In this document: positions 1-64,000 of the stretch, piece by piece
How positions within the stretch are numbered: the stretch's first letter is position 1
Layout of the letters: each line of letters opens with the position of its first letter
From: Promethearchaeota archaeon
Lineage (GTDB): Archaea; Asgardarchaeota; Lokiarchaeia; Sigyniarchaeales; SOKP01
Reading direction: 5' to 3'
Assembly: GCA_011364925.1 (NCBI GenBank)
Contig: RDOA01000005.1
Coordinates: 56,898 to 120,897 of the forward strand
DNA length: 64,000 nucleotides
Position numbers and translations under genes: made by a program
Notes under the pieces: model-generated
Databases searched by the model: none
The model's input: the letters and a program-made list of their open reading frames with translations, nothing else
What the model was told of the DNA's origin: nothing

Positions 1-90
1 ACTTACTCTACATTTTTTTTCCAATATTTTCATAACTATTTCAAATATTACCTCCAAAATTTTTGTGGATTTGATACCAGCTCGTTAAAA

Positions 91-1719
91 TTGATAATAA
101 AAGAGAAAATATCTGACGACCAGTTATTTTTAGAGTATAGCTATACCCTATCTCCCGAAGAACAGGATTATTTTCGGGAATTCCGTGAGAATTTTGACGA
201 CGGTGCAGATGGAATAACTACTCCATTTGGTTATCTTTATCTCGTTGTAGCAATTTTGGGAGTAGTGTTAAGAAAGCTTCTGAAAGAAAAATTTTTTATA
301 ATTTTAGATGGAGCTGTATTAAAGAATGGTGAGAATAATAACACTTTAAAATTTCTAGTTGTTATAAAAAACAGTCACGATGAGCTCTTTGCTAACTATT
401 ATTATATGTATTTAATATATTTTTTGAAATATTTTAAAGATATTCCAAAATCCTATTTTGATAAGCTTCTAAAAGGGAGAGAGAAAGTATATCAGATTGC
501 GATTGAAGAATATTCTTTTGCTAAAGATAAACTTGTTGATCTGTTGTATTACTTCTATAAAAAGTGTAATCTCCTTCAAAATTTCTCACCACTTCTAGAT
601 TTTTTAAATTTCGTGTGTAGCCGAGTCGAAGACTCTGTATTTCCTAAATTGGATATCATCAGAAAAGAGTTCTTACAAAACTTTGATTATTCTGAAGAAA
701 AAAAAAATTCATTGCTTCGAATTTTTGATTTCATTGATAAGAAATCTACCCTATATAGTACATTTCAGGCGAACAACCTCCCAAGCCACAAAGCACAATT
801 TAACTTGTTTCTGTTGTATACAAAATACTTTTTTGGCGGTGGAAGCTTAGAGGCTTTGGAAGTTGGAGATTTTTTACTATTACCCGCGGATTTTAAAGAA
901 GCGTTGAATGCAACCAATAATCAAATCGAAAATACAATTACTGCTACTACTATAAAAGACATTAGAGAATTTTTGGATAATTTTTCAATCGCATCGAATT
1001 TAGAGAATCCAAATCTAATTTTTAGAATTATTTTTGGGAAGGAAATTTCCCAGATTAATTACGACTTCTTTAAAGCTTTCTTACATAGTTTAAACACTAG
1101 CATTCAGCGTTTAATAGATAAAGAAAATAAAATTTTAGAAGAAGACCCTAACAACGAGCCATTAACCTTTAAGTTAGTAGTTGATCATATTTGTAGGATG
1201 CTATACACTTTAATAGATAAAATTTTTATAAGAAAACTTCCAGGACAAGCATCTAAAAACTTTATTGACCCTAGAAGCAGATATATTGGGAGAAATATAG
1301 CTTTGAGGGTATTGGAATTGTTCATTTTCAGCGACTTAAATGTCTCAGACGATGTGTGGCCTGATTACATAATAAGTATGAAAAAAGATGTTTTAACAAA
1401 AGACTTAGAAAAATTCAATGTGAAAATTCCAGAAAATCTGTTCTATAACTACGAAGATATTGCAAGATTCGTCGTTACCTTTAATTTTCTCCCCAGTAAT
1501 CAGCCTTTATTCGAAGAATGGGTAATCAATGGAATAATGATGCCGATAAACGAATTTATTTTAAAGATTCATAGTTTAATTAAAGATAAGGCTAAAGGTG
1601 TTGAAATTCACGAAATTCTCTATAATTACTTCATTAATAATATAGAAGGAATAAATAATCATCAAGAATTAGAATTTGTTTGTCAACAGCTCTCCGTTGT
1701 TTGGAACAATTCGAAGTAA
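91..1719 (+). CDS. Hypothetical alpha-helical protein (542 aa)
   Basis: Long ORF; no recognisable motif. Confidence 0.6.
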   Translation: MIIKEKISDDQLFLEYSYTLSPEEQDYFREFRENFDDGADGITTPFGYLYLVVAILGVVLRKLLKEKFFIILDGAVLKNGENNNTLKFLVVIKNSHDELFANYYYMYLIYFLKYFKDIPKSYFDKLLKGREKVYQIAIEEYSFAKDKLVDLLYYFYKKCNLLQNFSPLLDFLNFVCSRVEDSVFPKLDIIRKEFLQNFDYSEEKKNSLLRIFDFIDKKSTLYSTFQANNLPSHKAQFNLFLLYTKYFFGGGSLEALEVGDFLLLPADFKEALNATNNQIENTITATTIKDIREFLDNFSIASNLENPNLIFRIIFGKEISQINYDFFKAFLHSLNTSIQRLIDKENKILEEDPNNEPLTFKLVVDHICRMLYTLIDKIFIRKLPGQASKNFIDPRSRYIGRNIALRVLELFIFSDLNVSDDVWPDYIISMKKDVLTKDLEKFNVKIPENLFYNYEDIARFVVTFNFLPSNQPLFEEWVINGIMMPINEFILKIHSLIKDKAKGVEIHEILYNYFINNIEGINNHQELEFVCQQLSVVWNNSK

Positions 1720-1740
1720 ATCCAAAAAGTAAATATCAAT

Positions 1741-2244
1741 TCATGAGATTTCAAATATTTGGCAAAAATCTTCGAAATTATTCTCAACATCAAGTATTGG
1801 CGCCCTAATTTCTTTGATTTGATTAATGTTACTTGTTGTAATTAAACCAGAAATCATTTTAATATAATTATTGAATTGTTCATCTATTTGATTTAAATTT
1901 TCAACACATAAGATTGTTGGGTAAGGTAAATTCCTAAAACTTTCAAAAAAAAGAATGTCTAATTTGAAAGGGCTCTTTTCTAACCATTTTATCAGATCTT
2001 CCAAATTAATTTCATCTTTAAGAAAAATTGCGCTCTCACCAGCTTTATTCTGTATAATTGAAAAAACTGCACCAGATTTAGAAAATCTATAAGAATCTTT
2101 TCCTTCTTCATCGATTTGGTGTTCGTGTATATATTTTATTACACCTACTTTTAAGTTCAGTTCAAATTTCAATTTACTTATAAGATTCTCAATAAGAATC
2201 GTCTTTCCTGAACCAGAATACCCAATCACATTAATTATTTTCAT
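1741..2244 (-). CDS. mobB: Molybdopterin-guanine dinucleotide biosynthesis protein B
   Basis: IINVIGYSGSGKT P-loop, VGVIKYIH, GKDSYRF motifs. Confidence 0.85.
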   Translation of the reverse strand: MKIINVIGYSGSGKTILIENLISKLKFELNLKVGVIKYIHEHQIDEEGKDSYRFSKSGAVFSIIQNKAGESAIFLKDEINLEDLIKWLEKSPFKLDILFFESFRNLPYPTILCVENLNQIDEQFNNYIKMISGLITTSNINQIKEIRAPILDVENNFEDFCQIFEIS

Positions 2245-2366
2245 TTAAAACTGCCAAATCTTAACTTTTTTAAAAAATCCTAGAGATTTAATATAAGTAT
2301 TAATATCTAAAAAGTGTTAAAAGAATTAACTTTCCATTGAGACAAACGAAATAGTTCCGTCTAATC

Positions 2367-4367
2367 ATGACCACGAAAAATGAAATAATTGTATTCGACG
2401 CCAATTTCTTTATTTGCATGAATTCCATTCGAGCAAAAAACATACTGGAAAATTTAAAATCAGCTGCTTCAGATCTAGGTTTTGTATATTACACAAGTAC
2501 CGTTGTCTTTGATGAAATTAAAGCCTCGAGTACGTATCGAGACAAGTTTCAAAACATTATAAAAGTTGAAAAAATAGAAGAATTAGAGATTGACTCAATT
2601 AAAAACGACCTAAGCACTGAAGGTATTCGTTTTCCTGCTCAAGATCCTGATTTATCCTTATTATCATTATCTCAGAAATTACTCGATGATGACAACAATC
2701 GTATGATCAATTTAGTTTCAGACGATTTTAAACTTGTAAAAAATGCTAATATATTCTTCCATGGAAAAATAAATATTTTGTCTCTTTCGAGTTTTTTATT
2801 AAAAATCCATAGAACAATCCCAAATAAACAATTACGAAGCTATTTTAAAAATTTATGGAAAAAAAGTTTGAACTACACCTTAGCATATATGATAGAACGC
2901 TCTAAAATCTATCCTGCTGAAGAAAAGATCACATGGTTAATTGAAAAAGCAATAAGTGTTACCCAAGACTCAATTATTACCCAAGATGCGCGCTATGGTG
3001 ATAATCAAAAGGATCATGTTAAATTTGAGATTGGAAAAAGTAAATACGAGAATGAAATTACTATTTGTGAAAAATATATTGGAAATCAAAAACTTGCGAA
3101 TAGTGAAGAAAAATACCTTACGGGAATAATCAATTTCCTTGAAAATTTAAAAATATCTCGCGAGTATGTAATACAAGCTCGCAAGGCGATTGAAAAACAG
3201 GAATCAAAAGATGCGGTAAAATATTTAAAAAAGGGAAATGGATTCTTAATTTCGCTTTTGCAAATTGCTTCAGGGCAGTTATCCAATCCCAAGGATTATG
3301 AGATTGTCGAACAATTAATCTGTAGCGAAATTTCAAAGATGGAGTTCTTAAGAGCCTTCATCTTAATTTCGTTAGGAAGGGTTAATAATGCTATTGATTC
3401 GTTAGAACGAGCAGCGCTTTTTTCTACGATAATTCATAATCATCAAACTTGTTTAACTTTAAATTATGTAAAAGCCTTAATCCTTTTGTTTCATGGGTTA
3501 TACAACAACGCGATTATGGCATATAACTTTACGGAAGAGCTAGCAGACATCTATAACGATGAACGCCTTAAACTCAAATGTGCTATAGGAAAAAGTATAG
3601 CGCTTTATATTCAAGGTGAGGATAGCGAAACAGCAATGGCAATAATGGAGGAGATTTCATTAATGGACATGGAGAAAAACTTCTTAGACGCGGTTATCGT
3701 ATTTGGCGAGCTCGGGGATTATTTCTTAGCCTTAGGTCACTCCCAATTAGCAGCAAATTTGTATAATGAGGCGCTAGAAATAAGTATTGACTACAATCTC
3801 AAGATCAGGAGCGATATTCTCATAGAAAAATTAAAACGTTCATACATCGCAACAGTTCTGAATGGGTATTCCACAGAGGATATTATGGTTGATAAATTGG
3901 ATGTCTTGCTTAATAGGGCTTACGCAGTAAAGGAAATTGAGAAATATAATGAACAGATTAAGAAAATATCTAGCTTTAACATTTTATTTTATACACCCTT
4001 TCCCTATATCACTGGTAAAAAAAAATTAGTCCCATATATAAAACTTCCTAAAGAGCTACAAGAGGATTATTTAGAAGTTGTTCATTTCGAAAAAATTGGT
4101 GACAAAGATGGCTCTAAATATCTTTTCGTAGTTTCTCACTATGAACTTGGATTACTTGGAATTATTCTAAAGACTGATGAGAGGGTAACTGGTATAGCAG
4201 AAAATTATACTTTGAAATTAAAACCTACATCAAAAGTTAAAATCTACAATCCATCCGCAAATTTAAAAGATACCTACTTGGTTAGAGCGATCGTAGAGGT
4301 TGTATCAAAAGATGAATGCGAAATTGTATATTCACTACCTTCTTTCTTTAAGGCGTTAAATATATAA
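2367..4367 (+). CDS. PIN-domain protein with TPR-like repeats
   Basis: N-terminal IVFDANFFI, VFDEI, DPDLSLL, LVSDDFKL (PIN acidic residues), followed by TPR-like helices. Confidence 0.7.
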   Translation: MTTKNEIIVFDANFFICMNSIRAKNILENLKSAASDLGFVYYTSTVVFDEIKASSTYRDKFQNIIKVEKIEELEIDSIKNDLSTEGIRFPAQDPDLSLLSLSQKLLDDDNNRMINLVSDDFKLVKNANIFFHGKINILSLSSFLLKIHRTIPNKQLRSYFKNLWKKSLNYTLAYMIERSKIYPAEEKITWLIEKAISVTQDSIITQDARYGDNQKDHVKFEIGKSKYENEITICEKYIGNQKLANSEEKYLTGIINFLENLKISREYVIQARKAIEKQESKDAVKYLKKGNGFLISLLQIASGQLSNPKDYEIVEQLICSEISKMEFLRAFILISLGRVNNAIDSLERAALFSTIIHNHQTCLTLNYVKALILLFHGLYNNAIMAYNFTEELADIYNDERLKLKCAIGKSIALYIQGEDSETAMAIMEEISLMDMEKNFLDAVIVFGELGDYFLALGHSQLAANLYNEALEISIDYNLKIRSDILIEKLKRSYIATVLNGYSTEDIMVDKLDVLLNRAYAVKEIEKYNEQIKKISSFNILFYTPFPYITGKKKLVPYIKLPKELQEDYLEVVHFEKIGDKDGSKYLFVVSHYELGLLGIILKTDERVTGIAENYTLKLKPTSKVKIYNPSANLKDTYLVRAIVEVVSKDECEIVYSLPSFFKALNI

Positions 4368-4368
4368 C

Positions 4369-4641
4369 CTAATATTTTCTTAATTGTTTATCTCGTTGGC
4401 TAACTTGATGACCGTGAATAGCACAACTTATGCAGTAATAATTCTTCTTACTGGGGGTCTGAATAATAGTCCCTTCTTTCTTGAGTTCTGTAAACATTCT
4501 CCCATCGACTAATGAAACTCGTCTTGTGACAGCTTTTGCTTTACTACGAGGTACAAAACGCCCACACTTATAACATTGAACGCGATTATAATGACCCTTG
4601 CTTGAGCCACTTTTTCCGCCACTTCTTCTTTTTTTAGGAAT
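4369..4641 (-). CDS. rps26e: Ribosomal protein eS26 (90 aa; ATT start; missed by ORF track)
   Basis: Manual translation (I)PKKRRSGGKSGSSKGHYNRVQCYKCGRFVPRSKA...YCISCAIH, the S26e signature. Confidence 0.93.
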   Translation of the reverse strand: MPKKRRSGGKSGSSKGHYNRVQCYKCGRFVPRSKAKAVTRRVSLVDGRMFTELKKEGTIIQTPSKKNYYCISCAIHGHQVSQRDKQLRKY

Positions 4642-4765
4642 AAAAATCAGCTTTTTTTTCTGTTTTCTACATCTTAGAATAAGACAAACCTTAAAAAATT
4701 TATTCTTTCACTGTGAAAATTAGCATAAACGTACTCATTTTTAGCTTTATTTCACGAAGAAATGG

Positions 4766-5461
4766 TTAACTTTCATTGATCGCTTCGATTTTACTTAAAG
4801 CTTTAAAAGAATATACTAACCTTTGAATCACTGTCAAAATGAGTAAGCCTGTGAATACTATTGTGAAAATAGGAAAAAACAAAGTGAAAGGCGCTCCATA
4901 CAAAAGATTAGAAATGAAATAGATCCAATACTCAATAATAAAGGCTAACCAAAGAACAATCATTCTTTCAGCTCTTTCCATAAAACCTACGCCTTTCATG
5001 TCAATACCCTCGTTTTCAGCTCTCGCGCGAACATACGAAATCATAATGATTAAAAACATAATCGCAAATCCAATTAGATAATTGAAATAACCCCCTATTA
5101 TTAACCCTAAAACTAGTAAAGCATCAGATAGTCGATCTAGATTCGAATCTAAAAAAGCTCCTGATTTTGAAATATTTTCTGTCCTGCGAGCAACTTCTCC
5201 ATCAAAAACATCAAAGGCTCCTGCCCAGAACATTGTAAATGGGACAATCCACGCTATTTGAAAAGGAAAATGCAACCCTCCGTACGCGAGTAGAACAGCT
5301 ACTACTACAGAACAAAAAAATCCGCAATAAGACAAGAAATTTGGTGTAAATCCATGTTTAATTAGTATTTTGACTGGATAATCAACAAATTTATTTAACA
5401 GTCTTCGCTGGTTATTCCGTTTTGCGTTAGCTTGTTCAGATTTGCTCAAATTTTCAGCCAA
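4766..5461 (-). CDS. CDP-alcohol phosphatidyltransferase (archaetidylinositol-phosphate synthase-like)
   Basis: DVFDGEVAR...GAFLDSNLDRLSD motif; TM helices. Confidence 0.88.
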   Translation of the reverse strand: MAENLSKSEQANAKRNNQRRLLNKFVDYPVKILIKHGFTPNFLSYCGFFCSVVVAVLLAYGGLHFPFQIAWIVPFTMFWAGAFDVFDGEVARRTENISKSGAFLDSNLDRLSDALLVLGLIIGGYFNYLIGFAIMFLIIMISYVRARAENEGIDMKGVGFMERAERMIVLWLAFIIEYWIYFISNLLYGAPFTLFFPIFTIVFTGLLILTVIQRLVYSFKALSKIEAINES

Positions 5462-5513
5462 TATTAGTTTTATCGATAATTAATTTTAAAAGTACTTTAA
5501 AATAAAAAATTTT

Positions 5514-6110
5514 TCATACTAATAATTGCAGATTGATTTTGATTAAACGAATCGTGGAAGATGCTAAATATGAGCGATGTCCTAAGCTCAGATTTGTCAA
5601 ATTCATCTTTTTCAATTCATTATCAATTAGAAAATCACCGCTTTGATCTCCAATGAGAAATAATAAATTATCTTTTGACTTCAATTTCCTAAACTCTTTT
5701 CTATAATCATTACCAGATTCGTTTAACACATATATTTTATAATTTCGTTTAGTAAAATCCCTAATTGCATCAAAAATACTTTTCTCGGAGTATATTACTG
5801 ATTCAAGTGTTTTAGGGTGGTTTTCTGTTTTGGTCTTATTCTTAATCAAGCCTACAAAAGAATCTGTCAGTAAAATTTCATTTTTCGGAAAAGTCTCATT
5901 ATTTAGATAATTAGAATCAAAGATATATGTTCCATAATTATCAAGAAAAATCCAAATTTGAATATCTTTTTCAATTTCTTTTTCATTTAGAATAGCTGAT
6001 AAGACACATCTTGAAATAACATCAAGCCTTCCAGATGACCCCGGGATATCTTTGATATTATACTTACTGATGTTAACAGTTGCTGATTTTAAAAAATAGA
6101 TAATACTCAT
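5514..6110 (-). CDS. trmY: tRNA pseudouridine-54 N1-methyltransferase (SPOUT)
   Basis: GSSGRLDVISRC; FLIGDQ...LSLG SPOUT knot. Confidence 0.8.
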   Translation of the reverse strand: MSIIYFLKSATVNISKYNIKDIPGSSGRLDVISRCVLSAILNEKEIEKDIQIWIFLDNYGTYIFDSNYLNNETFPKNEILLTDSFVGLIKNKTKTENHPKTLESVIYSEKSIFDAIRDFTKRNYKIYVLNESGNDYRKEFRKLKSKDNLLFLIGDQSGDFLIDNELKKMNLTNLSLGHRSYLASSTIRLIKINLQLLV

Positions 6111-6217
6111 TAACTTAAAGCCGATCTAATCGAAATATCTGGTCTATTATGATTAGGAATACCACATTTGGATATATTATTTACTTTTTCGACCTAAAAA
6201 CACTTCTGAAATTCCTT

Positions 6218-6529
6218 TTACTTTACCTTTCTCTTTTTAAAGCGAGCAATTAAATAAAAAGCACTCATCATGATTGTTATCGAAAGTACAATTCCGAGAA
6301 TTCCAGCAATATAATCATTATTAAGCCAAGATAAAATAGGAATCCAAGGTGAAAATAGATTATCGAGCCAATCTTCACCATGATAATCAATTAAGACTCT
6401 TTCTAAACCATCAGGAGCATTAGAAAGAAATCCAATCCTAAATCCTACTGATATTACTAACATTAATGAAGTGATAACGATTAATATAACAATTAATGGC
6501 CATTTATTCCTTTTTAATATGCTTATTAT
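6218..6529 (-). CDS. PDGLE-domain protein (NikN/CbiN-like ECF accessory); probable ATA start overlapping the cbiM stop
   Basis: APDGLE motif; the frame extends 22 codons upstream of the ATG at 6463, adding the first TM helix; GGAGTG lies upstream. Confidence 0.72.
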   Translation of the reverse strand: MISILKRNKWPLIVILIVITSLMLVISVGFRIGFLSNAPDGLERVLIDYHGEDWLDNLFSPWIPILSWLNNDYIAGILGIVLSITIMMSAFYLIARFKKRKVK

Positions 6530-7200
6530 TAGTTCACTCCCAATATTGATTCAGTTGTAATAAGATCAGGTTTGGCTTTATAAATATAGAATATAATTAA
6601 CGCAGATATTATTCCTTCACCAATTCCAATTAAAAGATGCCAAAAAACCATAGCAGGTACAGCGATTGCTATTGGTACTTTACCACCAATCGCAATTTCA
6701 ATGCCGCATATGAAGGAAGCTAATACAATTGCAATATAGGATCCTATCGCAGTTGCGATCGATACTTTTAATTCTTTTTTGAGGGATGTTTTATTTAAAG
6801 CTCTTACTAACAATGTAACCAAATAAAAACCTACGATTCCTCCGATTATTCCCATATTGAAAGCGTTCGCTCCTAGCGCAGTAATGCCACCATCTGCAAA
6901 AAGACTTTGGATTACTAAAATTAGAAATAAAACTATGACTGATGCCCATGGACCAAGGATAACAGCTACTAGAGTGCCTCCTACCAAATGGCCGGATGTT
7001 CCTCCAGGTACAGGATAATTAACAAACTGAAAAGCAAAAATTATTGCAGCTAAAACTCCAATATATGGGATTAACTTTTCAGAATCCTCTTTTTCAAACA
7101 TTTTACCCATTCTAAAATATCCAAGGATCATTACGGTAACGGTAATAACCCATAACACTATCGTAGTAACAGGATCAAGTAACCCGTCAGGTAGATGCAT
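6529..7200 (-). CDS. cbiM: ECF Ni/Co transporter S component CbiM/NikM
   Basis: MHLPDG N-terminus, GTSGHLVGG, DGGITALGAN. Confidence 0.92.
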   Translation of the reverse strand: MHLPDGLLDPVTTIVLWVITVTVMILGYFRMGKMFEKEDSEKLIPYIGVLAAIIFAFQFVNYPVPGGTSGHLVGGTLVAVILGPWASVIVLFLILVIQSLFADGGITALGANAFNMGIIGGIVGFYLVTLLVRALNKTSLKKELKVSIATAIGSYIAIVLASFICGIEIAIGGKVPIAIAVPAMVFWHLLIGIGEGIISALIIFYIYKAKPDLITTESILGVN

Positions 7201-7240
7201 TTTTGATTTTTCTATTATTTATTATCGATTAATTTTTCAG

Positions 7241-7263
7241 TTATGAATAATATTTTATCATAA
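7241..7263. promoter_or_regulatory. Palindrome TTATGA-N11-TCATAA between divergent ECF genes; possible metalloregulator operator
   Basis: 6-bp inverted repeat in the divergent promoter; the region is AT-rich, so chance occurrence is possible. Confidence 0.3.
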
Positions 7264-7329
7264 TTTAGTATTATTTAAAAAAGATATGATAATTTTATAA
7301 TCTAGTATGAAATGACAAATTAGAATGAA

Positions 7330-8205
7330 TTGCGTTTTACACATCAATATACACTATTTTTTGAACGATCTAAAAGAGAACTAAGGAGATATAAAAAATT
7401 GGACATAGAATTACCTTTCAAACACGAAACAGAGAAAAACTTTTTAAGTAAGATACATCCTTTAATTCGAGTCTTTCTTCCTTTTATATTAGTTATCCCG
7501 TTTATTCTATTATATGATGTTTATTTAGTGATCGCTATAACTCTGCTTTCTTTTTTTTTAAATCTCGCATTTAACTTACATCCTTTTAAGATTTTATCAA
7601 AAATAAAAGCACTAATTCCATTCATTCTTCTTATCACCATCTTCATTCCTTTTTATGTTGGAAACACGGTGTTATTCCAATTAAATATTGGAATCACATT
7701 AAACATTTACCAAGAGGGATTAACCCTCGCGTTAACCTTATTTTTTCGTATTTTTGGGGCTGCGTTTATTTTTATGACATTTCTAACCTCACTAACATAT
7801 TCTGAATTTATTGAAGCATTAACTAAACTCAGAGTAGTTCCTCCATTTTTTATTGGAAGTATAGTTATCATGCTTCATTATATTCCAATTTTAGCGATGT
7901 CTAATAAAAAAGTATTAGATGCCCAAGATTTAAGAGGAAAAAACTTTACATCCTATTGGCAAAGAATAAAAGCTCATGCGTTTATTATGGGAAAAAATGT
8001 AGTGCACAATATGGAGAGGAGTGAAAAGTTATATGAAAGTTTAAAATTGAGGGGATTTTCTGGTAGGATTACCTTTTCTTCAAAAAAATTGAAATTAGTG
8101 GACATTCTTATGGTATTACTATTTTTAAGTATCATCTTCGCACTTATTTACTTTATACATATAAAGCAAATACAAATTGAGGTTTTTCAATTATTTATCT
8201 TATAG
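7330..8205 (+). CDS. cbiQ: ECF transmembrane T component CbiQ
   Basis: Multi-TM; AQDLRG and SLKLRGF motifs. Confidence 0.85.
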   Translation: MRFTHQYTLFFERSKRELRRYKKLDIELPFKHETEKNFLSKIHPLIRVFLPFILVIPFILLYDVYLVIAITLLSFFLNLAFNLHPFKILSKIKALIPFILLITIFIPFYVGNTVLFQLNIGITLNIYQEGLTLALTLFFRIFGAAFIFMTFLTSLTYSEFIEALTKLRVVPPFFIGSIVIMLHYIPILAMSNKKVLDAQDLRGKNFTSYWQRIKAHAFIMGKNVVHNMERSEKLYESLKLRGFSGRITFSSKKLKLVDILMVLLFLSIIFALIYFIHIKQIQIEVFQLFIL

Positions 8206-8942
8206 AAGTGGAAAATTTGAGTTTTGAATATAATTCAGATTTTTCCATTGAAAATTTGTCATTCAAAATCGAGGAAAGTTCAATATACGCTCTGACAGGA
8301 AACAATGGCTCTGGAAAAACAACTGTACTTCGGTTATTAGTTGGTTTATTAAAGCCTAAGGAAGGGAAAATTAAAATTTTTGACGAATTCTTAACAAGAA
8401 ACAGAAATCAATTATGGAAATTACGTCAGCAAATTGGATTTCTATTTCAAAATCCCGATGATCAGTTATTTGCTCCAACAATAAGAGAAGATATAGGTTT
8501 TGGAGCAAGGAATCTAGGACTTGAAGAAAGCGAGATTAACGACAGAGTTGAATGGGCGCTAGATGCCGTTAATTTGACCCAATATGGTAATAGTTCGCCA
8601 TATTATTTATCTTGGGGTCAAAAAAAGCGAGCTGCTTTAGCAGGATTATTAGTTATGAGACCTAAATTATTAATATTAGATGAACCCTTTGCAAATCTTG
8701 ATTTCAAATCTATATATAATCATTTGCAAATTTTTAACACTCTTAAAAAAGAGCAGAAAATGACAATTTTATTTACTACTCACAATCTTTTCTTTATAGA
8801 AAATTGGGCAGATAAAATGCTTGTTTTAAATGACGGAAAGGTTATGTTCGAAGGTCTTCCAGAAGAGGGCTTAAAAAATCCCAAAGTCAAAGAAGTATTA
8901 GGTTCTTATACAGAACTTCTAACTCTTATTGATAAAAAATAA
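8190..8942 (+). CDS. cbiO: ECF ATPase CbiO/EcfA (likely ATT start at 8190 or 8193)
   Basis: GNNGSGKTT, FQNPDDQLF, LSWGQKKR, LDEP; the upstream frame adds IIYLIEVENLSF after GAGG. Confidence 0.88.
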   Translation: MIYLIEVENLSFEYNSDFSIENLSFKIEESSIYALTGNNGSGKTTVLRLLVGLLKPKEGKIKIFDEFLTRNRNQLWKLRQQIGFLFQNPDDQLFAPTIREDIGFGARNLGLEESEINDRVEWALDAVNLTQYGNSSPYYLSWGQKKRAALAGLLVMRPKLLILDEPFANLDFKSIYNHLQIFNTLKKEQKMTILFTTHNLFFIENWADKMLVLNDGKVMFEGLPEEGLKNPKVKEVLGSYTELLTLIDKK

Positions 8943-8964
8943 TGATGTGTTCTGACAAAATAGA

Positions 8965-8979
8965 ATAAGTTTTTTTAAC
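8965..8979 (+). promoter_or_regulatory. BRE/TATA-like promoter of the ncRNA
   Basis: AATAAGTTTTTTTAA ~22 nt before 9000; the same AGTTTTTTTAA form precedes tRNA-Phe (~49573) and tRNA-Gly (~34235). Confidence 0.5.
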
Positions 8980-8999
8980 TTCATTTTATATTGTTACAT

Positions 9000-9303
9000 G
9001 GGAAAATGATGATGGAGCATTAGCATATTCGAGGACGCGTATGATTAACCGTGATTACGCGTGCAATGTTATGCAAACATCCTGAATTTATTAATCAACA
9101 ATTTCCTGTAAAAATGGGCTCTTAATCTAGCAATGGTAATACCGTGCAATGAGATTTGAGTCAGTACCCAGGCAGGATACATGATTATGTCCCGAAAAGG
9201 CATAGAAATTAACGCCTAGCACGAGAGAACTTATTTGATTAATGGTATACCCATTGAGTGATAAATTTGCGTTAGTGCACTAGGCAACAATATATGCTGA
9301 TTT
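9000..9303 (+). ncRNA. Three-hairpin H/ACA guide RNA with terminal C/D boxes
   Basis: Hairpins 9023-9074, 9104-9177 and 9214-9285, each followed by ACA (9077, 9179, 9287); ATGATGA at 9006 and CTGA at 9297; pocket 1 is complementary to 23S UUGC-U-A-CCUCGA. Confidence 0.75.
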
Positions 9304-9328
9304 AACGAATAATAGATTAAGACACTAA

Positions 9329-9799
9329 TTATAATAGGCTTATTGTATCCGAATTAAAAAGTTCTTTTAATTCTTTATTCATTTCTCCCGTTTCTTCTTG
9401 GAGATACCTGTCTAAAACAGTAGAAATCTTTTTAGAATATCTTTTCATTAAAGCCCTCACAAGCCCTATTTGGATGTTTTTATCTGTAGCAATACATAAT
9501 ACACCCTTTCCAACCTTGAGGGAGAAGATCATACCTTTAAAATATTCTGTGATTTGCAAATGAATATTTCCATATCCAAGTATGTATCCTTGTTCTTCTC
9601 CAGCAGTAAAAACAGCGCCTCCAATCGCTCCAATCTTTTCTACAGAGAGGTCATCTTCGTTTTTCAAGATGAACTTTGATTCACTCATGATGGTTATTCC
9701 CGTATCGTCTATAATTATAGCATATTTTAAGCCTGGAGTGCTATTAATAATTTCTTTTAAAAGATTTTTTAAAATACGCTCATCTTGGGAATAACTCAA
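9329..9799 (-). CDS. Roadblock/LC7 (LAMTOR-like) protein
   Basis: YAIIIDDTGITI...IGAIGGAVF...GVLCIATD..IQIGLVR roadblock pattern. Confidence 0.82.
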   Translation of the reverse strand: MSYSQDERILKNLLKEIINSTPGLKYAIIIDDTGITIMSESKFILKNEDDLSVEKIGAIGGAVFTAGEEQGYILGYGNIHLQITEYFKGMIFSLKVGKGVLCIATDKNIQIGLVRALMKRYSKKISTVLDRYLQEETGEMNKELKELFNSDTISLL

Positions 9800-9971
9800 T
9801 TATTATCACCTGTTATTTTTCAACCTAATAGGGCTAATATTCAATGTATCTTATTATTTTAATAAGAAATTATTTAAAGTAAACTGGAGTTGCTTATTTA
9901 CTTAATAATGAAATAAAATTATAGCTTTAAAAACTTAATTCTCCTAAATTAATTTTATGTTCCATAACAGA

Positions 9972-10346
9972 TTAAAATAATTCTTGCGCTCTAATTAGCG
10001 TTTTTAAGGGTTTTACTCCACTTTTATTATAATTTGACTTTTCTAATAGAATAAATAGTCTGATCCTCTTCGCTTTATCAATATCAAATTTCAATTGAAC
10101 CAAGTTTGGATCATTAAGTAAGTCTTTATTTTCTTTGTTTTTAGTAACTGCCCATAGTGCTAATTTGTTTTCATGAATCCAAAGTCGTTTTGAGATGTCT
10201 GACCCTATTGGAAATCCATTTTTGTCCGTTATCACCCCCGCAACAAAGTTTGGGAAGTAATTTTTGATTTGTTTTAAAAAATAATTGACCTCAATTTGAT
10301 TAATAAGCCTGTTATTCTCTCGTTTCATATAATCATACCTACACAA
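9972..10346 (-). CDS. Divergent roadblock-like protein
   Basis: FVAGVITDKNGFPIGS motif. Confidence 0.55.
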   Translation of the reverse strand: MCRYDYMKRENNRLINQIEVNYFLKQIKNYFPNFVAGVITDKNGFPIGSDISKRLWIHENKLALWAVTKNKENKDLLNDPNLVQLKFDIDKAKRIRLFILLEKSNYNKSGVKPLKTLIRAQELF

Positions 10347-10483
10347 ATCAATTGATCTATAAAATTAATTTTAGTAAAAAGTCATTAATTAGTATGATAT
10401 CGTGATATTATTCCCTTGTAAATAACGTACATTTAAGATCGAATAACCTTCCCTTGAAAAAGTAGGAGTTTGTATAGAGTTAA

Positions 10484-11440
10484 TTACTTTTTATTGATTC
10501 CAAGATCTAGATTCTCAATTAATTCTTGAAATCTATTTCGGACAGTAACCTCTGTCACTTGGGACACTTTAGCAATTATTCTTTGAGTTCTTCGCTCATC
10601 AGTCAAGATGCTTGCAGCGTAGATCGCCGCCGCACATACTCCAGTTGGTCCCCGACCTGAAGTTAATCCTCTTATTTCAGCCATTTTAATAACTTTTTTA
10701 GCCATTTTATGGCATTGTGTAGAAAGTCCTAACTCAGATACAAACCGAGTTAGAAAATCCATAGGTTTGGTTGGATTTAGATTTAATTCTAACTCTTTAG
10801 AGATAAATCTGTAGGACCTTCCAATTTCCTTTTTGTTAACTCGAGCAACATCAGCAATTTCATTTAAAGTGCGAGGTACTTTATACATTCTGCATGCTGC
10901 ATACAAACTTGCTGCTGCAACACCTTCAATACTCCGCCCCCTTATTAAATGCGCTTCAACAGCATCTCTATAAATTTTTGCAGAACATTCGCGAAGATTT
11001 TTTTGAAGATCGAGATTTGAAGCCATTCGATCTAATTCACTTAAAGCAAAGGTTAGATTTCTTTCTGTAGCGTCTGACACTCTAATTCTCGATTGCCATT
11101 TTCTTAAACGGTAAATTTGACCTCTAATTTTCGCCGAAATTTCTTTACCAAAAATATCCCTATTTTTCCAGTCAATCATTGTACTGAGTCCTTTGTCATG
11201 AATCATATATGTCATAGGCGCTCCAGTTCTAGTTCGTTTCTTTTTTTGATCAGAGTCAAATGCACGCCATTCTGGACCCTGATCTATATGTTTTTCACTG
11301 TGAACTAAACCACATTTTTCACAGACTAACAAACCTCTGTTTTCATCAAATAATATATTTTGACCACACTCACTACATATTTCATGACTACGGTCAGTAT
11401 TCTCTTCTAAGAAAGCATTACTTTGATTCCAACTTGAAAT
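10484..11440 (-). CDS. tfb: Transcription initiation factor IIB (318 aa; ATT start)
   Basis: GPEWRAF, cyclin repeats; the complete Zn ribbon CSEC...CEKC needs 36 codons upstream of the ORF-track start. Confidence 0.95.
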
Positions 11441-11491
11441 AGCTTACTCCCTCTTAAAGATTGGTTCTTTAATAGAAAGGTTTCATTGATT

Positions 11492-11740
11492 CTAACGCAT
11501 TTTTGCGTAAAGGTTACCACTTGGATTAAAGTTCATACTGGGAATAATTTTCATTGAGATGAATGGGAGAGTTATTGGTCCAAAGATTTCTTTAATAAAA
11601 CCAATTTCAACAAATTCTTCTGTGAAAACTGGTTTGTTGGAAATCTTTTCTAGGCTTTTATTCCATTTCTTTGCTCTAAATATATGATGTTTTTTAGACA
11701 TTCCGAGATAATTTAGGTTCAGTTTTATATATTTTTGCAA
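11492..11740 (-). CDS. gar1: Gar1/Naf1 family H/ACA RNP subunit
   Basis: IGFIKEIFGPITLPF motif; conserved gar1-tfb linkage. Confidence 0.8.
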   Translation of the reverse strand: MQKYIKLNLNYLGMSKKHHIFRAKKWNKSLEKISNKPVFTEEFVEIGFIKEIFGPITLPFISMKIIPSMNFNPSGNLYAKMR

Positions 11741-11874
11741 GCAACGACCCTAACTATTGTTTAAATTATGAAATAATAAATCTATGGTAGATATTTAAAT
11801 ATAACTTTTTTTAAAAAAGGAGGTTAAGGATGAAGTCTTTTTGTAAGATGTGCTCTATTAAACTTAGAATAAAT

Positions 11875-12978
11875 CTAAATAAAATACTTCTGTAACTGAT
11901 ATTTTAACAAGCAATTACAAGGAACTTCTGATTTAATTTTTATCAAACAGTTAACATCTTGAGTTAGAACAAATTCTTCTAGCGTTTTGCTCATTAAGGT
12001 GTTACATTCTCTTTTTAGACAATTGTGAATACCTTTCTTAGTTCCTGCACCTGAAGGAGAAGAAATAATTCTTACTGATTTTAATACATCGTTATCTCTA
12101 TATGCCTTTATCAAACATTTAAACAACGAGTAAAACCACGGAGGTCGATATCTATTCTGATAAAAAAGATATTCAACAAGAGAGTTCTTCTGAATATTTA
12201 AAGGATTAATTGAAATAGTATTTACTTTCAACTTTGCTAACGCTAGGATAGACTCAACGCAGTCTTCTATCGCAGTCTGCTCATTTAGGAATGGTGGCTT
12301 GAATAGCAAATATACTCTAACTCCGATATCGTGCTCGCTACAAAGTTGGAGCGCATTTAAGAAATCTTTAAAATTTAAACCTTTATTAATGTAATTGTTT
12401 CTTATGTAATCATTTACGGTTTCTAAACCAATCGCAACTTCAGTGTATTTATTTGGTAAGACTTTTTTTATCTTTTTTAATTTTTCGACAGTTATATATT
12501 CGACTCGGGATTCAACCACAATTTCGATAATTTTAGGTATCGTTGCTATTTTCTTGTAAATAAATTCTCGAACTTCTTCTGATATTTCGTTATCATCAAA
12601 AAAGCTTCCAGAATTAAAAATTTTGATAATAAAATCATCTTCATCTGTTATAATATCATTTAACTTCTCTTTGAAGGCATAATCTATTTGATTCATTATG
12701 TGAATTTGGTCTATTTTTTCTATTGTAGAATCTTGGATGTATCCACACATAGAACAACCCCCAGAATCCCCTAAAGCCCAGCTACAGCCTTTGGTTCTTA
12801 AAATTATAGTGAATTCCTTACCTTTTTTTTTTAATAATCTATCTTCTTTTATCCAGAAACTTACCGGCTTATCTAATTGTATCTGTGTAAAACTTTTTTT
12901 GCCTTTTATTGATTTAAATCTAAAATCTTTAATTTTTTCAATGAGTTGTAAATTTATATTAAATTTTTTCGTAGACAT
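11875..12978 (-). CDS. Archaeosine biosynthesis radical SAM protein RaSEA
   Basis: ILRTKGCSW..GGCSMCGY, NSGSFFD, LLFKPPFL, YRPPW. Confidence 0.88.
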   Translation of the reverse strand: MSTKKFNINLQLIEKIKDFRFKSIKGKKSFTQIQLDKPVSFWIKEDRLLKKKGKEFTIILRTKGCSWALGDSGGCSMCGYIQDSTIEKIDQIHIMNQIDYAFKEKLNDIITDEDDFIIKIFNSGSFFDDNEISEEVREFIYKKIATIPKIIEIVVESRVEYITVEKLKKIKKVLPNKYTEVAIGLETVNDYIRNNYINKGLNFKDFLNALQLCSEHDIGVRVYLLFKPPFLNEQTAIEDCVESILALAKLKVNTISINPLNIQKNSLVEYLFYQNRYRPPWFYSLFKCLIKAYRDNDVLKSVRIISSPSGAGTKKGIHNCLKRECNTLMSKTLEEFVLTQDVNCLIKIKSEVPCNCLLKYQLQKYFI

Positions 12979-15046
12979 TTAGAATCTTACCTGTTTTAGA
13001 ATTCTTAATATAATTTGAACCTACAATTAAACTGCCTAATCCAATCAAACTTTCTTCTTGTTTATTAAATATTAAAACAATATCCTTTGGTACGAGATTT
13101 TGACTGAAATCAATAATTCCTGGGCGAAATAAAGTGTTTCCATTGATGTGTTCCCCGTCAAATACAATAATATTCTTCTTTTCTTCGAATGGTAATAACC
13201 TATTTGCGCCGTCAAGACTTAATTCAATTTGACCCGATTTATTATTGAAATTACCTAGTTTCTTTCGATTTTTTTGATCTATTATTTCAATCTGATCATT
13301 ATTTTTATTTTTCCATGTCTTTATCCCATTGAGAAATATATTGTTTCCCGATTTTGGACCAAATTGATAATCAATTATTTTAATAAACTTACGAGTCCAA
13401 GTTTTCAAGAAGTTTTTATTTTCAGGAATATTAAGTTCAAGTCCGGCGGACTCTTTTAAAGACTTTATTTTCTTCTCGAAAGACAGCAAAGAATCCTTAT
13501 TTGTAAGATTTCCTTCAATATCACTAAAATAAAATTTATGGTTTAATTGCCTCTTAGCTTCGTCTACTATTTCTAAGTATCCTGAGTCCTTTAAGTGACA
13601 CAATACAGGAATTCTATCGTCATACTTCTTCAATAAGGAAATGAGCATATTTGAGGCAATCTCTATTTCTTCCTTATCCCATTCTCCTGTCACAGAGATA
13701 TCATAAGAATTAACTGGATAAATATTTTCTAGTTGTCTTGGGATTGCTCCCAGTGGCGAAGTTATAATAATTTCTTGAAAATCTGGAAAATCTGGAAATT
13801 TTCTTATTACACTTTGAAATTTCCTATGGGATTTCGATTCGGAGTAAGGCTTTTTTGCTGAACACGGTAAAAGTATAATTAATTTCGTCCATACTTCCGG
13901 TGTAAAGTTCTTTATAACGCGATCCCGGAATTCTTGGAAATCTGGTCTGCAATACGAAGAGAGCCCAAAACTTTTAATAACTTTACTTGTTTGAGTAATT
14001 GGGGTCTCAAATCTCAATACATTAAAATATTGCTTATCAAGTATTCTTAAAGTAGAGATAATATTTACATCATCAAAGGTAGATTTTTCAATAAAACCTC
14101 TAAAATCTTCAATCCTCATGTATAATTTAATTTTATGCATATATGTGTATGCTGAAATAATATTGTGAAGAGTTAATTGTTCCAACTTTTCAGATGAATA
14201 TTTGTCAGTAAGATTGTATTTTAAACTTCGCTTACAAATAGCGCACGAACAAGGAAAATATTTTATTTTGTAAATTGGAAGTAAATATTCGATAGTATCG
14301 TAGAAATTTTCAGTTGATAAATACAATAAATAAGAACAATCTATAAGATCAATCCCAAGGTAGATTAAAATCGGATAATATTTCGGGATAATTCTGCCAG
14401 AAGCCATTAAAACTAGGTTATTATCGAGTTCTTTTTTGATTTTAAATATCACGCTTAATATTTGCCTAAAATTACTAAAGTTGTCAAAAAGATCTACTAA
14501 ATTAAGTATTCTCACATTCTCATTATTCTTAATTAAAGGAATGTAAAGATCAAATAACTCATAATATTCATAGATCTTAATAGATAATCCAAAATCTAAA
14601 CCATTATATTTTTTTAGAATTTCATTAGATTCACTTATAAAATTATTAATTTCTTCTATAGCAAATTCCTTGTTAATTGCCGTTGTCGCAATATTGAATG
14701 GGATAGAAGGTATAATGTTATCTTCTTGAAAGATATCAACATTAGAAGCTAATTTTTCCTTAAAAAACTCCATTGAACCATTATGTGTGTATATGAAACC
14801 AGTTTGTTTGAATTTGTCTCTTAAAAATTCTATCTTTAAATAAAAATCTTTTAAAATTAGGAATATTTCGTGATCTTCAAATTCCTCAAGAAAGTTAACA
14901 TTATTCATTAAACTTTTCTTCATCGGAACAATAATATTCGGCGTCGATATAAACTTTTTCGTCTCTTTTGAACATACTATTCTTCCGATTCTTGAGAACC
15001 CTACGCTTTTTGTAAGTAATTCAAAAAAGTAATTCATGGTTTTCAA
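12959..15046 (-). CDS. arcS: Archaeosine synthase alpha subunit (TgtA2/ArcS; TGT + PUA)
   Basis: LLPCSAKKPYSESKSH, TSPLGAIPR, YDISVTGEW; C-terminal PUA domain. Confidence 0.85.
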   Translation of the reverse strand: MKTMNYFFELLTKSVGFSRIGRIVCSKETKKFISTPNIIVPMKKSLMNNVNFLEEFEDHEIFLILKDFYLKIEFLRDKFKQTGFIYTHNGSMEFFKEKLASNVDIFQEDNIIPSIPFNIATTAINKEFAIEEINNFISESNEILKKYNGLDFGLSIKIYEYYELFDLYIPLIKNNENVRILNLVDLFDNFSNFRQILSVIFKIKKELDNNLVLMASGRIIPKYYPILIYLGIDLIDCSYLLYLSTENFYDTIEYLLPIYKIKYFPCSCAICKRSLKYNLTDKYSSEKLEQLTLHNIISAYTYMHKIKLYMRIEDFRGFIEKSTFDDVNIISTLRILDKQYFNVLRFETPITQTSKVIKSFGLSSYCRPDFQEFRDRVIKNFTPEVWTKLIILLPCSAKKPYSESKSHRKFQSVIRKFPDFPDFQEIIITSPLGAIPRQLENIYPVNSYDISVTGEWDKEEIEIASNMLISLLKKYDDRIPVLCHLKDSGYLEIVDEAKRQLNHKFYFSDIEGNLTNKDSLLSFEKKIKSLKESAGLELNIPENKNFLKTWTRKFIKIIDYQFGPKSGNNIFLNGIKTWKNKNNDQIEIIDQKNRKKLGNFNNKSGQIELSLDGANRLLPFEEKKNIIVFDGEHINGNTLFRPGIIDFSQNLVPKDIVLIFNKQEESLIGLGSLIVGSNYIKNSKTGKILNVYEKI

Positions 15047-15142
15047 TTAAAGATATTATTCTTTTGTAAATAAATTAATTTATTTCACTATTTTTATGTG
15101 TTTTTCCTCTTAAAGAAAAACTATTTTCAGAATATAGATTAC

Positions 15143-15730
15143 TTATTCTTCGATTTTGTAAATTCCTCGCTTATACATTTCAAAAAGTATTTTAGCTTCG
15201 TGAATTGCATCATCAACTGCTCGATGTTTTTCTGCATAATTAGTATTAGGAAAAATATTATCCCAAGCTTCTTGCATTTTGGGATTCTTGTACCCTCCTT
15301 TGGGATACATAATCTTACATGCTTCTTTTGCCACTGCCATAATGTCAGGGATATCTTTTTTTATAACAAAACCTCTCGATTCCATAAAGTCAAAATCGAA
15401 GGATGTGTTGTAAGCAGTTAACGAATAAAAATTCAATATTTCTTGTATGTCTTCTTTCACATTACTAAGATTAGGAGCTTTCTGAATTTCCTCAAACTTT
15501 AGATCGGAATTGTAAAATATCCATGCGTTTTTGTGATATTCTCCAAATTGTGATTCCTTTACTGGTGAATCGAATAAAATTTTAGTTTTCCCAGTTCTTA
15601 AGTCAAGTTCAACGATTGCTATCTCAATAATTAATCCGTTTTCTGGTTTTAAATCTGTCGTTTCAATATCAATTATAGCAATTTTATCTTGGGATATGCT
15701 TTTGGCAAAATCAGTGATATCTCGAAATAT
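15143..15730 (-). CDS. DEDDh 3'-5' exonuclease (195 aa; ATA start)
   Basis: The extended frame contains ExoI IDIETT, ExoII AYNTSFD and ExoIII HRAVDDA. Confidence 0.85.
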   Translation of the reverse strand: MFRDITDFAKSISQDKIAIIDIETTDLKPENGLIIEIAIVELDLRTGKTKILFDSPVKESQFGEYHKNAWIFYNSDLKFEEIQKAPNLSNVKEDIQEILNFYSLTAYNTSFDFDFMESRGFVIKKDIPDIMAVAKEACKIMYPKGGYKNPKMQEAWDNIFPNTNYAEKHRAVDDAIHEAKILFEMYKRGIYKIEE

Positions 15731-15847
15731 ATCAAACTCCTCGAAGGGTTAATGTTTTCTCTAATTTAGTTTATATAATATTGATATTCATCTTAATAAG
15801 AAAAATCTAATTGAAATGAAATATAACTCAATAGAGAGTGACTTAAT

Positions 15848-16834
15848 TTATTGAATGATAAAATTTGTGTAGATCTTTAGTTCATCTAGAACAAAACTTG
15901 TAAAGGTGTCTTCTATTTCGTCGGATTGGTAAATTTTTCTTATGAATTCTGCGTAGTCTTCTACGTTTTTTACTCGAACTATAGCAAATAAACCGTGCTG
16001 TTCCCCTATTCTAAAAAGATCGGTTATAAAGTTATTTTTCACCAAATTCAGAGCTATTTCGTTATATTTTGACGGATCTTTAGGTTTGATTCTTACAAGA
16101 TATTTCCCTTTGAATCCAACTTTTTTAGGAGAGAAGTTGAGAGCGTAATTGAGAATTACGTTCTTCCCTTCAAGCTTCTTCATTCTGTTATGAATTGTAG
16201 ATTGAGAGATTTCATTTTTATTTAGTTTGCTTAAAAATTCTTTATATTTATCATTAATTATATCCTTAATTTCGTAAGTCGAGATAGGTTTTAGATTTTG
16301 ATTCTCTTGCATTATTTTTAAGATAACATAATCGATGTTATCAATTTCGAAATTTGGGTCAATTTCATTATCATTTAATTCAATACCATTAGTTTTAAAC
16401 ACTTTAATGGTTTCAATTATATGATACTTCTTAAAATATGATTGAGCCATTATTTTATCTATAATACTTAAAACTTGGTAATATTCCTCAGAGGAATGAA
16501 ATATAAGTAATGCGAATAGAGAATATTCCCCTAAAATTCCATCAAGAATTTGTAATTGGGAGATTTTTAACAACTTTTCTAAAAGTTCTGGTTCTTTGGG
16601 ATTGGTTTTAATTTCCAATAATACGTATTTGAGGTTAATTGGACGGATGTTTGGATTAATATTAATCGTAAAATTGCTAATTATTTTTTCTTTATTCAGA
16701 TCATCAAATCGTTTTTTAATTGTCTGTCTAGTATAGCCTAAAACCTGTGAAAGCTTGGTTATTACGTATTTAGATTTACTATTGAAACTTTTTATAAGAT
16801 TGAGATTTTTTATATCATCTTTGACTTCGGTCAT
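15848..16834 (-). CDS. Tandem Lrp/AsnC transcriptional regulator
   Basis: Two HTH+RAM units; divergent from ahcY. Confidence 0.8.
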   Translation of the reverse strand: MTEVKDDIKNLNLIKSFNSKSKYVITKLSQVLGYTRQTIKKRFDDLNKEKIISNFTININPNIRPINLKYVLLEIKTNPKEPELLEKLLKISQLQILDGILGEYSLFALLIFHSSEEYYQVLSIIDKIMAQSYFKKYHIIETIKVFKTNGIELNDNEIDPNFEIDNIDYVILKIMQENQNLKPISTYEIKDIINDKYKEFLSKLNKNEISQSTIHNRMKKLEGKNVILNYALNFSPKKVGFKGKYLVRIKPKDPSKYNEIALNLVKNNFITDLFRIGEQHGLFAIVRVKNVEDYAEFIRKIYQSDEIEDTFTSFVLDELKIYTNFIIQ

Positions 16835-16965
16835 ACATGTATAATAATTAGAATGTTATTTAAATGTTAATATTCTTAGAAATAGTTCACCTTTTGACCA
16901 ATGATATATTTAAATTATTATTTAAGTTATATACTTCATCAACGAAAATAATTTTAAGATGATTT

Positions 16966-18237
16966 GTGATGGTTAATTATAAAGTTGCAGATGAAAGCCT
17001 AGCTGAAAAAGGTAAGGAAGCGTTATATATCGCTGAATCAAAAATGCCAGTTACCGCTAAAGTTATTCGAGAACGATTCGCAAAAGAAAAGCCATTAAAG
17101 GGTATTACAATTGCAGGGTGTTTACACATCACTAAAGAAACTGCAAACCTTGCTCGTACATTAAAAGCTGGAGGTGCAGATGTGTATTTATGTGGTAGCA
17201 ATCCTTTATCAACCCAAGATGATGTCGCTGCAGCGTTAGTTCAAGAAGACATTAATGTGTTTGCATGGCATGGAAATACAGACGAGGAATTTTATTGGTG
17301 TATTCGCGAATGCTTGAAAGCAAATCCAAATGTTCTAATTGACGATGGAGCAGATATGATTGTGACTGCTCATAAAGAATTTCCTGAATTGATTCAAAAT
17401 GGTACTATTATCGCGTGTCAAGAAGAAACAACAACAGGCGTGAAAAGGTTTAAAGCGATGGATAAGCAAGGGGCTTTAAAAGTTCCATTATTTCCCGTTA
17501 ATGATGCCCGTTGCAAAAATCAATTTGATAACGAATTAGGAACGGGACAGGGAATTGTTGCAGCAATATATGGAATGCATGTATTATTCGCTGGAAAAAA
17601 TGTTATTGTGGCAGGATTCGGTCATTGCAGTAGCGGGATGGCATTGAGAGCACGTGGTTTGGGTGCAAATGTAATCGTTACTGAGATTGATCCGATTAAA
17701 GCACTCCAAGCTAAATTTGCTGGTTATCAAGTTATGCCTATTTCAGAGGCTTTACCCATTGCAGATATTATTTTAACTGCGACGGGATGCAAACATGTGA
17801 TATTACCTACAAAAGAAAATTTTGATGCTCTTAAAGATGGAGTCATTTTAGGTAATCTAGGACATTTTGACATTGAGATTCCAACTAAGGAAATCTATGA
17901 ATACGCTAAAGAAATCAAGCCAATTAGGCAAAATGTTGAAGAATTAATTTTTCCGGATGGCAAAAGGATTTATTTGCTTGCAAAAGGAAGATTGGCGAAT
18001 TTAGTGCTCTCTGAGGGACATCCTGCTGAAGTAATGGATATGTCATTTAGTCTTCAATCTTTAATGTCAGAATATATTGTTAAAAATAAAGAAAAATTAA
18101 GACCAGGAATGATTGATATTCCCAGTGAAATTGATGACGAGGTTGGTTTCTTAAAACTCCAGTCCTTAGGCGTTGAGATTGACAAGCTTACGGATGAACA
18201 ATACAAATATATCCATGGCTACGAAGAGGGTACATAA
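16966..18237 (+). CDS. ahcY: Adenosylhomocysteinase
   Basis: GCLHIT, SNPLSTQD, EETTTG, GHFD, EGHPAEVMDMSF. Confidence 0.96.
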   Translation: MMVNYKVADESLAEKGKEALYIAESKMPVTAKVIRERFAKEKPLKGITIAGCLHITKETANLARTLKAGGADVYLCGSNPLSTQDDVAAALVQEDINVFAWHGNTDEEFYWCIRECLKANPNVLIDDGADMIVTAHKEFPELIQNGTIIACQEETTTGVKRFKAMDKQGALKVPLFPVNDARCKNQFDNELGTGQGIVAAIYGMHVLFAGKNVIVAGFGHCSSGMALRARGLGANVIVTEIDPIKALQAKFAGYQVMPISEALPIADIILTATGCKHVILPTKENFDALKDGVILGNLGHFDIEIPTKEIYEYAKEIKPIRQNVEELIFPDGKRIYLLAKGRLANLVLSEGHPAEVMDMSFSLQSLMSEYIVKNKEKLRPGMIDIPSEIDDEVGFLKLQSLGVEIDKLTDEQYKYIHGYEEGT

Positions 18238-18332
18238 ATTTGATAATTTAATTAGGTATTTTTTAATTTTTATTCTTTTTTAGTGTAATTTTTGAGTGAT
18301 TCTTGAGTATATCTGTAAAAAGCACTATTTTA

Positions 18333-19175
18333 TCATTTAATTAAAGGGGGTCCTCGAGCGATCCTTTTTTTAAAATTATCTAATGAATAACGTCCGGGCC
18401 ACATTGATTCAACAAACCAAGTTATCCCAACATCAAGATAATTATTAATCCATTCATCTTCATCTTTTATACCTGTTGAGGTAATAGATTTAATAATATC
18501 ATAAGAACCGAATGAACTTCTATATTGTTTTAAATAATTTACAATTTCTCTATAATCGTTTGGAGATAAATTTTCATCACCACTTATTTTGATTGGAAAC
18601 ACACCATCATATTTGGCTGCCCTCTGAAATGGTTTCTTATTGGGCCAAATCCCACCAACCCAAATGGGAATTTTCTCTTGATAAGGTTTTGGAAAGAATT
18701 CTACTTCTTTAATATTAAAATGCTTCCCTTTAAATGTAAAGCGTTTATTAGCCCATAACCCTTTTATTATTTGCAAAGATTCATCCAATTTTTCCCTCCT
18801 AATTATTGGATCAGTATTTTCTCCAAAATTACTGAACTCTGAACCAGCTCCTAAACCAACACCCAAAATTATTCTTCCTTTTGATAAGCGATCAAGAGTA
18901 GATACTTCTTTTGCAATTATCCATGGTCTTCTTCTTGCCAAAGGAGTGACTGTTGTTCCTAATTTAACTCTTTTTGTTTTTGCAGCAATTGCTGATAAAA
19001 TTATCCATGGATCTAAAAATGGTTGCGTTTTATTTGAGGATAAATAGACATGATCCCATAAGAAGAACCCATCCCAGCCATTATTCTCACTTAAAATTGC
19101 TAAATCAATATAATCTTGAGGATCATCAGTTATACCATAATTAGCAATATAAATTCCAAATTTATTTTTTGGCAT
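18333..19175 (-). CDS. LLM-class flavin-dependent oxidoreductase
   Basis: FFLWDH, LGTTVTPLARRRPW, LSKGRIILGVGLG. Confidence 0.85.
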   Translation of the reverse strand: MPKNKFGIYIANYGITDDPQDYIDLAILSENNGWDGFFLWDHVYLSSNKTQPFLDPWIILSAIAAKTKRVKLGTTVTPLARRRPWIIAKEVSTLDRLSKGRIILGVGLGAGSEFSNFGENTDPIIRREKLDESLQIIKGLWANKRFTFKGKHFNIKEVEFFPKPYQEKIPIWVGGIWPNKKPFQRAAKYDGVFPIKISGDENLSPNDYREIVNYLKQYRSSFGSYDIIKSITSTGIKDEDEWINNYLDVGITWFVESMWPGRYSLDNFKKRIARGPPLIK

Positions 19176-19403
19176 TATTAGAAGCGTTATTTTTTTTACA
19201 TTACCTTACCTTATAATGAAAGATTCAAATAATAATAAAGTGGGTTAAAAATTTCTATTTTCCTTAATGAAGGTTGTCTAATATATTTTGTATACATGTT
19301 ATCTTGTAATACGCTAAAACTTTAATCAATAGGAATTCAAATTGATGAATAATAACAATTACTTCTGAGAATTCGCAGTTAGGAAAATATCCACTTAATT
19401 TAA

Positions 19404-20342
19404 TTATCTTAATTTTGGGAGAATTTGCTCTCCAAATATTTTCAAGTTGTCAATAGATCCCATAAAAGTAAATACTTTTAAACCCCTATTGATCAACTCT
19501 TGCATCGCCTCAATGTGAGCTTCTGGTGTTGATGGAGAACTTTCGACGAACTTTTTTAATTCTTTTAATGTTTTATTACCTCTCATTTTTAACCTCATAG
19601 CACGTCTGGAAATATCTTCTTTTGTAGGATTAAGCCATAGTGTATATCCTGCAGCAATTCGAACCTCATTAGCGTCTCTCCCTAACTCTTTACATCTTTC
19701 AGATATTAGAAGTCTCCGATCCTCTAAGGCATCTAATGAAGGATCAAAAACACAATGAATAATATCAGCATAACGCGAAGCAATTTTAATAGTTAAATTG
19801 CCAAAAACTCCCGTCATTATTGGTACTTCTTTCTGAACTGGAAGTGGACTATTTAAAGTATTTTCAACAGAAAAAACATTCCCTTTATAAGTAGTATACT
19901 CATTACGCAACATTGAATGAACAATAGCTAATGTGTCTTCAAAACCTTGTATTCTTTCCTTAGCTGGAGGAAACCTCCCGTAAAATCCATTAAATTCAGC
20001 TTGATGCCACCCTGCACCAAGACCCATTATTAATCTTCCATTACTTATAATATCAACACTCGTTGCTATTTTTGCTAGTAATGTTGGTGCTCTATAACCA
20101 TAACATGATACCAACGGTCCTAACCGGATCTTCTTAGTGACTGCTGCAAGACCCGCTAGTAAACTCCAACATTCCAGAGGATGATTTTCCTTACCCGAGG
20201 GATTCATCATATTCATGAAATGATCAGTTGTTGTAAACAGATCAAGACCAATATCTTCAGCTGTTAAACAGATTTTTTTCATACTTTCGAAATTAAGACC
20301 CTCAGAAGGAACATGATAACCAAACCAAATATCATCATTCAT
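19404..20342 (-). CDS. LLM-class (probably F420-dependent) oxidoreductase
   Basis: DHF, LECW, ISNGRLIMGLGAGW. Confidence 0.85.
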   Translation of the reverse strand: MNDDIWFGYHVPSEGLNFESMKKICLTAEDIGLDLFTTTDHFMNMMNPSGKENHPLECWSLLAGLAAVTKKIRLGPLVSCYGYRAPTLLAKIATSVDIISNGRLIMGLGAGWHQAEFNGFYGRFPPAKERIQGFEDTLAIVHSMLRNEYTTYKGNVFSVENTLNSPLPVQKEVPIMTGVFGNLTIKIASRYADIIHCVFDPSLDALEDRRLLISERCKELGRDANEVRIAAGYTLWLNPTKEDISRRAMRLKMRGNKTLKELKKFVESSPSTPEAHIEAMQELINRGLKVFTFMGSIDNLKIFGEQILPKLR

Positions 20343-20388
20343 TTGATAACCCCATATTAAGTTGATACTTGTTTTTATTTTTAATTCA

Positions 20389-20418
20389 AGGTGTCCGTTC
20401 AGATTATCTAGGACACCT
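20389..20418. promoter_or_regulatory. Inverted repeat AGGTGTCC-N14-GGACACCT upstream of the LLM gene
   Basis: Perfect 8-bp GC-rich arms within an AT-rich spacer. Confidence 0.4.
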
Positions 20419-20663
20419 AGATTATTAATTAATAATAATTTTATTATTTGATTTCTAATTTAAATTAAATTCGCTAATTTATTATAAGTAAAAACATCAT
20501 GCAATAGTAAAAATATGAAAGAAAATATAGAACCTAAATTTCCTTTTCAATTTCCATTAATTTATAAAACTTTTTATACATACTAAAAACCATTTTTTTC
20601 TACATTTGTGTCCAACAAAGTAGGTAATAAGGTTTTTAAAATAGTGATAACAATATTGAATTT

Positions 20664-21497
20664 ATGAGTGAAAATCTCTTAAAAAAGCATGAGCTTACAA
20701 TTTATTATACACTAACATTTGTATTTATGGGTTTTGGGGCTTTGTTATCATTCATATTCAAAATCGAGATCTTTAGTGTAACTAATGTTGATATAATTTC
20801 TCTGATTTTATGGGTAGTTATGGCCTTTAGTCCCACTTACTCTGCCATTCTTCTTACAGGAATAAATCACGGTAAAGATGGTTTGAAAGAGCTATTATCT
20901 GGTTACTTCAAGTTTAGAGTATCATGGAAATGGTGGTTAGGTGCATTAGCTCTTGTACTTGTGCCATTTTTGACATGTGTCGTTATCGCATTAGTTAGTG
21001 GAGGATACACACTTCCTATAGAGTTTACGATCCCACTTTTAATTGTTAATATAGTTTATACCTTTTTTTCAGGACCTATCGCAGAAGAAGCTGGTTGGAG
21101 AGGCTTTGCTCTCCCCCGAATGCTTAAGAAACAAAATGCTACCACTGCTACACTCTTGCAAGGGGTGATTTGGATTTTTTGGCATGTACCTTTAATCTTT
21201 GTTCCTGGTTCCTCTCAGTCAACTTCATTTTGGCCAGTTTATGCTATTTTAATATTATTGGTTAATATTATTTTAAACTGGTTATATATAAACTCAAAAG
21301 GTAGCTTAGCAGTTACAATCCTAGCCCACTTCTCTTTCAATTTTAGTAGCGTACTCATACTTAGTTTGCTCTCTTTAGTTCCATATATGATCTTTAGTAT
21401 TGTAGGTTCAATTCTTGGAGTGCTCTATCTCTTGCTTATTTACATTTTTTTTAGTTCAAAGACGTACAAACCTCGATCTAAACCAAATAGAGAATAA
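20664..21497 (+). CDS. CPBP/Abi (CAAX type II) intramembrane protease
   Basis: EEAGWRG, WHVP, HFSFN. Confidence 0.88.
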   Translation: MSENLLKKHELTIYYTLTFVFMGFGALLSFIFKIEIFSVTNVDIISLILWVVMAFSPTYSAILLTGINHGKDGLKELLSGYFKFRVSWKWWLGALALVLVPFLTCVVIALVSGGYTLPIEFTIPLLIVNIVYTFFSGPIAEEAGWRGFALPRMLKKQNATTATLLQGVIWIFWHVPLIFVPGSSQSTSFWPVYAILILLVNIILNWLYINSKGSLAVTILAHFSFNFSSVLILSLLSLVPYMIFSIVGSILGVLYLLLIYIFFSSKTYKPRSKPNRE

Positions 21498-21692
21498 TCC
21501 AAACCTACTTTTCTTTTTGATTTTAAAAATTATTTTGATATTTATTTAACCCGTGTTTCCAAAATTCTTTTTTGATCTCTTTAAGCTCTTCCTGATTCGA
21601 GTGCATAATAATAAAGATTGTGATTTTAACGGGAATCATTGCTCAAATTAAATTAGCTTAGAAAATTTAAATCATAAAATTTTTAGTTATTT

Positions 21693-22196
21693 ATGAAAGT
21701 AAATCTAGAAATAACATTAGAAGAATTATTAGAATTGATGAGGTATTCTTTTCTCAGGCTAGATGGAGCGTGGTTCATGGCGTCGGTAGAGAAAGTTGGT
21801 TTGGAGACCGCGACAGAATTAGATGTTAAAGCATGGGAGATGTTTTCTGAAAGGTTGGGGAAAAAAATTGCTGCAATAACAAATTTGAAAGGCGCTTTCT
21901 CTCAAACAGTACCAAAATTATTGAAGATCCAACATACACTTATGAATATGAACTCAGAAATAGAGGTTATTAATGAGAACAAAATGATCCACAGAGTTTT
22001 AGATTGTGAAGTTTGGGAAATGGTTCAGAAAGTATGGCCTCAGGATGCAGTTCCTTGTCACAAGGTTACACTTGCGAGTATTAGAGGTTTGCTAAAGGGA
22101 GCTTTTCCAGAAAAAGAGTTTATCTTGAAATTTAATAAGAAAATTCCTTTAGGAGATCCTTATTGTGAAATTGAAATTTCCATTAAAAATTCATGA
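21693..22196 (+). CDS. DUF6125/V4R-like Cys-containing protein
   Basis: LDGAWF, conserved Cys residues, GDPYCE C-terminus. Confidence 0.55.
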   Translation: MKVNLEITLEELLELMRYSFLRLDGAWFMASVEKVGLETATELDVKAWEMFSERLGKKIAAITNLKGAFSQTVPKLLKIQHTLMNMNSEIEVINENKMIHRVLDCEVWEMVQKVWPQDAVPCHKVTLASIRGLLKGAFPEKEFILKFNKKIPLGDPYCEIEISIKNS

Positions 22197-22308
22197 TAAC
22201 TTTATCTCTTTATAGTTATATTTCCTACTATTTTCTCTTTTTAATTTGAACTTTTTTACCTAAAGTGCTTCTTCATGAATTTTTACATTTTCCTAAAAAC
22301 ATTTAATT

Positions 22309-23355
22309 TTAAATCACTGTTGGATTTAAAATCTCGTTCGCTGAGGTGCCCTTATAAATCTCTTTCGCTAAATTTCTTAACCCATCAAGTCCTATCGGTT
22401 CTTCTTTAAGTCGATCAGACTCCCAAATTTTTGTGTTTCTAAACTCGTTTTTAATTTCTTGGAGATATTTTTGCTGAACCGAAGAAATCTGACCACAAAA
22501 GTCACATTTCTTAGCATGTTTCTTAGGAATTATCATATTTATATGGACAGCATCTAGGTTAATATATTTTTTAGTTAAATCTCTCGCTCTTTTAACTTCC
22601 TCAAAACTTGGTTTCTCAGCAATCGAAACCAATCTTAATGATCCTACATTATGAATTAGTTCAGTGATCCTTTCTCCTCGTTTTTCAAGTTCAACCATCA
22701 TGTCAAAGATTTCTTTTCCCAACTCCTTTCTGTTTTCATAACCATCATCGAACGGCTTTAAAATTTGCCTAAACATGTTAGAGAAATTTTTCATAGCGTC
22801 TTTAATGGAATTATAAAAATTTAGCGAATATTTCAAAACTACTTTGACTTGATCTTCAGGAATTTCAAAAAGTGCGATCATATTTGCAGTTGGGGGAAAA
22901 TCAGCTATAATGATATCAAATTGTATGTCCTGAGAATTTACATCCTCTGAGTCTAAGATTTTTTGGAAAAACATGGCATTTTTTAAAGCTAAGGGTATGG
23001 AATCTGTTGTAAAAGTCGTATCAATAAATTCCTCAATTTGCGGGATTCTACCTATTAAAGGCATCTGCTTCGTCAATGTCTTCATTTTATTAACTAAATC
23101 TTGCGTATAAACTTCTGCATATTCATTCGCATCTGGTTCAATCGCCCATAAATTGCTCGTAATTGGAGTTATCGCGTTACCTATCTCTTTTGATAGTAGA
23201 TCTGATAGATTATGTGCCATATCAAAAGACATTAAAAGAATCTTCTTTTCTGGTAGCAAATCGGATAAAATTACTGCTGTAGCAGTGCTTATAGAGCTTT
23301 TACCAACTCCTCCTTTCCCACCTAACACTATTATCTTTTCGATCATACTGTACAC
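22309..23355 (-). CDS. ArsA/GET3-family ATPase (single domain)
   Basis: GKGGVGKS, DMAHNLSD, C-terminal CDFC, EPIGLDGL. Confidence 0.85.
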   Translation of the reverse strand: MYSMIEKIIVLGGKGGVGKSSISTATAVILSDLLPEKKILLMSFDMAHNLSDLLSKEIGNAITPITSNLWAIEPDANEYAEVYTQDLVNKMKTLTKQMPLIGRIPQIEEFIDTTFTTDSIPLALKNAMFFQKILDSEDVNSQDIQFDIIIADFPPTANMIALFEIPEDQVKVVLKYSLNFYNSIKDAMKNFSNMFRQILKPFDDGYENRKELGKEIFDMMVELEKRGERITELIHNVGSLRLVSIAEKPSFEEVKRARDLTKKYINLDAVHINMIIPKKHAKKCDFCGQISSVQQKYLQEIKNEFRNTKIWESDRLKEEPIGLDGLRNLAKEIYKGTSANEILNPTVI

Positions 23356-23444
23356 TGAAATATTTTAAGATCAGAAGCAAAATAGTAACAAATATTAATA
23401 ATATAAAATAAATTCAATAATTTTAATAATTCGACACTAATTTG

Positions 23445-23621
23445 CTATTTGTTTTCTGGAAAAAATATTAATCTTCCTGAAAGTGTAGGTTGTTCAGAAT
23501 TCTTATCTTCTTCGAAATAAAAATAAAACCTTCCAATCTCGGTAATAACTCTACATTTGAATTTTCTTTTTGTAGAATTTGAAAGCCTTTTTAACAGTTT
23601 ATTATTCCAATAAAGGGACAT
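23445..23621 (-). CDS. Possible 58-aa small protein
   Basis: ATG-initiated ORF MSLIGIIKLLKRL...FFPENK upstream of the ATPase on the same strand. Confidence 0.25.
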   Translation of the reverse strand: MSLYWNNKLLKRLSNSTKRKFKCRVITEIGRFYFYFEEDKNSEQPTLSGRLIFFPENK

Positions 23622-24151
23622 ATTTTATATGACTCTATTCTTCTTAAAAAAAATCCATTTTATGGAGATATTATCACACTAAGTGTTAAATCTAATTTAA
23701 TACTTCAAATTAGCAAAAAATATATTGAATAAAATATTTTAATCATATAATCATCATTTTTAGATAATTTTATCATATTTTCAAATTACAGAATAATATT
23801 AACACATTAAAGTTTTTAATCGAATAATTAAGATTTTCAAAAATTACTATTAATTAAATGAAATAATTAAATAAATCAATCAAAAAATAAAATCAAATAT
23901 TTAATGAAATCAATAAATCAAAATCATTAATTAGACTTATATAAATCTATAGAAGTAGATTCTTAATTCAAGCTTATAAAAGAACAAAAAACATCCTTTA
24001 AAAGATATAACCATCAGAAAAATCAATTAAAACTACTCTATTTAGTTCTAGTTCCTATTTAGTAGTTAGATTTTACTTCTCCTTATAAGTTTAGAATTAG
24101 TTTTGATTTGCTGATGAAATTAGGTAAGATGACAATAAAATAGAAAAGGAA

Positions 24152-25333
24152 GTGATTATGATTACATCAAATAATGTAGATTTTACTACAAAGTATATAA
24201 TTGAGGTAAAATTTAAGATTAAAGGTGTTGTTGAGAAATCAGACATTGTGGGGGCCGTTTTTGGACAAACTGAAGGCCTCCTCTTGGATTTAGATTTAAG
24301 AGATCTTCAGAAGTCTGGAAGAATCGGTCGGATTGAAGTTGATAACGAATCTAAGGAAGGAGTTTCCGAAGGAATCATTAAGATACCTTCGAGTTTAACA
24401 CGTAAAGAGACGGCTCTATTAGCAGCAACAGTTGAAACTGTCACTCGTGTAGGTCCTTGTGAAGCTGAAATCCGTCTAATGGAAATAAGAGATGTACGAG
24501 AAACGAAACGTAAACGAATAATAGAGAGGGCGGCTGTATTATTAAAAGAATGGGACCAAAAATCTCTAGATCATAGTGAAATTGAAGAGAAAATAGACGC
24601 AGGCATCAAACTCGGAGAAATTACTGCTTGGGGTCCAGAAAATTTACCTGCAGGTCCTGATGTCGAAACAAATCCAGATTTAATTATTGTTGAAGGCAGA
24701 GCTGATGTTCTGAATTTACTACGTATAGAAGTAAAAAATACAATTGCGGTTCAAGGTACGCAAGTACCCAAATCAGTTTTAAAATTAATAGAATCGAAGA
24801 ATTCAACAACTGCTTTCTTAGATGGCGATAGAGGTGGCGACATTATTTTAAACGAGCTTTTACAACTAACCAAAATTGATTACATCGCGCGAGCTCCCGA
24901 AGGCTTAGAAGTAGAAGAACTTACGCGTAAACAAATGATAAAAGCTCTCCAAAGTAAAAAACCTTCAGAAAATAAAACTGAATCACGCTCAAAAGATAAA
25001 AAAGCATTAACTGGTAAGGATGCATTATTTCAAAAACTTATGAAAAAATTGAAGGTAAAAAATCACTCAATCATAAAAGAAAGTTTAGAACAAATAGAAC
25101 CGGGACACAGTATTGGATTTAATAAGAGTTTAGAGAAATTATTTGATATACCAGCTGGAGAACTTTTTGAAAAGATTAAAGATTATCAATCGACACAATT
25201 TCTTGTGATTGATGGCATCTTAACGGGGCGTCTGATTTCACTTTTGGTGCCCATGAAAATAAAGTTTATTGCTTCTAAAAATAAGGAAGAAGATCTTAGA
25301 GTTCCCTCAGATATCATAACATTCTTCTTTTAA
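24152..25333 (+). CDS. dnaG: Archaeal DnaG (exosome-associated, TOPRIM)
   Basis: GAVFGQTEGLL, VEGRADV, FLDGDRGG. Confidence 0.95.
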   Translation: MIMITSNNVDFTTKYIIEVKFKIKGVVEKSDIVGAVFGQTEGLLLDLDLRDLQKSGRIGRIEVDNESKEGVSEGIIKIPSSLTRKETALLAATVETVTRVGPCEAEIRLMEIRDVRETKRKRIIERAAVLLKEWDQKSLDHSEIEEKIDAGIKLGEITAWGPENLPAGPDVETNPDLIIVEGRADVLNLLRIEVKNTIAVQGTQVPKSVLKLIESKNSTTAFLDGDRGGDIILNELLQLTKIDYIARAPEGLEVEELTRKQMIKALQSKKPSENKTESRSKDKKALTGKDALFQKLMKKLKVKNHSIIKESLEQIEPGHSIGFNKSLEKLFDIPAGELFEKIKDYQSTQFLVIDGILTGRLISLLVPMKIKFIASKNKEEDLRVPSDIITFFF

Positions 25334-25371
25334 TTTGTATCTTTTTCTGAAGTCTAATTTTAAGATCTCAA

Positions 25372-25791
25372 TTATCTTTTTGTACATTTTACATTTATTG
25401 GTAATCCTTCAGCTATAGAGTTCGAGACTATGCAATATTCCCTAAACTTTTCAATGCATTTGTTAATCTCTACTTCCGAATTAGCTTCTTTCGGAGTAAA
25501 TTTCAGCTCAACATTGACAGTCGCTAATCTTAAAAGCATTTTAGGACCAGAATGAGATAACTTCCCTTCTACTTCTATTTTTAAATCTTCCAGCTCGATA
25601 TTCTCCTTCTGAAGACAATAAATAAATGAGGTACCTAAGCACCCTCCTATCCCTATTAATAAATACTCAACCGCACTTGGACCGAGATCTGTTCCGTGAA
25701 ACGAGATTGGTTCGTCTACATCAAATTCTATAAATTTCCTTACAGAAGCTTTAAAATGAAGGTCTTTACTATAGTCTAATAACACTTTCAT
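25372..25791 (-). CDS. OsmC family protein
   Basis: DEP..GTDLGPSAVEYLL..GGC; YCIVSNS. Confidence 0.85.
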   Translation of the reverse strand: MKVLLDYSKDLHFKASVRKFIEFDVDEPISFHGTDLGPSAVEYLLIGIGGCLGTSFIYCLQKENIELEDLKIEVEGKLSHSGPKMLLRLATVNVELKFTPKEANSEVEINKCIEKFREYCIVSNSIAEGLPINVKCTKR

Positions 25792-25851
25792 AACAATAAA
25801 ACCTTAAAAACAACTTATTGTTTTAAAAGAAATAAAATTTGTTTAAAAACT

Positions 25852-26103
25852 CTACCCAATGTTTAAGACGAAATTAACTAGAGTCCAAATTAGCTGAATA
25901 ACATACGAGATAACGCCTAATATTAAAATTCCAACAGCACAAATCTTAAAAACAAGAAAATAATCTTTCCTACTCGGTCTATTTGCGATTTTAAATATTC
26001 TTCTAGTATTCTGAAAAAAGACTCCTATACGCTCGTAAAGGGATAGTTTCTTCCCCTTGTCGTATCTCTCGTATTTCTCATACTTTGGGTAACTATTAGA
26101 CAC
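25852..26103 (-). CDS. secE: Protein translocase SecE/Sec61-gamma
   Basis: RIFKIANRPSRKDY followed by a TM helix; downstream of ftsY. Confidence 0.88.
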   Translation of the reverse strand: MSNSYPKYEKYERYDKGKKLSLYERIGVFFQNTRRIFKIANRPSRKDYFLVFKICAVGILILGVISYVIQLIWTLVNFVLNIG

Positions 26104-26158
26104 AATTAAAGTAAAAATAAATATTTAAAAAATTTAACTGTTATTCCCAATTTCTTCT

Positions 26159-27073
26159 TTATTCTTCGGTAATATCAAGAATATTTGATAAGAAAATCTC
26201 GCTGTTAAACGGCTCTAGGTCGTCATACCCTTGTCCTATCCCCACAAAAAGAATAGGTTTTTTCGTTTCGTAAGAAATTGAAAGTGCGGCCCCCCCCTTT
26301 GCATCAGCATCAAATTTAGTAAGGATATTTGCATCGATTCCAACATTATTATTAAATTCTTTGGCTTGATTTAGGGCGTCATTTCCAGCTAGACTATCCC
26401 CTATGAACAAAGTCAAATCAGGTTCGATTACGCGAACTATTTTCTGCATCTCTCGCATCAAATTTTTATTACTCACTTGTCTTCCTGCAGTATCTACGAG
26501 TACAACATTAACATTTTTTGATTTTGCGTGTTGTAACGCATCATAGGCTACGCTCGCAGGATCTGATTTATATTCGTGTTTGATTACCCTAATCCCTACT
26601 TTTTGCATATGATAAGAGAGTTGTTCGATAGCAGCTGCTCTAAAAGTATCCGAAGCTGCAGCTACGGAAGAAATACCGTTTTTTTTTAAGTAATGGGCTA
26701 TTTTTGCAATTGTGGTGGTTTTTCCCGTTCCGTTAACTCCTAAAAAACAAATAACATATGGATTACCTTCTTGATTTTTCTTTTTAATTTCGTCCAGTAA
26801 ATCAATTTGTTTTTCTGGAGTTAAAATTTCTCTGATTACACCTTTTAAGATTTCGAAAAGTAATTTTTTTTTTGACGTAAGCCTTCCTATTTGTTCACCC
26901 TTGAGAGAATCTCTAATTTTTTGACATAAAATATCTGCGGTTTCAGTAGCTACATCATTTCCAATCAGTAATAAATTTAGTTCACTTAAAGCACTTTCTA
27001 AGTTTTCTGATGTGAGTGTTTTTTTGACGAATGTAGAAAAAATACTGCTTATTTTTTTCATTAATATGACCAC
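26159..27073 (-). CDS. ftsY: SRP receptor FtsY
   Basis: GVNGTGKTTT, DTFRAAA, DTAGR, TKFDADAKGG. Confidence 0.95.
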   Translation of the reverse strand: MVILMKKISSIFSTFVKKTLTSENLESALSELNLLLIGNDVATETADILCQKIRDSLKGEQIGRLTSKKKLLFEILKGVIREILTPEKQIDLLDEIKKKNQEGNPYVICFLGVNGTGKTTTIAKIAHYLKKNGISSVAAASDTFRAAAIEQLSYHMQKVGIRVIKHEYKSDPASVAYDALQHAKSKNVNVVLVDTAGRQVSNKNLMREMQKIVRVIEPDLTLFIGDSLAGNDALNQAKEFNNNVGIDANILTKFDADAKGGAALSISYETKKPILFVGIGQGYDDLEPFNSEIFLSNILDITEE

Positions 27074-27114
27074 TTGAATTAAAAATCAATGTATTCTTAA
27101 AAAAAGGATTCAAA

Positions 27115-27531
27115 CTATTGTTGAGACATTCTATTTTGTAGAATTTGATTCATACTCTGAAGGTTTAAATCTAAGTTGTATATTCTCTCTTGGAGAAATT
27201 TTAACTGAGTATTATGCTGTTCGATAAGTTTTGTAACGAATTCAATTGCTTCCTCAACAGTTTTTTCGATAACCGTGTCGTTTTTAACATACACAAGGAC
27301 TTTTTTAGTCTCTTTCAAAGTTGCCTTAATGTTGACTAAACCTCCAATCGGGATAAGAATTTCATCATTATCGTTAACCCCATCCTTAAGATTATCTAAG
27401 GTTAGTTTTGTCGTGTATAAATTCCCAAGAGACGCATTTATTATTTCAAATTGACCTTGAAATATATCTCGTTGTTCCTTAATATACCGATATTGACTTA
27501 ATTGTACCTCTAAACTCTGATCATTTTCCAT
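27115..27531 (-). CDS. pfdA: Prefoldin alpha subunit
   Basis: Coiled coils around EILIPIGG; synteny. Confidence 0.88.
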   Translation of the reverse strand: MENDQSLEVQLSQYRYIKEQRDIFQGQFEIINASLGNLYTTKLTLDNLKDGVNDNDEILIPIGGLVNIKATLKETKKVLVYVKNDTVIEKTVEEAIEFVTKLIEQHNTQLKFLQERIYNLDLNLQSMNQILQNRMSQQ

Positions 27532-27561
27532 ATAAAATCAATTAATGCTGTAATTGTATTT

Positions 27562-27789
27562 TTATTTAGACAATTCTCTTATTAAATAATCTTGACTCTC
27601 TTCCGGAGTTATTTCTTTTATTTCTTGGATATTTATCTGTCTTCTAAGAATCCCAATTGATGTGATTTGACTTAAAGCTTTTTCTAAAGCATCTTTTTCT
27701 TTTAAAGCTCGAACTTCTTTACGAAATAAATATCTTCTATGTTTTTTTTTATAGGTGCCAATAATCCTATAGATTTTAATTTCTGACAT
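27562..27789 (-). CDS. rplX: Ribosomal protein eL20 (LX/L18Ae)
   Basis: IYRIIG...FRKEVRALKEKDALEK; synteny. Confidence 0.88.
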   Translation of the reverse strand: MSEIKIYRIIGTYKKKHRRYLFRKEVRALKEKDALEKALSQITSIGILRRQINIQEIKEITPEESQDYLIRELSK

Positions 27790-27895
27790 GATTTAACCTT
27801 TCAAATCTATCAACGAAGTTAACCAAGATAATTATTTTAAAAATATTAAATTTTGCTTTTTGTTGAACAGTAATATAACGCTGATAATCTCAGCC

Positions 27896-28576
27896 CTATA
27901 ACATCAATACGTTAGTTAAACGCATCATCTCTGGACCAGTGCATTCATATCCAAATATACCACTCTGATCATTAACTATTGCACCTGAGGAGAGATACGG
28001 AATTCCTCTGTTAACGGTGGATACATCGGTTTCTTTGACTTTTAGAATATCCGAAATAATATCTATTTCTTCGTCAGTGGTAAGAGGATGAACTAGACAC
28101 CCGTTATTATTTGTCAACGATATAGAACCGGGAAGATAATTATTAACAAACTCGTAAATTACCGTCTCAACACATAAAGTATTTTCAATTTGGTCTTTAT
28201 AATCCTGTAAAAGAGTAGAAATTATAGCGCCTTTATCGTTACATAATATTAGATTTCCAAAAGCATTGTCTAGCGATTCAAGAATCCCAATTTGATAACC
28301 ACTATTTATTTCATTCGAATAATTCTTCAAACGTTGAATTTCTTCTTCCCTTGTAATGTAGGGAACAATTGTCCCATATTTATTACTTGCGGTATATACT
28401 CCAATTAAATTTGAATTGTTAATTGAGATAGGATAAAAGGGAACTTCAAATACGCTTTTAATTTTTTCAATAACAGGTTTAAGTAGCGTAGCTGGATACA
28501 AACCAAACAAATTATTAACTGCTAAGTACACTCCGACAGAATTTTTACCAAATATTTGGTACTTTAAAATTGTCAT
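27896..28576 (-). CDS. eif6: Translation initiation factor aIF-6
   Basis: GNLILCNDKGA, STVNRG, TGPE. Confidence 0.93.
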   Translation of the reverse strand: MTILKYQIFGKNSVGVYLAVNNLFGLYPATLLKPVIEKIKSVFEVPFYPISINNSNLIGVYTASNKYGTIVPYITREEEIQRLKNYSNEINSGYQIGILESLDNAFGNLILCNDKGAIISTLLQDYKDQIENTLCVETVIYEFVNNYLPGSISLTNNNGCLVHPLTTDEEIDIISDILKVKETDVSTVNRGIPYLSSGAIVNDQSGIFGYECTGPEMMRLTNVLML

Positions 28577-28712
28577 TTAATGTATTGGATAGACTTCTAA
28601 ACCATAAATATTTTATTAAAACGAATAGGATAAGTCATTTTCACATTCAGAGAACTGTTTTATCATAATTTTGAGTTAATCTTTATTAATAAAGAATACT
28701 CAATTATTATCT

Positions 28713-30962
28713 ATGATAAATTGGGTTATTGCCTTTTTCTATTTTCTAGAAGAACTTGGTTTATTAAGAATTGAGACCATGGTTACGATAAACCTTCCAA
28801 TGTTGTTAATATTCAGGGGACTATACAGCATTACATATTATCTTAATTACAACAAGCGATTTGGCAGCGATCCTGAAAATAGATTGTCGTTATTTACTAA
28901 AAAGGAGACCAGTTACTTTTTTCTAAAACAAATAATAATAATTCTTTTTGGAACTATCCATTTGACTTTTACACTGTTTATTAGCTTTTATTCTTTAATG
29001 ATGACTGGAAGATACATTACTAGCTTTGCTGAAACGATTAAAAATCGGCTACTAAAGACTCTAGGAAAACTCATAACATTTTTCGCTCCACTCCTAGGGA
29101 TAGTTTGGTACGCCCTTGTAGGATCAGATCTCTACTCCATTGCTGCTATTGGAGTAAGTACCATAGCTTTTTTACACTATGGCTCAAAAATTTCTCTCCT
29201 TTCTTTGAAAGAAATCTTGGAAAAATATAATAAAAGGCGAATCGAGAAAATCCCAAAAATTATTCAATATATACTATTAATCTTCTTAATTGCTTTCCCA
29301 ACGACTGTAATAATTGGAACTGGTTTGTATAAACCTCAGGAGAAACAAACATTTATGGTTCCGATGCGAGATGGAGTTCGATTAGCGACTGACATTTATT
29401 TTGCACCTGGATCTTTTGGAACACCTCGTCCGGTAATTCTAGTTCGAACACCCTATGGTAAATCTGGTTGGGCATATGATCTATATTCCTCACTTTACTT
29501 AATTCAAGATTATCATTTAGTCATTCAAGATCTTAGAGGTACTCACGATTCTGAGGGTGGTGAAGATTATCTACTTTTCATAAATTCCTATAAGGACGGT
29601 GTTGACACAATTTACTGGATATTAAATCAGAGTTGGTCGAACGGCAAGATAGCTAGCGCAGGTGTTTCTGCTTTATGTATTAACCAGTACTATTACGCTG
29701 GAATGGGTCCAAGTGGATTATTAGCTCAACAATTATGGTTTGGAACACCAGAATTGTTTGATCACGCAATCTTTCAAGGATCTTACCATAAGTCTTCAGT
29801 TGAAACTTGGATAAAATCGACCAGTCCATCCAATTGGCAATACCAAGTGGATACAATATTTTCAAAGACAATCCCTAAAAATGAAATTCTTTACAACTCA
29901 ACATCATTATCCTATCCTTTAGGACCTCGTTATTCCAAAGTTAATGTTTATGGAATTCATGTTGGTGGATGGTATGACCACTTTTTACAAGGCACGATAG
30001 ATGGTTTTATTGGATACGACGATAATGGAACTTCTAGAGCTCAAGGACATCAAAAACTCGTAATGGGTCCTTGGACTCATGGGAGCGTGTATGGTGGGCA
30101 ACAAGGAGAATTAATCTATCCCGAAAATTCTAACGGATTTAATTTATTGCTCGATTGGGACATGGAAGTATTTGACGCTGCTTTCTTTGGAACTCCAGCG
30201 GATTGGACTGGTGGAAGGGTCGCCTATTATTTAATGGGCGATGTCGATGTCAATTCAAATAAATGGAACTACTGGAGATATGCTTACGATTGGCCTTTAG
30301 ATTATGTAGATGATAAATGGTATTTCACGTTTGATGGTGGATTAAGTAATAACTCTGCTGGTGCTGAAAATAAGAGTTTCTCCTTTCTGTTCGATCCTCG
30401 AAACCCTGTTCCAAACTTGGGAGGACAAAACCAACCCTTCGATTTAGCGGGTCCCATGGATCAATCATCGATAGAAAGCCGATCTGATGTACTGATCTTC
30501 GAAACCCCTGTATTGACTGAAGACATCGAAACAGTGGGAAGAATATGGGGTAATTTATTTGTTACTTCAAATTGTACTGATACAGACTTCACAATTAAGT
30601 TAACTGATGTATATCCTGATGGGCGTTCAATGTTAATAACCGATGGTTCACTCACAGTTCGATACAGATATAACTACACATCAGAAGTTTTTATGTCAGG
30701 GAATCAAACAGACATTTATGAACTTTTAATTGATTGTTGGTCAACTGCTTATGTTTTTGGTGCGGGGCATAGAATAAGAGTAGCTATTTCAAGCTCAAAT
30801 TATCCTCGCTATGCTATAAATCCTAACACGGGAGCACCATTAGCTCGCGAATATTTAGACGCTGATATTGCGAACAATACTCTCTTTGTAGGTCCAGGAT
30901 ATAATTCTTGCATTATTCTACCAAGATTAGTAAATATGAGTAGTACTCATAAATTTTATTAA
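28713..30962 (+). CDS. Membrane-anchored CocE/NonD family hydrolase
   Basis: MRDGVRLATD, RTPYGK, QDLRG, GGWYD, GPWTH; N-terminal TM helices. Confidence 0.85.
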   Translation: MINWVIAFFYFLEELGLLRIETMVTINLPMLLIFRGLYSITYYLNYNKRFGSDPENRLSLFTKKETSYFFLKQIIIILFGTIHLTFTLFISFYSLMMTGRYITSFAETIKNRLLKTLGKLITFFAPLLGIVWYALVGSDLYSIAAIGVSTIAFLHYGSKISLLSLKEILEKYNKRRIEKIPKIIQYILLIFLIAFPTTVIIGTGLYKPQEKQTFMVPMRDGVRLATDIYFAPGSFGTPRPVILVRTPYGKSGWAYDLYSSLYLIQDYHLVIQDLRGTHDSEGGEDYLLFINSYKDGVDTIYWILNQSWSNGKIASAGVSALCINQYYYAGMGPSGLLAQQLWFGTPELFDHAIFQGSYHKSSVETWIKSTSPSNWQYQVDTIFSKTIPKNEILYNSTSLSYPLGPRYSKVNVYGIHVGGWYDHFLQGTIDGFIGYDDNGTSRAQGHQKLVMGPWTHGSVYGGQQGELIYPENSNGFNLLLDWDMEVFDAAFFGTPADWTGGRVAYYLMGDVDVNSNKWNYWRYAYDWPLDYVDDKWYFTFDGGLSNNSAGAENKSFSFLFDPRNPVPNLGGQNQPFDLAGPMDQSSIESRSDVLIFETPVLTEDIETVGRIWGNLFVTSNCTDTDFTIKLTDVYPDGRSMLITDGSLTVRYRYNYTSEVFMSGNQTDIYELLIDCWSTAYVFGAGHRIRVAISSSNYPRYAINPNTGAPLAREYLDADIANNTLFVGPGYNSCIILPRLVNMSSTHKFY

Positions 30963-30972
30963 CATTTTTTTT

Positions 30973-31209
30973 CTATTTTAACATTTCGAGGAATTCATTT
31001 TCAGTTATGAAGGTTACGCCTAATTTACGCGCTTTAATAGAGTCCTTGGATTCATCTTTTTTATTATTAGTAACTAAATACCACAAGTCGGTAGATACAT
31101 GTTCTCTAACGATTCCTCCTTTCTCAGTTACTCTTTTCTTCGCTTCTTCTTTTCCCATTGTTTTTAAATCTGACGGAAAGAAGAATTTTATTAAAGATAG
31201 ATCTGCTAT
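30973..31209 (-). CDS. Stand-alone BRCT-domain protein (ligase-type; likely ATA start)
   Basis: EEAKKRVTEKGG...KARKLGVTFITENEFLEML; the first BRCT strand lies in 17 upstream codons after GGTGA. Confidence 0.75.
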   Translation of the reverse strand: MADLSLIKFFFPSDLKTMGKEEAKKRVTEKGGIVREHVSTDLWYLVTNNKKDESKDSIKARKLGVTFITENEFLEMLK

Positions 31210-31337
31210 TTTTTATCACCTTCTAACTGTGATAGGATCAACAACTATTTCTAATACGAAGAAAAAGATTTAACTTTTAAAACTAATGGACCAAAGGAAA
31301 TTTATAATTTTTAAAATGAGAAGAATTTACTAAGGTT

Positions 31338-31802
31338 TCATTCTGCTAAATAGCATACTACTAAACCATCGATATTCTTTGTTGCTCTTATTTTAATCTT
31401 TCTTGGTGGTTTTTGAATTCCACGGGCCCATATCGCTTCATTAACCTCTTGCGAAATAACTAATGACTCTGGTTTGAAATGGCGCTCCATGAATTCTTTT
31501 AGGTATCTAACTCCCTTTTTTGCCCATTTATTTCGTGGACCTCGTCTTGCTTTTGCGAGAGGAACAAGATATATACGCTCATCTATGATTTCTTCTTTAG
31601 GGGCTTCTTCCTCTTCTACTTCTTTAAATTCTTCGAGTTCTTCCTCAAAAATTTCGCTAACTTCTTCTTGTTCAGATATTTCATCTAAACTGAATTCTTC
31701 GATTTCTTCAATTTTGTCTTCTTCTTCCTCAATATCCTCAGCCTCAACTAGCTCCTCTTCTAAATCATCCAAACTTATTTCTTTCGATTTCTTCTTTGCC
31801 AT
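31338..31802 (-). CDS. rpl31e: Ribosomal protein eL31 with acidic N-terminal extension
   Basis: ERIYLVPL...VNEAIWARGIQKPPRKI. Confidence 0.93.
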   Translation of the reverse strand: MAKKKSKEISLDDLEEELVEAEDIEEEEDKIEEIEEFSLDEISEQEEVSEIFEEELEEFKEVEEEEAPKEEIIDERIYLVPLAKARRGPRNKWAKKGVRYLKEFMERHFKPESLVISQEVNEAIWARGIQKPPRKIKIRATKNIDGLVVCYLAE

Positions 31803-31826
31803 TTTACATCAATTTAAATATATTAT

Positions 31827-31988
31827 TTAATCTCTCTTTAATCTTGTATTTCGCCATTCTCTTCTAGAATAAGGACTATCTCTTACTTTTCCACCTGTTT
31901 TCCTAATAATCCAATTAGGTAGTGAACGGCTTTGATTCATCTTTTTTGCCCTTCTTAACTTCGAGGGTAAATCTTTGTTACGCGCCAT
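31827..31988 (-). CDS. rpl39e: Ribosomal protein eL39 (53 aa; missed by ORF track)
   Basis: MARNKDLPSKLRRAKKMNQSRSLPNWIIRKT...RREWRNTRLK. Confidence 0.93.
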   Translation of the reverse strand: MARNKDLPSKLRRAKKMNQSRSLPNWIIRKTGGKVRDSPYSRREWRNTRLKRD

Positions 31989-32003
31989 TATTTCACATCT
32001 ATC

Positions 32004-32342
32004 TTATTTTTTAATATTAAATTCCTTTTTACTTCCGGCTGTTATTCTCTCTAGAATCTTTTTAAATTCTTTATCTGGTAATGGAGTAGCTCCGCGAAGT
32101 CTTCCTGATTGAAAGAGTTGTATTAGTTGAAGTTCGATTTGTTCTGCGAATTGAGGTTTTACTATTCTAATATTTTCTAATCTCTGACGTCCTTCTTGAC
32201 TTAGTATCTTTCTCATAATTTGATACTTTTGTTTATTGTATTGCTGTTCTTGTTGTTCAGCTATTTGTTGTTGAAGTGCATGTTGTTGAAGCTGCTCTAG
32301 TTTTTTTCTTCTAATGTTTTCTAATTCTTCTTCATCACTCAA
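32004..32342 (-). CDS. PDCD5-family DNA-binding protein
   Basis: DEELENIRRKKL; ILSQEGRQRLENIRIVKP. Confidence 0.9.
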   Translation of the reverse strand: MSDEEELENIRRKKLEQLQQHALQQQIAEQQEQQYNKQKYQIMRKILSQEGRQRLENIRIVKPQFAEQIELQLIQLFQSGRLRGATPLPDKEFKKILERITAGSKKEFNIKK

Positions 32343-32373
32343 ACTTGAAAACCTTAACTTATTTACTTTTGAA

Positions 32374-32796
32374 TTATTTTCTAAGAATACTATAAGCAGT
32401 TCTCTCTAACAGACTTGTTCCTTCTGGAGAAACAACCCTACCATCTCTTTCTTGCTTTACTATTAAATTTGCATCTTCCAGTTGTTGTAATGCCACTCGT
32501 ATAATTTTTCCACTTCCTCTAGCACTGTGATGGAGACCTGGCCCATTCTTGTTCTTTCCACCATAATATTTTCGAAGTTTATTAACTCCAATTGGACCAA
32601 ATTTCTTTACTTTTCTTAATATTGATGCACACCTAACATACCAGAAATTTTCGTGATCGATCGGAGCTAATTCCTTAAAAAACGCAGTCTTCCAAAACTG
32701 ACTTCCTTCAGGTGGCTTAATCTCGGGGAATTCTCGTAATTTTTCTGCAATTGTGTTGATCAGCTTCTCTGGTTCAACGATATATATGCTAATAAT
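32374..32796 (-). CDS. rps19e: Ribosomal protein eS19 (start probably ATT at 32796 or 32793)
   Basis: WYVRCASILRK, GSGKIIRVALQQLE. Confidence 0.93.
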   Translation of the reverse strand: MISIYIVEPEKLINTIAEKLREFPEIKPPEGSQFWKTAFFKELAPIDHENFWYVRCASILRKVKKFGPIGVNKLRKYYGGKNKNGPGLHHSARGSGKIIRVALQQLEDANLIVKQERDGRVVSPEGTSLLERTAYSILRK

Positions 32797-32882
32797 TATT
32801 ACACCAAGAATTTTAATATTGTATGATACATTCAAAAAGAGTAATTAAATTAAAAATTTTTTGGTAATAGTAGTCTCCTACT

Positions 32883-33161
32883 ATGAGTTATCAAGATGAG
32901 TTTAAAAAAGTGCTGTTATCCTCACCACATGCTATTTGTGGACGCCATGGTCTCACAGATGAATTTTTAAATCATATCCAGCAACTACTTAAAAGATATA
33001 AAACAATAAAGATAAAAGTCCTAAAATCAATCGCGACTAAATCAAATATTGCAAATTTTGCCGACCAAATTGCTAAAGCAACGAATTGCTTTGTTATAGA
33101 TATTCGGGGAAATATGATTATCTTTTCAGTATACGAAATGAAAAAAAAGAAAAAAAATTAA
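32883..33161 (+). CDS. YhbY/CRM RNA-binding protein
   Basis: GRHGLT...IKIKVL...IRGN. Confidence 0.8.
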   Translation: MSYQDEFKKVLLSSPHAICGRHGLTDEFLNHIQQLLKRYKTIKIKVLKSIATKSNIANFADQIAKATNCFVIDIRGNMIIFSVYEMKKKKKN

Positions 33162-33176
33162 TGAGACTTTACCCTT

Positions 33177-33506
33177 ATGGCTAGAAATAAACGGAAGAAC
33201 AAAGCTGTCGTTAAAAAAATAGCGGAGGTAAGAATGAATTATCTATTTCATAAAGCACACGATATATTCCCTAGTGATAAAGAATTAGCCAATAGATACA
33301 CCTATCTCGCAAGACGGTATGCTCAAAGAGCTAAAATACAAATTCCCAATAGATGGAAGAAGCGAATTTGTCATAAATGTAAAAATTTACTCTATCCCGG
33401 GATAAATTGTAGAACAAGAATTCATTCAAGAGGAAAAGGGTCACATGTTTCGACTACTTGTCTCGACTGCAATCACACAACTCGTTACTTTATAAAATTG
33501 AAGTAA
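33177..33506 (+). CDS. rnp4: RNase P protein Rpp21
   Basis: IAEVRM, KRICHKC, CLDC Zn motifs. Confidence 0.9.
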   Translation: MARNKRKNKAVVKKIAEVRMNYLFHKAHDIFPSDKELANRYTYLARRYAQRAKIQIPNRWKKRICHKCKNLLYPGINCRTRIHSRGKGSHVSTTCLDCNHTTRYFIKLK

Positions 33507-33543
33507 GATTTTTATTGAAATAAGAAAATTTCTATTAATAAAG

Positions 33544-34218
33544 ATGCCACTAACAATAATTTTAGCAGAATGTGGATTAGAATTGATTCCTGAAGAGATA
33601 AAAAGTAATTCTGCTATTAAAAAGAGTATCAAAGAGAATTCATATTCCTCAAAACTCCTCGATAACGCATTACATCACTCAGCAATGGGCAAACTAAAAG
33701 ATGCGATGAAAAGAGGGAGACCCGATATTGCTCATATATGTCTTTTAAACGCTTTAGGTTCTCCGTTGAACAAATCAGGACATTTAGTCTTATATTTACA
33801 TACAGTAAATAATAAAATATATGAAATCAACGCAGATATTAAAATTGCGAGAAATTATAATAGATTCAAGGGTTTAATGGCGAAACTACTAATAGAAGAT
33901 GAAATAAGAGCAGAGAATGTTGTATTAATTTCAAGAATTAATAAAGATTTAAACGGATTGTTAACCTCTATAAGTAATGATGAGACTATATTGTTTTCTC
34001 GGAAAGGAGAACTTGTAAAGAATCATTTTGAATTATTTGAAAAAAGTTTGAGAAAAAACTATGTAGTTTTTTTAGGCTGTTTCCAAAAAGGCTCTTTTTC
34101 TAAGGAGATTTTAAGTTTAAGCAATAAGACTGTGTCAATTTCTAATTATGCTCTAGATGCGTGGGTCGCATTAAACAAAATTATCAGTTATTACGAGATT
34201 ACTAACGATATTTTTTAA
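33544..34218 (+). CDS. nep1: 16S rRNA pseudouridine N1-methyltransferase Nep1/Emg1
   Basis: RGRPDIAH, SPLNK, RNYNRFKGL. Confidence 0.92.
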   Translation: MPLTIILAECGLELIPEEIKSNSAIKKSIKENSYSSKLLDNALHHSAMGKLKDAMKRGRPDIAHICLLNALGSPLNKSGHLVLYLHTVNNKIYEINADIKIARNYNRFKGLMAKLLIEDEIRAENVVLISRINKDLNGLLTSISNDETILFSRKGELVKNHFELFEKSLRKNYVVFLGCFQKGSFSKEILSLSNKTVSISNYALDAWVALNKIISYYEITNDIF

Positions 34219-34302
34219 TTCTCGAGTACCAGAAAGTTTTTTTTAAATCGAAAATAATTACACAAGTAAGTTTTTTCTATAAAGATCTACAAATTTTACA
34301 CT

Positions 34303-34373
34303 GCGCTCTTAGTATAGTGGTAGAATCTCGGGCTTCCAACCCGAGGACCCGGGTTCAAATCCCGGAGGGCGCA
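34303..34373 (+). tRNA. tRNA-Gly(TCC), intronless
   Basis: Full cloverleaf GCGCTCT/AGGGCGC; anticodon loop CTTCCAA; GGTTCAAATCC. Confidence 0.95.
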
Positions 34374-34415
34374 CTTTTTAATTACTTCATTTTAATTCAA
34401 CCAGATTACTTGAAA

Positions 34416-34973
34416 TCAATAATAAATCCGATTCGTGATAACTTTTCCCTTATTGGAAAACCTAATACCTTCCATTTCTAACAATGCTCGTTTCATTTCA
34501 ATACCGCCTTGAAATCCCCCGAGTTCTCCATTGGTTTTTATTGCCCTATGACAGGGTATTACAATAGGAAATGGATTTCTCGCTAAAGCGTTTCCAACTA
34601 CTCTAGCACCATTCTGAATACCGATTTTGTTAGCGATTCGTTTATATGTGCTAATCCAACCTCTAGGAATACCATATTCAGCTAAAAGTACTTCTTTTTG
34701 AACTTTGAAACACTGGTTAAAATCGACTATCTGCAGTTCAAATTCAATTTTTTCACCCTCTAAAAAGTGGACAATTTTATTCCCTAGCGAATTGATTATA
34801 GATGAGGACCCCAACTTTATCGTTTTAAACTCTTCAAACGCTTTCTCTTCTGATTTGATTTTAGGGTCGCTTAAAAAAATGCGTTTAACTTTTAATTCAG
34901 GTCCATGCTCGTCCCAAATAATAGTAAATGTGCTAAAAGGAGAACTAAAGTTGGTAAAATAATACTCTACCAT
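34416..34973 (-). CDS. ogt: Methylated-DNA-protein-cysteine methyltransferase
   Basis: NPFPIVIPCHR active site. Confidence 0.92.
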   Translation of the reverse strand: MVEYYFTNFSSPFSTFTIIWDEHGPELKVKRIFLSDPKIKSEEKAFEEFKTIKLGSSSIINSLGNKIVHFLEGEKIEFELQIVDFNQCFKVQKEVLLAEYGIPRGWISTYKRIANKIGIQNGARVVGNALARNPFPIVIPCHRAIKTNGELGGFQGGIEMKRALLEMEGIRFSNKGKVITNRIYY

Positions 34974-35021
34974 GTCTATTACTATTCTCGATTTATTAAA
35001 AATCTTCGTGAAACGCTGATT

Positions 35022-36194
35022 TCACGATGAATGGACTTTTTCTAAAAATTCCTTTGATGGCATTAAACCGAATGCAAACATGTTGACTACTTGCTCTCTG
35101 AATTCTGAATCTATTTCGGATAACTTAAACATTTTATTTAAGTTACTCCCTCCGTGTTCGTAAAGGAAATTAATCATCGATAATTTTAATTTAAAATTTC
35201 TAATAATACTTTTGATTTCCTTATTAGTTCTAAAATTTTTTAAACTAATGTTAGAATAATCTTCATTTCGCAAGGCATTAATAGCCGTTTCTGCTGCTAT
35301 TTGACCAGATATTACCGCACTTTGGATTCCTTCGCCACTAATTGGAGATACAAATCCTCCAGCGTCCCCAATAATCATTACATTTTCAGAAAATAAGCTT
35401 TTTTCAAGTACTCCTTCAGCGGGAAATGGATATACAGACGACCAGATAACTTTTTTATTTGATTTAGGAATCAATTTCGTTATATTTGTATTTTCAACAA
35501 AATTTTTGTAATCTTGATGAATATTGTGTTTTAGATTATCTTTTCCAAATGTGAATATTCCTATGTTATATTTTTTGGGATTTAATGGAAATATCCACCC
35601 ATATCCCTGGAAGGGTGTAAAGAATACATATGCCCTTTTCAAATTCAAGTGATGATTACCCTCGATTATTGCACATTTACCTATAGCTAATTCTTTATTG
35701 ATCCATTTTGTTCTAATTCCAGACTTTATAGCTAATTTAGAACTCATTCCATCAGCTATGACTATAATTTTTCCACGGTATTCCTTAGTACCAGTTTGTG
35801 ATTTTGTTTTTACACCCATTTTTTGGGAATTCTTTACTACAAAATCATACGATACATTATTATCAAAAAGTTCTGCGCCAGCATCTAACGCTGCGTCTCT
35901 CATGATATTGTCAAGTTCCAATCTATCAACGATTATAGAAAATTCATCAGATGAACCCTCAAATTCTAATCTATGATAATCCGCTGAATGCATAACGACC
36001 CCAGTAACTTTTTGACTACTGAGTTTTTTCAGTTGGGGGTATAAATCCACGACACTGGAATGAACAGCTCCGCCACATGGTTTTCGCCATCTTGTATTTT
36101 TTTCAATCAAGGCAACTCTGAAACCTGCTTCTGTTAGGATCTTAGCACAATGAGAACCTGAAGGTCCAGCACCGCTTATTACAACATCAAACAT
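35022..36194 (-). CDS. Geranylgeranyl reductase family flavoprotein
   Basis: GAGPSG, KPCGG, YGWIFP, GDAGGFVSPISGEGI. Confidence 0.88.
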   Translation of the reverse strand: MFDVVISGAGPSGSHCAKILTEAGFRVALIEKNTRWRKPCGGAVHSSVVDLYPQLKKLSSQKVTGVVMHSADYHRLEFEGSSDEFSIIVDRLELDNIMRDAALDAGAELFDNNVSYDFVVKNSQKMGVKTKSQTGTKEYRGKIIVIADGMSSKLAIKSGIRTKWINKELAIGKCAIIEGNHHLNLKRAYVFFTPFQGYGWIFPLNPKKYNIGIFTFGKDNLKHNIHQDYKNFVENTNITKLIPKSNKKVIWSSVYPFPAEGVLEKSLFSENVMIIGDAGGFVSPISGEGIQSAVISGQIAAETAINALRNEDYSNISLKNFRTNKEIKSIIRNFKLKLSMINFLYEHGGSNLNKMFKLSEIDSEFREQVVNMFAFGLMPSKEFLEKVHSS

Positions 36195-36518
36195 AATTAT
36201 AAAATCTTTTTTAAGAAATTGAGTGATATATAACTAATTTAATAGTTTATTAAAAAATTGCGAATTATTTAATAAAAATAGTGCTACAGAAGTTTAAGAG
36301 TATTATAATTGGGCATTCATTTATAATTGCGAAATGTTATATTTTTAATTTGAAAAAACACAACGTTTTCTATATTTCATTTCCATTTTTTAATCACTTG
36401 CTCGTAATAATAATTACGGGCACATTTTCACATCTAATTCTGAATTCAAGCTACGCAAAATAACTAATCTTATATTTTTTCTAGCATTATTGAGCGTTAC
36501 TGATATTCTTGCAACACT

Positions 36519-37667
36519 ATGATGAAAAACATTAAAATTTCTTATAAAGAATTTAAGACGGCTTTAAACAAGTTAAAATATCCCGATTCTTGGTTTTGGT
36601 GCAGATATACTATAAATCCTTACTCTGGATGCGCTCATAAATGCTTATACTGCGATGCTCGAAGCCAACGATATTACTTAAGTCAAGACTTTGAAACAGA
36701 AGTGATCGTGAAAACAAATATCGATAAAGTCTTAGATCAAAAGATAAAAAGGTCTCGAACGCTTCTACCAGATGTAATAGGTCCCGGTGGAGTCTGTGAC
36801 GCATATCAACCAATCGAATTAGAAGTAGAAAATACTCTAAAAATTTTAAAAGTAATAGAAAAACACAAATATCCAGTGAATATTGCTACAAAATCGAATT
36901 TAATCACTAGAGATTTAGAAATATTAAATAGAATCGCTACTGATACCTGGTGTACAGTCGGTTTTTCAATTACTACAATGGATGAGGAATTAGCTCAATT
37001 TTTGGAACCTCATTCATCATCTCCTAAGGAAAGACTTGAAGCGTTAAGTAAAATTAAACAAGGAGCACCTAAAATTCAAGTGGGGACTTATTTCATGCCA
37101 ATTATTCCATTTTTAGAAGATACCGACGAAAATTTAGAAGCTGTAATCAAAAAATCAAAAGAGAGTGGAGCTGATTTCGTTCTGTTTTCTCCCGGCTTAA
37201 CTCTTCGGGACGCTCAAGCAGATTTCTTCCTTAAAAAAATAAAGGAAAGTAAATATGGCAATGTTGTTAAACCTTTGTTAAATTTATACAGTGGACAAAT
37301 TGGACCTCCTAAAAACTATGTTCATCGGATTTATAAGAAATTATTACCTTTATGTCAGAAATACGATATCGCAGTTCGAGAAAAGAGATGGATTCCAAAA
37401 GATTATCGAAAATGGAACTATAAAATCTCCGAACTGCTATTGGTTAAAGAATATATGGATGTCTTAAAATATGGCAAATCGGACAAATCTTTCTACTGGG
37501 CGGGATTGACTCTAAACAATTTGGAAGAATCCATCCTTAATGTCTACAATCGAGGAGAACTCTCCAAATTAAGGAATTTTAATTCTAAAGTAAGAGAATT
37601 CGTTGAATCGTATTTGGAGCAAAATAAAGAATTGAATGAGAAAACAGGTATGGATAGATTTTTATGA
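36519..37667 (+). CDS. Radical SAM protein, SplB-like/Rv2578c family
   Basis: NPYSGCAHKCLYCDAR, DAYQPIE. Confidence 0.82.
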   Translation: MMKNIKISYKEFKTALNKLKYPDSWFWCRYTINPYSGCAHKCLYCDARSQRYYLSQDFETEVIVKTNIDKVLDQKIKRSRTLLPDVIGPGGVCDAYQPIELEVENTLKILKVIEKHKYPVNIATKSNLITRDLEILNRIATDTWCTVGFSITTMDEELAQFLEPHSSSPKERLEALSKIKQGAPKIQVGTYFMPIIPFLEDTDENLEAVIKKSKESGADFVLFSPGLTLRDAQADFFLKKIKESKYGNVVKPLLNLYSGQIGPPKNYVHRIYKKLLPLCQKYDIAVREKRWIPKDYRKWNYKISELLLVKEYMDVLKYGKSDKSFYWAGLTLNNLEESILNVYNRGELSKLRNFNSKVREFVESYLEQNKELNEKTGMDRFL

Positions 37668-38407
37668 TAGAATCGATAGTAAAGGAAATCTCCAATTTAT
37701 TAATAGAAAATACGCCAAAATTGTCTAATGATCAAAAAGAAAGAATGTATAAAATATTAAATCCAGATATTTCTGATTATAGGATATATGGAATTCGAAT
37801 ACCAGAAATAGATAGGATCGTTAGATCTGTTTATGAGACCTTTAACTGCAACTACGATGATGCTGTTGATGTGTTTAAGAAGCTTACAAGGACAAATAGT
37901 GAAGAGCAAAAGTTCGCTGGTTTTTTATTCTTAAATCGTTTTAAGAAAAACTTCAACATGGAAACAGTAGACATTATTAGAGAAGAATACTCTAAATATT
38001 GCCACACATGGAGTCACATAGATTCGACTTGCGTGAGACTTTTAGGTCCCTTTTTGGGAAAGAAGGGAAACGAATCGTTAGCGATTAAAACTATAAATGA
38101 ATGGGCAAATTCAAGCAACCTATGGATAAAAAGAGGTTCTATGGTCATTTTACTTAAAATCACAATGATGAGAAAAGATTTTGATGAGAATTATGTTTTT
38201 GACCTGGTAGATAAGATGTTACAATATTCTGATGCGAATTATATCGAAAAAGGGATAGGCTGGTTGTTAAAAACATGCTCTAAGTATAAGCCTGATGTCA
38301 TTATAAACTATTTAACTAAGAATAAAAGTAAACTATCAAGGCTTATTCTACGCTACGCCAGCGAAAAATTGCCAAAAGAAACGCGACTTCAAATTCTTAA
38401 AAAATAA
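37664..38407 (+). CDS. AlkD-like DNA alkylation repair protein
   Basis: YGIRIP, WSHID, IEKGIGWLLK, RYASEK. Confidence 0.85.
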   Translation: MIESIVKEISNLLIENTPKLSNDQKERMYKILNPDISDYRIYGIRIPEIDRIVRSVYETFNCNYDDAVDVFKKLTRTNSEEQKFAGFLFLNRFKKNFNMETVDIIREEYSKYCHTWSHIDSTCVRLLGPFLGKKGNESLAIKTINEWANSSNLWIKRGSMVILLKITMMRKDFDENYVFDLVDKMLQYSDANYIEKGIGWLLKTCSKYKPDVIINYLTKNKSKLSRLILRYASEKLPKETRLQILKK

Positions 38408-38410
38408 AAT

Positions 38411-38773
38411 TTAGTAATTAGGCTTATTTCTTCCGATGTCGCCAATGTACAGCTTGAAATAATTATTCTCCTTCCCAATTTCAAGAGTTGTTTCCATGTC
38501 AAAAGTAGCTCCGTACTTGATTACTGAATACTCATTTTGTCCCAATACATTTTCAATATCCTCAATGAGTGAAACTTGAGTGTCTTTAACTAGCAATTTT
38601 GGTCCTTGTTCTGGTTTACTGTTATTAACAATCTTTAAATAATACCTATTAGAGTTTTTCTTAATCTTAAATTCGCAATCAACCATTCCAAACTCATCAT
38701 CGTAAAAAGCATCGGAAATTTGGTACCCGACTTGTTCTAAACCTTTAATTAATAAATTCATTAGTGTTTCCAT
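38411..38773 (-). CDS. Hypothetical protein
   Basis: ORF only; weak internal duplication. Confidence 0.5.
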   Translation of the reverse strand: METLMNLLIKGLEQVGYQISDAFYDDEFGMVDCEFKIKKNSNRYYLKIVNNSKPEQGPKLLVKDTQVSLIEDIENVLGQNEYSVIKYGATFDMETTLEIGKENNYFKLYIGDIGRNKPNY

Positions 38774-38823
38774 AATTATATTGTGCGATTGTATTATTTA
38801 AATCTAAATTAGGTTATCAAGAA

Positions 38824-39681
38824 TTAAAAGTCCATTGAGAATTTAATCGCGTTTGCAGGGCAGATCTCGATACAACGATTGCAATAATAACATTCTGTTT
38901 TTTTACTATCTGCAGCTGCCTCTTGCGTAGGACAAATTTTTTCACATAAGCCACATTCAGTACAATCTTCAGTTCGTTCGTATTTATATCTGCTTAACCG
39001 ACTTGTTAGAGCAGCCAAAGCGCCAAATGGACATAAAAATCGACACCATGGTCGATACAGGAAAAGGCTTGCAACACTTATAATCACTAATCCGATAAAG
39101 GGAATTACGAACGAAAAAGTAGTGACTGTCTTGTAAAACGAAAACCCTGAAAGAGGATTAAATGCATTAAGGAGTAATATGCCCCAAAATAGTGCTAGAA
39201 CTATAATAACTCCCAAAAAGATCCTACGCGTAATGGAAGCTATTTTTGATGAGACTTCGATGCGTAGTTTTGTCTTTTTATTTGATTTTATGCTTGATTT
39301 AAAATTTACTTTCGAAAGAAGTTCCTGAAGCGCTCCTAGAGGACATGCAAATCCACAAAGAATCCTACCCGCCACTATAGACAATCCTAGCAAAACGGTT
39401 AAAATTATGATCACTGCAATTAACGAAAGAATTGACCCACCCCCTACATATACACCGATAAGTTGTTGGATAGGCATAACTAAATTAGGAATTCCCCCGA
39501 ATACTATTCCTCCAACAAATATTGCAACCACAATAAGTAATAAATTTACTTTCTTCGACAACATCTTTGTTCCAAGTAATAAGATTACTACTATAAAGGT
39601 CATAGCCCATAATAGAAACATAGGAACAGCGAGCGTATAATCAAAAGGAAAAATTTCTGTTTGAAAAATCATAAAAATCAA
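38824..39681 (-). CDS. Membrane polyferredoxin (NapH/MauN-like)
   Basis: CGFACPLG, WCRFLCPFG, two 4Fe-4S motifs. Confidence 0.85.
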   Translation of the reverse strand: MIFMIFQTEIFPFDYTLAVPMFLLWAMTFIVVILLLGTKMLSKKVNLLLIVVAIFVGGIVFGGIPNLVMPIQQLIGVYVGGGSILSLIAVIIILTVLLGLSIVAGRILCGFACPLGALQELLSKVNFKSSIKSNKKTKLRIEVSSKIASITRRIFLGVIIVLALFWGILLLNAFNPLSGFSFYKTVTTFSFVIPFIGLVIISVASLFLYRPWCRFLCPFGALAALTSRLSRYKYERTEDCTECGLCEKICPTQEAAADSKKTECYYCNRCIEICPANAIKFSMDF

Positions 39682-39789
39682 TCCAAAAAATTAAAATCCC
39701 ACTTTAAAAAATATGAGAACTATTTTGAAACTTTTTAATTTAGTATCAAAATTTGTTTGCTCCACTTGAATTTAAATTCGAAAAATTAG

Positions 39790-40107
39790 TTATTTTCCCG
39801 CTTGTGATAGTTTAATCGCGTTGCCGTTAGTACAGTAATACTCCCACCGAAGACTCATTGTTTTTGTAATTGGACATTGACTACATAAACATGTTTTCTT
39901 CTCAGTTATTACAGAACTCTTCCCTATCATACAAAAGGCAAGATTTTGTTCTCCAGTTTCCACGTGACTGGGACACTTCCCACAATAATCCCTACATATA
40001 TATATTACTTGTTCAATACTATTTTCCCATTGTTTATCAGTCATCTTGCCATAAAACATTTCTAATTTTTCTTCAAAAGTAGCATTCGCAAAACTTTCTT
40101 CCCCCAT
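39790..40107 (-). CDS. DUF2769-like Cys-rich protein
   Basis: CGKCPS...FC..GKS...CLCSQCP...YYC; ATG at 40107 follows GGTGA. Confidence 0.7.
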   Translation of the reverse strand: MGEESFANATFEEKLEMFYGKMTDKQWENSIEQVIYICRDYCGKCPSHVETGEQNLAFCMIGKSSVITEKKTCLCSQCPITKTMSLRWEYYCTNGNAIKLSQAGK

Positions 40108-40152
40108 TTGTATTTTCACCTTTTTTTCATATTTGATGAGATTCTAAATAAT

Positions 40153-40905
40153 TTAAAGTGCTTTTTTAATGTTTTCAGTTAGGAACTCAACCATCTTTTC
40201 AATGTATATTTTTCCATGTTCTTTACTTGCTTTAACTGGATCTCCAATCACACCAATTTCTGTCAAGGAAGGCATTCCTCGCTTAAAAAGCATTTCGATT
40301 TCATCTTCTCCTAATTTACCAAGATATCCCGGTTGGAATCTTTCTCTTTTGACAAGATCTTCGGCTAGATATAAAATTTGAGATGTTTCTACTTCGCCTG
40401 CGTGAGCTCCTGCTTCTTCTTTCGCGACATTTAGATCAGCAGCAATCTTATCCTGTGCATCGACGAATTTCATTAAATCCGTAAAAGCTATGATCTTTAA
40501 ATTGCTATACTTTTCTTGCGCTTCCTCTACAGCTTCTTTTATAGGAATAAAGTTCCCGCCGTGCGTAGGGATGAAAATAATCTTTTCAAAACCGTGCCTT
40601 TGTAGGCTCTCTATGTAATCGTGAATAATAGCCTTTAATGTAGAATTTTTTAAGGAAATGGTGCCTGGATATGGTAAATGGTGATCCGAACACCCAACTC
40701 GTATTGTTTGTGCTTGTAAAGCGTTCTTTAGCTTTTGAGCCACCAAATTCGCCATAACATCTGCGGTTAAAGCGTCTGTTTGAGTGGGCAAATATGGACC
40801 GTGCTGTTCAGTAGAACCGACACCGATTACGACGGTTTTGAAACCGCTGCTAATTGCTCCTTCAATATCAACCCAGTTCATCTCTTCCATTCGAAGCGTA
40901 TTCAA
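40153..40905 (-). CDS. Creatininase/MftE family amidohydrolase
   Basis: GSTEQHGPYLP..TD, HGGN, HAGEVETS. Confidence 0.9.
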   Translation of the reverse strand: MNTLRMEEMNWVDIEGAISSGFKTVVIGVGSTEQHGPYLPTQTDALTADVMANLVAQKLKNALQAQTIRVGCSDHHLPYPGTISLKNSTLKAIIHDYIESLQRHGFEKIIFIPTHGGNFIPIKEAVEEAQEKYSNLKIIAFTDLMKFVDAQDKIAADLNVAKEEAGAHAGEVETSQILYLAEDLVKRERFQPGYLGKLGEDEIEMLFKRGMPSLTEIGVIGDPVKASKEHGKIYIEKMVEFLTENIKKAL

Positions 40906-41180
40906 TTTAAGTCTCTCTTCATTTCTCTCTTGTTATACGAATTGATTAGAAGAGTCTATACTACTATTTATAAATTATCTAATTATTTGAGATTGATTTT
41001 CTGGAAATTCAAAAGAGTAGATAAAAGATTTCTTGATGATATTTCGTTTTATATGAAGGTAATAATCTTTAAATTACTCATGTGAAGGTTAGTTACTCAA
41101 GAAAATTAATTTTAGAACAATTTAAATTAGCAAATACATTAATATTAAGCAATGCGAAACCAGAGAGCTGAATGTAAATA

Positions 41181-42857
41181 ATGAGAAAAAGAACAATTTT
41201 AATGATAGTTTTTACAGCTACAGTTGTGATAATTCAATTATTTGGAATTCCATATTTAGGGATTATCTTAACATCTCATAGTGTAGAATTTGAATATATA
41301 TATAATTGGGACTTGATTGGTACTGATGGATGGTATGAAGGTTATACTGAGAATTTTCGTTCAAGTGGACATTATATAATAGATTTTAACGGTGATACCG
41401 CAGATGTAATTGCAAGAATAACTTGGACTTGGGAAGAGAATTATTACCATACGAGTGATGGTGCTATCGATAATTATCTATTCACGTACTCCCTAATTAA
41501 CGGTTCATATATCTCTGGAGATGATCAAGACTATAACGCTACAGGATTAAATGTATGGTTTCACATTCCAAATGGAGTAACTGAGTCTTCCTATCAAATA
41601 TTAGACACCTATTACGATGTATTAGGCGATGGAGTCATATGGGTTGGGCATTTAATGCCTTTTATCGGTAAACAATTACATTCTGAGGGAACCTATTATC
41701 GGGATGATATTTATGGGCAATTTGATGCAGTTTTTAACACAAATAATTATTTTACTCCAAAAGGATACTTAATAGGGGAGATTTATACGGAACACGATGA
41801 AGGATACGATCAAGAAACTGGATTGTGGTCAGTTTTTGACTTGAATTCTATACTTTTTGTCACATCTTCAAGTTATTTAAGGCCTTTTTGCTTTGGTTAT
41901 TATTTCTTAGCATACTGGTTTCCACTCTTGTTTTTCTTAGTGCTCTTCTATGTGGTTTATGAAAAGCTTCGTTGGAGGCCTCGTGTAATAGCGCGGGGGG
42001 CATTGGAGAAAGACATAATTATTCGGAGAACTTCTCCAAGAAATACCGATATTTCTTCAATCTCGTCGGTATATCTGGATATGATACCCACATATATAAA
42101 TCGTGCCAGATCACAAGGAAAACAAATTATTTATGCTCATAATCAAAAAGAAATTTTAGGCATCGGATTTATTGAGCCTAAAGCAAAAACGGGAACATTT
42201 TATGGAAAATTTATCAATGAATTAGTAAAGTTTGCTAATGTGAAATTTGTATTTACTGAAATGAGCCATTTACCAAACTTCAGAATTATAGAAACATTTG
42301 ATGTTTTTCAAGTTGAAAACCTTCAGCAACAAGATTTTAATTTTGATACAGACCATATTAGAGCAACTACAGAACCATACCTTAAGCCCATTATGAGGAT
42401 GATTGCAAACGAAGATAGTGGGAAGAAAAGTGAGAAATATGCTAAGTGGGTAATTAATTCTTTCAGGGACGATATTGCAGTGGCAGCCATTGCAAATAGA
42501 CAAGAAGATTGGATAAATCAAATTATATCAGAACTGTTTAGACGTAATTATCCGAAACCGGAGATTGTAGGTAATGAAGTTCTTTTAGGAGTTGGTTTCG
42601 CAACTCCAGGATTAGGCACTGGTTGGTTGTATGGGTTATATGTGCATCCAGCATTTAGAAATCATGGAATTGGAAGAAGCTTAGTTCAAGCAAGATTATC
42701 TACTCTTAAAGAAATGGGGTGTAATACAGTAATCACTGAAATCGCTGAATGGAACAGCCCCGCTAAGAATATATACGATGATTTTCGAGCGAAAAAAATA
42801 GGGAAAATGAACCTCTTTGGCAAGAAAATGCCGAAAGTTAAGGTGAGACGCTATTGA
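41181..42857 (+). CDS. Membrane protein with extracellular domain and cytoplasmic GNAT acetyltransferase
   Basis: N-terminal signal/TM, second TM at ~aa 240-260, LYVHPAFRNHGIGRSL motif A. Confidence 0.75.
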   Translation: MRKRTILMIVFTATVVIIQLFGIPYLGIILTSHSVEFEYIYNWDLIGTDGWYEGYTENFRSSGHYIIDFNGDTADVIARITWTWEENYYHTSDGAIDNYLFTYSLINGSYISGDDQDYNATGLNVWFHIPNGVTESSYQILDTYYDVLGDGVIWVGHLMPFIGKQLHSEGTYYRDDIYGQFDAVFNTNNYFTPKGYLIGEIYTEHDEGYDQETGLWSVFDLNSILFVTSSSYLRPFCFGYYFLAYWFPLLFFLVLFYVVYEKLRWRPRVIARGALEKDIIIRRTSPRNTDISSISSVYLDMIPTYINRARSQGKQIIYAHNQKEILGIGFIEPKAKTGTFYGKFINELVKFANVKFVFTEMSHLPNFRIIETFDVFQVENLQQQDFNFDTDHIRATTEPYLKPIMRMIANEDSGKKSEKYAKWVINSFRDDIAVAAIANRQEDWINQIISELFRRNYPKPEIVGNEVLLGVGFATPGLGTGWLYGLYVHPAFRNHGIGRSLVQARLSTLKEMGCNTVITEIAEWNSPAKNIYDDFRAKKIGKMNLFGKKMPKVKVRRY

Positions 42858-44050
42858 GGGATAAAATTATTAGTAATTCAGCTTATCATCGTCATTTGAT
42901 CGATTCTATGGATTATCACCTATTTGAAACTGAACCTGAAAGTTTTGATATAAATCCAAATTATAAATTTTTGGATAAATGGGTGAAAGCATATATAGGT
43001 CCAGCAACAGCAGAATTTCACGCAATTTCAAATGGAAAACATCTTGCTTTAAAAGATGAAAATAGAAATGCTATAATTCCTAATCTTAATAAAGAAATAG
43101 ACGGTAAAGTTTTTTATTTATCGGTTAAAGGATGCGGAGCTCAAGAAGACATGTTTTTCGGAGGAAATTTAACTTCGAGTAAAATTCAGGCAGCCTGTAG
43201 AGATCCAAGCTATAAAACAAAGTTAAAAAACGTTAATAATTGTTCAGGATTTATAATGGGGGAATCATGGATGGGTGAGAGCCCCTATGGTGCACAAGGT
43301 TATATTAATGGTTTAGATGAGCTTAAATTTTCTTCAATCGCCAATTTTGATTCTATTAAGGGTGCACATTTATGTCCTGCGATTGGCCTTGTAAAGATAC
43401 CACAGAACATTGAAGACACTGCAAGAAATTTCTTTTGGTTTAGGACTTATGATGATCATTTCTATCAAGTAATAAGACTTGTCCCATCTAATATCAGGTT
43501 ATACTTCGAATCTAATCATGTAATCGCAAATACTAAATCTATTTTTTCTCTGTTTGAGATAAATTCTCCCAATAAAGCTGAATCATTTGAACTTAAATTT
43601 ATACAAAGTGGAATTGCTTTGTTAACACTCTATGCAAGGTCGGCTAAAGTGGAGGGCAAGCAAATATCAGGAATTATTTACAAAGATGTATGGTTTGATA
43701 AGGATTGTGTAGTAGCTCCAGATGGGACCATTCATTTTGCTGATATAGAAGGATTTATTTGGAAAAAAACATCACCGAAAGGGTATGATAAAATTTTAAA
43801 GGAAGAATGGGAAAAATTAGTATTTGAATTTTTATACGCCCTTGTTAAAATTGATACTTATCGCCATAAGTTAAACGAAAAACATTTGGAATGGGATAAA
43901 CAGCGTATGGAATTAGCACTGCTTATTCATCAGGCACTAAATAAAGATATATTCACATACGCTGAAAATCGAAATAAAGATTTAATTATAGTAATAGAGG
44001 GTGAATCGCTACCAAGAGTTGAAATCCCCTTAATAAAAATGGTGAATTAA
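42854..44050 (+). CDS. Atypical kinase-fold (SelO-like?) protein
   Basis: YLSVKGCG, SPYG, DKDCVVAPDGTIHFADIEG. Confidence 0.5.
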   Translation: MRDKIISNSAYHRHLIDSMDYHLFETEPESFDINPNYKFLDKWVKAYIGPATAEFHAISNGKHLALKDENRNAIIPNLNKEIDGKVFYLSVKGCGAQEDMFFGGNLTSSKIQAACRDPSYKTKLKNVNNCSGFIMGESWMGESPYGAQGYINGLDELKFSSIANFDSIKGAHLCPAIGLVKIPQNIEDTARNFFWFRTYDDHFYQVIRLVPSNIRLYFESNHVIANTKSIFSLFEINSPNKAESFELKFIQSGIALLTLYARSAKVEGKQISGIIYKDVWFDKDCVVAPDGTIHFADIEGFIWKKTSPKGYDKILKEEWEKLVFEFLYALVKIDTYRHKLNEKHLEWDKQRMELALLIHQALNKDIFTYAENRNKDLIIVIEGESLPRVEIPLIKMVN

Positions 44051-44052
44051 AA

Positions 44053-45537
44053 ATGGAATGTGATAGAGCTTTAGAAATATTAAATTCAATAAAGTCTGCA
44101 ACGGATATTATTTGTTCTTTTGAAGAAATATCAGAATTAAAAAGATTTAATCTTATTTCCGAATTTACTCTACGAGAGCCCAGAAAATCTCTCGAACACG
44201 ATCTAAAAGGTCAAAAAAGCCAATTTATAAGACTTAACAGTGAGATTCGGGACGCTTATAGGAATCTGATGTCTATGGAAGCCGATCTTGAAAATACATC
44301 TCTATTTTCTGGTAAAAATAAATTAAAAAAGGAAATCAATACATTGAAATCTATAATTCAGAGTAAAGATTTAGAAGTTAAGAACCTTAAAGATAATATT
44401 CTGTCCCTTACTCTCGAAAAGGAAACTTACGAACGTGCTGTTAAAGTTAATAGCATAAAAGTTGTGATAACGCCACTTGGAGAAAAAATGATAGATGAGA
44501 TACAAGCTCGCAAACGTTATTATTTTAGGGATTTATCTGATTTGATCAACGTGATTAGGAGATTAGATGAAGAATTTGGAAGAATTATTAACCAGATCGG
44601 AAATGTCATGAGGACTAATAATTTTTCCCCGATTTGGGCTCTTTATTTAATTAATACAAATATACAGAACCTTGTTCCTGTTATGAATGCTATAACCATG
44701 AGTGAGTATTCTTATAATGAGGCTCAGAAAAAAATGATGCGATTATCTTTCTATCTTATGAATCATCCTGAAATACCTGTTCCACCAAATGTAAGAGTAG
44801 CAAAAAGGTTAGACGCCGAATTTAAATACCAATATGGGAAATATGCTCCTATTCAAGAACTTAATGAAATGTTTAATAACGCTGGTATTTCAACTTTTTA
44901 TATTCAAAAAGCTTTGTCTCTACTTTCTAGACTTTTTTCAATATGGGTTACAAAAGGTAGTCAGAAAATCCAAGATTTGGATGAATATTTTAATAACCTA
45001 AAAATATTTGTCGACTTCAAAGGAGATTTACCAATGATAGGGAAAAACACAAGGCTTTATGAACACCTAAATCAAAGGATAGATGAAGAGATGTTATATG
45101 TTTTTCTAACTCTTGCGTACTCTACTAATCTTGATGCATATAATTATTTTTATAGCCTTTTTCAAGAAGTTCCTGAGGGAAATAAGTTTTTTTCATCTAT
45201 AGCAACTCTATTTCCCTGGGATCCTGAAGAAACTTGGATGATATTATTGCGGGCTCAATCAAATATACTTAAAGCTCAAAGCGCTAAATTTATACCAGAG
45301 TTGATTGAGTATGCCCTATTAATGGCTTTAAATCCAAATATTTTATCAATTGAAAATAACATGAGTCATGAGCAGCTTGAAAAATGGAGGTTTTTAATTA
45401 TCCCTACTATTCATTTAAGCATATATTCGTTTTTAGAAAAAGATCTGGAGACATATATAAGAAGGAGACCTTTAGCATACATCATCGCGCCGAGATATTA
45501 TCACTATTCCATGCTCCATTACCATGTGATAGGATAA
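44053..45537 (+). CDS. Hypothetical coiled-coil/helical protein
   Basis: ORF coupled to the upstream genes; N-terminal coiled coil. Confidence 0.55.
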   Translation: MECDRALEILNSIKSATDIICSFEEISELKRFNLISEFTLREPRKSLEHDLKGQKSQFIRLNSEIRDAYRNLMSMEADLENTSLFSGKNKLKKEINTLKSIIQSKDLEVKNLKDNILSLTLEKETYERAVKVNSIKVVITPLGEKMIDEIQARKRYYFRDLSDLINVIRRLDEEFGRIINQIGNVMRTNNFSPIWALYLINTNIQNLVPVMNAITMSEYSYNEAQKKMMRLSFYLMNHPEIPVPPNVRVAKRLDAEFKYQYGKYAPIQELNEMFNNAGISTFYIQKALSLLSRLFSIWVTKGSQKIQDLDEYFNNLKIFVDFKGDLPMIGKNTRLYEHLNQRIDEEMLYVFLTLAYSTNLDAYNYFYSLFQEVPEGNKFFSSIATLFPWDPEETWMILLRAQSNILKAQSAKFIPELIEYALLMALNPNILSIENNMSHEQLEKWRFLIIPTIHLSIYSFLEKDLETYIRRRPLAYIIAPRYYHYSMLHYHVIG

Positions 45538-45774
45538 TCGTGAATTTTTTTATAATTTTCAATACAAAAGTGAAGAAGAATAGTTTCTGGAGTTGTAAAC
45601 CTTTCTTTTATTGATTCTAATATTTTGACAACATTTTCGATTTTTTTTTAATTACCATTTATAATCTCGTAAGTGTTTTAATGCCTAATCCACTGTTTAC
45701 AAATATACTAAATTTAAAGAGCCTTCATCTAGTTATCATCCATAACATTTTTATATTTTATTCTTTCTGTTATT

Positions 45775-46446
45775 ATGGATTCTTTAGTTTTAGAAAGCTA
45801 TCAAATTATTTGGCAGAAGATCAAAACAAAATTGCTAATAAAAGCTTCTCGTAATCTTAAGTGGGGTTCATGCGGTTTCACAGACCCTGATGTTACCTTA
45901 GAATTACAATTTTCTGGTAGTGGTACTCTAGATAATCCTTATCTGATTACAACTAGAAAATTTTGGCTAAATGACCTTTTTCAGCTAGATCTCTTTAACT
46001 CCACTTCTTACCTTTTAGTTAAAGGCATTGCCCTAAATGCCCTTTACCTAACAAATTGTAAAAATATAACCTTAAAAGATGTCAATTTAAAATATTTAGG
46101 GCTAGAAAACTGTTCCATAATTTCCATAGAGAATGTAAATATCTTGAAACATCTAAAGCTATCAAAAGTAAGCCAGATAAAAATCATAGAGTGCAATATT
46201 GGCAAACTTTTCGCCTATTCAGGAGATCACATCTCGATTTTATATTCTGAAATAAAAAAAATTTCGCGAAAATCAAAAGCTAGAATTTATATTCAATCCA
46301 AATATGAAAATCCATTATCAAATGTGAAATCTGAAACAAAAAAAACAAAATTGAATCTCGAATTTTGGCTGTGCCCTCAATGTGGTACTGAAGTGGACAT
46401 GTTTTCGAGATTTTGCCATAATTGTGGTTTTAGATTTAATAAGTAA
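45775..46446 (+). CDS. Beta-solenoid protein with C-terminal zinc ribbon
   Basis: GSGTLDNPYLI, LxLxNC repeats, CPQC..CHNC. Confidence 0.6.
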   Translation: MDSLVLESYQIIWQKIKTKLLIKASRNLKWGSCGFTDPDVTLELQFSGSGTLDNPYLITTRKFWLNDLFQLDLFNSTSYLLVKGIALNALYLTNCKNITLKDVNLKYLGLENCSIISIENVNILKHLKLSKVSQIKIIECNIGKLFAYSGDHISILYSEIKKISRKSKARIYIQSKYENPLSNVKSETKKTKLNLEFWLCPQCGTEVDMFSRFCHNCGFRFNK

Positions 46447-46464
46447 ATAAAAACAATAAATTAG

Positions 46465-47157
46465 GTGTCAAAAGCGAAAATTAAGCAAAGAGTATTACTC
46501 TTTCCATTATTAACATCAATCATTATTGGATTTATCGCAGTTTTTTCAAATCAAGAATTTGTAATGGATTTTGCTTTTCATGAAGATTCTGGAGAAAATT
46601 TAGGAGGTTTCAGTATAGAAAGAGAAGTATCTAATACAATTCAGTGGGAATTCACTTCAACTAGTGATGTTGATCTTTTAATAATTAAAAAAAGCACCCT
46701 GGAATATTACAAAAGAGTAGCTACAGAACTTTCTGCAAATTGGCATTCCGATTATAACGAACTCATGAGAAGATTTCTGGAAGATGATTATGTATCAAGA
46801 GGAAACAAGACAGACTCAGGAAAATTTGATGTATATTCATCCGGATTACATTATATTAAATTTAGCACAAGTGGAACTATTGATTACATTATTAAGTGCG
46901 ATCCGTTTTCAATTGATTTAGTGGGGGTTTTTTATACCTTTTTAGGATTGATTACAACAATCGGTATTATTTCTTATGTGTTTAAATTTATGAAATTAGC
47001 AACAATAAAATACAAAAATGAAAAAGACATCACCAAATCTATAAATCAAACCGAGCTTCCATGTGAAAGATGTGGAGCATTATGCGACTCAGATTCAGTT
47101 TTTTGCTATGAGTGTGGTGCCAAACTTAAAAATTATATCTTAAATAGAATTTCCTAA
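46465..47157 (+). CDS. Membrane protein with C-terminal zinc ribbon
   Basis: Two TM segments, CERC..CYEC. Confidence 0.6.
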   Translation: MSKAKIKQRVLLFPLLTSIIIGFIAVFSNQEFVMDFAFHEDSGENLGGFSIEREVSNTIQWEFTSTSDVDLLIIKKSTLEYYKRVATELSANWHSDYNELMRRFLEDDYVSRGNKTDSGKFDVYSSGLHYIKFSTSGTIDYIIKCDPFSIDLVGVFYTFLGLITTIGIISYVFKFMKLATIKYKNEKDITKSINQTELPCERCGALCDSDSVFCYECGAKLKNYILNRIS

Positions 47158-47438
47158 TCAGCTTCAGTCGGAGCTAGTATTGATTAAGTGAATGTATGAA
47201 GTTTTCCTAGATTTTAAGATCGAAAACTAAAAAAGTTTTTATGACCAACCTTGAAAGTCATCATAGTTTCGATTTTACAAAAATGTAGAAAATCAAAATC
47301 TTTTTATATTTCTGCTAAATAGATAGTATTTGGAGAGCAAATCTCCTCAATTTAATCCAAAACAAATAAATAATGTGAATTTTAAAACATTAGAGTTTAT
47401 ACTTCAAACAGAATTAATTAAAAAAGGTGAAATCTTAA

Positions 47439-49169
47439 TTGAAGAAAAGTACTAAAACATTACTGTACTTAACAGTAATAATTCTTGCGTTAACAACAAC
47501 ATCAGTTTATTCTTTAACGAGTTCCAATACTTCACAGGGTGGAAAAAAGGGAATAAATGTTATCGATTGGGCTTATAGAAAAGTGACTTTAGTTGAGTCA
47601 ACTCCATTGAGAGGCTGTAATGGACTTATATTTGGGCCAGATGGGGCTCTTTATGTATGTCAAACAAGTCCTAACTCTATTTCCAGAGTAAAGCTACAGG
47701 GTAAGCATACTCCTCGTGTGGAAACGTTTGTTGGTCCTAATCACGGAGTAATCACCCCTGATGACATTACAGTAGATGATAACGGTAATTTTTACGCTAC
47801 TAGCGCCATCGGTGGAGAGGTATACAAGATTGATTCACAAGGGATGAAACATGTAATCGCTCGGGGATTAAGTGGCCCAAACGGTATAAGTTACGATGAA
47901 GAGTCTGGAAGGCTGTTCATGACTGAATGTTTTTGGGGTAATCGTATATTTGAGCTAGATCCTGATGGTGTAACGCCACCAAGATTAGTGAATGATCAAT
48001 TATATGTGCCTGAAGGATTTGATATTAGGGATGGAAAGCTTGTTATTCCTGATTTTGGTTCATGGTGGATTGTCGAGGTGGATATGGATACAGGTGTTAT
48101 AGAACCTCTGGTAACTGAGGGTTTAATCACTCCTGTAGCTCTGAAGATAGGTCCCGATGGTTATATTTACACCGTCGAACTAGCTACTGGGTTAGTTAAG
48201 AAAATCAATCCTGATGATTTTGAAATAGAGATATTAACCATGCTTAGTCCTGGCTTAGATAATCTTGCTTTTGGACCAGATGGTTATCTCTATGTCAGCA
48301 GTTATCATGATTGCACAATATGGAAGGTTGATCCCGATAGCGGTGAAAATACTATGCTTTTCCCTATGGGAATTAATTCAGTAGCTAGCATAGATGTGAA
48401 AGGTGAAGACCTTTATGTTTGTGATTCTATAATGGTAAGGAGGATTGACGAAGAAGGAAACGTTTATAAAACTTGGGCTAATGCTTGGCTATCGCCAACC
48501 GGGTATCCATTACCTATGACATTGACGAATGCCATTGGAGATAACCTTATTACTGCTGATTTTATAGATGGTGTTGTGGCAGAGATCGATCCTACAGCCG
48601 TAGTTGAGGACTGGAGGTTTCTTGTTGACCATTTTGATTCAATTTCTAGTCCTGCTGGAATGGAAGTAGATGTTGAAAATAACTTGTTATACATTGCAGC
48701 ATATGGTTCAGGAGAAGTTATAGAGGTCGACCTTATAACCCTAGAAAGAAGGATAGTCGCTGACTATCTCTCTGGACCAGTTGATCTAGTAATTAAGGAT
48801 GGAACCCTATATGTAGCTGAAGCACTCGCTGGGCGTATAACAATGATCGATATCGCAAGTGGAATTAAAGAAATATTTCTCAATGGCTACGTTGGAAAAC
48901 CCAAGGGTCTCGCCTGGGATGATAATGGAAATTTACTCATTGTTGACACAGCAAAAAGAGAACTTTTAAAAGTAAATATGGATAATTTAGATATCCGCGT
49001 AGTAGCATCCAATCTTCCTGCGATACACACAACATATTATCCTTATCCACTTATCTGGGACGCACCCGCACCTATTGCAGTTAATGCAAAGGGTGATATA
49101 TTTTTAGCGGGTAGCGATGGTAGCGTAATCATGCTGAAATACCATGGACATCACTGGTGGCACTGGTAA
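47439..49169 (+). CDS. Secreted double beta-propeller (SMP-30/gluconolactonase/NHL)
   Basis: Signal peptide; repeated GL..P.GL.FGPDG.LYV blades. Confidence 0.8.
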   Translation: MKKSTKTLLYLTVIILALTTTSVYSLTSSNTSQGGKKGINVIDWAYRKVTLVESTPLRGCNGLIFGPDGALYVCQTSPNSISRVKLQGKHTPRVETFVGPNHGVITPDDITVDDNGNFYATSAIGGEVYKIDSQGMKHVIARGLSGPNGISYDEESGRLFMTECFWGNRIFELDPDGVTPPRLVNDQLYVPEGFDIRDGKLVIPDFGSWWIVEVDMDTGVIEPLVTEGLITPVALKIGPDGYIYTVELATGLVKKINPDDFEIEILTMLSPGLDNLAFGPDGYLYVSSYHDCTIWKVDPDSGENTMLFPMGINSVASIDVKGEDLYVCDSIMVRRIDEEGNVYKTWANAWLSPTGYPLPMTLTNAIGDNLITADFIDGVVAEIDPTAVVEDWRFLVDHFDSISSPAGMEVDVENNLLYIAAYGSGEVIEVDLITLERRIVADYLSGPVDLVIKDGTLYVAEALAGRITMIDIASGIKEIFLNGYVGKPKGLAWDDNGNLLIVDTAKRELLKVNMDNLDIRVVASNLPAIHTTYYPYPLIWDAPAPIAVNAKGDIFLAGSDGSVIMLKYHGHHWWHW

Positions 49170-49609
49170 CATTCGCATACATGTCTGGTCTATTGACTAG
49201 TAATTAGCTAGAATATTAAAAAACTAAATATTACCACTTTTTTTATTTTTTGAGATATCATAATTGCTGAATAAAATCAAAATCTATAAGTAATAAAGGA
49301 AGAATTTGGTTTGAAAATGTTTGGAGAAAAAACTTTTTTGGTGAAATTATTGATACACCAGAAGAATTTATTTAATATTTCTGCAATAGTGTCAATACCG
49401 TCTATAAGACAGCAATGAATAAGGATAATCTAAAGCAACAGCTTTCAAAAATAATTTGATTTCTAACTGCTCTTAAAGGAAGACTTAATCGTGTTTGCGA
49501 AACTAAGTAGAAAACTAAAAAGATTTTTATGACATTCTATACTTTTAATTCTATCTTAATTAGGTTTAAAAGAGTTTTTTTAATTCCAAGTTAAGAACAG
49601 CACTAATTC

Positions 49610-49715
49610 GCCAAGGTGGCGTAGTAGCGACCGTATATCAGGGTCCTGCGAAACCCGGGAACGCACCAGACTGAAGATCTGGGTATCGAGGGTTCAAATC
49701 CCTCCCTTGGCACCA
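49610..49715 (+). tRNA. tRNA-Phe(GAA) with ~27-29 nt D-loop intron; CCA encoded
   Basis: GCCAAGG/CCTTGGC-ACCA, D stem GCGT/ACGC, anticodon arm CCAGA-CTGAAGA-TCTGG. Confidence 0.9.
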
Positions 49716-49724
49716 TAAATCTTC

Positions 49725-50264
49725 TCAATTAACTCGGACTTTAAGCAGTATTCTCCTATTATCCTTTTCTATGAATTCTTTAAATTTTGGATTTCTATCG
49801 TCGATAAACTCCCAGAATTCGTCGTAAATGTCTTTAAGGCTTCGTTTTCCCGCATTTTGTTCAGTATATTCCGGAGTTGGGTGCGAACCCCTATTACTTT
49901 TATGTTTAGGCTTGTATTCGACATAGTTCCCCTCAAAAATGAGATTTTCGAATAATTCATCTTCATTTTCTTTTAAAAGTTTTAGATCAACCCGAGATTC
50001 TACAGATTTTTGAGTTTCAAATTCAAAATCTACTTTTTGATATCCGCGAACGCTAAAATTTTTGTCTACAAACGCTTGGAAGTGATGATCGCAAACTAAA
50101 CCTTTAGGAAGAGAAATTGTGGTTAATTGTTTTGCTTCGTTAATTACGGATTTTGGGAATTTCAAATCCTTACTAACTTTACATATAGGACATGTAATTT
50201 TGACGCATGAATATTCGTTCAGTTCGGTTATCTGTGGATGGACATTTTGTTCCAAAATCGCCAT
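49725..50264 (-). CDS. Zn-binding domain protein (CxxC...CxH)
   Basis: CPIC...LVCDHHFQAFVDKNFSVRGYQKVDF; paralogous to 51060. Confidence 0.6.
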   Translation of the reverse strand: MAILEQNVHPQITELNEYSCVKITCPICKVSKDLKFPKSVINEAKQLTTISLPKGLVCDHHFQAFVDKNFSVRGYQKVDFEFETQKSVESRVDLKLLKENEDELFENLIFEGNYVEYKPKHKSNRGSHPTPEYTEQNAGKRSLKDIYDEFWEFIDDRNPKFKEFIEKDNRRILLKVRVN

Positions 50265-50374
50265 AGTAATTTACACCCATGTTAATTTTTAAATTTACAC
50301 ATAAAAACTACTAGTTTTTTCAATCTATCTAAAAACTATCCAAAAAAAGAGATAAACTCCTACACTTTGGCCAT

Positions 50375-50917
50375 TTAGTTATTTACCGTATCAAAACTTT
50401 GATTCAAATTTTCTTTTCCTAATTCAAAATTAAACTCGAGTGTTGGGATAATTTCTGAAGTGAATTTAAATTTATGTTGTCCCTCAGAAAACTTATCAAG
50501 ACTGTCTTCGTCAATTTTTATTACTATATTGATTGTATCGCCTAATGCTATGATTTTTCCTGCGAGTTTACCGCGTAGTAAATCGTCTATTGTAAATTTT
50601 TCTTTTCTGATATAGAATGTAAAGTGATCTTTAAGTTTGGCAATTTCGAAATCTTTCTTAGAAACATTAATGGGGGTATCATCAAGATAAAGTTTACCAT
50701 AGTCGGACAATTGAAAAGTGTTTACGTTAAAATCTTTTGTATTAAATCCTCCCAATTCTATCTCTTTAGGGATTTCCATTGGCATGATGACATTCAAAGC
50801 TTTGATTAGAAGAGAATCTGCTTTTCCATCACCATTTGTATCAACAGTATATATAGATTTCGTAGGTGGAAAGATCTTTTTGAAGAGAACCTTTAGAGCA
50901 GAAATATCAATAGACAT
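50375..50917 (-). CDS. Hypothetical beta-rich protein with DxDxDG-like Ca loop
   Basis: VDTNGDGKADS. Confidence 0.5.
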   Translation of the reverse strand: MSIDISALKVLFKKIFPPTKSIYTVDTNGDGKADSLLIKALNVIMPMEIPKEIELGGFNTKDFNVNTFQLSDYGKLYLDDTPINVSKKDFEIAKLKDHFTFYIRKEKFTIDDLLRGKLAGKIIALGDTINIVIKIDEDSLDKFSEGQHKFKFTSEIIPTLEFNFELGKENLNQSFDTVNN

Positions 50918-51059
50918 TAGAATACAGACAATTTAACAGTCAATTATTATTCTATAATTAGTATAATTTTTAATTAATTAAAAATTTTGGACATAACTTT
51001 TAAAAGTGTTATAATATTGCGAATTTTTAAAATAAACTTCCACTACATGTTTCGTATAA

Positions 51060-51722
51060 ATGAATGATTTGAAATCAGCAGAAGAAAATTCAGACCATAA
51101 GGAATTGTTCGAAAATATTGTTTTAAGGTGTCCAAGATGTGGCACTCAAAAGATGATTCAAGTCCCTTCAAAGGTAATAACTCAAAGTGGGATGGTAATT
51201 ACTATAGGAATTCCAGTAGGGCTGATTTGTGACCATTCGTTTCAAGCGTATGTAGATAAATTCTCCTCAGTAAGGGGCTATCAAGTAGTAGACTTTCTAA
51301 TTCCCAAAACGGAATATCTCCAAAGCGCTTTACCTAAAGATGAACAAAATGAAACCGACAGTCAGTTTACTAAATCACCTTTATTTCAAAACATTATTTA
51401 TTTACTAAGAAATTGTGTTGATGACAGAGAAATTCTTGGAAGTGCTGTGTTTACTACTAAAGGAAATGTTTTATACTCGTCTATTCCAGATAATACTCTA
51501 ATAGATACCATGAGCGAATTTGAAGTTAGGAGTAAAGAAAAATTACATCGCATTACAAAGATGTTCCTTGAATTAAAAAACCATCAAAAAGTATGTTCAG
51601 AATATATCCAGATTATTGATTTAGAAATCATAGTCGTCCTTTTTTTTGCCGAAATGGTAAACTTTGCGATAGGTAATATGTATTTAAAAAATTTAGTAAA
51701 AAGCATCGAAAGTTTAACTTAA
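51060..51722 (+). CDS. Zn-binding domain fused to roadblock-like domain
   Basis: CPRC...ICDHSFQAYVDKFSSVRGYQ; ILGSAVFTTKGNVLYSS. Confidence 0.65.
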   Translation: MNDLKSAEENSDHKELFENIVLRCPRCGTQKMIQVPSKVITQSGMVITIGIPVGLICDHSFQAYVDKFSSVRGYQVVDFLIPKTEYLQSALPKDEQNETDSQFTKSPLFQNIIYLLRNCVDDREILGSAVFTTKGNVLYSSIPDNTLIDTMSEFEVRSKEKLHRITKMFLELKNHQKVCSEYIQIIDLEIIVVLFFAEMVNFAIGNMYLKNLVKSIESLT

Positions 51723-52597
51723 ATTTCTAACTCAGGAGAGATGAATATAGTACCTTGGATTACTTTAGAAATAAAATAGTTAAATTCTTTAGCGTAGTTT
51801 TGCGAATTTTTAAGATTTTGTAACACTGATTTCTTCTCGTCAACAATCTCTTTAGAAATACCTGATTTTGATGGTTTCAATTTTATCAGAGAAGGGAAAA
51901 GGAATAAAGTTAAAATTTCAAGAGAATAATAATAAAACTTTTCTATATAAGGTTTTAATGTTTTCAAAACTTTTTCTATGTTTGCGTTGGATTTTGTAGC
52001 TTTTACAATCAAAAACGTTTTTTCGTTCCCTTCAAAATCCAATTTGACATGATAATAAAGAGGAGTTTCTTGATCATTTATTATTTTATGATACACTTCT
52101 ATCATCTCAGAATTCGACACTTGCTTATCACCAATTCTAAGTAGGCAGGATTTAAACACTTCTGCTCCAGTGATAACAAAGATTTCTTGCATATTTTCAA
52201 CTTCCACTTTTTCGAGAAATTCAATTATATTTAGATAATTCTGCAATTTATCCGAAAATATGTTTTCCATTGTCTCATCATCTGGTTTATTTATTGCTTG
52301 ATATAAATTGCGCTGCAAAAATAAATCCAAATTATCAAATTCCTCCCCTTCTTCAAAGAGAATTCCAAGTATGCCTTCTTTATGAGTTCGTCTGTCTAAA
52401 TTGCCAGTGAAGCATGAAATACTTCTATAACGACCTAATTTGATTTCCATATGCGAAGATGATTTAAAACCCGCATGGGACATATAGAGTTTAGATATAA
52501 ACTCCTGAGGTAAAGACATCGGACTCGTATAATACGAACATTTAATTTGCGGTCCTCTTATCTCGTCATGAATTATTAAAAATACTCCTTTCGGCAT
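51719..52597 (-). CDS. uDENN/longin-like protein
   Basis: GVFLIIHDEIRGPQI N-terminus resembles the NPRL2/uDENN longin start. Confidence 0.55.
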   Translation of the reverse strand: MPKGVFLIIHDEIRGPQIKCSYYTSPMSLPQEFISKLYMSHAGFKSSSHMEIKLGRYRSISCFTGNLDRRTHKEGILGILFEEGEEFDNLDLFLQRNLYQAINKPDDETMENIFSDKLQNYLNIIEFLEKVEVENMQEIFVITGAEVFKSCLLRIGDKQVSNSEMIEVYHKIINDQETPLYYHVKLDFEGNEKTFLIVKATKSNANIEKVLKTLKPYIEKFYYYSLEILTLFLFPSLIKLKPSKSGISKEIVDEKKSVLQNLKNSQNYAKEFNYFISKVIQGTIFISPELEI

Positions 52598-52612
52598 TTG
52601 TTTTTTAACCTC

Positions 52613-53809
52613 TTATTGAACCCATAAATTTCTGATTTGATTAGCTACTTGTTTACCTATCTCTTCAATTTCAACTATTTTTTCTTTATTGTAATCGGAT
52701 GAGGCGAGTATGATGATAAGCAATAATTCGTTAGTCACATTATCAATAAGAAGGAAATTACTATCTGTTTTTAATTTAAATTCCTTAAAATTTTGTAGTT
52801 TCATTTCTTGAGTGACTTTATCAATTGTAACAATTAACAACGATAACATACCGACGGCAATATCCTCCTCTTTTAGATCTAATGTAGAGCCACATGCAAG
52901 TCCAGTTGATTTTTCAAGTAATACTGCATCCTTAATTCCATTGTGGCTCTTCATTGAATTTAAAATTGTATTTATGAATGTAGTCTTAGGTGAAATTTCT
53001 CGAATAATTTCGCTCCAAGCAGAAAATAGAGATTGTCCAAATATCGAAGTTGTATGATACCTTATTTTATGACTTATTTTATAGGATATGAATTTCTTCA
53101 AATAATCAACAACTTCATCCTTATCCTGAATAAGATCGATTTTATGAAAAAAAACATTAATTAATGCCCCCGGATTAAAGGAAAGCATTTGATTTACGCT
53201 CCATTCTAATTCTTTGCGTGCATCTTCATATCGACTTGAATCCGTAATATCAATTACATAAAGTAATATCGAAGCTTTTTGGAATATGTTATTTTTTAAT
53301 ACTCCGTGATACTCGTCAAGGTATTGCTGTTGTCCACCTAAATCCCAAATCATAGGTTTCGAAATCGTACCAACTTCATATTCCTTATACGCAATCCCTT
53401 TTGTTGCTGCAGAGTGTAACAGCTCCCAAGGCTTTTTTCCCTCAAAAACTCGTTCATAGATACAAGTTTTTCCCGCATTGGAAAGTCCAATGAGAACAAT
53501 CTTTTTCATCTCTTCTGTCGGCTTTTTCTCAAATTCATCAATCAAGTCCGAGACTGTACTTTCAATAAAAGTCTCATCACCAGAAGAAATACTAGATAAT
53601 TCTTCTCTTACAATCCATTCGATTCGATTACGTGGGAGACTTAAGTTTTTACCCTCAAAAAAGAACTGAATTTCATTTATAAGTGCTTCTTTAATGACAT
53701 TTGCTCTTTCATATACTAATTGATCCCTATACCAGATATTTATTAAATATCCTTTATCCGTAGAACCTGTAATTCCTAGTTGGAATAATGTTCCTGGTAT
53801 TTTTTTCAT
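52613..53809 (-). CDS. Rag/Gtr1-family small GTPase with C-terminal roadblock domain
   Basis: GLSNAGKT, ATKG, WDLGGQ, HKID, TSI; AVLLEKSTGL roadblock. Confidence 0.88.
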   Translation of the reverse strand: MKKIPGTLFQLGITGSTDKGYLINIWYRDQLVYERANVIKEALINEIQFFFEGKNLSLPRNRIEWIVREELSSISSGDETFIESTVSDLIDEFEKKPTEEMKKIVLIGLSNAGKTCIYERVFEGKKPWELLHSAATKGIAYKEYEVGTISKPMIWDLGGQQQYLDEYHGVLKNNIFQKASILLYVIDITDSSRYEDARKELEWSVNQMLSFNPGALINVFFHKIDLIQDKDEVVDYLKKFISYKISHKIRYHTTSIFGQSLFSAWSEIIREISPKTTFINTILNSMKSHNGIKDAVLLEKSTGLACGSTLDLKEEDIAVGMLSLLIVTIDKVTQEMKLQNFKEFKLKTDSNFLLIDNVTNELLLIIILASSDYNKEKIVEIEEIGKQVANQIRNLWVQ

Positions 53810-53827
53810 TAGCTTTATCCTATTATT

Positions 53828-56800
53828 TTATTTTTGAGCTGCTTTACTTAAACACTCTTCAATCTTTTCTCGAAATTTCTTTACATTATTCTTTTCATTT
53901 TCTTTTCCAATTTTTACTAAAAATTGGGAGATTTTTTCACATTTTTCGTAAAATTCTACCGATTGTTCAAAATTTTTCTCTTCAATAAACGAATTTGCCT
54001 GTTGATATAATTTAAACCTTTGATACTCTAACTCTCTTAATTTAGCTTGTTCCATCTGATAGAAATCAATTAATTCTGCTAAGTACATTTCAGCCGAATC
54101 ATGATCTTTTAATTTTTCAGATAATTCTATTATATCGTAATATGTTTCGAAAATTTGAAGTGAATCATTCTCTAATTTTACCCCTCCTAACATTTCAAGT
54201 TTTTTATCACGTTCGTCACTTAATTCTCTAATACTCATTTTTAACTCCGAAAAGATTGATGCTTCTTCATTTTTATCTAACTTTAATAAAATATTCTCTG
54301 CAAATTCAAACTGTTTTTGAGCCTCCAAATAGGCACCTTCAGATTGTAATTTTTCACCGTAAGATTTAATTTTATTAATTCTAACCGTTAATTCTTCATC
54401 ACTAATAGACTGTTTCTGTGAATCAGTTATATTACTTTTCTTCTGTTTTTTAATTTTGTGAATTTCAGTTTTTTCCTTGATTTGAGATGATTTTGAGATA
54501 TTCTCGATATGCGTTAGAACTATCTTAAGTGAAACCTTTTTTCTGGGAGGAAGGATACCTTTCTGAGCTCTCCTTTTTACTACAACAATGGCAGTGACCG
54601 AACCGATTACACTTACGAATACGACTCCAATAATGACATAAATTATAAAAGCATTATTTGAAATCATCGTAAAAGTTCCTGTCGTATAACTACTTTGATG
54701 ACCTACACCATCAATTTGAATTAAAAAATAATAATAATTTCCAGCGGGGAGTGATTCGTGTAATTCGTAGAAGCTGCTTTCTGGGCCAACATTTGTGATG
54801 TTAGACATGAAAACAAAACCTGGTGTTAGGTATGGATTCGACTCGTTATCTATCATTAAAATATAATAGGAGATTCCAGAGGGATCTGAACCATCTGCCC
54901 AATCAAATGTAAGTACACCACTAACTTCTCCACTTGGAGCATTTGTGAATATGGGTTGTGAAGGAGGAGTAGTGTCTTGAACAGTTATGTTGTTATTCAT
55001 AACATTAAAATTCCCATTATTATCTTCCATATGAATTCTATATTGATAATTAATCCAGTTAGTTGGAGTCCAAGAATTATACCGATATACATTACTAGTA
55101 CCTAATGGTTCCATTGTATGATTTGAACCCTCAAATTCTATTAAAACTTGATTTATACCAGCAAAGTCAACAATCTCTATGTAAATGTCGATGGTTTCAC
55201 CCAATTCTAAGGGATCAGAATCTTCAAATAAGTTTGAATAAGTAGGTTTGGTCGTATCTTGGAATAATATCCAATTGCTAGTAATATTCCAATTGTTATT
55301 ATTATCTCGCATGTATATTATATATGAATAATTACCGGCTATTGTAGGAGACCAGGAGTCATAATGCCATCTATCTCCACCTATAGGTGTCATTGAATGA
55401 TTAAGTCCCTGATATTCAATTTTAACACTATTCATGTCAGCTATATCATATACGATAATTTCAAAGGTTAAGATGTCTCCAATTTCTACTGGATTAGCAC
55501 TTACTGTTAAATTTGAGTAAGCTGGAGATATTGTATCTTGAACAGTAATATTTCCAATTGTATATCCCCAATTATAACTCTTATCTTGAATATGTATTGT
55601 ATAATAATGAAGTCCTATTGTAGTAGGAGTCCAAAAATCATAACTACAAGTATCTCCTACTACAATCATAGAATGATTAGCTCCTTCAAATTCGATTTTA
55701 GCTTGTTTAATTCCTCCTAAATCTGTGACGTTAACAGATATCCATTCTGTATCTCCAAGCTCTAAAATATTTTGGCTTTCTATAGGCACATCTAAAGTTG
55801 GTGCTGTAGTGTCTATAATATCAAAACTACCTATTAGTTGATTCCAATAGTTTTCCGTATCATTTGCGTGAATTTTATATATAACAAGTCCAACACTAAT
55901 ACCTCCAGTCCAATTAAACTCATATTTATTTCCCAAAGTATTAATCATCGTATAGTTGATGTTCTCAAATTCAATTAAAACCCTAGATACAAATGATTCA
56001 AAATCTATCACATCAACTGTTATTGTAATATTATTTCCAAGTTCTAAGGGATCAAAGCTTTTTGTCACATTTTCTATTGTTGGAGCTGTTCCGACTATTG
56101 CTGTAAAATTCTGAATGCTAGTAAGGTTCCAGTTATTTTGCAAATCTTGCATATAAATTTTATAAAAATGGGTACCTGGTGCTGCTGGTCTCCAATTACT
56201 CCAGCTCCACGTGTTTCCACCAATATAATTCATGCTATGGTTTGTAGAATCGTATTCCAAGAATGTTTGATTAACGCCCACACCTTCAATATCAAATACT
56301 TTAATTGAGATTGTTTCATTTTGCCCTAGTTGCAAAGGATCAGCACTTTCAATTAAATCAGAATATGTTGGGGCAGTAGTATCAACAACATTAATGGAAC
56401 CGCTTGTGTAATTAATATTGCTATACACATCTACCATCCAAATAGTATAATTATGAACTCCAAGAGTGCTAGGTTTCCATGAATTATATTGCCATGTTTC
56501 TCCACCTATATTGGTCATTGAATGGTTGGATCCTCCAAATTGAAGTAAAACTTGGTCTAAACCAGAATTATCCGATACATTAATACTTATTATTTCAATG
56601 TCACCTAATTCTAAAGTATCAGCACTTTCGACTAAGTTTGAGAATGTAGGTGGTATTTGTTCTGGTTCTGGTCTGATAGCTATTGTTGTCGCAACCCATA
56701 TCTCAGAAGCCCCTATGGTAAATTGTGCACTTCCGGTGCTCCCGGCAGTGCTCTGAGTATGATAAGCGGAGGCACCCATTACAGTATCAAACCCACAATG

Positions 56801-57469
56801 ATCTTGAAATAATCCAGTTGTGCCACTAGGCCAATATGGATAAGCAGTATTATAATCATCAGCCCCGATCATACGTAGTATTAAAGAATTATCAACCGTA
56901 GTAGTGACAGAGGGAGCTGTGGGAGAAGAACTCCCAGGAGAATTGAGTAACGAAGTAGCAGACGCCTGAATAGGATTATTTGAATCAAAACTGGTAATAC
57001 GATAAATTACACCAATCCAATACCTTGACAATGAGCAACTCCATCTATAACTTGCTGGTTCGGAACTGCCAATTTTCCAATAAGTAGCTAATCGAACATC
57101 GGGGCCTGATTGAGTGGCAAAATCGTTTTCGATTTCTGTCCAACCACTAGGAACATAAGTAAATGACGCATCATCATCCATTATTATTTGGGCAATATAT
57201 AAATGTCCGTTTGGACGGTATGAGGGCATATTAACGTAAAAATTATATGAAGGGGTTGAAGGAGGGGATTTAGTAATAGTTGTGCTTTGAATTGTGGAAG
57301 AAGATTTAAGCAACTCGGGTTCTACACCCATCTGATTAGACTTTCCATCATTATCTTCTATATTAGAGAAATTTTGCGAAAATTGAGATAATGCATACAA
57401 ATTGGAAAAAATAATAACTAAGAATATAAGAATTTGCACTTTTCTATTCTTTCGCATTATTTTAAACAT
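53828..57469 (-). CDS. Large single-pass surface protein: Ig-like repeats, TM, cytoplasmic TPR-like tail
   Basis: Signal peptide, ~6 D(T)TxPTxSNLxESxDPLELG repeats of ~95 aa, TM IIYVIIGVVFVSVIG, helical tail. Confidence 0.8.
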   Translation of the reverse strand: MFKIMRKNRKVQILIFLVIIFSNLYALSQFSQNFSNIEDNDGKSNQMGVEPELLKSSSTIQSTTITKSPPSTPSYNFYVNMPSYRPNGHLYIAQIIMDDDASFTYVPSGWTEIENDFATQSGPDVRLATYWKIGSSEPASYRWSCSLSRYWIGVIYRITSFDSNNPIQASATSLLNSPGSSSPTAPSVTTTVDNSLILRMIGADDYNTAYPYWPSGTTGLFQDHCGFDTVMGASAYHTQSTAGSTGSAQFTIGASEIWVATTIAIRPEPEQIPPTFSNLVESADTLELGDIEIISINVSDNSGLDQVLLQFGGSNHSMTNIGGETWQYNSWKPSTLGVHNYTIWMVDVYSNINYTSGSINVVDTTAPTYSDLIESADPLQLGQNETISIKVFDIEGVGVNQTFLEYDSTNHSMNYIGGNTWSWSNWRPAAPGTHFYKIYMQDLQNNWNLTSIQNFTAIVGTAPTIENVTKSFDPLELGNNITITVDVIDFESFVSRVLIEFENINYTMINTLGNKYEFNWTGGISVGLVIYKIHANDTENYWNQLIGSFDIIDTTAPTLDVPIESQNILELGDTEWISVNVTDLGGIKQAKIEFEGANHSMIVVGDTCSYDFWTPTTIGLHYYTIHIQDKSYNWGYTIGNITVQDTISPAYSNLTVSANPVEIGDILTFEIIVYDIADMNSVKIEYQGLNHSMTPIGGDRWHYDSWSPTIAGNYSYIIYMRDNNNNWNITSNWILFQDTTKPTYSNLFEDSDPLELGETIDIYIEIVDFAGINQVLIEFEGSNHTMEPLGTSNVYRYNSWTPTNWINYQYRIHMEDNNGNFNVMNNNITVQDTTPPSQPIFTNAPSGEVSGVLTFDWADGSDPSGISYYILMIDNESNPYLTPGFVFMSNITNVGPESSFYELHESLPAGNYYYFLIQIDGVGHQSSYTTGTFTMISNNAFIIYVIIGVVFVSVIGSVTAIVVVKRRAQKGILPPRKKVSLKIVLTHIENISKSSQIKEKTEIHKIKKQKKSNITDSQKQSISDEELTVRINKIKSYGEKLQSEGAYLEAQKQFEFAENILLKLDKNEEASIFSELKMSIRELSDERDKKLEMLGGVKLENDSLQIFETYYDIIELSEKLKDHDSAEMYLAELIDFYQMEQAKLRELEYQRFKLYQQANSFIEEKNFEQSVEFYEKCEKISQFLVKIGKENEKNNVKKFREKIEECLSKAAQK

Positions 57470-57837
57470 AATATCATCTCGATTTCTTTATTGATTAATT
57501 CTAAAAGCCCTTTTCATTCTCACAAGCATTCTCTAACATTTCAAAAAAATTATTGTAATACCCCAAAAAATACCCATATATCATCTCAGTCTAAAAAATA
57601 ATGACACAATTTTTATATAAATTTATTTATTTCGAGAACTAACCCAATATGAAATTCAGAATTCTAAAGCAAGATTATTTTAATAGAGACTAAACTTTCC
57701 TTCGCGAATAATAAGATTAGGAATGTCTACTCAATTTCATAATTCTCTAATTTTTTAACATTCATTACACTCAGAATAAAGATTTTTAAAAGAAGAGTAT
57801 TAGTTAATCGCCTAAGAGGGAAATTATATAATTTAAA

Positions 57838-58887
57838 CTATGGTAGAACAATAACTTTAATACATTTCCGCTCCTTCATGACTTTTAACCCAGTTGTAAT
57901 TAATTCACTAAGTGGAATCTTGATAGTTATTAATTTATCAACATCAATTACCTTGTTTGCAATTAGCTCGATAGCATCCAAAAAATCTTCAGGATAACCT
58001 ATGTAAGATCCCATGATTTTCCTTTGATATCTTACAATGTCATTCGGTTTTATTTTGGCTTCAGCGTTATAATCTTGTCCAAAGCAAACTAACTGCGCAC
58101 CAGGAGCCCAGATATTTATAGCCATTTCGAAAGTTGCAGAAATTCCTACAGCATCGATAATAACATCTGCCATTTCATTATTTGTTAACCTTATAATCTC
58201 ACTTTTAACATCCTGAGTATTAGGATTAATTAAAAAATCAGCGCCAAGTTCTAAAGACTTCTGTCCTCGCCAATCGTCTATCTCAATACAGATTAATCTT
58301 TTTATAGGGTGTAGTTTAATCACCGATTGGATTATTAATCCCATTGGACCAGCTCCTATTACAACCACATTGTCAGATTCTTTAACATCGGCAATATTGT
58401 GACAATGAATTGCGCAAGAGAGAGGTTCTATTAAGGCTGCAGCAGCTAAATCAATCTCATCTGGAAGCTTATACAAAGAACTTCGAGGCACCACACAGTA
58501 TTTGGTAAAACCACCGTCTTGAAAAATACCGAAAGTTGTACCTTGTGCCATATATTCGCAGAGACTCGACAATCCTCTCCTACAATTAATACAGTATCCA
58601 CATTTTTCATTCGGATCAGCTACGACTCTATCTCCAATTTTTATATCTTGAACTCCATTTCCTGTTTTTCTGACTATCCCTACGAATTCGTGACCCAAAA
58701 TTGTATTGTCGTTGGCAGGATGTCCTCCCTCCATTATTTTTAAATCAGTACCACAAATACCACAAGCCGTTATTTCCACTAAAACTTGATCCTGCTTTGT
58801 TATGCTTGGAATGTTAACTTGCTCTAATTTAATTTCTCCGCCATTGTTTTCACTCTTATGATATACTGCTGCTAACATTTTTTCCAT
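57838..58887 (-). CDS. Zn-dependent MDR alcohol dehydrogenase (threonine/sorbitol DH-like)
   Basis: CGICGTD, GHEFVG, CGYCINC..C, GAGPMG. Confidence 0.9.
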   Translation of the reverse strand: MEKMLAAVYHKSENNGGEIKLEQVNIPSITKQDQVLVEITACGICGTDLKIMEGGHPANDNTILGHEFVGIVRKTGNGVQDIKIGDRVVADPNEKCGYCINCRRGLSSLCEYMAQGTTFGIFQDGGFTKYCVVPRSSLYKLPDEIDLAAAALIEPLSCAIHCHNIADVKESDNVVVIGAGPMGLIIQSVIKLHPIKRLICIEIDDWRGQKSLELGADFLINPNTQDVKSEIIRLTNNEMADVIIDAVGISATFEMAINIWAPGAQLVCFGQDYNAEAKIKPNDIVRYQRKIMGSYIGYPEDFLDAIELIANKVIDVDKLITIKIPLSELITTGLKVMKERKCIKVIVLP

Positions 58888-59037
58888 CAGAAAGTCCTCA
58901 ATTATTTTATAGAATGTTTTTAGGTCTAGTTATAATCTAAAACCATCACATTACTAATAATTTTTCTCATATCTTGGGTTAAAACAATAGAAGAAAAATA
59001 GAAAAAGAAATTTGATGAACTTATTTTGATACACTTT

Positions 59038-59514
59038 CTAAACGAACCAGTTTCCTGCTTTTAGATCCTCGAAAAAATACTCTCGATCTCCTTTATCTTT
59101 TATTTTTTCGCCAGCTTCTTTCGCTAATTTAAGATGGGTTTCATAGTCTTCTTTATTTCCTGCTAGGGCAGAAGCTCTTGCTACAGCTTCGTGAGCAAAA
59201 GCTAAATCGAAATCACCAATTTTATTCTCTTGAGTTATTTTTAAGCAGAGATTGGCGTGATAAAGGGCAGGTTCTTCTCGTTTTAATACCGTATATACAC
59301 GAGCAACTTGCCATTCTCCTCTTTGAAGATTTAATGCTGTTCCTTGCTTGTTGGCAACCAAAACACCCCAATGATACCTTGAAGCATGCACAGTGTGAAT
59401 CATCTCGTTGTCTTCTTCAGGTGTTCTGTCTGATTTGTCGAGTAATTCCCATGTCTTATTAAAACAACCTTTTGCCAATTTTTCGTGCATTTTTAAATCT
59501 ATCTTTTCAGCCAT
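59038..59514 (-). CDS. Conserved helical hypothetical protein (start likely MAEKID)
   Basis: FNKTWELLD..HASRYHW..GEWQVARVY. Confidence 0.6.
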   Translation of the reverse strand: MAEKIDLKMHEKLAKGCFNKTWELLDKSDRTPEEDNEMIHTVHASRYHWGVLVANKQGTALNLQRGEWQVARVYTVLKREEPALYHANLCLKITQENKIGDFDLAFAHEAVARASALAGNKEDYETHLKLAKEAGEKIKDKGDREYFFEDLKAGNWFV

Positions 59515-59670
59515 GATAATCACAAAAACACTAAATTCTGGAGAGATATCAATATATTCATTTTGTTCTATAAAATAATCCACAAATTAAGCTTAATAAA
59601 TTTAATAAAATCCTATGAAAATATTATAATTAGAAAATTAGAAAAAAAATAAGTAAAAAAAAAGTATGAA

Positions 59671-60165
59671 CTATATTTTCGCTCCACAATAGGCGCAATA
59701 AACTGCTTCTCCTTCGCGCTTCACAGGAGTTCCGCAATTAGCACAGTATTTACCCTTTTCTTCAGAAGATTCTTGATTTGGAGTTGTAATCTCAACATCC
59801 TTTACTTGACCTGTTTTAGTAGAAGATTTACCTCTCAATTCTCCCCTCGCTTTCAAATCTAGTACAATTGCTCTAGCGTCTTTAAGCGTAATATCCGTAT
59901 TGTTAGCAATCATCTCAATCGATATATTGGGATTTTGCTCAAATTCTTGTTTCACAATATTCCGTAACTTACTTCTGTTCGTTAGCTTGTAGATTTGACT
60001 TGAAATTATTGATAATCCGATGATAATCCAGAAAAAACCAAAGAACCACCACCAATTCGTTATGTCATCAAGAATAATATTAAATCCCCACCAGAGAAAA
60101 ATAGCGGCAATAATCAGAGCACAAATACTAAAACCCTCATGATATTCGTTTCTTTCGTAATGCAT
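59671..60165 (-). CDS. Two-TM protein with winged helix and zinc ribbon
   Basis: TM pair, ISIEMIA..LKARGELRG, CANC..CAYC. Confidence 0.6.
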   Translation of the reverse strand: MHYERNEYHEGFSICALIIAAIFLWWGFNIILDDITNWWWFFGFFWIIIGLSIISSQIYKLTNRSKLRNIVKQEFEQNPNISIEMIANNTDITLKDARAIVLDLKARGELRGKSSTKTGQVKDVEITTPNQESSEEKGKYCANCGTPVKREGEAVYCAYCGAKI

Positions 60166-60267
60166 ATCAATTCAATCTTGTTTCAATATTAATTTTAATA
60201 ATTCAAATTGAGAAAAATATATATGAGTTAGAGAGTCCAATATTTTATTCTACTTCTTAAAAAAAAG

Positions 60268-60624
60268 CTACTGGGGAGCAACAGTGTTGTTTATAATATT
60301 AAACACTCCCTTCACATCTACTTGGTCTTCCGTTAAAAGAATAACGAGATGTTCTAGGATTTTAATTGATAAAATGTAATAATTGTCAGAGTGAATTATA
60401 TTAAAATCAGGGCTGTGTAAGCCTATACCTTCAGTAGTTTCCTCCGCCAGTTCGTAAAGCTGAGAGATATTCAAAGATATAGAAGCTTTGTTAAACTCAT
60501 CCTCGTTAATATAGGACTTTTTTATGACTCCATTTTCTGAGGAAATTAAAACAAAGTACACTGTGGGTCCTAAATCGCTGATTAAATTGTTCAAAACAGC
60601 TTCCATATCTATTGTAACCGTCAT
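60268..60624 (-). CDS. Roadblock-like protein
   Basis: FVLISSENGVI...HLVILLT pattern. Confidence 0.55.
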   Translation of the reverse strand: MTVTIDMEAVLNNLISDLGPTVYFVLISSENGVIKKSYINEDEFNKASISLNISQLYELAEETTEGIGLHSPDFNIIHSDNYYILSIKILEHLVILLTEDQVDVKGVFNIINNTVAPQ

Positions 60625-60724
60625 CTAAATAACTTATAAATTAGAATTATAAATATTTTTGGGTGAAACTTTATGTGAGTACTAACTTCTCACACAGTTT
60701 TTTTTATGGTTTATGAATGACTTA

Positions 60725-61525
60725 TTAAATTGAAAAGTATTTATCAACTACCTGTTCAAAAGAGTAAAAATGGTTAAGATCGCCATCAAACTTTTTTAAG
60801 CAGTCGCAATACATCTCAAAAAATTCTTCTTTGAGTAATTCCATATATCTTACAATAGTTTCAGAGTAAGTAGGATCTTCTAAAAGATACGCAAAAATTA
60901 TTCCTTCTCTAACTGTTATATGGAATTGATGGTTTTCAAAATTGATCGCTTGAAGGTTCTCCCCAGAACCTGTGCCGATAATTTCATTTGAAAACATGAG
61001 AATAGCTGAAAGAAAACCACCGATTTGAATGTAATTCTCTATTAATCTAGTTTTATCCTCTCTTATCTTAGTATATAACGTGTGCCCCGTGGTATTAATA
61101 ACAAATAGAGCTGAAATCCCTTTAACACTCGGAATAGCAGTATTACAGATTTTAATTATATTCGAAATTGAGACATTAGAACAGTAGGATTTTACTAAAA
61201 GTCTCGAAAGCGAACAAAGATCGTCGTAGTTTATTAACTCATCCTTCTCATTCACATAAAATATTGAGATTTTTTCGTTTCCACAAGTGTAGAAGTGAAC
61301 GTAAACCGTGAAAACTCCGAGGAGATCAATGATTTTTCCTTCACTTTTGCCCAAAATTTCAGGTTGATAGAGTTTTATTAAGTCGATCATTAAAGAATTG
61401 CTTATCCCTTTGTTGAACACAATATTATGTCGATCTTGAGTCATTGCAACTAAACCAATCCCTAAAACTTGGATAGTCTTCGTTAATTCCAATGATTCCT
61501 GATAAATATCCTCTAATACAATCAT
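60725..61525 (-). CDS. Longin-domain protein
   Basis: LFVINTTGHTLY, IGGFLSAILMFSNE, FEQVVDKYF. Confidence 0.7.
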   Translation of the reverse strand: MIVLEDIYQESLELTKTIQVLGIGLVAMTQDRHNIVFNKGISNSLMIDLIKLYQPEILGKSEGKIIDLLGVFTVYVHFYTCGNEKISIFYVNEKDELINYDDLCSLSRLLVKSYCSNVSISNIIKICNTAIPSVKGISALFVINTTGHTLYTKIREDKTRLIENYIQIGGFLSAILMFSNEIIGTGSGENLQAINFENHQFHITVREGIIFAYLLEDPTYSETIVRYMELLKEEFFEMYCDCLKKFDGDLNHFYSFEQVVDKYFSI

Positions 61526-61958
61526 TTTTTTGTGGTAAAAAATTAGTTAGAATAGAAGAGATAGATAAATTATGTTCACTATAACAAAATATTTGTGTGT
61601 GTCATGATATTTAAATCTATTCTTTTTTTGTGTAGAAAAAGGAATTCCACAATGATAATATGAAAAAAAGGAAATTTAATATTCAACATCAATACATATG
61701 GAAGCTCTAATACTTGCCTATTTTACACGAAAAACCTTCTACAAATTTTTCATAACAAAAATTAAAAACTAAAATGTTTTTACTCCCAAATCCAATTATT
61801 TTTTGTTAACAAATTCGTAAATAACAAATAACAATTATATAGAGTTAAGATTAGCAAACAAAATCATAGTTAACCAAGGATATTGGTTATTTTAGAAAAA
61901 AAGCCAACAACAATTCTGACTCCTTAGGCTTAAATATTATGCTTTTCTTGTCTTAATT

Positions 61959-63116
61959 ATGGGTGAAAGAAGTTTTGTAACGCTGAATGGGGAGAAAATT
62001 TTTAATAACACGAATTACGGTCGTGGAAGCATCTTCAACGAGTTGCGAATCGAGGAATTCGGGCAATTTCTAGACTTAAGAGGGAGGGGAATTTCCCAAA
62101 TTGAGGATATTGAGGGATTAACGGAACTAAAGGATCTAAAAAGGCTAGATTTAGGCGTAAATAACATTGAGAAGGTTGAAGGCTTAAACGAGCTTAAGAA
62201 CCTTACGGGGTTAGACTTAAGCCGAAATAAAGTAGATTCTATAGACGAGTTAGATTTACAGAAATTAAAATCGCTATCCTTGGAACAGAATCAACTCCAA
62301 GTAATGCGCGGCTTAGACAATTTGCCCAACCTTCGAGGTCTTTCCATAAGCCACAACAGCCTCACCAAAATAGAAAGTCTTGACAATCTCTTAAAGCTTG
62401 AAAGATTGAGTCTATATGAAAATAAAATCCTTCACATTCAAGGGCTAGAGAGGTTAGAGAAGCTTAGAGATCTAGACCTTCTTAAAAATCGCATAACGAA
62501 AATTGAGGGTTTAGACAACTTAATTAATCTAAACAGGTTATATCTTTCGCATAACTCAATTTCAAGGATAGAGGGTTTAGAAAACAACCGTTTGCTTACT
62601 GAACTAAAATTGGATCACAATTCAATAACGGAAATTAAAGGCCTTGACAATCTTATGGAACTAAATTATTTGATCCTTGCTAATAACAAAATCTCTAAGA
62701 TTGAAGGGTTAGACTCGCTTTCGAAGCTTGAAATTCTCGATCTAAGTTTTAATAACATATCCAAAATCGAAAACGTGAATCATCTTACGCGTTTGATAAA
62801 TTTATTCCTCTATTATAACCGTATCAAAAGAATTGAGAACATGGAAAACCTGAATAAGCTGGAAGAACTGGACTTAGCTCATAACGCTATCACGAGCATA
62901 CCAAAAATCAACTGGCTCGAAAAACCCAATGTTCAGTACCAAATAGTTTATTTTTCTGATAATCCTCTTGAAGAAATATCCGAATTGCAAAACTTTGGTA
63001 AGGTGCTAATCTACGTAGAAGAAGACTCTAAGTACGAACAGTTACGAGATATTTACAATATTGAATATTATACTGATACTCACCACATTGTTCTTTCTCA
63101 AAAAAAGCAATTTTAA
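61959..63116 (+). CDS. SDS22-like leucine-rich repeat protein
   Basis: ~12 22-aa repeats LxxLxLxxNxIxxIEGL. Confidence 0.9.
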   Translation: MGERSFVTLNGEKIFNNTNYGRGSIFNELRIEEFGQFLDLRGRGISQIEDIEGLTELKDLKRLDLGVNNIEKVEGLNELKNLTGLDLSRNKVDSIDELDLQKLKSLSLEQNQLQVMRGLDNLPNLRGLSISHNSLTKIESLDNLLKLERLSLYENKILHIQGLERLEKLRDLDLLKNRITKIEGLDNLINLNRLYLSHNSISRIEGLENNRLLTELKLDHNSITEIKGLDNLMELNYLILANNKISKIEGLDSLSKLEILDLSFNNISKIENVNHLTRLINLFLYYNRIKRIENMENLNKLEELDLAHNAITSIPKINWLEKPNVQYQIVYFSDNPLEEISELQNFGKVLIYVEEDSKYEQLRDIYNIEYYTDTHHIVLSQKKQF

Positions 63117-63227
63117 GAATAAATTGAATAACATAAAAGTTTTTTTACCTTGAAAGGTGAAGAATATCAATAGGCAAGGTTTAATTAAGTTAGCATTAGT
63201 TTTATTAAGTAGTCGATGTAAGAAAAA

Positions 63228-63360
63228 TGGGCCTGGCAGGATTCGAACCTGCGACTTTGGGTCGATGGATATTTCCACCTGACATCCCAGTCCGAAGCCG
63301 GGTACCCCTCGGATTGTGCAATAAGTTTTCACACAATTATCCAGACTAGATTACAGGCCC
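63228..63360 (-). tRNA. tRNA-Arg(TCG) with two introns (63308-63337 at 21/22; 63256-63283 at 45/46)
   Basis: Removing two BHB-bounded inserts gives a 75-nt cloverleaf with anticodon arm CCCGG-CTTCGGA-CTGGG. Confidence 0.88.
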
Positions 63361-63472
63361 GATTTTTTCTAAACTAAATAAACGATAAGTAAAAACTGAA
63401 TGTATATTGTTATACTTTATTTCTAAAAAAATTTATCTATCTGAGTATTAACTAATAAAGTAAGCAGTCTTT

Positions 63473-63925
63473 TTATTCAGATTTATACGCGATGTAATCC
63501 ATGTATCTAAAAAATAGAGATAGAAGATTTTTTGCTTGCATTGCATCGGACGCCTCGCCCTGAATTTTGATTACACCTTTCATAAACGCATCAGCTGCTT
63601 TCATCTTTCGGGTTATGACTTTTTTCATTATAGTTTTCGTGAAAAAAAAATGAATAACGTTCAATTTCTCTGAATTTTCCTCGTAATACGAATTGTTGTA
63701 TGAAACCGACCTCCCAATCTTTTTCAGCCAAATATTATAGTCAAGATCACTAATGTAAAAGTGATATATTTTATCATCGTATAACTCTAATTCTTCTTGA
63801 AATTCTTCGGTTTCGTTTGCGATTTTTATTCCCAGTTTTATAAACTTGTCTATTGTCGGTTTAAATGTGCGATCTGACGATTCCAATGAATTCAACATCA
63901 ATATAATAGCATTCGAGTCAATCAT
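63473..63925 (-). CDS. SCP2 sterol/lipid-binding domain protein
   Basis: AADAFMKGVIKIQGE motif. Confidence 0.75.
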   Translation of the reverse strand: MIDSNAIILMLNSLESSDRTFKPTIDKFIKLGIKIANETEEFQEELELYDDKIYHFYISDLDYNIWLKKIGRSVSYNNSYYEENSEKLNVIHFFFTKTIMKKVITRKMKAADAFMKGVIKIQGEASDAMQAKNLLSLFFRYMDYIAYKSE

Positions 63926-64000
63926 TACTAAAATTTATCCCTCTAGAACTCAATTTTTAGAATTTATTACGTTCGCTTTACCAATCTATATTATGAAATA

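Follow-up and report, generated by a model that had tools for sequence, protein, structure and literature searches.

Predicted ATT, ATA and ATC translation starts are frequent in the genome of a Loki-type Asgard archaeon

Seven genes of the window with predicted ATT or ATA starts

The analyzed DNA is a 64,000-nt window of contig RDOA01000005.1 (GCA_011364925.1) from Promethearchaeota archaeon, a Loki-type Asgard (the host). In the following, ATH stands for ATT, ATA or ATC, and NTG for ATG, GTG or TTG. A first-pass annotation had proposed ATT or ATA starts for seven genes of the window. All seven codons were confirmed at their coordinates, and each opens an intact frame that matches a Pfam family (below the cut-off in the case of PDGLE):

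4369..4641, minus strand: eS26 gene, 90 aa; start ATT 4641-4639; weak SD-like GCTGAT 4651-4646
6218..6526, minus strand: PDGLE-domain membrane protein, 102 aa; start ATA 6526; SD-like GGGAGTGA 6541-6534
8193..8942, plus strand: cbiO/ECF ATPase, 249 aa; start ATT 8193 (8190 possible); SD GAGGT 8179-8183
10484..11440, minus strand: TFB gene, 318 aa; start ATT 11440; SD-like GAGGGAG 11453-11447; in-frame TAA two codons upstream
15143..15730, minus strand: DEDDh exonuclease, 195 aa; start ATA 15730; SD GAGGAG 15742-15737
30973..31209, minus strand: BRCT-domain protein, 78 aa; start ATA 31209; SD AGGTGAT 31221-31215; two in-frame stops just upstream
32374..32793, minus strand: eS19 gene, 139 aa; start ATT 32793; SD-like GGTG 32805-32802

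All seven starts fall within the window's first half, and none was found by the start model described below in the 33–64 kb part. The need for an ATH start is seen in TFB, eS26, the DEDDh exonuclease, the BRCT protein and also aIF1, in which a conserved, stop-bounded N-terminus lies upstream of any in-frame NTG codon, and partly in cbiO, eS19 and PDGLE. The eS26 frame matches Pfam PF01283 from residue 1, with no in-frame NTG upstream and the next one 48 codons downstream. The exonuclease also has none upstream, and its next NTG is 90 codons in, past the catalytic DxE motif; the start column of two homologues reads TTG and ATT. In the BRCT protein, again with none upstream, the next NTG is 17 codons downstream, and the Pfam BRCT match runs from residue 7, with the first ATG at 18.

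In TFB, there is no in-frame NTG upstream, and the next one is 36 codons downstream, with the first TTG already within the zinc ribbon. A survey of 80 relatives gave ATH starts in 68 (ATT 64, ATC 3, ATA 1) and ATG in none, and in 38 of the 80 an in-frame stop precedes any NTG. ATT is kept in 69 of 73, compared with at most 71% for one codon in internal Ile columns; as this count requires Ile at position 1 by construction, the lack of ATG rests on the 80-relative survey. G is present in all 28 of the T-major fourfold columns, yet the start column is never ATG. The claim that conserved residues lie upstream of the first NTG held for TFB, the exonuclease and the BRCT protein. For cbiO, the window alone makes a weak case, with a GTG at +5 and a TTG at +8 codons that would cost few residues. 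This start is rescued by ~30 relatives, most of which retain the ATT column behind GGAGGT/GGGGGT but not the in-frame GTG, with mostly GTT/GTA at the +5 Val.

ATH codons align with the ATG of orthologues in eS19, eS26, BRCT, PDGLE, uL15 and other genes. The eS26 start column contains ATT 25, ATC 2, ATA 3, ATG 7, CTG 1 and GTT 1, with four ATG/non-ATG changes mapped on the TFB tree and an SD that is weak yet conserved. For the BRCT protein, the column reads ATA 2, ATC 1, ATG 2, and for the nearest PDGLE relatives ATG (L066) and ATA (L067); the next ATG of PDGLE is 21 codons in, within a hydrophobic helix. eS19 starts with ATG in 26 of 29 host-family genomes, and with ATT and a gained GGTG in the host and two close relatives. 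An SD-less in-frame TTG is present 14 codons upstream (32835), where the two closest relatives have none, with one at -31 instead. Between the alternative positions given earlier, alignment to ATG-bearing relatives favors 6526 for PDGLE and 32793 for eS19, and the column conserved in cbiO lies at 8193.

Estimated frequency of ATH starts in the host genome

In an unbiased genome-wide start model with all 61 codons on an equal footing, the shares of starts were 76% ATG, 11% TTG, 3.6% ATT, 3.2% GTG, 2.4% ATA, 0.9% ATC, 0.7% ACG and 0.3% CTG, and the remaining codons summed to 1.3%. With an 'unexplained ORF' class in the model, the ATH share was 6.9–7.1% (bootstrap 6.2–8.0%; ~220–250 genes), and twelve decoy codons accounted for 0.2%. 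When 8–15% of starts were destroyed at random, the model returned 0–0.4% ATH, and when 8% ATH was put in, 5% was recovered, so the model underestimates ATH. Strict homology tests, which genes with a near downstream NTG escape, gave ~3–4%. Only 75–147 ATH-start genes are individually confident, a list that contains some spurious ORFs and covers unrelated functions and many core genes. Most likely, ~7–10% of host genes start at ATT, ATA or ATC, with which the 7 of ~68 genes in the window (first put at ~7 of ~65) agree. Core genes with ATH starts include TFB, several ribosomal proteins and aIF1.

The ATT:ATA:ATC ratio is 52:35:14 among starts and 49:32:19 in Ile usage, and from this match the third start base appears nearly free. 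Ser is the second residue after 25% of predicted ATH starts, 18% of ATG starts and 7% of internal Ile codons (p = 4e-7). ATH starts are enriched for second residues of the N-terminal type, which offers only indirect support for initiator Met at the ATH codon. In ORFs whose first 25 codons include no NTG, ATH made up 42 of 104 in-frame codons located 4–8 nt behind an SD of at least 5 nt, versus 13.9% without an SD (p ~1e-10); decoy codons were not enriched. Raw SD-distance counts gave merely a faint ATH excess. The archaeal consensus served as anti-SD, since the assembly lacks the 3′ half of the 16S rRNA with the anti-SD and helices 31 and 44. Together with the 61-codon model, the SD enrichment supports the proposed relaxed, SD-assisted AUN selection genome-wide, and the start columns support it family-wide; 'SD-driven' was too strong, as only ~46% of ATH starts carry an SD, equal to TTG starts (ATG starts, 29%).

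No clear association of ATH starts with gene overlap or unusual folding was found (n = 51). A model variant with an upstream weight matrix was dropped because it collapsed by absorbing ATG, as was the comparison of restricted codon sets by likelihood, whose values are not comparable. Automated start-column calling was discarded because conserved leaders were misread.

Spread of ATH starts among Asgard archaea

The lineage contrast comprised 0.2–0.6 Mb samples of ten genomes, all Asgard. Single 200-kb samples are underpowered in the model, with host-genome subsamples spanning 0–6%. Two other host-family members gave 2.8–4.1% ATH with a wide error. Other Asgard samples gave 1–3% ATH and ~1% each of CTG and ACG, along with clear single cases. 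Among the samples compared, ATH starts appear strongest in the host genome, but the trait, first ascribed to 'this lineage', is wider than the host family. The host rate is roughly 100 times the annotated bacterial one, with the caveat that the model comparison spans Asgard genomes only and rates in bacteria and other archaea could be under-annotated. No report of Asgard non-AUG starts was found in the literature searched, outside of which most subscription journals lie, and within that literature the ATH-start trait is unreported.

Initiation machinery and proposed mechanism

In mycoplasma-like relaxed initiation, the initiator tRNA loses three G-C anticodon-stem pairs or changes its anticodon. 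In its gene sequence, which does not show base modifications, the host initiator tRNA (contig C44) has neither change, with a canonical A1, all three G-C pairs and a CAU anticodon, and the suggestion of an altered initiator tRNA was not supported. The aIF1, aIF1A and aIF2 genes are all present. Altered aIF1, another suggested source, finds no backing in its sequence, which looks intact. The aIF1 gene itself starts with ATT in 43 and ATC in 1 of 44 host-family members; other families within the class have ATA or TTG there. Sulfolobus aIF1 discriminates against AUU, and infC and eIF1 autoregulate through suboptimal starts of their own genes (PMC4705826). Host aIF1 is likewise a fidelity-factor gene with a conserved suboptimal start. 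The first zinc-knuckle CxxC is absent from 75 of 115 database aIF1 homologues, although several NCBI entries are full length, which bears out the expected systematic mis-annotation.

We consider it probable (roughly 80%) that AUH starts are read by ordinary Met-tRNAi (CAU anticodon) with a third-position mismatch that the P site would accept, so that the proteins carry the usual N-terminal Met. The small subunit would be placed on the start, often via SD pairing 4–8 nt upstream, and aIF1 discrimination would be looser than in model prokaryotes. Feedback through aIF1 probably keeps this stringency steady, given the conserved AUU start of its own gene. With such starts tolerated, many genes would gain and lose ATH by mutation from and to ATG, often along with a compensating SD; in TFB, aIF1 and cbiO, selection would maintain AUU, probably as a means of limiting or coupling expression. 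Met-tRNAi use, lower efficiency of ATH starts and the feedback are what we infer from these sequence data.

The ATH starts might be artefacts: sequencing errors, pseudogenes, canonical starts upstream or downstream, RNA editing, AUG-creating splicing or a code in which AUA is Met. Nearby in-frame NTG codons in cbiO and eS19, frequent in-frame GTG within SD motifs and a tRNA-type intron in one or more host protein genes lend this some color, but it is already contradicted at the DNA level and very improbable. Across the cbiO and TFB starts, contig X2, which comes from an independent study, matches the window letter for letter, and dozens of genomes assembled separately have the same start codons, so sequencing errors, for which a check had been advised, are ruled out. 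Stop codons separate GTG from ATT in about half of TFB genes. Internal ATT, ATA and ATC align to Ile in 44–47% and to Met in 4% or less; ATA (Ile 44%, Met 4%) behaves like the other two, which is not a mitochondrial-type code (AUA = Met). Editing would have to convert U, A and C to G, beyond any one chemistry, and ATG/ATH swaps are single-base changes for which splicing is unnecessary. An intron in aIF2-gamma as the cause of ATH starts was set aside, as the TFB ATT is near universal in relatives. It is also unlikely that the host is nothing special and that several percent of ATH starts in many AT-rich archaea are hidden by gene callers. The rates in other Asgard samples, the listing of ATH codons as starts in table 11 and hidden Deinococcus cases uncovered by proteomics (PMC2830850) would fit. 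However, GC-matched Asgard samples (1.7–2.7% ATH) fall below all same-size host subsamples (4.5–8.4%), and annotations of model bacteria assign only ~0.05% of starts to non-NTG codons (bioRxiv 10.1101/063800).

Two further readings concern regulation and the ribosome. That all ATH-start genes form a deliberate, aIF1-controlled regulon switched by start-codon stringency is doubtful. Family-wide retention of ATT in TFB, aIF1 and cbiO, the many core genes involved and the sensitivity of E. coli non-AUG mRNAs to conditions (PMC5499595) speak for it, but eS26, eS19, BRCT, uL15 and PDGLE have ATG in some close relatives and ATH in others, the gene list spans unrelated functions, and codon shares track Ile usage. 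The early alternatives of relaxation and a regulatory layer both apply: TFB and aIF1 keep ATT under selection, and eS26, eS19 and BRCT switch freely. A fixed P-site change in uS9, with Phe in place of the penultimate Tyr, is a speculative candidate for the cause of the higher ATH rate of the host family, and an improbable one. All 120 of the 120 nearest homologues carry FR at the end of the uS9 tail, which contacts the tRNAi anticodon loop and influences start fidelity (PMC7005279, PMC3643588, PMC6344880); three other Asgard samples carry YR, and distant representatives YR (104) or KR (4), never FR. But the homologues were ordered by similarity to the query, and one clade with one conservative change provides no independent contrast; published tail mutants, Tyr-to-Phe not among them, reduced UUG/GUG use, and Asgards with a YR tail also have some ATH starts.

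Returning to third-position mismatch reading by Met-tRNAi, a broader version can be put forward tentatively: the third start base would be largely free, ATH would be a fourth routine class in up to 10% of genes, and the fixed uS9 change with an AUU-gated aIF1 loop would set the stringency, which might then serve as a global dial for a conserved subset, e.g. TFB. If true, an eIF1-like stringency circuit would exist in archaeal relatives of eukaryotes.

Significance and comparison with known systems

The results suggest a changed start-codon rule in a large, widespread Asgard family, to which ATG/GTG/TTG-only models are blind. As ATH starts are not ATG, GTG or TTG, standard gene finders cut the front ends of such genes; Prodigal-type annotation would truncate hundreds of proteins per genome, with loss of zinc fingers, catalytic motifs or signal peptides, and bias the proteomes used in eukaryote-origin studies. 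For the evolution of strict AUG selection, the host appears to accept AUH routinely with the same aIF1/aIF1A/aIF2 core by which eukaryotes enforce AUG, and the AUU start of aIF1 and the uS9 tail are testable elements.

Near-cognate AUH starts as such are already known in E. coli, Deinococcus and mitochondria; those of the host are predicted from sequence. Mitochondria use AUA/AUU starts routinely, and in animal mitochondria internal AUA is Met via a modified tRNA and mRNAs are leaderless. The host shares routine AUH starts, but its internal ATH codons are Ile, all three serve as starts, and SDs are common in its mRNAs. E. coli infC (IF3) and pcnB start at AUU, and Deinococcus has an ATC dnaA and a CTG rpsL (PMC4705826, PMC5499595, PMC2830850). 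In these, as in the host, near-cognate starts stand behind an SD in conserved essential genes, and three sequence marks of the infC/pcnB type (upstream conserved N-terminus, alignment to an orthologue ATG, SD at initiation spacing) are found in the host; infC, like host aIF1, is the gene of the fidelity factor itself. However, the infC/pcnB type is bacterial and limited to a handful of genes per genome, whereas the host has an archaeal aIF1/aIF1A/aIF2 system and an estimated 220–250 such genes, many switching freely with ATG. eIF1, the orthologue of aIF1, is autoregulated through an AUG in a poor context (PMC4705826; Ivanov 2010 as cited in PMC6237735). Both have a conserved suboptimal start and potential negative feedback on stringency, but eIF1 keeps AUG and weakens its context, while in host aIF1 the codon itself is AUU/AUA and the feedback is putative. 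Archaea in general use UUG/GUG highly, with stronger SDs at weaker codons, in a review that names only AUG, GUG and UUG (PMC7531240). The host resembles them in start selection relaxed relative to eukaryotes and in stronger SDs at weak codons, and appears to relax the third position too.

ATH starts in the window and in relatives

The ATH starts (ATT, ATA or ATC) of this Promethearchaeota genome (G000; 3.9 Mb, 33% GC; window on contig C70) are most likely real. The seven ATT/ATA codons proposed in the first-pass annotation, those of eS26 (ATT 4641), the PDGLE protein (ATA 6526), cbiO (ATT 8193), TFB (ATT 11440), the DEDDh exonuclease (ATA 15730), the BRCT protein (ATA 31209) and eS19 (ATT 32793), are all present at these positions, and each opens an intact frame. 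The next canonical codon (NTG: ATG, GTG or TTG) lies 36 codons inside TFB, 90 inside the exonuclease, 17 inside the BRCT protein and 48 inside eS26, past domain residues. The predicted cbiO, eS19 and PDGLE starts are weaker from the window alone and are settled by relatives. For cbiO, the ATT column and the Shine-Dalgarno (SD) site are kept and the nearby GTG is not conserved; an independent study yielded a contig that matches G000 letter for letter across the cbiO and TFB starts. The eS19 column holds ATG in 26 of 29 genomes of f1, the family assigned to G000 in genome searches; in G000 and two neighbours it is ATT, behind a newly acquired GGTG. In eS26 the column contains ATT (25), ATC (2), ATA (3), ATG (7), CTG (1) and GTT (1), which requires four changes on the TFB tree, and the single BRCT column holds ATA/ATC or ATG. 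Among 80 TFB loci the column is ATT in 64, ATC in 3, ATA in 1 and ATG in none, and in 38 of the 80 a stop codon is nearer than any NTG. Elsewhere in the window, the best guess for the start of a 351-codon frame (19404-20459, minus strand) is, with low confidence, CTG at 20402.

The relatives' TFB proteins (75–93% identity) come mostly from genomes labelled Promethearchaeota, including Loki_b32 and AMARA_1S, which places G000 among the Loki-type Asgard archaea. Several relatives are labelled Hodarchaeota, Thorarchaeota or Odinarchaeota, at odds with the tree, and an actinobacterium-labelled contig (L067, DATKTW010000174.1) carries a TFB 92% identical to that of the window.

Genome-wide frequency of ATH starts

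Start positions in ~3,300 ORFs were fitted with a mixture model that gave all 61 sense codons equal initial weight. The fit assigned ATG 76%, TTG 11%, ATT 3.6%, GTG 3.2%, ATA 2.4%, ATC 0.9%, ACG 0.7% and CTG 0.3%, with the remaining codons jointly at 1.3%. When a class for ORFs without a real start was added, ATH accounted for 6.9–7.1% (bootstrap 6.2–8.0) and twelve common decoy codons for 0.2%. Random removal of starts returned 0–0.4% ATH, and spiked-in ATH at 8% was recovered as 5%, so the 7% estimate is conservative. In a model-free test on ORFs without an early NTG, ATH accounted for 40% of the codons preceded by a strong SD and for 14% of those lacking one. Ser was the next residue after 25% of predicted ATH starts, which in this respect resemble ATG starts (18%) and differ from internal Ile codons (7%). 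A strict homology test set an ATH floor of ~3–4%; confident cases include RadA, PheT, uS8, uL15, eS8 and aIF1. The large ribosomal protein operon (G000 C75:2323-11820) uses almost exclusively ATG, the exceptions being uL15 (ATA) and probably uS8 (ATA).

ATH use was 1.7–3.0% in the sister family f2 and 0.9–1.3% (ATA only) when samples from six more Asgard families were pooled; two further f1 genomes gave 2.8–4.1% (347 ORFs, too few for precision). GC-matched Asgard samples gave 1.7–2.7% versus 4.5–8.4% in equal-size G000 subsamples, and unambiguous single cases occur outside f1. Because of these rates and single cases, near-cognate starts look Asgard-wide, with ATH ~2–5 times higher in G000 when the model is run on Asgard genomes. 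TTG was estimated at ~30–39% of starts in small Asgard samples (L196-L215 and L246-L255, from G038, G006 and G012).

Initiation machinery

Within genes, ATH codons line up with Ile; the code is therefore unchanged. The initiator tRNA carries A1, three G-C pairs and a CAU anticodon. The genome also encodes aIF1, two aIF1A proteins and the alpha, beta and gamma subunits of aIF2. The features discussed here are:

G000 C53:29122 and C101:16468, two aIF1A paralogues
L004:1426-1755 (G000 C86:10208-10537), plus strand, aIF1 gene with ATT start
L296:1501-1881 (G000 C59), minus strand, uS9 gene with C-terminal tail Phe-Arg

The initiator tRNA gene (C44, minus strand, ~13344-13480 from the reversed end) is missed by ARAGORN; its T-arm region is atypical, and its anticodon arm is followed by a long insertion that probably consists of at least one intron. 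Introns are present in many G000 tRNAs, and those of a tRNA-like gene in the window (63228-63360, minus strand; also missed by ARAGORN and overlapped by a spurious 102-aa ORF) probably account for its inserts. Outside the window, a 29-nt insert interrupts the single aIF2-gamma gene (C53, minus strand, ~19150-19120) within the Lys codon of the P-loop. Excising the insert restores GHVDHGKTTLV, and its flanks fold into a stem resembling a tRNA-type intron.

G000 aIF1 can be aligned along its length with its M. jannaschii counterpart and retains a basic loop. Its ATT is preceded by a conserved AGGTTGTGA, also readable as an in-frame TTG-TGA start-stop, and is found in 43 of 44 f1 members; elsewhere in the class, other families start the gene at ATA or TTG. 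Some relatives have a second, likewise ATT-started, paralogue. The ATT start resembles the AUU start of bacterial infC. Sulfolobus aIF1 rejects AUU in vitro (PMC4705826). The uS9 tail, which contacts the initiator anticodon loop (PMC7005279), is Tyr-Arg in archaea and eukaryotes but Phe-Arg throughout f1 (FR in 120/120 near homologues; YR 104, KR 4 and FR 0 in distant representatives). This change, fixed in f1, is single, conservative and confined to one clade, and is only a lead.

Two classes of gene

Most likely, a normal Met-tRNAi would pair with the A and U of AUH and tolerate the third-base mismatch, with an SD compensating in about half of ATH starts. The ATT:ATA:ATC proportions among starts track Ile usage, and an SD is carried by 46% of ATH and TTG starts versus 29% of ATG starts. 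We infer Met incorporation at ATH, start efficiency and aIF1 feedback. Two gene classes coexist, one labile, in which ATG and ATH are swapped, and one conserved, in which ATT is kept. Tolerance plus drift fits the former, and selection for limited or aIF1-coupled expression fits the latter. The TFB start is ATT in 69/73 sequences of a set built on Ile at position 1, exceeding every internal Ile column, and is never ATG among the 80 loci, although G occurs at all comparable third positions; such conservation counts overstate certainty because kin are not independent.

Annotation and comparison with known systems

The first CxxC is missing from 75 of 115 database aIF1 homologues, and several NCBI entries place Met at the ATT. 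Full-length entries stand alongside shortened ones, so homology-guided annotation already recovers some ATH genes, and ab initio gene calling gives truncated versions. Mitochondria also use AUH starts. A literature search, with most subscription journals outside it, found no report of ATH starts in Asgard archaea, and a review of archaeal initiation names only AUG, GUG and UUG (PMC7531240). ATG, GTG and TTG form 99.95% of starts in model bacteria, by annotation rather than model estimate, and AUH initiates at 1–2% of the AUG level in E. coli (bioRxiv 10.1101/063800). AUH starts are already known from infC, pcnB and Deinococcus dnaA (PMC4705826, PMC5499595, PMC2830850); new here are the scale of ATH use and its two-class evolution.

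What the first reader, a model, noticed from the sequence alone, without database searches (positions are those of the whole stretch)
9000..9303. Unannotated ~300-nt RNA gene: triple H/ACA hairpins enclosed by box C and box D (scaRNA-like hybrid) in an Asgard archaeon
Seen: an ORF-free spacer between convergent genes, richer in GC than its flanks, behind a promoter like those of the tRNAs. It folds into three hairpins with internal pockets: GCATA/TATGC + ACGCGTA/TACGCGT; TCCTGT/GCAGGA + GGCTC/GAGTC; GCCTAG/CTAGGC. Each is followed by ACA about 14-18 nt below the upper stem. Hairpins 1 and 3 carry (A/T)TGATTA..GTGA K-turn-like motifs. The RNA starts with a perfect C box (ATGATGA, 9006) and ends with a D box (CTGA, 9297). 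There is an internal CTGA (9082) and ATGATTA (9181). Known: archaeal H/ACA RNAs have 1-3 L7Ae-binding hairpins, and composite C/D-H/ACA RNAs are typical of eukaryotic scaRNAs such as U85. Inference: a hybrid guide RNA, or an H/ACA RNA capped by a terminal C/D K-turn. gar1 lies ~2.2 kb away.
Basis: partly seen in the sequence, partly recalled or inferred. Interest (0 to 1): 0.9.

Follow-up and report, generated by a model that had tools for sequence, protein, structure and literature searches.

The report
Clamped three-hairpin H/ACA guide RNA, Asgard
The gap holds a real, uncatalogued 300-base RNA that most likely tells the cell which uridines of the large ribosomal RNA to turn into pseudouridine at three key sites; it is a diverged member of a known archaeal guide family with extra clamping helices, not a two-function hybrid like eukaryotic scaRNAs.

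Summary
Real RNA gene at about 9000-9303 (+). It is nearly always single-copy and found in 108 of 117 genomes of its family, most Asgard families sampled and two Hadarchaeota, with covarying stems and a conserved TATA box. It is a three-hairpin box H/ACA guide. The pockets fit 23S uridines at E. coli-equivalent 2496, 2554 and 1915/1917, and pockets 2 and 3 change in step with rRNA across lineages. Distant homologues match Rfam HgcG (Pab40/Afu4) at E down to 3e-11, below its cut-off. The hybrid reading fails. The conserved C-like element is AUGANGGA at 9009. It pairs with the internal CUGA (9082) into a K-turn that closes hairpin 1 only, and that D varies (CUGA in 14 of 48). AUGAUUA and the terminal CUGA belong to strands of helices clamping hairpins 2 and 3 (terminal CUGA in 13 of 48). 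No methylation guide was found. I found no description of the clamp architecture (each ACA inside a closing helix, the first a K-turn); literature access was partial. Targets were tested on congeners' 23S because the own 23S is unassembled. This scan found the same RNA family earlier in other Asgard genomes.

The parts
8963..8978 (+). BRE/TATA-like promoter, about 25 nt upstream of the 5' GGG
   Evidence: Position-conserved A-rich plus TTT(A/T)(A/T)A tract in nearly all homologues while the spacer varies; start site inferred
9000..9303 (+). Three-hairpin box H/ACA guide RNA of the HgcG/Pab40/Afu4 lineage (ends inferred)
9000..9002 (+). 5' GGG pairing with CCC 9191-9193, closing domains 1 and 2 (family-level feature)
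   Evidence: RNAalifold and pair counts, 94% paired, no two-sided change
9004..9016 (+). Bulged strand of the basal K-turn: C-stem 9004-07, bulge 9008-10, tandem GA 9011-12, then 9013-16 (the real C-like element)
   Evidence: G9011 and A9012 in 100% of 48 homologues; U-A, U-G and C-G exchange at 9007/9086
9080..9089 (+).
   Evidence: G9084 98%, A9085 100%, U9083 only 42%; CUGA 14, CAGA 10, CGGA 7, UUGA 6, CCGA 5 of 48
9023..9079 (+). H/ACA motif 1: lower stem 9023-27/9070-74, pocket 9029-34 and 9063-66, upper stem 9035-41/9056-62, K-loop 9042-55, ACA 9077-79; predicted target 23S U2496 (E. coli numbering)
   Evidence: 4+6 Watson-Crick pairs with 2 unpaired nt; top site over 43 distinct pockets, 2 of 150 shuffles as good
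9092..9097 (+).
   Evidence: Paired in 21 of 21 congeners; same position with different sequence in other families
9104..9181 (+). H/ACA motif 2: lower stem 9104-08/9173-77, pocket about 9113-19 and 9162-69, variant K-turn 9127-31/9146-53, ACA 9179-81; predicted target 23S U2554 (A-loop)
   Evidence: 4+7 pairs with 3 unpaired nt; 1 of 150 shuffles as good; guide tracks rRNA across 8 genomes
9182..9187 (+). 3' strand of the helix clamping hairpin 2 (not a C' box)
9199..9204 (+). 5' strand of the helix clamping hairpin 3; pairs with 9293-9298
   Evidence: Both strands lost together in 4 of 21 congeners; one two-sided change
9214..9289 (+). H/ACA motif 3: lower stem 9214-22/9275-85, pocket 9223-30 and 9270-76, K-turn 9236-38/9257-62, ACA 9287-89; predicted target helix 69 U1915 and/or U1917
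   Evidence: Top site across homologues but not significant alone (27 of 150 shuffles); compensatory guide-rRNA change in family f10; like HgcG motif 3
9293..9300 (+).
   Evidence: Terminal CUGA in 13 of 48 homologues
11492..11740 (-). Gar1-like ORF next to tfb; context only
   Evidence: Pfam Gar1 E 7e-5, below cut-off; neighbours of the RNA differ in other families

Best explanation
A stand-alone, TATA-driven RNA of about 300 nt that is the Asgard form of the three-motif H/ACA sRNA HgcG (Pab40/Pf7/Afu4). Each hairpin binds L7Ae at its apical K-loop or K-turn and Cbf5-Nop10-Gar1 at its lower stem and ACA. Each pocket pairs with 23S rRNA on both sides of a uridine so that Cbf5 makes pseudouridine: motif 1 at 2496 (helix 89), motif 2 at 2554 (A-loop), motif 3 at 1915 and probably also 1917 (helix 69, by a 2-nt slide of the overlapping GUUA/UAGU strand). 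Unlike the Rfam HgcG model, the strand after each ACA folds back onto the strand before its hairpin. The first such clamp is an ordinary K-turn, probably a fourth L7Ae site that stabilises or orients the 5' domain, not a methylation guide. Shown by computation: conservation, fold, family link, pocket complementarity. Inferred: transcription as one molecule, protein binding, the pseudouridines themselves, and the role of the clamps.
For: Structure covaries. Nearly always one copy per genome; found in 108 of 117 family genomes and 77 of 149 phylum genomes. Homologues found with my model match RF00064 HgcG at E 3e-11 to 3e-8 with the same pocket strands. Targets mapped on E. coli 23S and ranked first across homologues. 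Guide-target covariation: motif 2 cognate 9.8 against non-cognate 7.4, 72 of 40320 permutations; the f10 motif 3 scores 15 on its own altered helix 69 against 7.5-8.5 on others. Several homologues have a canonical 2-nt pocket on U2554 (L090, L092, L110). Pab40 motifs 1 and 3 guide P. abyssi 2588 and 2016 (helix 69), and Afu4 motif 2 was first proposed for the equivalent of 2647 (PMC2377435); with an offset of 92 (my inference) these are 2496 and 2555. Yeast has pseudouridine at 2865, 2923, 2258 and 2260 (PMC5699541), the equivalent sites. Cbf5, Nop10 and L7Ae-family genes are in the genome. RNA-library contigs from three studies, plus a fourth run that is probably DNA, cover the RNA; one is identical over 9015-9273.
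Against: The window's own RNA does not score against HgcG; the link is transitive and below the gathering score of 77. The own 23S is not assembled. On one sequence with free registers the pockets are not significant (12-42% of shuffles). Motifs 2 and 3 need 3-4 unpaired target bases here, which is atypical though described (PMC7075261). The Afu4 motif-2 assignment was disputed in PMC2377435. Contigs cannot show strand, ends or level, and DNA may be present in RNA libraries.
Confidence: 0.9

Rival explanations
1. True C/D-H/ACA hybrid (U85-like): terminal C and D boxes recruit Nop5-fibrillarin and guide 2'-O-methylation.
For: Perfect C and D text in this genome; nop5 and fibrillarin genes exist; H/ACA and C/D on one transcript occurs in Pab21.
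Against: RUGAUGA in 8 of 48 and terminal CUGA in 13 of 48 homologues. The 14 nt before the basal D, terminal D and motif-1 D' pair with rRNA no better than shuffled guides (7.3-7.7 against 7.6-8.0 bp; 0-1 reach 10 bp). These stretches are stems or ACA.
Confidence: 0.03
2. H/ACA guide as described, but the basal K-turn is a real C/D core that binds L7Ae-Nop5-fibrillarin without guiding (scaffold or end protection).
For: C-like and D-like strands with tandem GA pairs and following G-C pairs, kept across about 13 Asgard families and in Hadarchaeota.
Against: The U-U position varies freely, whereas archaeal C and D boxes are highly conserved (PMC6009581). Family f12 swaps the K-turn for a plain helix and f10 lacks it, which fits a structural clamp.
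Confidence: 0.1
3. Motif 3 mainly targets 23S U807 (canonical 4+6 pairing), or acts as a D' guide on domain I, rather than helix 69.
For: U807 is nearly tied in family f1 (9.2 against 9.65); an 11-bp match to 23S position 425.
Against: Both rRNA sites change in other families while the pocket stays the same; where helix 69 changes (f10) the pocket follows it.
Confidence: 0.08
4. Three separate short RNAs, or a precursor cut into single hairpins, each clamp protecting its own ends.
For: Each domain is self-contained; some hits are one or two domains only (L164-L166, L144); Pab21 exists in two forms.
Against: One promoter; the 5' GGG pairs beyond domain 2; order is fixed across the phylum.
Confidence: 0.1

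Closest known systems
HgcG / Pab40 / Pf7 / Pho40 / Afu4 three-motif H/ACA sRNA (Rfam RF00064; PMC2377435)
   Same: Three motifs in the same order, apical K-loop/K-turns, ACA boxes, matching pocket strands of motifs 1 and 3, targets 2496 and helix 69; distant homologues match the model at E 3e-11.
   Different: AT-rich and below the Rfam cut-off; each ACA sits inside a closing helix and motif 1 is closed by an extra K-turn, neither of which is in the Rfam consensus; motif 2 points at 2554, whereas Pab40 motif 2 acts at P. abyssi 1932.
Haloferax volcanii sR-h45 stem-loop 2 (PMC7075261)
   Same: One pocket serving the two helix-69 uridines with more than two unpaired target bases.
   Different: Two hairpins with a long spacer; the other target differs; no basal K-turn described.
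Pab21 / sR9 (Rfam RF00065)
   Same: Archaeal precedent for H/ACA and C/D features on one transcript.
   Different: There a full C/D sRNA follows the hairpin in tandem; here a K-turn encloses the hairpin and has no guide.
Human U85 composite scaRNA (PMC4041459)
   Same: An H/ACA part nested between C-like and D-like strands.
   Different: U85 has a working terminal C/D core around the whole H/ACA domain and (from memory) guides methylation; here only hairpin 1 is enclosed, D is not conserved and no guide was found.
Yeast snR46, snR10, snR191 (PMC5699541)
   Same: Equivalent target sites (2865, 2923, 2258/2260).
   Different: Three separate two-hairpin RNAs with H boxes and no K-turns; homology to them was not tested.

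Membership tests
Archaeal box H/ACA sRNA | 1-3 hairpins with lower stem, pocket and upper stem | tested here: met
Archaeal box H/ACA sRNA | ANA box 14-16 nt below the upper stem | tested here: met
   14, 17 (16 without a bulged base) and 14/16 nt; ANA after motif 1 in 48 of 48
Archaeal box H/ACA sRNA | K-turn or K-loop above the upper stem | tested here: met
   Invariant GA/UGA in motifs 1 and 3; a variant with U or A in place of one G in motif 2
Archaeal box H/ACA sRNA | Bipartite complementarity around an rRNA uridine | tested here: met
   Motifs 1 and 2 significant across homologues; motif 3 supported by covariation in one family; congeners' 23S used
Archaeal box H/ACA sRNA | Binds Cbf5/Nop10/Gar1/L7Ae and makes pseudouridine | not testable with these tools
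   Genes present
HgcG/Pab40 (RF00064) | Score at or above the gathering threshold of 77 bits | tested here: not met
   No hit in the own genome; best homologue 50.5 bits. So a diverged relative, not a member by Rfam's threshold.
HgcG/Pab40 (RF00064) | Three motifs in order, with targets 2496 and helix 69 for motifs 1 and 3 | tested here: met
   the P. abyssi to E. coli offset is inferred
Box C/D sRNA or composite C/D-H/ACA scaRNA | Conserved RUGAUGA and CUGA at the two ends, pairing with each other | tested here: not met
   8 of 48 and 13 of 48; the C-like strand pairs internally
Box C/D sRNA or composite C/D-H/ACA scaRNA | Internal D'/C' pair with single-stranded spacers | tested here: not met
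   AUGAUUA is a helix strand; the spacers of the motif-1 K-loop are covarying stems
Box C/D sRNA or composite C/D-H/ACA scaRNA | Antisense element of about 10 nt or more before D or D' | tested here: not met
   At shuffle level for three boxes; the motif-3 match is not kept outside family f1; tRNA targets not scanned
Box C/D sRNA or composite C/D-H/ACA scaRNA | Binds Nop5 and fibrillarin | not testable with these tools
   Genes present
Standard K-turn (basal element) | C-stem, 3-nt bulge, tandem G-A/A-G, NC stem | tested here: met
   definition in PMC4316175

The most novel reading that the evidence does not exclude
The K-turn closing hairpin 1 is a working C/D core that loads Nop5-fibrillarin onto an H/ACA particle, making this an archaeal dual RNP and a plausible forerunner of composite scaRNAs, even without a methylation guide.
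Probability: 0.1. Interest if true: 0.8.

Novelty: new variant of a known kind. Interest (0 to 1): 0.42.

Why it matters
My literature searches found no described guide RNA or pseudouridine map for Asgard archaea. This RNA gives site-exact predictions, testable in cultured Promethearchaeia, at sites that yeast modifies with three separate snoRNAs. That bears on how the eukaryotic H/ACA set arose from few multi-hairpin archaeal guides. The clamp architecture puts ACA in an internal loop rather than a free tail; it is shared by Asgard and Hadarchaeota and widens what an H/ACA RNA can look like. It also warns that C/D-looking text at RNA ends can be an ordinary K-turn or a helix strand.

Tried and rejected
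Rfam at gathering and E-value thresholds on the window: only chance C/D hits. HgcG on the own genome: none. Single-sequence target scan with free registers: not significant, replaced by the cross-homologue test. Methylation-guide scan: shuffle level. The motif-3 permutation test as a whole is weak (5040 of 40320) because most helix-69 sequences are identical; only family f10 is informative. gar1 proximity as support: neighbours differ in other families. The G014 23S is bacterial-type and was not used as a target. RNA runs: flanking genes have little or no cover in the four runs, but contigs cannot show absence, ends or level and there is no matched DNA run, so this is not used as evidence. Pab40 and Afu4 sequences in a supplement were illegible and the 2003 Afu-4 paper is not held, so absence of clamps there rests on the Rfam consensus. 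Pattern-scan hits in bacteria and in three other archaeal records did not score with the model. Scripts stopped early; I reran them or used only their printed part.

Full report
Observation. The spacer has no stop-free frame over 50 codons and is 38% GC against 31-32% in the flanking genes. Rfam has nothing there and the single-sequence fold is unremarkable (z -1.7), so the case rests on homologues.

Conservation and fold. BLAST found the region in 20 of 24 congeners. RNAalifold on 21 sequences recovers stems of all three hairpins and three extra helices. For my 69-pair structure 96% of cells pair and 17 pairs show two-sided changes, against 11.4 in shuffles and 5-8 when slid; kin are related, so this is not a probability. 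A covariance model finds it, nearly always once, in 108 of 117 genomes of the family, and a second model in 77 of 149 genomes of the phylum. Named records carrying it are labelled Promethearchaeota, Odin-, Hel-, Hermod-, Borr- and Thorarchaeota (labels as deposited), plus two Hadarchaeota. A TATA-like tract stays about 25 nt before the 5' GGG. RNA-library contigs from three studies, plus a fourth run that is probably DNA, cover the RNA, one identical over 9015-9273. Contigs do not prove transcription or a single transcript.

The boxes. The perfect C box at 9006 is not the conserved register: RUGAUGA is kept in 8 of 48 homologues. The invariant bases are G9011 and A9012 after a 3-nt bulge. They face G9084 and A9085, with GGA/UCC on one side and a C-stem on the other whose first pair exchanges U-A, U-G and C-G. 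This is a standard K-turn (PMC4316175) closing hairpin 1 and its ACA. Its D strand reads CUGA in only 14 of 48, whereas archaeal C and D boxes are highly conserved (PMC6009581). Family f12 replaces it with a plain helix and f10 lacks it. AUGAUUA at 9181 is the last base of ACA plus the 3' strand of a helix with 9092-97. The terminal CUGA overlaps the 3' strand of a helix with 9199-9204; both strands vanish together in four congeners and CUGA survives in 13 of 48. Other families keep these clamps with unrelated sequences. The stretches before the basal D, terminal D and motif-1 D' pair with rRNA at shuffle level. The hybrid reading therefore fails on three defining features.

Targets. The own 23S is unassembled, so congeners' rRNAs were used. 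Best sites map to E. coli 2496, 2554 and 1917. On one sequence with free registers these are not significant. Averaged over 43-44 distinct pockets, motifs 1 and 2 are (2 and 1 of 150 shuffles); motif 3 ranks helix 69 first but ties with U807. Other lineages decide it. The motif-2 pocket follows the A-loop sequence (cognate 9.8, non-cognate 7.4; 72 of 40320 permutations). In family f10 both motif-3 strands change with helix 69 (15 against 7.5-8.5), while the 807 and domain I matches decay as the pocket stays fixed. The invariant 3' strand holds both a register for U1915 (16 nt from ACA) and one for U1917 (14 nt), as in H. volcanii, where one pocket makes both (PMC7075261). Pockets with 3-4 unpaired bases are atypical but described there.

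Family. Homologues reached with my model match Rfam HgcG (Pab40) at E 3e-11 to 3e-8, 41-50 bits against a cut-off of 77, with the same pocket strands; the Hadarchaeota copies match more weakly. Pab40 motifs 1 and 3 guide P. abyssi 2588 and helix-69 2016, and Afu4 motif 2 was first assigned to the equivalent of 2647, later disputed (PMC2377435). An offset of 92, which I infer from the Pab35 sites and the RluE/C/B positions recalled from memory, makes these 2496 and 2555. Yeast 2826 equals E. coli 2457 and 2260 equals 1917, so yeast 2865, 2923 and 2258/2260 are the same sites. Cbf5, Nop10, L7Ae-family, a Gar1-like gene, Nop5 and fibrillarin are all in the genome.

Mechanism. Shown: fold, distribution, family link, complementarity. 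Inferred: each motif forms a Cbf5-Nop10-Gar1-L7Ae particle and modifies its uridine; the clamps and the extra K-turn protect ends or arrange the three particles. Confidence 0.9 for the guide function and about 0.1 that the basal K-turn also loads Nop5-fibrillarin.

Novelty. It works like, and is a diverged relative of, HgcG/Pab40, but falls below Rfam's threshold. I found no paper on Asgard guide RNAs or on the clamps, with the limits that the library is partial and the Afu-4 paper was not readable. Earlier scan notes reached the same family in other genomes; my reading, apart from the direct Rfam link, was fixed before I saw them. Verdict: new variant of a known kind, interest 0.42.

Noticed in passing
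23S of congeners (L034-L037, L039), helix 91 region about 25 nt before the A-loop: A 30-nt hairpin insertion flanked by a near-direct repeat is present in five congeners and absent in G052; a tiny intron or expansion segment next to the motif-2 target.
   Followed up: no
L174 (G146), L129 (G064), L178 (G182): 23S genes are interrupted just after helix 69 (G146, G064) or after the A-loop (G182), probably by introns beside the predicted target sites.
   Followed up: no
L177 (G211, family f12) A-loop: Position 2554 is C and the loop is divergent; the guide's 3' strand still follows it, so the target may be U2555 or lost.
   Followed up: partly
L107:168-276 (G045): A duplicated, slightly decayed copy of hairpin 3 alone lies about 500 nt from the full RNA.
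   Followed up: partly
L144, L164-L166 (families f30, f25): Shortened versions: motifs 1 and 3 only, or motif 3 alone; motif 2 seems lost.
   Followed up: partly
G014:C263 (L040): Bacterial-type rRNA operon in an Asgard bin, likely contamination.
   Followed up: partly
window 49600-49720 (+) and 63228-63360 (-): tRNA genes matched only in part by Rfam and not called by ARAGORN; they appear to carry insertions outside the usual intron position.
   Followed up: no
window 9329-9799 (-) and 9972-10346 (-): Two small ORFs between the RNA and tfb have no Pfam hit; the first looks roadblock-like from memory and stays beside the RNA in families f1 and f2.
   Followed up: no
window 11875-15046 (-), 5514-6110 (-): Radical SAM gene, TGT/PUA gene and a SPOUT-type RNA methyltransferase flank the region, an RNA-modification neighbourhood.
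   Followed up: no

Follow-up and report, generated by a model that had tools for sequence, protein, structure and literature searches.

The closest described systems to the RNA reported here are the three-motif box H/ACA guide RNAs Pab40, Pf7, Pho40 and Afu4, corresponding to HgcG (Rfam RF00064). Motif 1 of Pab40 is the guide for Psi2588 of P. abyssi 23S rRNA, a pseudouridine that is CMCT-positive in cells and is made efficiently in vitro; overall, 15 of the 21 predicted P. abyssi sites were modified in vitro, the sites of RluE, RluC and RluB are made there by Pab35, and positions 2549, 2588 and 2603 are given as conserved with eukaryotes (PMC2377435). Motif 3 of Pab40 guides 1915 (23S positions are those of E. 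coli unless another species is named), and U2586 is the proposed site of motif 2 of Pf7 and Afu4 and of Haloferax HP1 (PMC2584109). In Haloferax volcanii, HP1 and HP2 are homologous to stems II and III of Pf7, with 2586 and 1915/1917 as their proposed sites, and haloarchaea, unlike the RNA described below, are without a stem I homologue and without the 2496 modification (PMC2584109). The geometry of archaeal H/ACA motifs follows a rule that sets the apical K-turn or K-loop by a GA stem of approximately 10 positions (PMC4652768). In yeast, 25S Psi2865 is guided by snR46 (PMC5699541).

Here, we analyzed a stretch of 64,000 nucleotides (the window) on contig RDOA01000005.1 of a Promethearchaeota archaeon. 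An ABC ATPase gene that ends at 8942 and a convergent roadblock-like gene that ends at 9329 leave a 386-nt gap between them, and this gap houses the RNA. The features to which we refer are as follows, in window coordinates:

8970..8978, + strand: TATA-like T-rich element, a putative promoter found by sequence inspection, with a similar element in homologues
9000..9297, + strand: three-motif box H/ACA guide RNA, most likely the Asgard counterpart of Pab40/HgcG, about 300 nt, ends approximate
9004..9016, + strand: basal kink-turn, 5' strand (C-stem 9004-9007, 3-nt bulge 9008-9010, sheared GA 9011-9012, NC-stem 9014-9016)
9023..9027, + strand: hairpin 1 lower stem, 5' strand, pairing with 9070-9074
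9029..9034, + strand: hairpin 1 pocket, 5' guide strand TCGAGG, complementary to 23S 2498-2503
9035..9062, + strand: upper stem of 7 bp (strands 9035-9041/9056-9062) and apical K-loop, a predicted L7Ae site
9063..9066, + strand: hairpin 1 pocket, 3' guide strand GCAA, complementary to 23S 2492-2495
9077..9079, + strand: ACA box of motif 1, 14 nt (9063-9076) from the upper stem
9080..9089, + strand: basal kink-turn, 3' strand, with a box D-like CUGA (9082-9085) whose GA is conserved in most homologues
9104..9181, + strand: motif 2 (lower stem 9104-9108/9173-9177, 3' guide 9165-9171, ACA 9179-9181)
9214..9289, + strand: motif 3 (5' guide 9223-9227, 3' guide 9273-9276, ACA 9287-9289)
11492..11740, - strand: Gar1-like ORF at a distance of 2.2 kb from the RNA (match to Pfam PF04410 with E 7e-5, under the curated cut-off)

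The TATA-like element lies approximately 22-30 nt 5' of a conserved GGG start and is preceded by a purine-rich, BRE-like stretch; judged by their sequence, the two together form a putative promoter. The noncoding stretch 8960-9330 is present in 123 of 135 genomes of the host family, including all 13 genera. Of 151 genomes drawn from across the phylum, models built from the family copies recover the RNA in 54 when the full length is used and in 56 with hairpin 1, with at least one weak match being spurious (L370), and the matches outside the host family in this sample fall into approximately 10 further Asgard families. Nearly all of the divergent Asgard copies inspected retain the pocket core. 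The RNA consists of three tandem H/ACA motifs, with ACA boxes at 9077, 9179 and 9287, each situated under a conserved hairpin. A search of Rfam with the window RNA returned no family at the gathering level, and the window sequence of hairpin 1, folded by itself, does no better than shuffled sequences (z -1.2); therefore, the case was made by comparison.

Several variations in layout were seen among the copies. Conserved outer helices (9000-9002/9191-9193, 9092-9097/9182-9187 and 9199-9203/9293-9297) appear to enclose motifs 1 and 2, motif 2 and, for some family members, motif 3, which would put each ACA box within an internal loop. One Asgard copy (L369, G220:C13:54345-54545) has motifs 1 and 3 without motif 2, and another (L358, G225:C43) retains motifs 2 and 3 together with a motif 1 that is without the CGAGG pocket strand, possibly reflecting retargeting or decay. 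In genome G093, a second, partial copy of motif 3 (L372, G093:C17:42368-42462) is found approximately 500 nt 3' of the full RNA.

An earlier note on this DNA had placed the pocket strands, upper stem, ACA box and 14-nt spacing of hairpin 1 exactly where we find them, and its reading of the hairpin as an H/ACA motif is borne out by conservation, covariation, the invariant pocket and the box spacing. When the structure derived from the window was applied to 51 homologues, 94% of cells were paired and two-sided change was seen at 16 of 18 pairs, among them all five pairs of the lower stem and six of the seven pairs of the upper stem. None of 500 shuffles reached this level and slid controls were 16-42% paired, controls that are somewhat flattering given that these genomes are related and one of them supplied the structure. 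These counts are limited to hairpin 1 and the basal stems because RNAalifold, supplied with the plain alignment, recovered hairpin 1 and gave motifs 2 and 3 a wrong fold. Throughout the 51-copy alignment, CGAGG and GCA, the cores of the pocket, are invariant, as is the UGA of the K-loop; the stems vary, and this combination of an invariant pocket with variable stems supports the guide reading. The K-loop is formed by GA (9043-9044) opposite GUGAU (9051-9055), with the GA conserved in at least 90% of homologues, and the GA stem (9035-9044) spans 10 positions, counted from the pocket up to the second sheared pair, which fits the published geometry (PMC4652768). The distance from pocket to box is 14 nt in 48 of the 51 homologues and 15 nt in the other three, within the 14-16 nt range used for the test, and the box itself reads ACA in 43, AUA in six and AAA in two. 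Hairpin 1 is almost certainly a canonical archaeal box H/ACA motif. Eighteen consecutive bases of the K-loop (9040-9057) are common with the Rfam snoU43 consensus (E = 6), a likeness that we attribute to chance plus a shared D'/C' motif.

Directly after the ACA box of motif 1 begins the stem of a basal kink-turn. Covariation with compensatory changes is evident at 9014-9016/9080-9082 and at 9005-9007/9086-9088, with the tandem GA between them, and the element is present in several other Asgard families; none was found in HgcG or in the two copies from putative Heimdallarchaeum (L366 and L367). These two copies have a compact form, in which motif 2 directly follows motif 1, as in Pab40, and their motif 3, which shows no clear ACA box, is followed by an apparent tRNA gene. 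The basal stem could hinder Cbf5, and our guess is that the kink-turn is a second L7Ae site that shields the 5' end. More broadly, it is conceivable but doubtful that the basal site, which many Asgard copies carry, brings in a second L7Ae (or Nop5) and shields the RNA ends or controls the loading of Cbf5. Should this be true, the layout, with its further outer helix around motif 2, would be an H/ACA architecture of which our search found no description in archaea, and an analogue of the eukaryotic composite C/D-H/ACA RNAs. In composite scaRNAs such as U85, the H/ACA unit is enclosed by a terminal kink-turn of C/D type; their likeness to the window RNA is architectural only, and no methylation guide is detectable here.

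No 23S rRNA was found in a search of the host assembly, and the target was tested on the 23S rRNA of two relatives, one of the same genus and one of the same family. Both read UUGC-U-U-CCUCGA at the site, and the host would be expected to read likewise. Alignment with E. coli 23S rRNA gives the target U as 2496, with the numbering set by standard anchors, given that the E. coli strain in the alignment is offset by one base. In both relatives, U2496 is the best 23S site for the window pocket, with 10 Watson-Crick pairs, and the earlier assignment of the target to U2496 stands on this first rank and on the alignment. Among 3000 dinucleotide shuffles, a strict 4+6 match of this kind arose once, and 68 times if G-U pairs were allowed. 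Across 69 homologous guides compared with the 23S and 16S rRNAs of the relatives, all pair at U2496, with a mean score of 26.7 against 17.7 or less for any other site, and in 18 of the 69 the 5' pairing is lengthened to 7-9 bp along the same rRNA. The 3' guide duplex of hairpin 1 is only 4 bp. On the strength of this complementarity, hairpin 1 very probably guides the formation of a predicted Psi2496.

The earlier note had given the target as UUGC-U-A-CCUCGA and had counted a host 23S rRNA without UUGCUACCUCGA against its proposal. That exact sequence is indeed lacking in the relatives, where 2497 is U and not A, as it is in all 29 Lokiarchaeia/Promethearchaeota records among the 80 matches listed from a collection-wide search that allowed A or U. 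Nevertheless, 2497 is the unpaired N of the target, and the A-to-U difference therefore leaves guiding unaffected. Among the same matches listed, Heimdallarchaeia 23S rRNAs have A at 2497 in 13 of 19 records and U in the other six. The E. coli base at 2497 is A, and at the equal position yeast presumably has U. Records of Hel-, Hermod-, Sif-, Atabey- and Hodarchaeota also carry U at 2497 (2497 loci: L031:4217-4218, L032:4243-4244, L043-L122). The host genome contains a single exact match to UUGCUACCUCGA, which lies on contig C86 outside any rRNA and was taken as chance. The 23S rRNA of the same-genus relative (G105, L032) carries an insertion of 31 nt within the region of helix 91 (L032 about 4280-4312) and A for U at about E. 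coli 2555 in the A-loop and 2593 (L032 4333 and 4371), differences that are either real variants or assembly errors.

The remaining two motifs can be assigned with less assurance. The guides of motif 3, GAGAG and UAGU, are nearly invariant and pair with helix 69 around U1917 through nine Watson-Crick pairs, leaving three unpaired bases (a UNN gap). Helix 69 of Lokiarchaeia looks close to the yeast sequence. The U1917 match was reached by 11 of 3000 shuffles, under a pattern chosen after inspection, and ranked second in an unbiased scan; the complementarity points with moderate confidence to U1917 as the target. A UNN gap is functional in Pab19 (PMC2377435). The 3' guide of motif 2 ends in CCC 12 nt before ACA, as it does in motif 2 of HgcG, and its target is tentatively U2586. 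At this site the 5' guide pairs only past a 4-nt gap, a pattern seen in 356 of 3000 shuffles and so not significant, the pairing fails on the G105 23S rRNA owing to a substitution there, and other sites score equally. We rejected the A-loop (2554/2555) as a target of motif 2, given that the pairing is broken by an ACGG variant common outside the host family, and a site in domain II, given that it needs a 13-nt spacing. The sites fitted by motifs 2 and 3 are the ones proposed for Haloferax HP1 and HP2.

Motif 1 of the Pab40/Pf7/Pho40/Afu4 family and hairpin 1 have in common the core CGAGG / GCRA and a 7-bp upper stem with K-loop (PMC2377435, PMC4652768). They also have in common the 14 nt to ACA, the target at E. 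coli 2496 and the place as first of three motifs, and the tentative targets of the later motifs of the window RNA fall in the regions assigned to those of the Pab40 family, 2586 (a prediction there too) and the helix 69 loop. Both the HgcG consensus and a pair of metagenomic copies confirmed by Rfam (194 and 182 bits) show a motif 1 pocket of GCGAGG/GCGA, a 7-bp upper stem and 14-nt spacing, and this pocket pairs with the same bases as that of hairpin 1; by its neighboring proteins, the HgcG copy L280 looks to be from Thermococcales. A covariance model built from Lokiarchaeia hairpins only returned HgcG motif 1 as its best non-self matches (25.1 and 20.0 bits). However, the window RNA has no match to RF00064, the gathering threshold of which (77 bits) was not reached, and is therefore treated as a probable distant orthologue and not filed as a member; an RF00064 match in L040 was spurious. 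Since a full-length, sequence-only Asgard model likewise did not find HgcG significantly, the argument for orthology is built on the identity of the pocket, on geometry and on the order of the motifs, with the same order of three targets as the main argument. There are also differences. Unlike the Pab40 family, the window RNA is AU-rich and missed by RF00064, its lower stem in hairpin 1 is approximately 5 bp rather than 8, a basal kink-turn sits just under the ACA of hairpin 1 and motif 2 is closed by a conserved outer helix. With its UNN gap, motif 3 fits U1917, whereas that of the Pab40 family has U1915, and the unpaired N of the target is U, unlike that of the Pab40 family. All told, the window most likely encodes the Asgard orthologue of Pab40/Pf7/Afu4 (HgcG), and we consider it probable, with good confidence, that hairpin 1 is the orthologue of Pab40 motif 1.

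The equivalence of U2496 to yeast Psi2865, proposed in the earlier note, is upheld by the match of Um2921 with E. coli Um2552, which gives an offset of 369 and hence 2865 - 369 = 2496. Yeast snR46 and hairpin 1 have the ribosomal position, the Cbf5 enzyme family and the bipartite pocket mechanism in common; unlike hairpin 1, snR46 has the eukaryotic two-hairpin H-box/ACA architecture without a K-loop, and the two are likened by site and mechanism. The note had gone on to suggest a modification shared between Asgard archaea and eukaryotes. That guide and site are an innovation of these two groups might seem to follow from the common yeast position and from the absence of 2496 from the mapped 23S pseudouridines of S. 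islandicus, as well as those of H. marismortui (PMC2584109), yet we consider it extremely unlikely, since the same site is a mapped pseudouridine in P. abyssi, Psi2588, with Pab40 motif 1 as its guide. In our own mapping, P. abyssi 2549, 2672 and 2697 match E. coli 2457, 2580 and 2605 with an offset of 92, the same offset is obtained from P. abyssi 2678, which equals H. marismortui 2621 and E. coli 2586, and P. abyssi 2588 is therefore E. coli 2496. Adding 277 to P. abyssi 2549, 2588 and 2603 gives yeast 2826, 2865 and 2880, all of which are listed pseudouridines, and the HgcG motif 1 pocket confirms the site independently. The Psi2496 site is patchy in distribution, not Asgard/eukaryote-specific. 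A genuine H/ACA guide for U2496 could also have arisen by convergence, independently of Pab40. Any guide for U2496 needs the same pocket, so that pocket identity alone is no proof of descent, and the lack of an RF00064 match and the differences of the stems in sequence and GC content would agree with a separate origin. We nevertheless regard convergence as unlikely, because both RNAs arrange their three motifs alike, with predicted target regions that correspond (2496, 2586 and the helix 69 loop), the CCC of the motif 2 3' guide is found 12 nt before ACA in both, the Haloferax hairpins proposed for 2586 and 1915/1917 are homologous to stems II and III, and an Asgard form without the basal kink-turn exists (L366).

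Two further explanations accept the conserved structure and read its function differently. The pocket could bind the same site with U2497 as the modified base, or the RNA could be a folding chaperone of helix 89 that brings about no modification. Lokiarchaeia carry adjacent uridines at 2496 and 2497, opening of the first upper-stem pair (non-standard in eight of 51 homologues) could free A9035 to pair with U2497, and the basal stem encloses the ACA box. Against this, a target at U2497 needs the 3' guide A opposite U2496, a register that does not score; the 14-nt rule points to 2496; and the same pocket core is found in putative Heimdallarchaeum, where 2497 is A. We judge this reading to be quite improbable. 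It is more improbable still that 9006-9085 guides methylation as a box C/D RNA, or combines C/D and H/ACA guiding, even though boxes C, D', C' and D can be recognized in the form of a C-like motif (9006-9015), the D'/C' K-loop and CUGA (9082-9085), along with a weak Rfam C/D match (E = 6). The 12 nt 5' of D and D' give only 6-8 nt of rRNA complementarity, at sites that are scattered among homologues, and the positions before D and D' are stem strands that covary with each other. Comparison with rRNA across the homologues found no conserved 10-12 nt antisense element 5' of D or D', and weak Rfam C/D matches (E 5-6) were rejected as chance.

The preferred reading, an H/ACA guide for U2496, calls for the corresponding proteins, and the host genome has genes for Cbf5, Nop10 and L7Ae, in addition to the Gar1-like ORF near the guide. 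Genes for RNA modification lie nearby at 5514-6110, 10484-11740 and 11875-15046, comprising a PF04013 SAM-dependent RNA methyltransferase, a gar1-tfb pair and upstream ORFs that, by inspection only, look radical-SAM and archaeosine-synthase-like. The window also contains Rfam tRNA matches at 49648-49704 and 63228-63360, one partial and one in which the D-loop and variable region have long insertions, which are possibly intron-containing tRNAs. Contigs from four metatranscriptomes, each from a different study, lie almost only on 9013-9273, and one of 259 nt is identical to the window; the lack of contigs over the flanking genes was not counted as evidence. The runs were selected with this stretch, and the contigs give no strand, ends or level; the RNA is present in these libraries, which is suggestive of expression as a small RNA.

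In the mechanism that we propose, the apical K-loop of hairpin 1 would be bound by L7Ae, and the ACA box and lower stem by Cbf5-Nop10-Gar1. Positions 2492-2495 of the 23S rRNA would pair with the 3' pocket strand, and positions 2498-2503 with the 5' strand. The two uridines between them, U2496 and U2497, would stay unpaired where the upper stem begins, 14 nt from the ACA box, and U2496 would then be turned into pseudouridine by Cbf5. We hold the whole explanation, of a guide for U2496 that is an orthologue of Pab40/Pf7/Afu4, to be highly probable.

The window RNA is a known type of guide that is unrecorded in Rfam for Asgard archaea, and a literature search of incomplete coverage found neither a paper on Asgard H/ACA guides nor data on modifications in the rRNA of any Asgard archaeon. 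The range of a guide described in Thermococcales and Archaeoglobus would thus reach across the Asgard phylum, where Rfam had missed it. For Asgard ribosomes, this predicts a pseudouridine at 2496, probably at 1917 and perhaps at 2586. The 2496 uridine sits beside the catalytic center of the ribosome. For specialists the result is useful rather than surprising, as Psi2496 would not be an invention of Asgard archaea and eukaryotes but an old archaeal mark, apparently missing from Sulfolobus and haloarchaea, that was kept on the lineage to eukaryotes.
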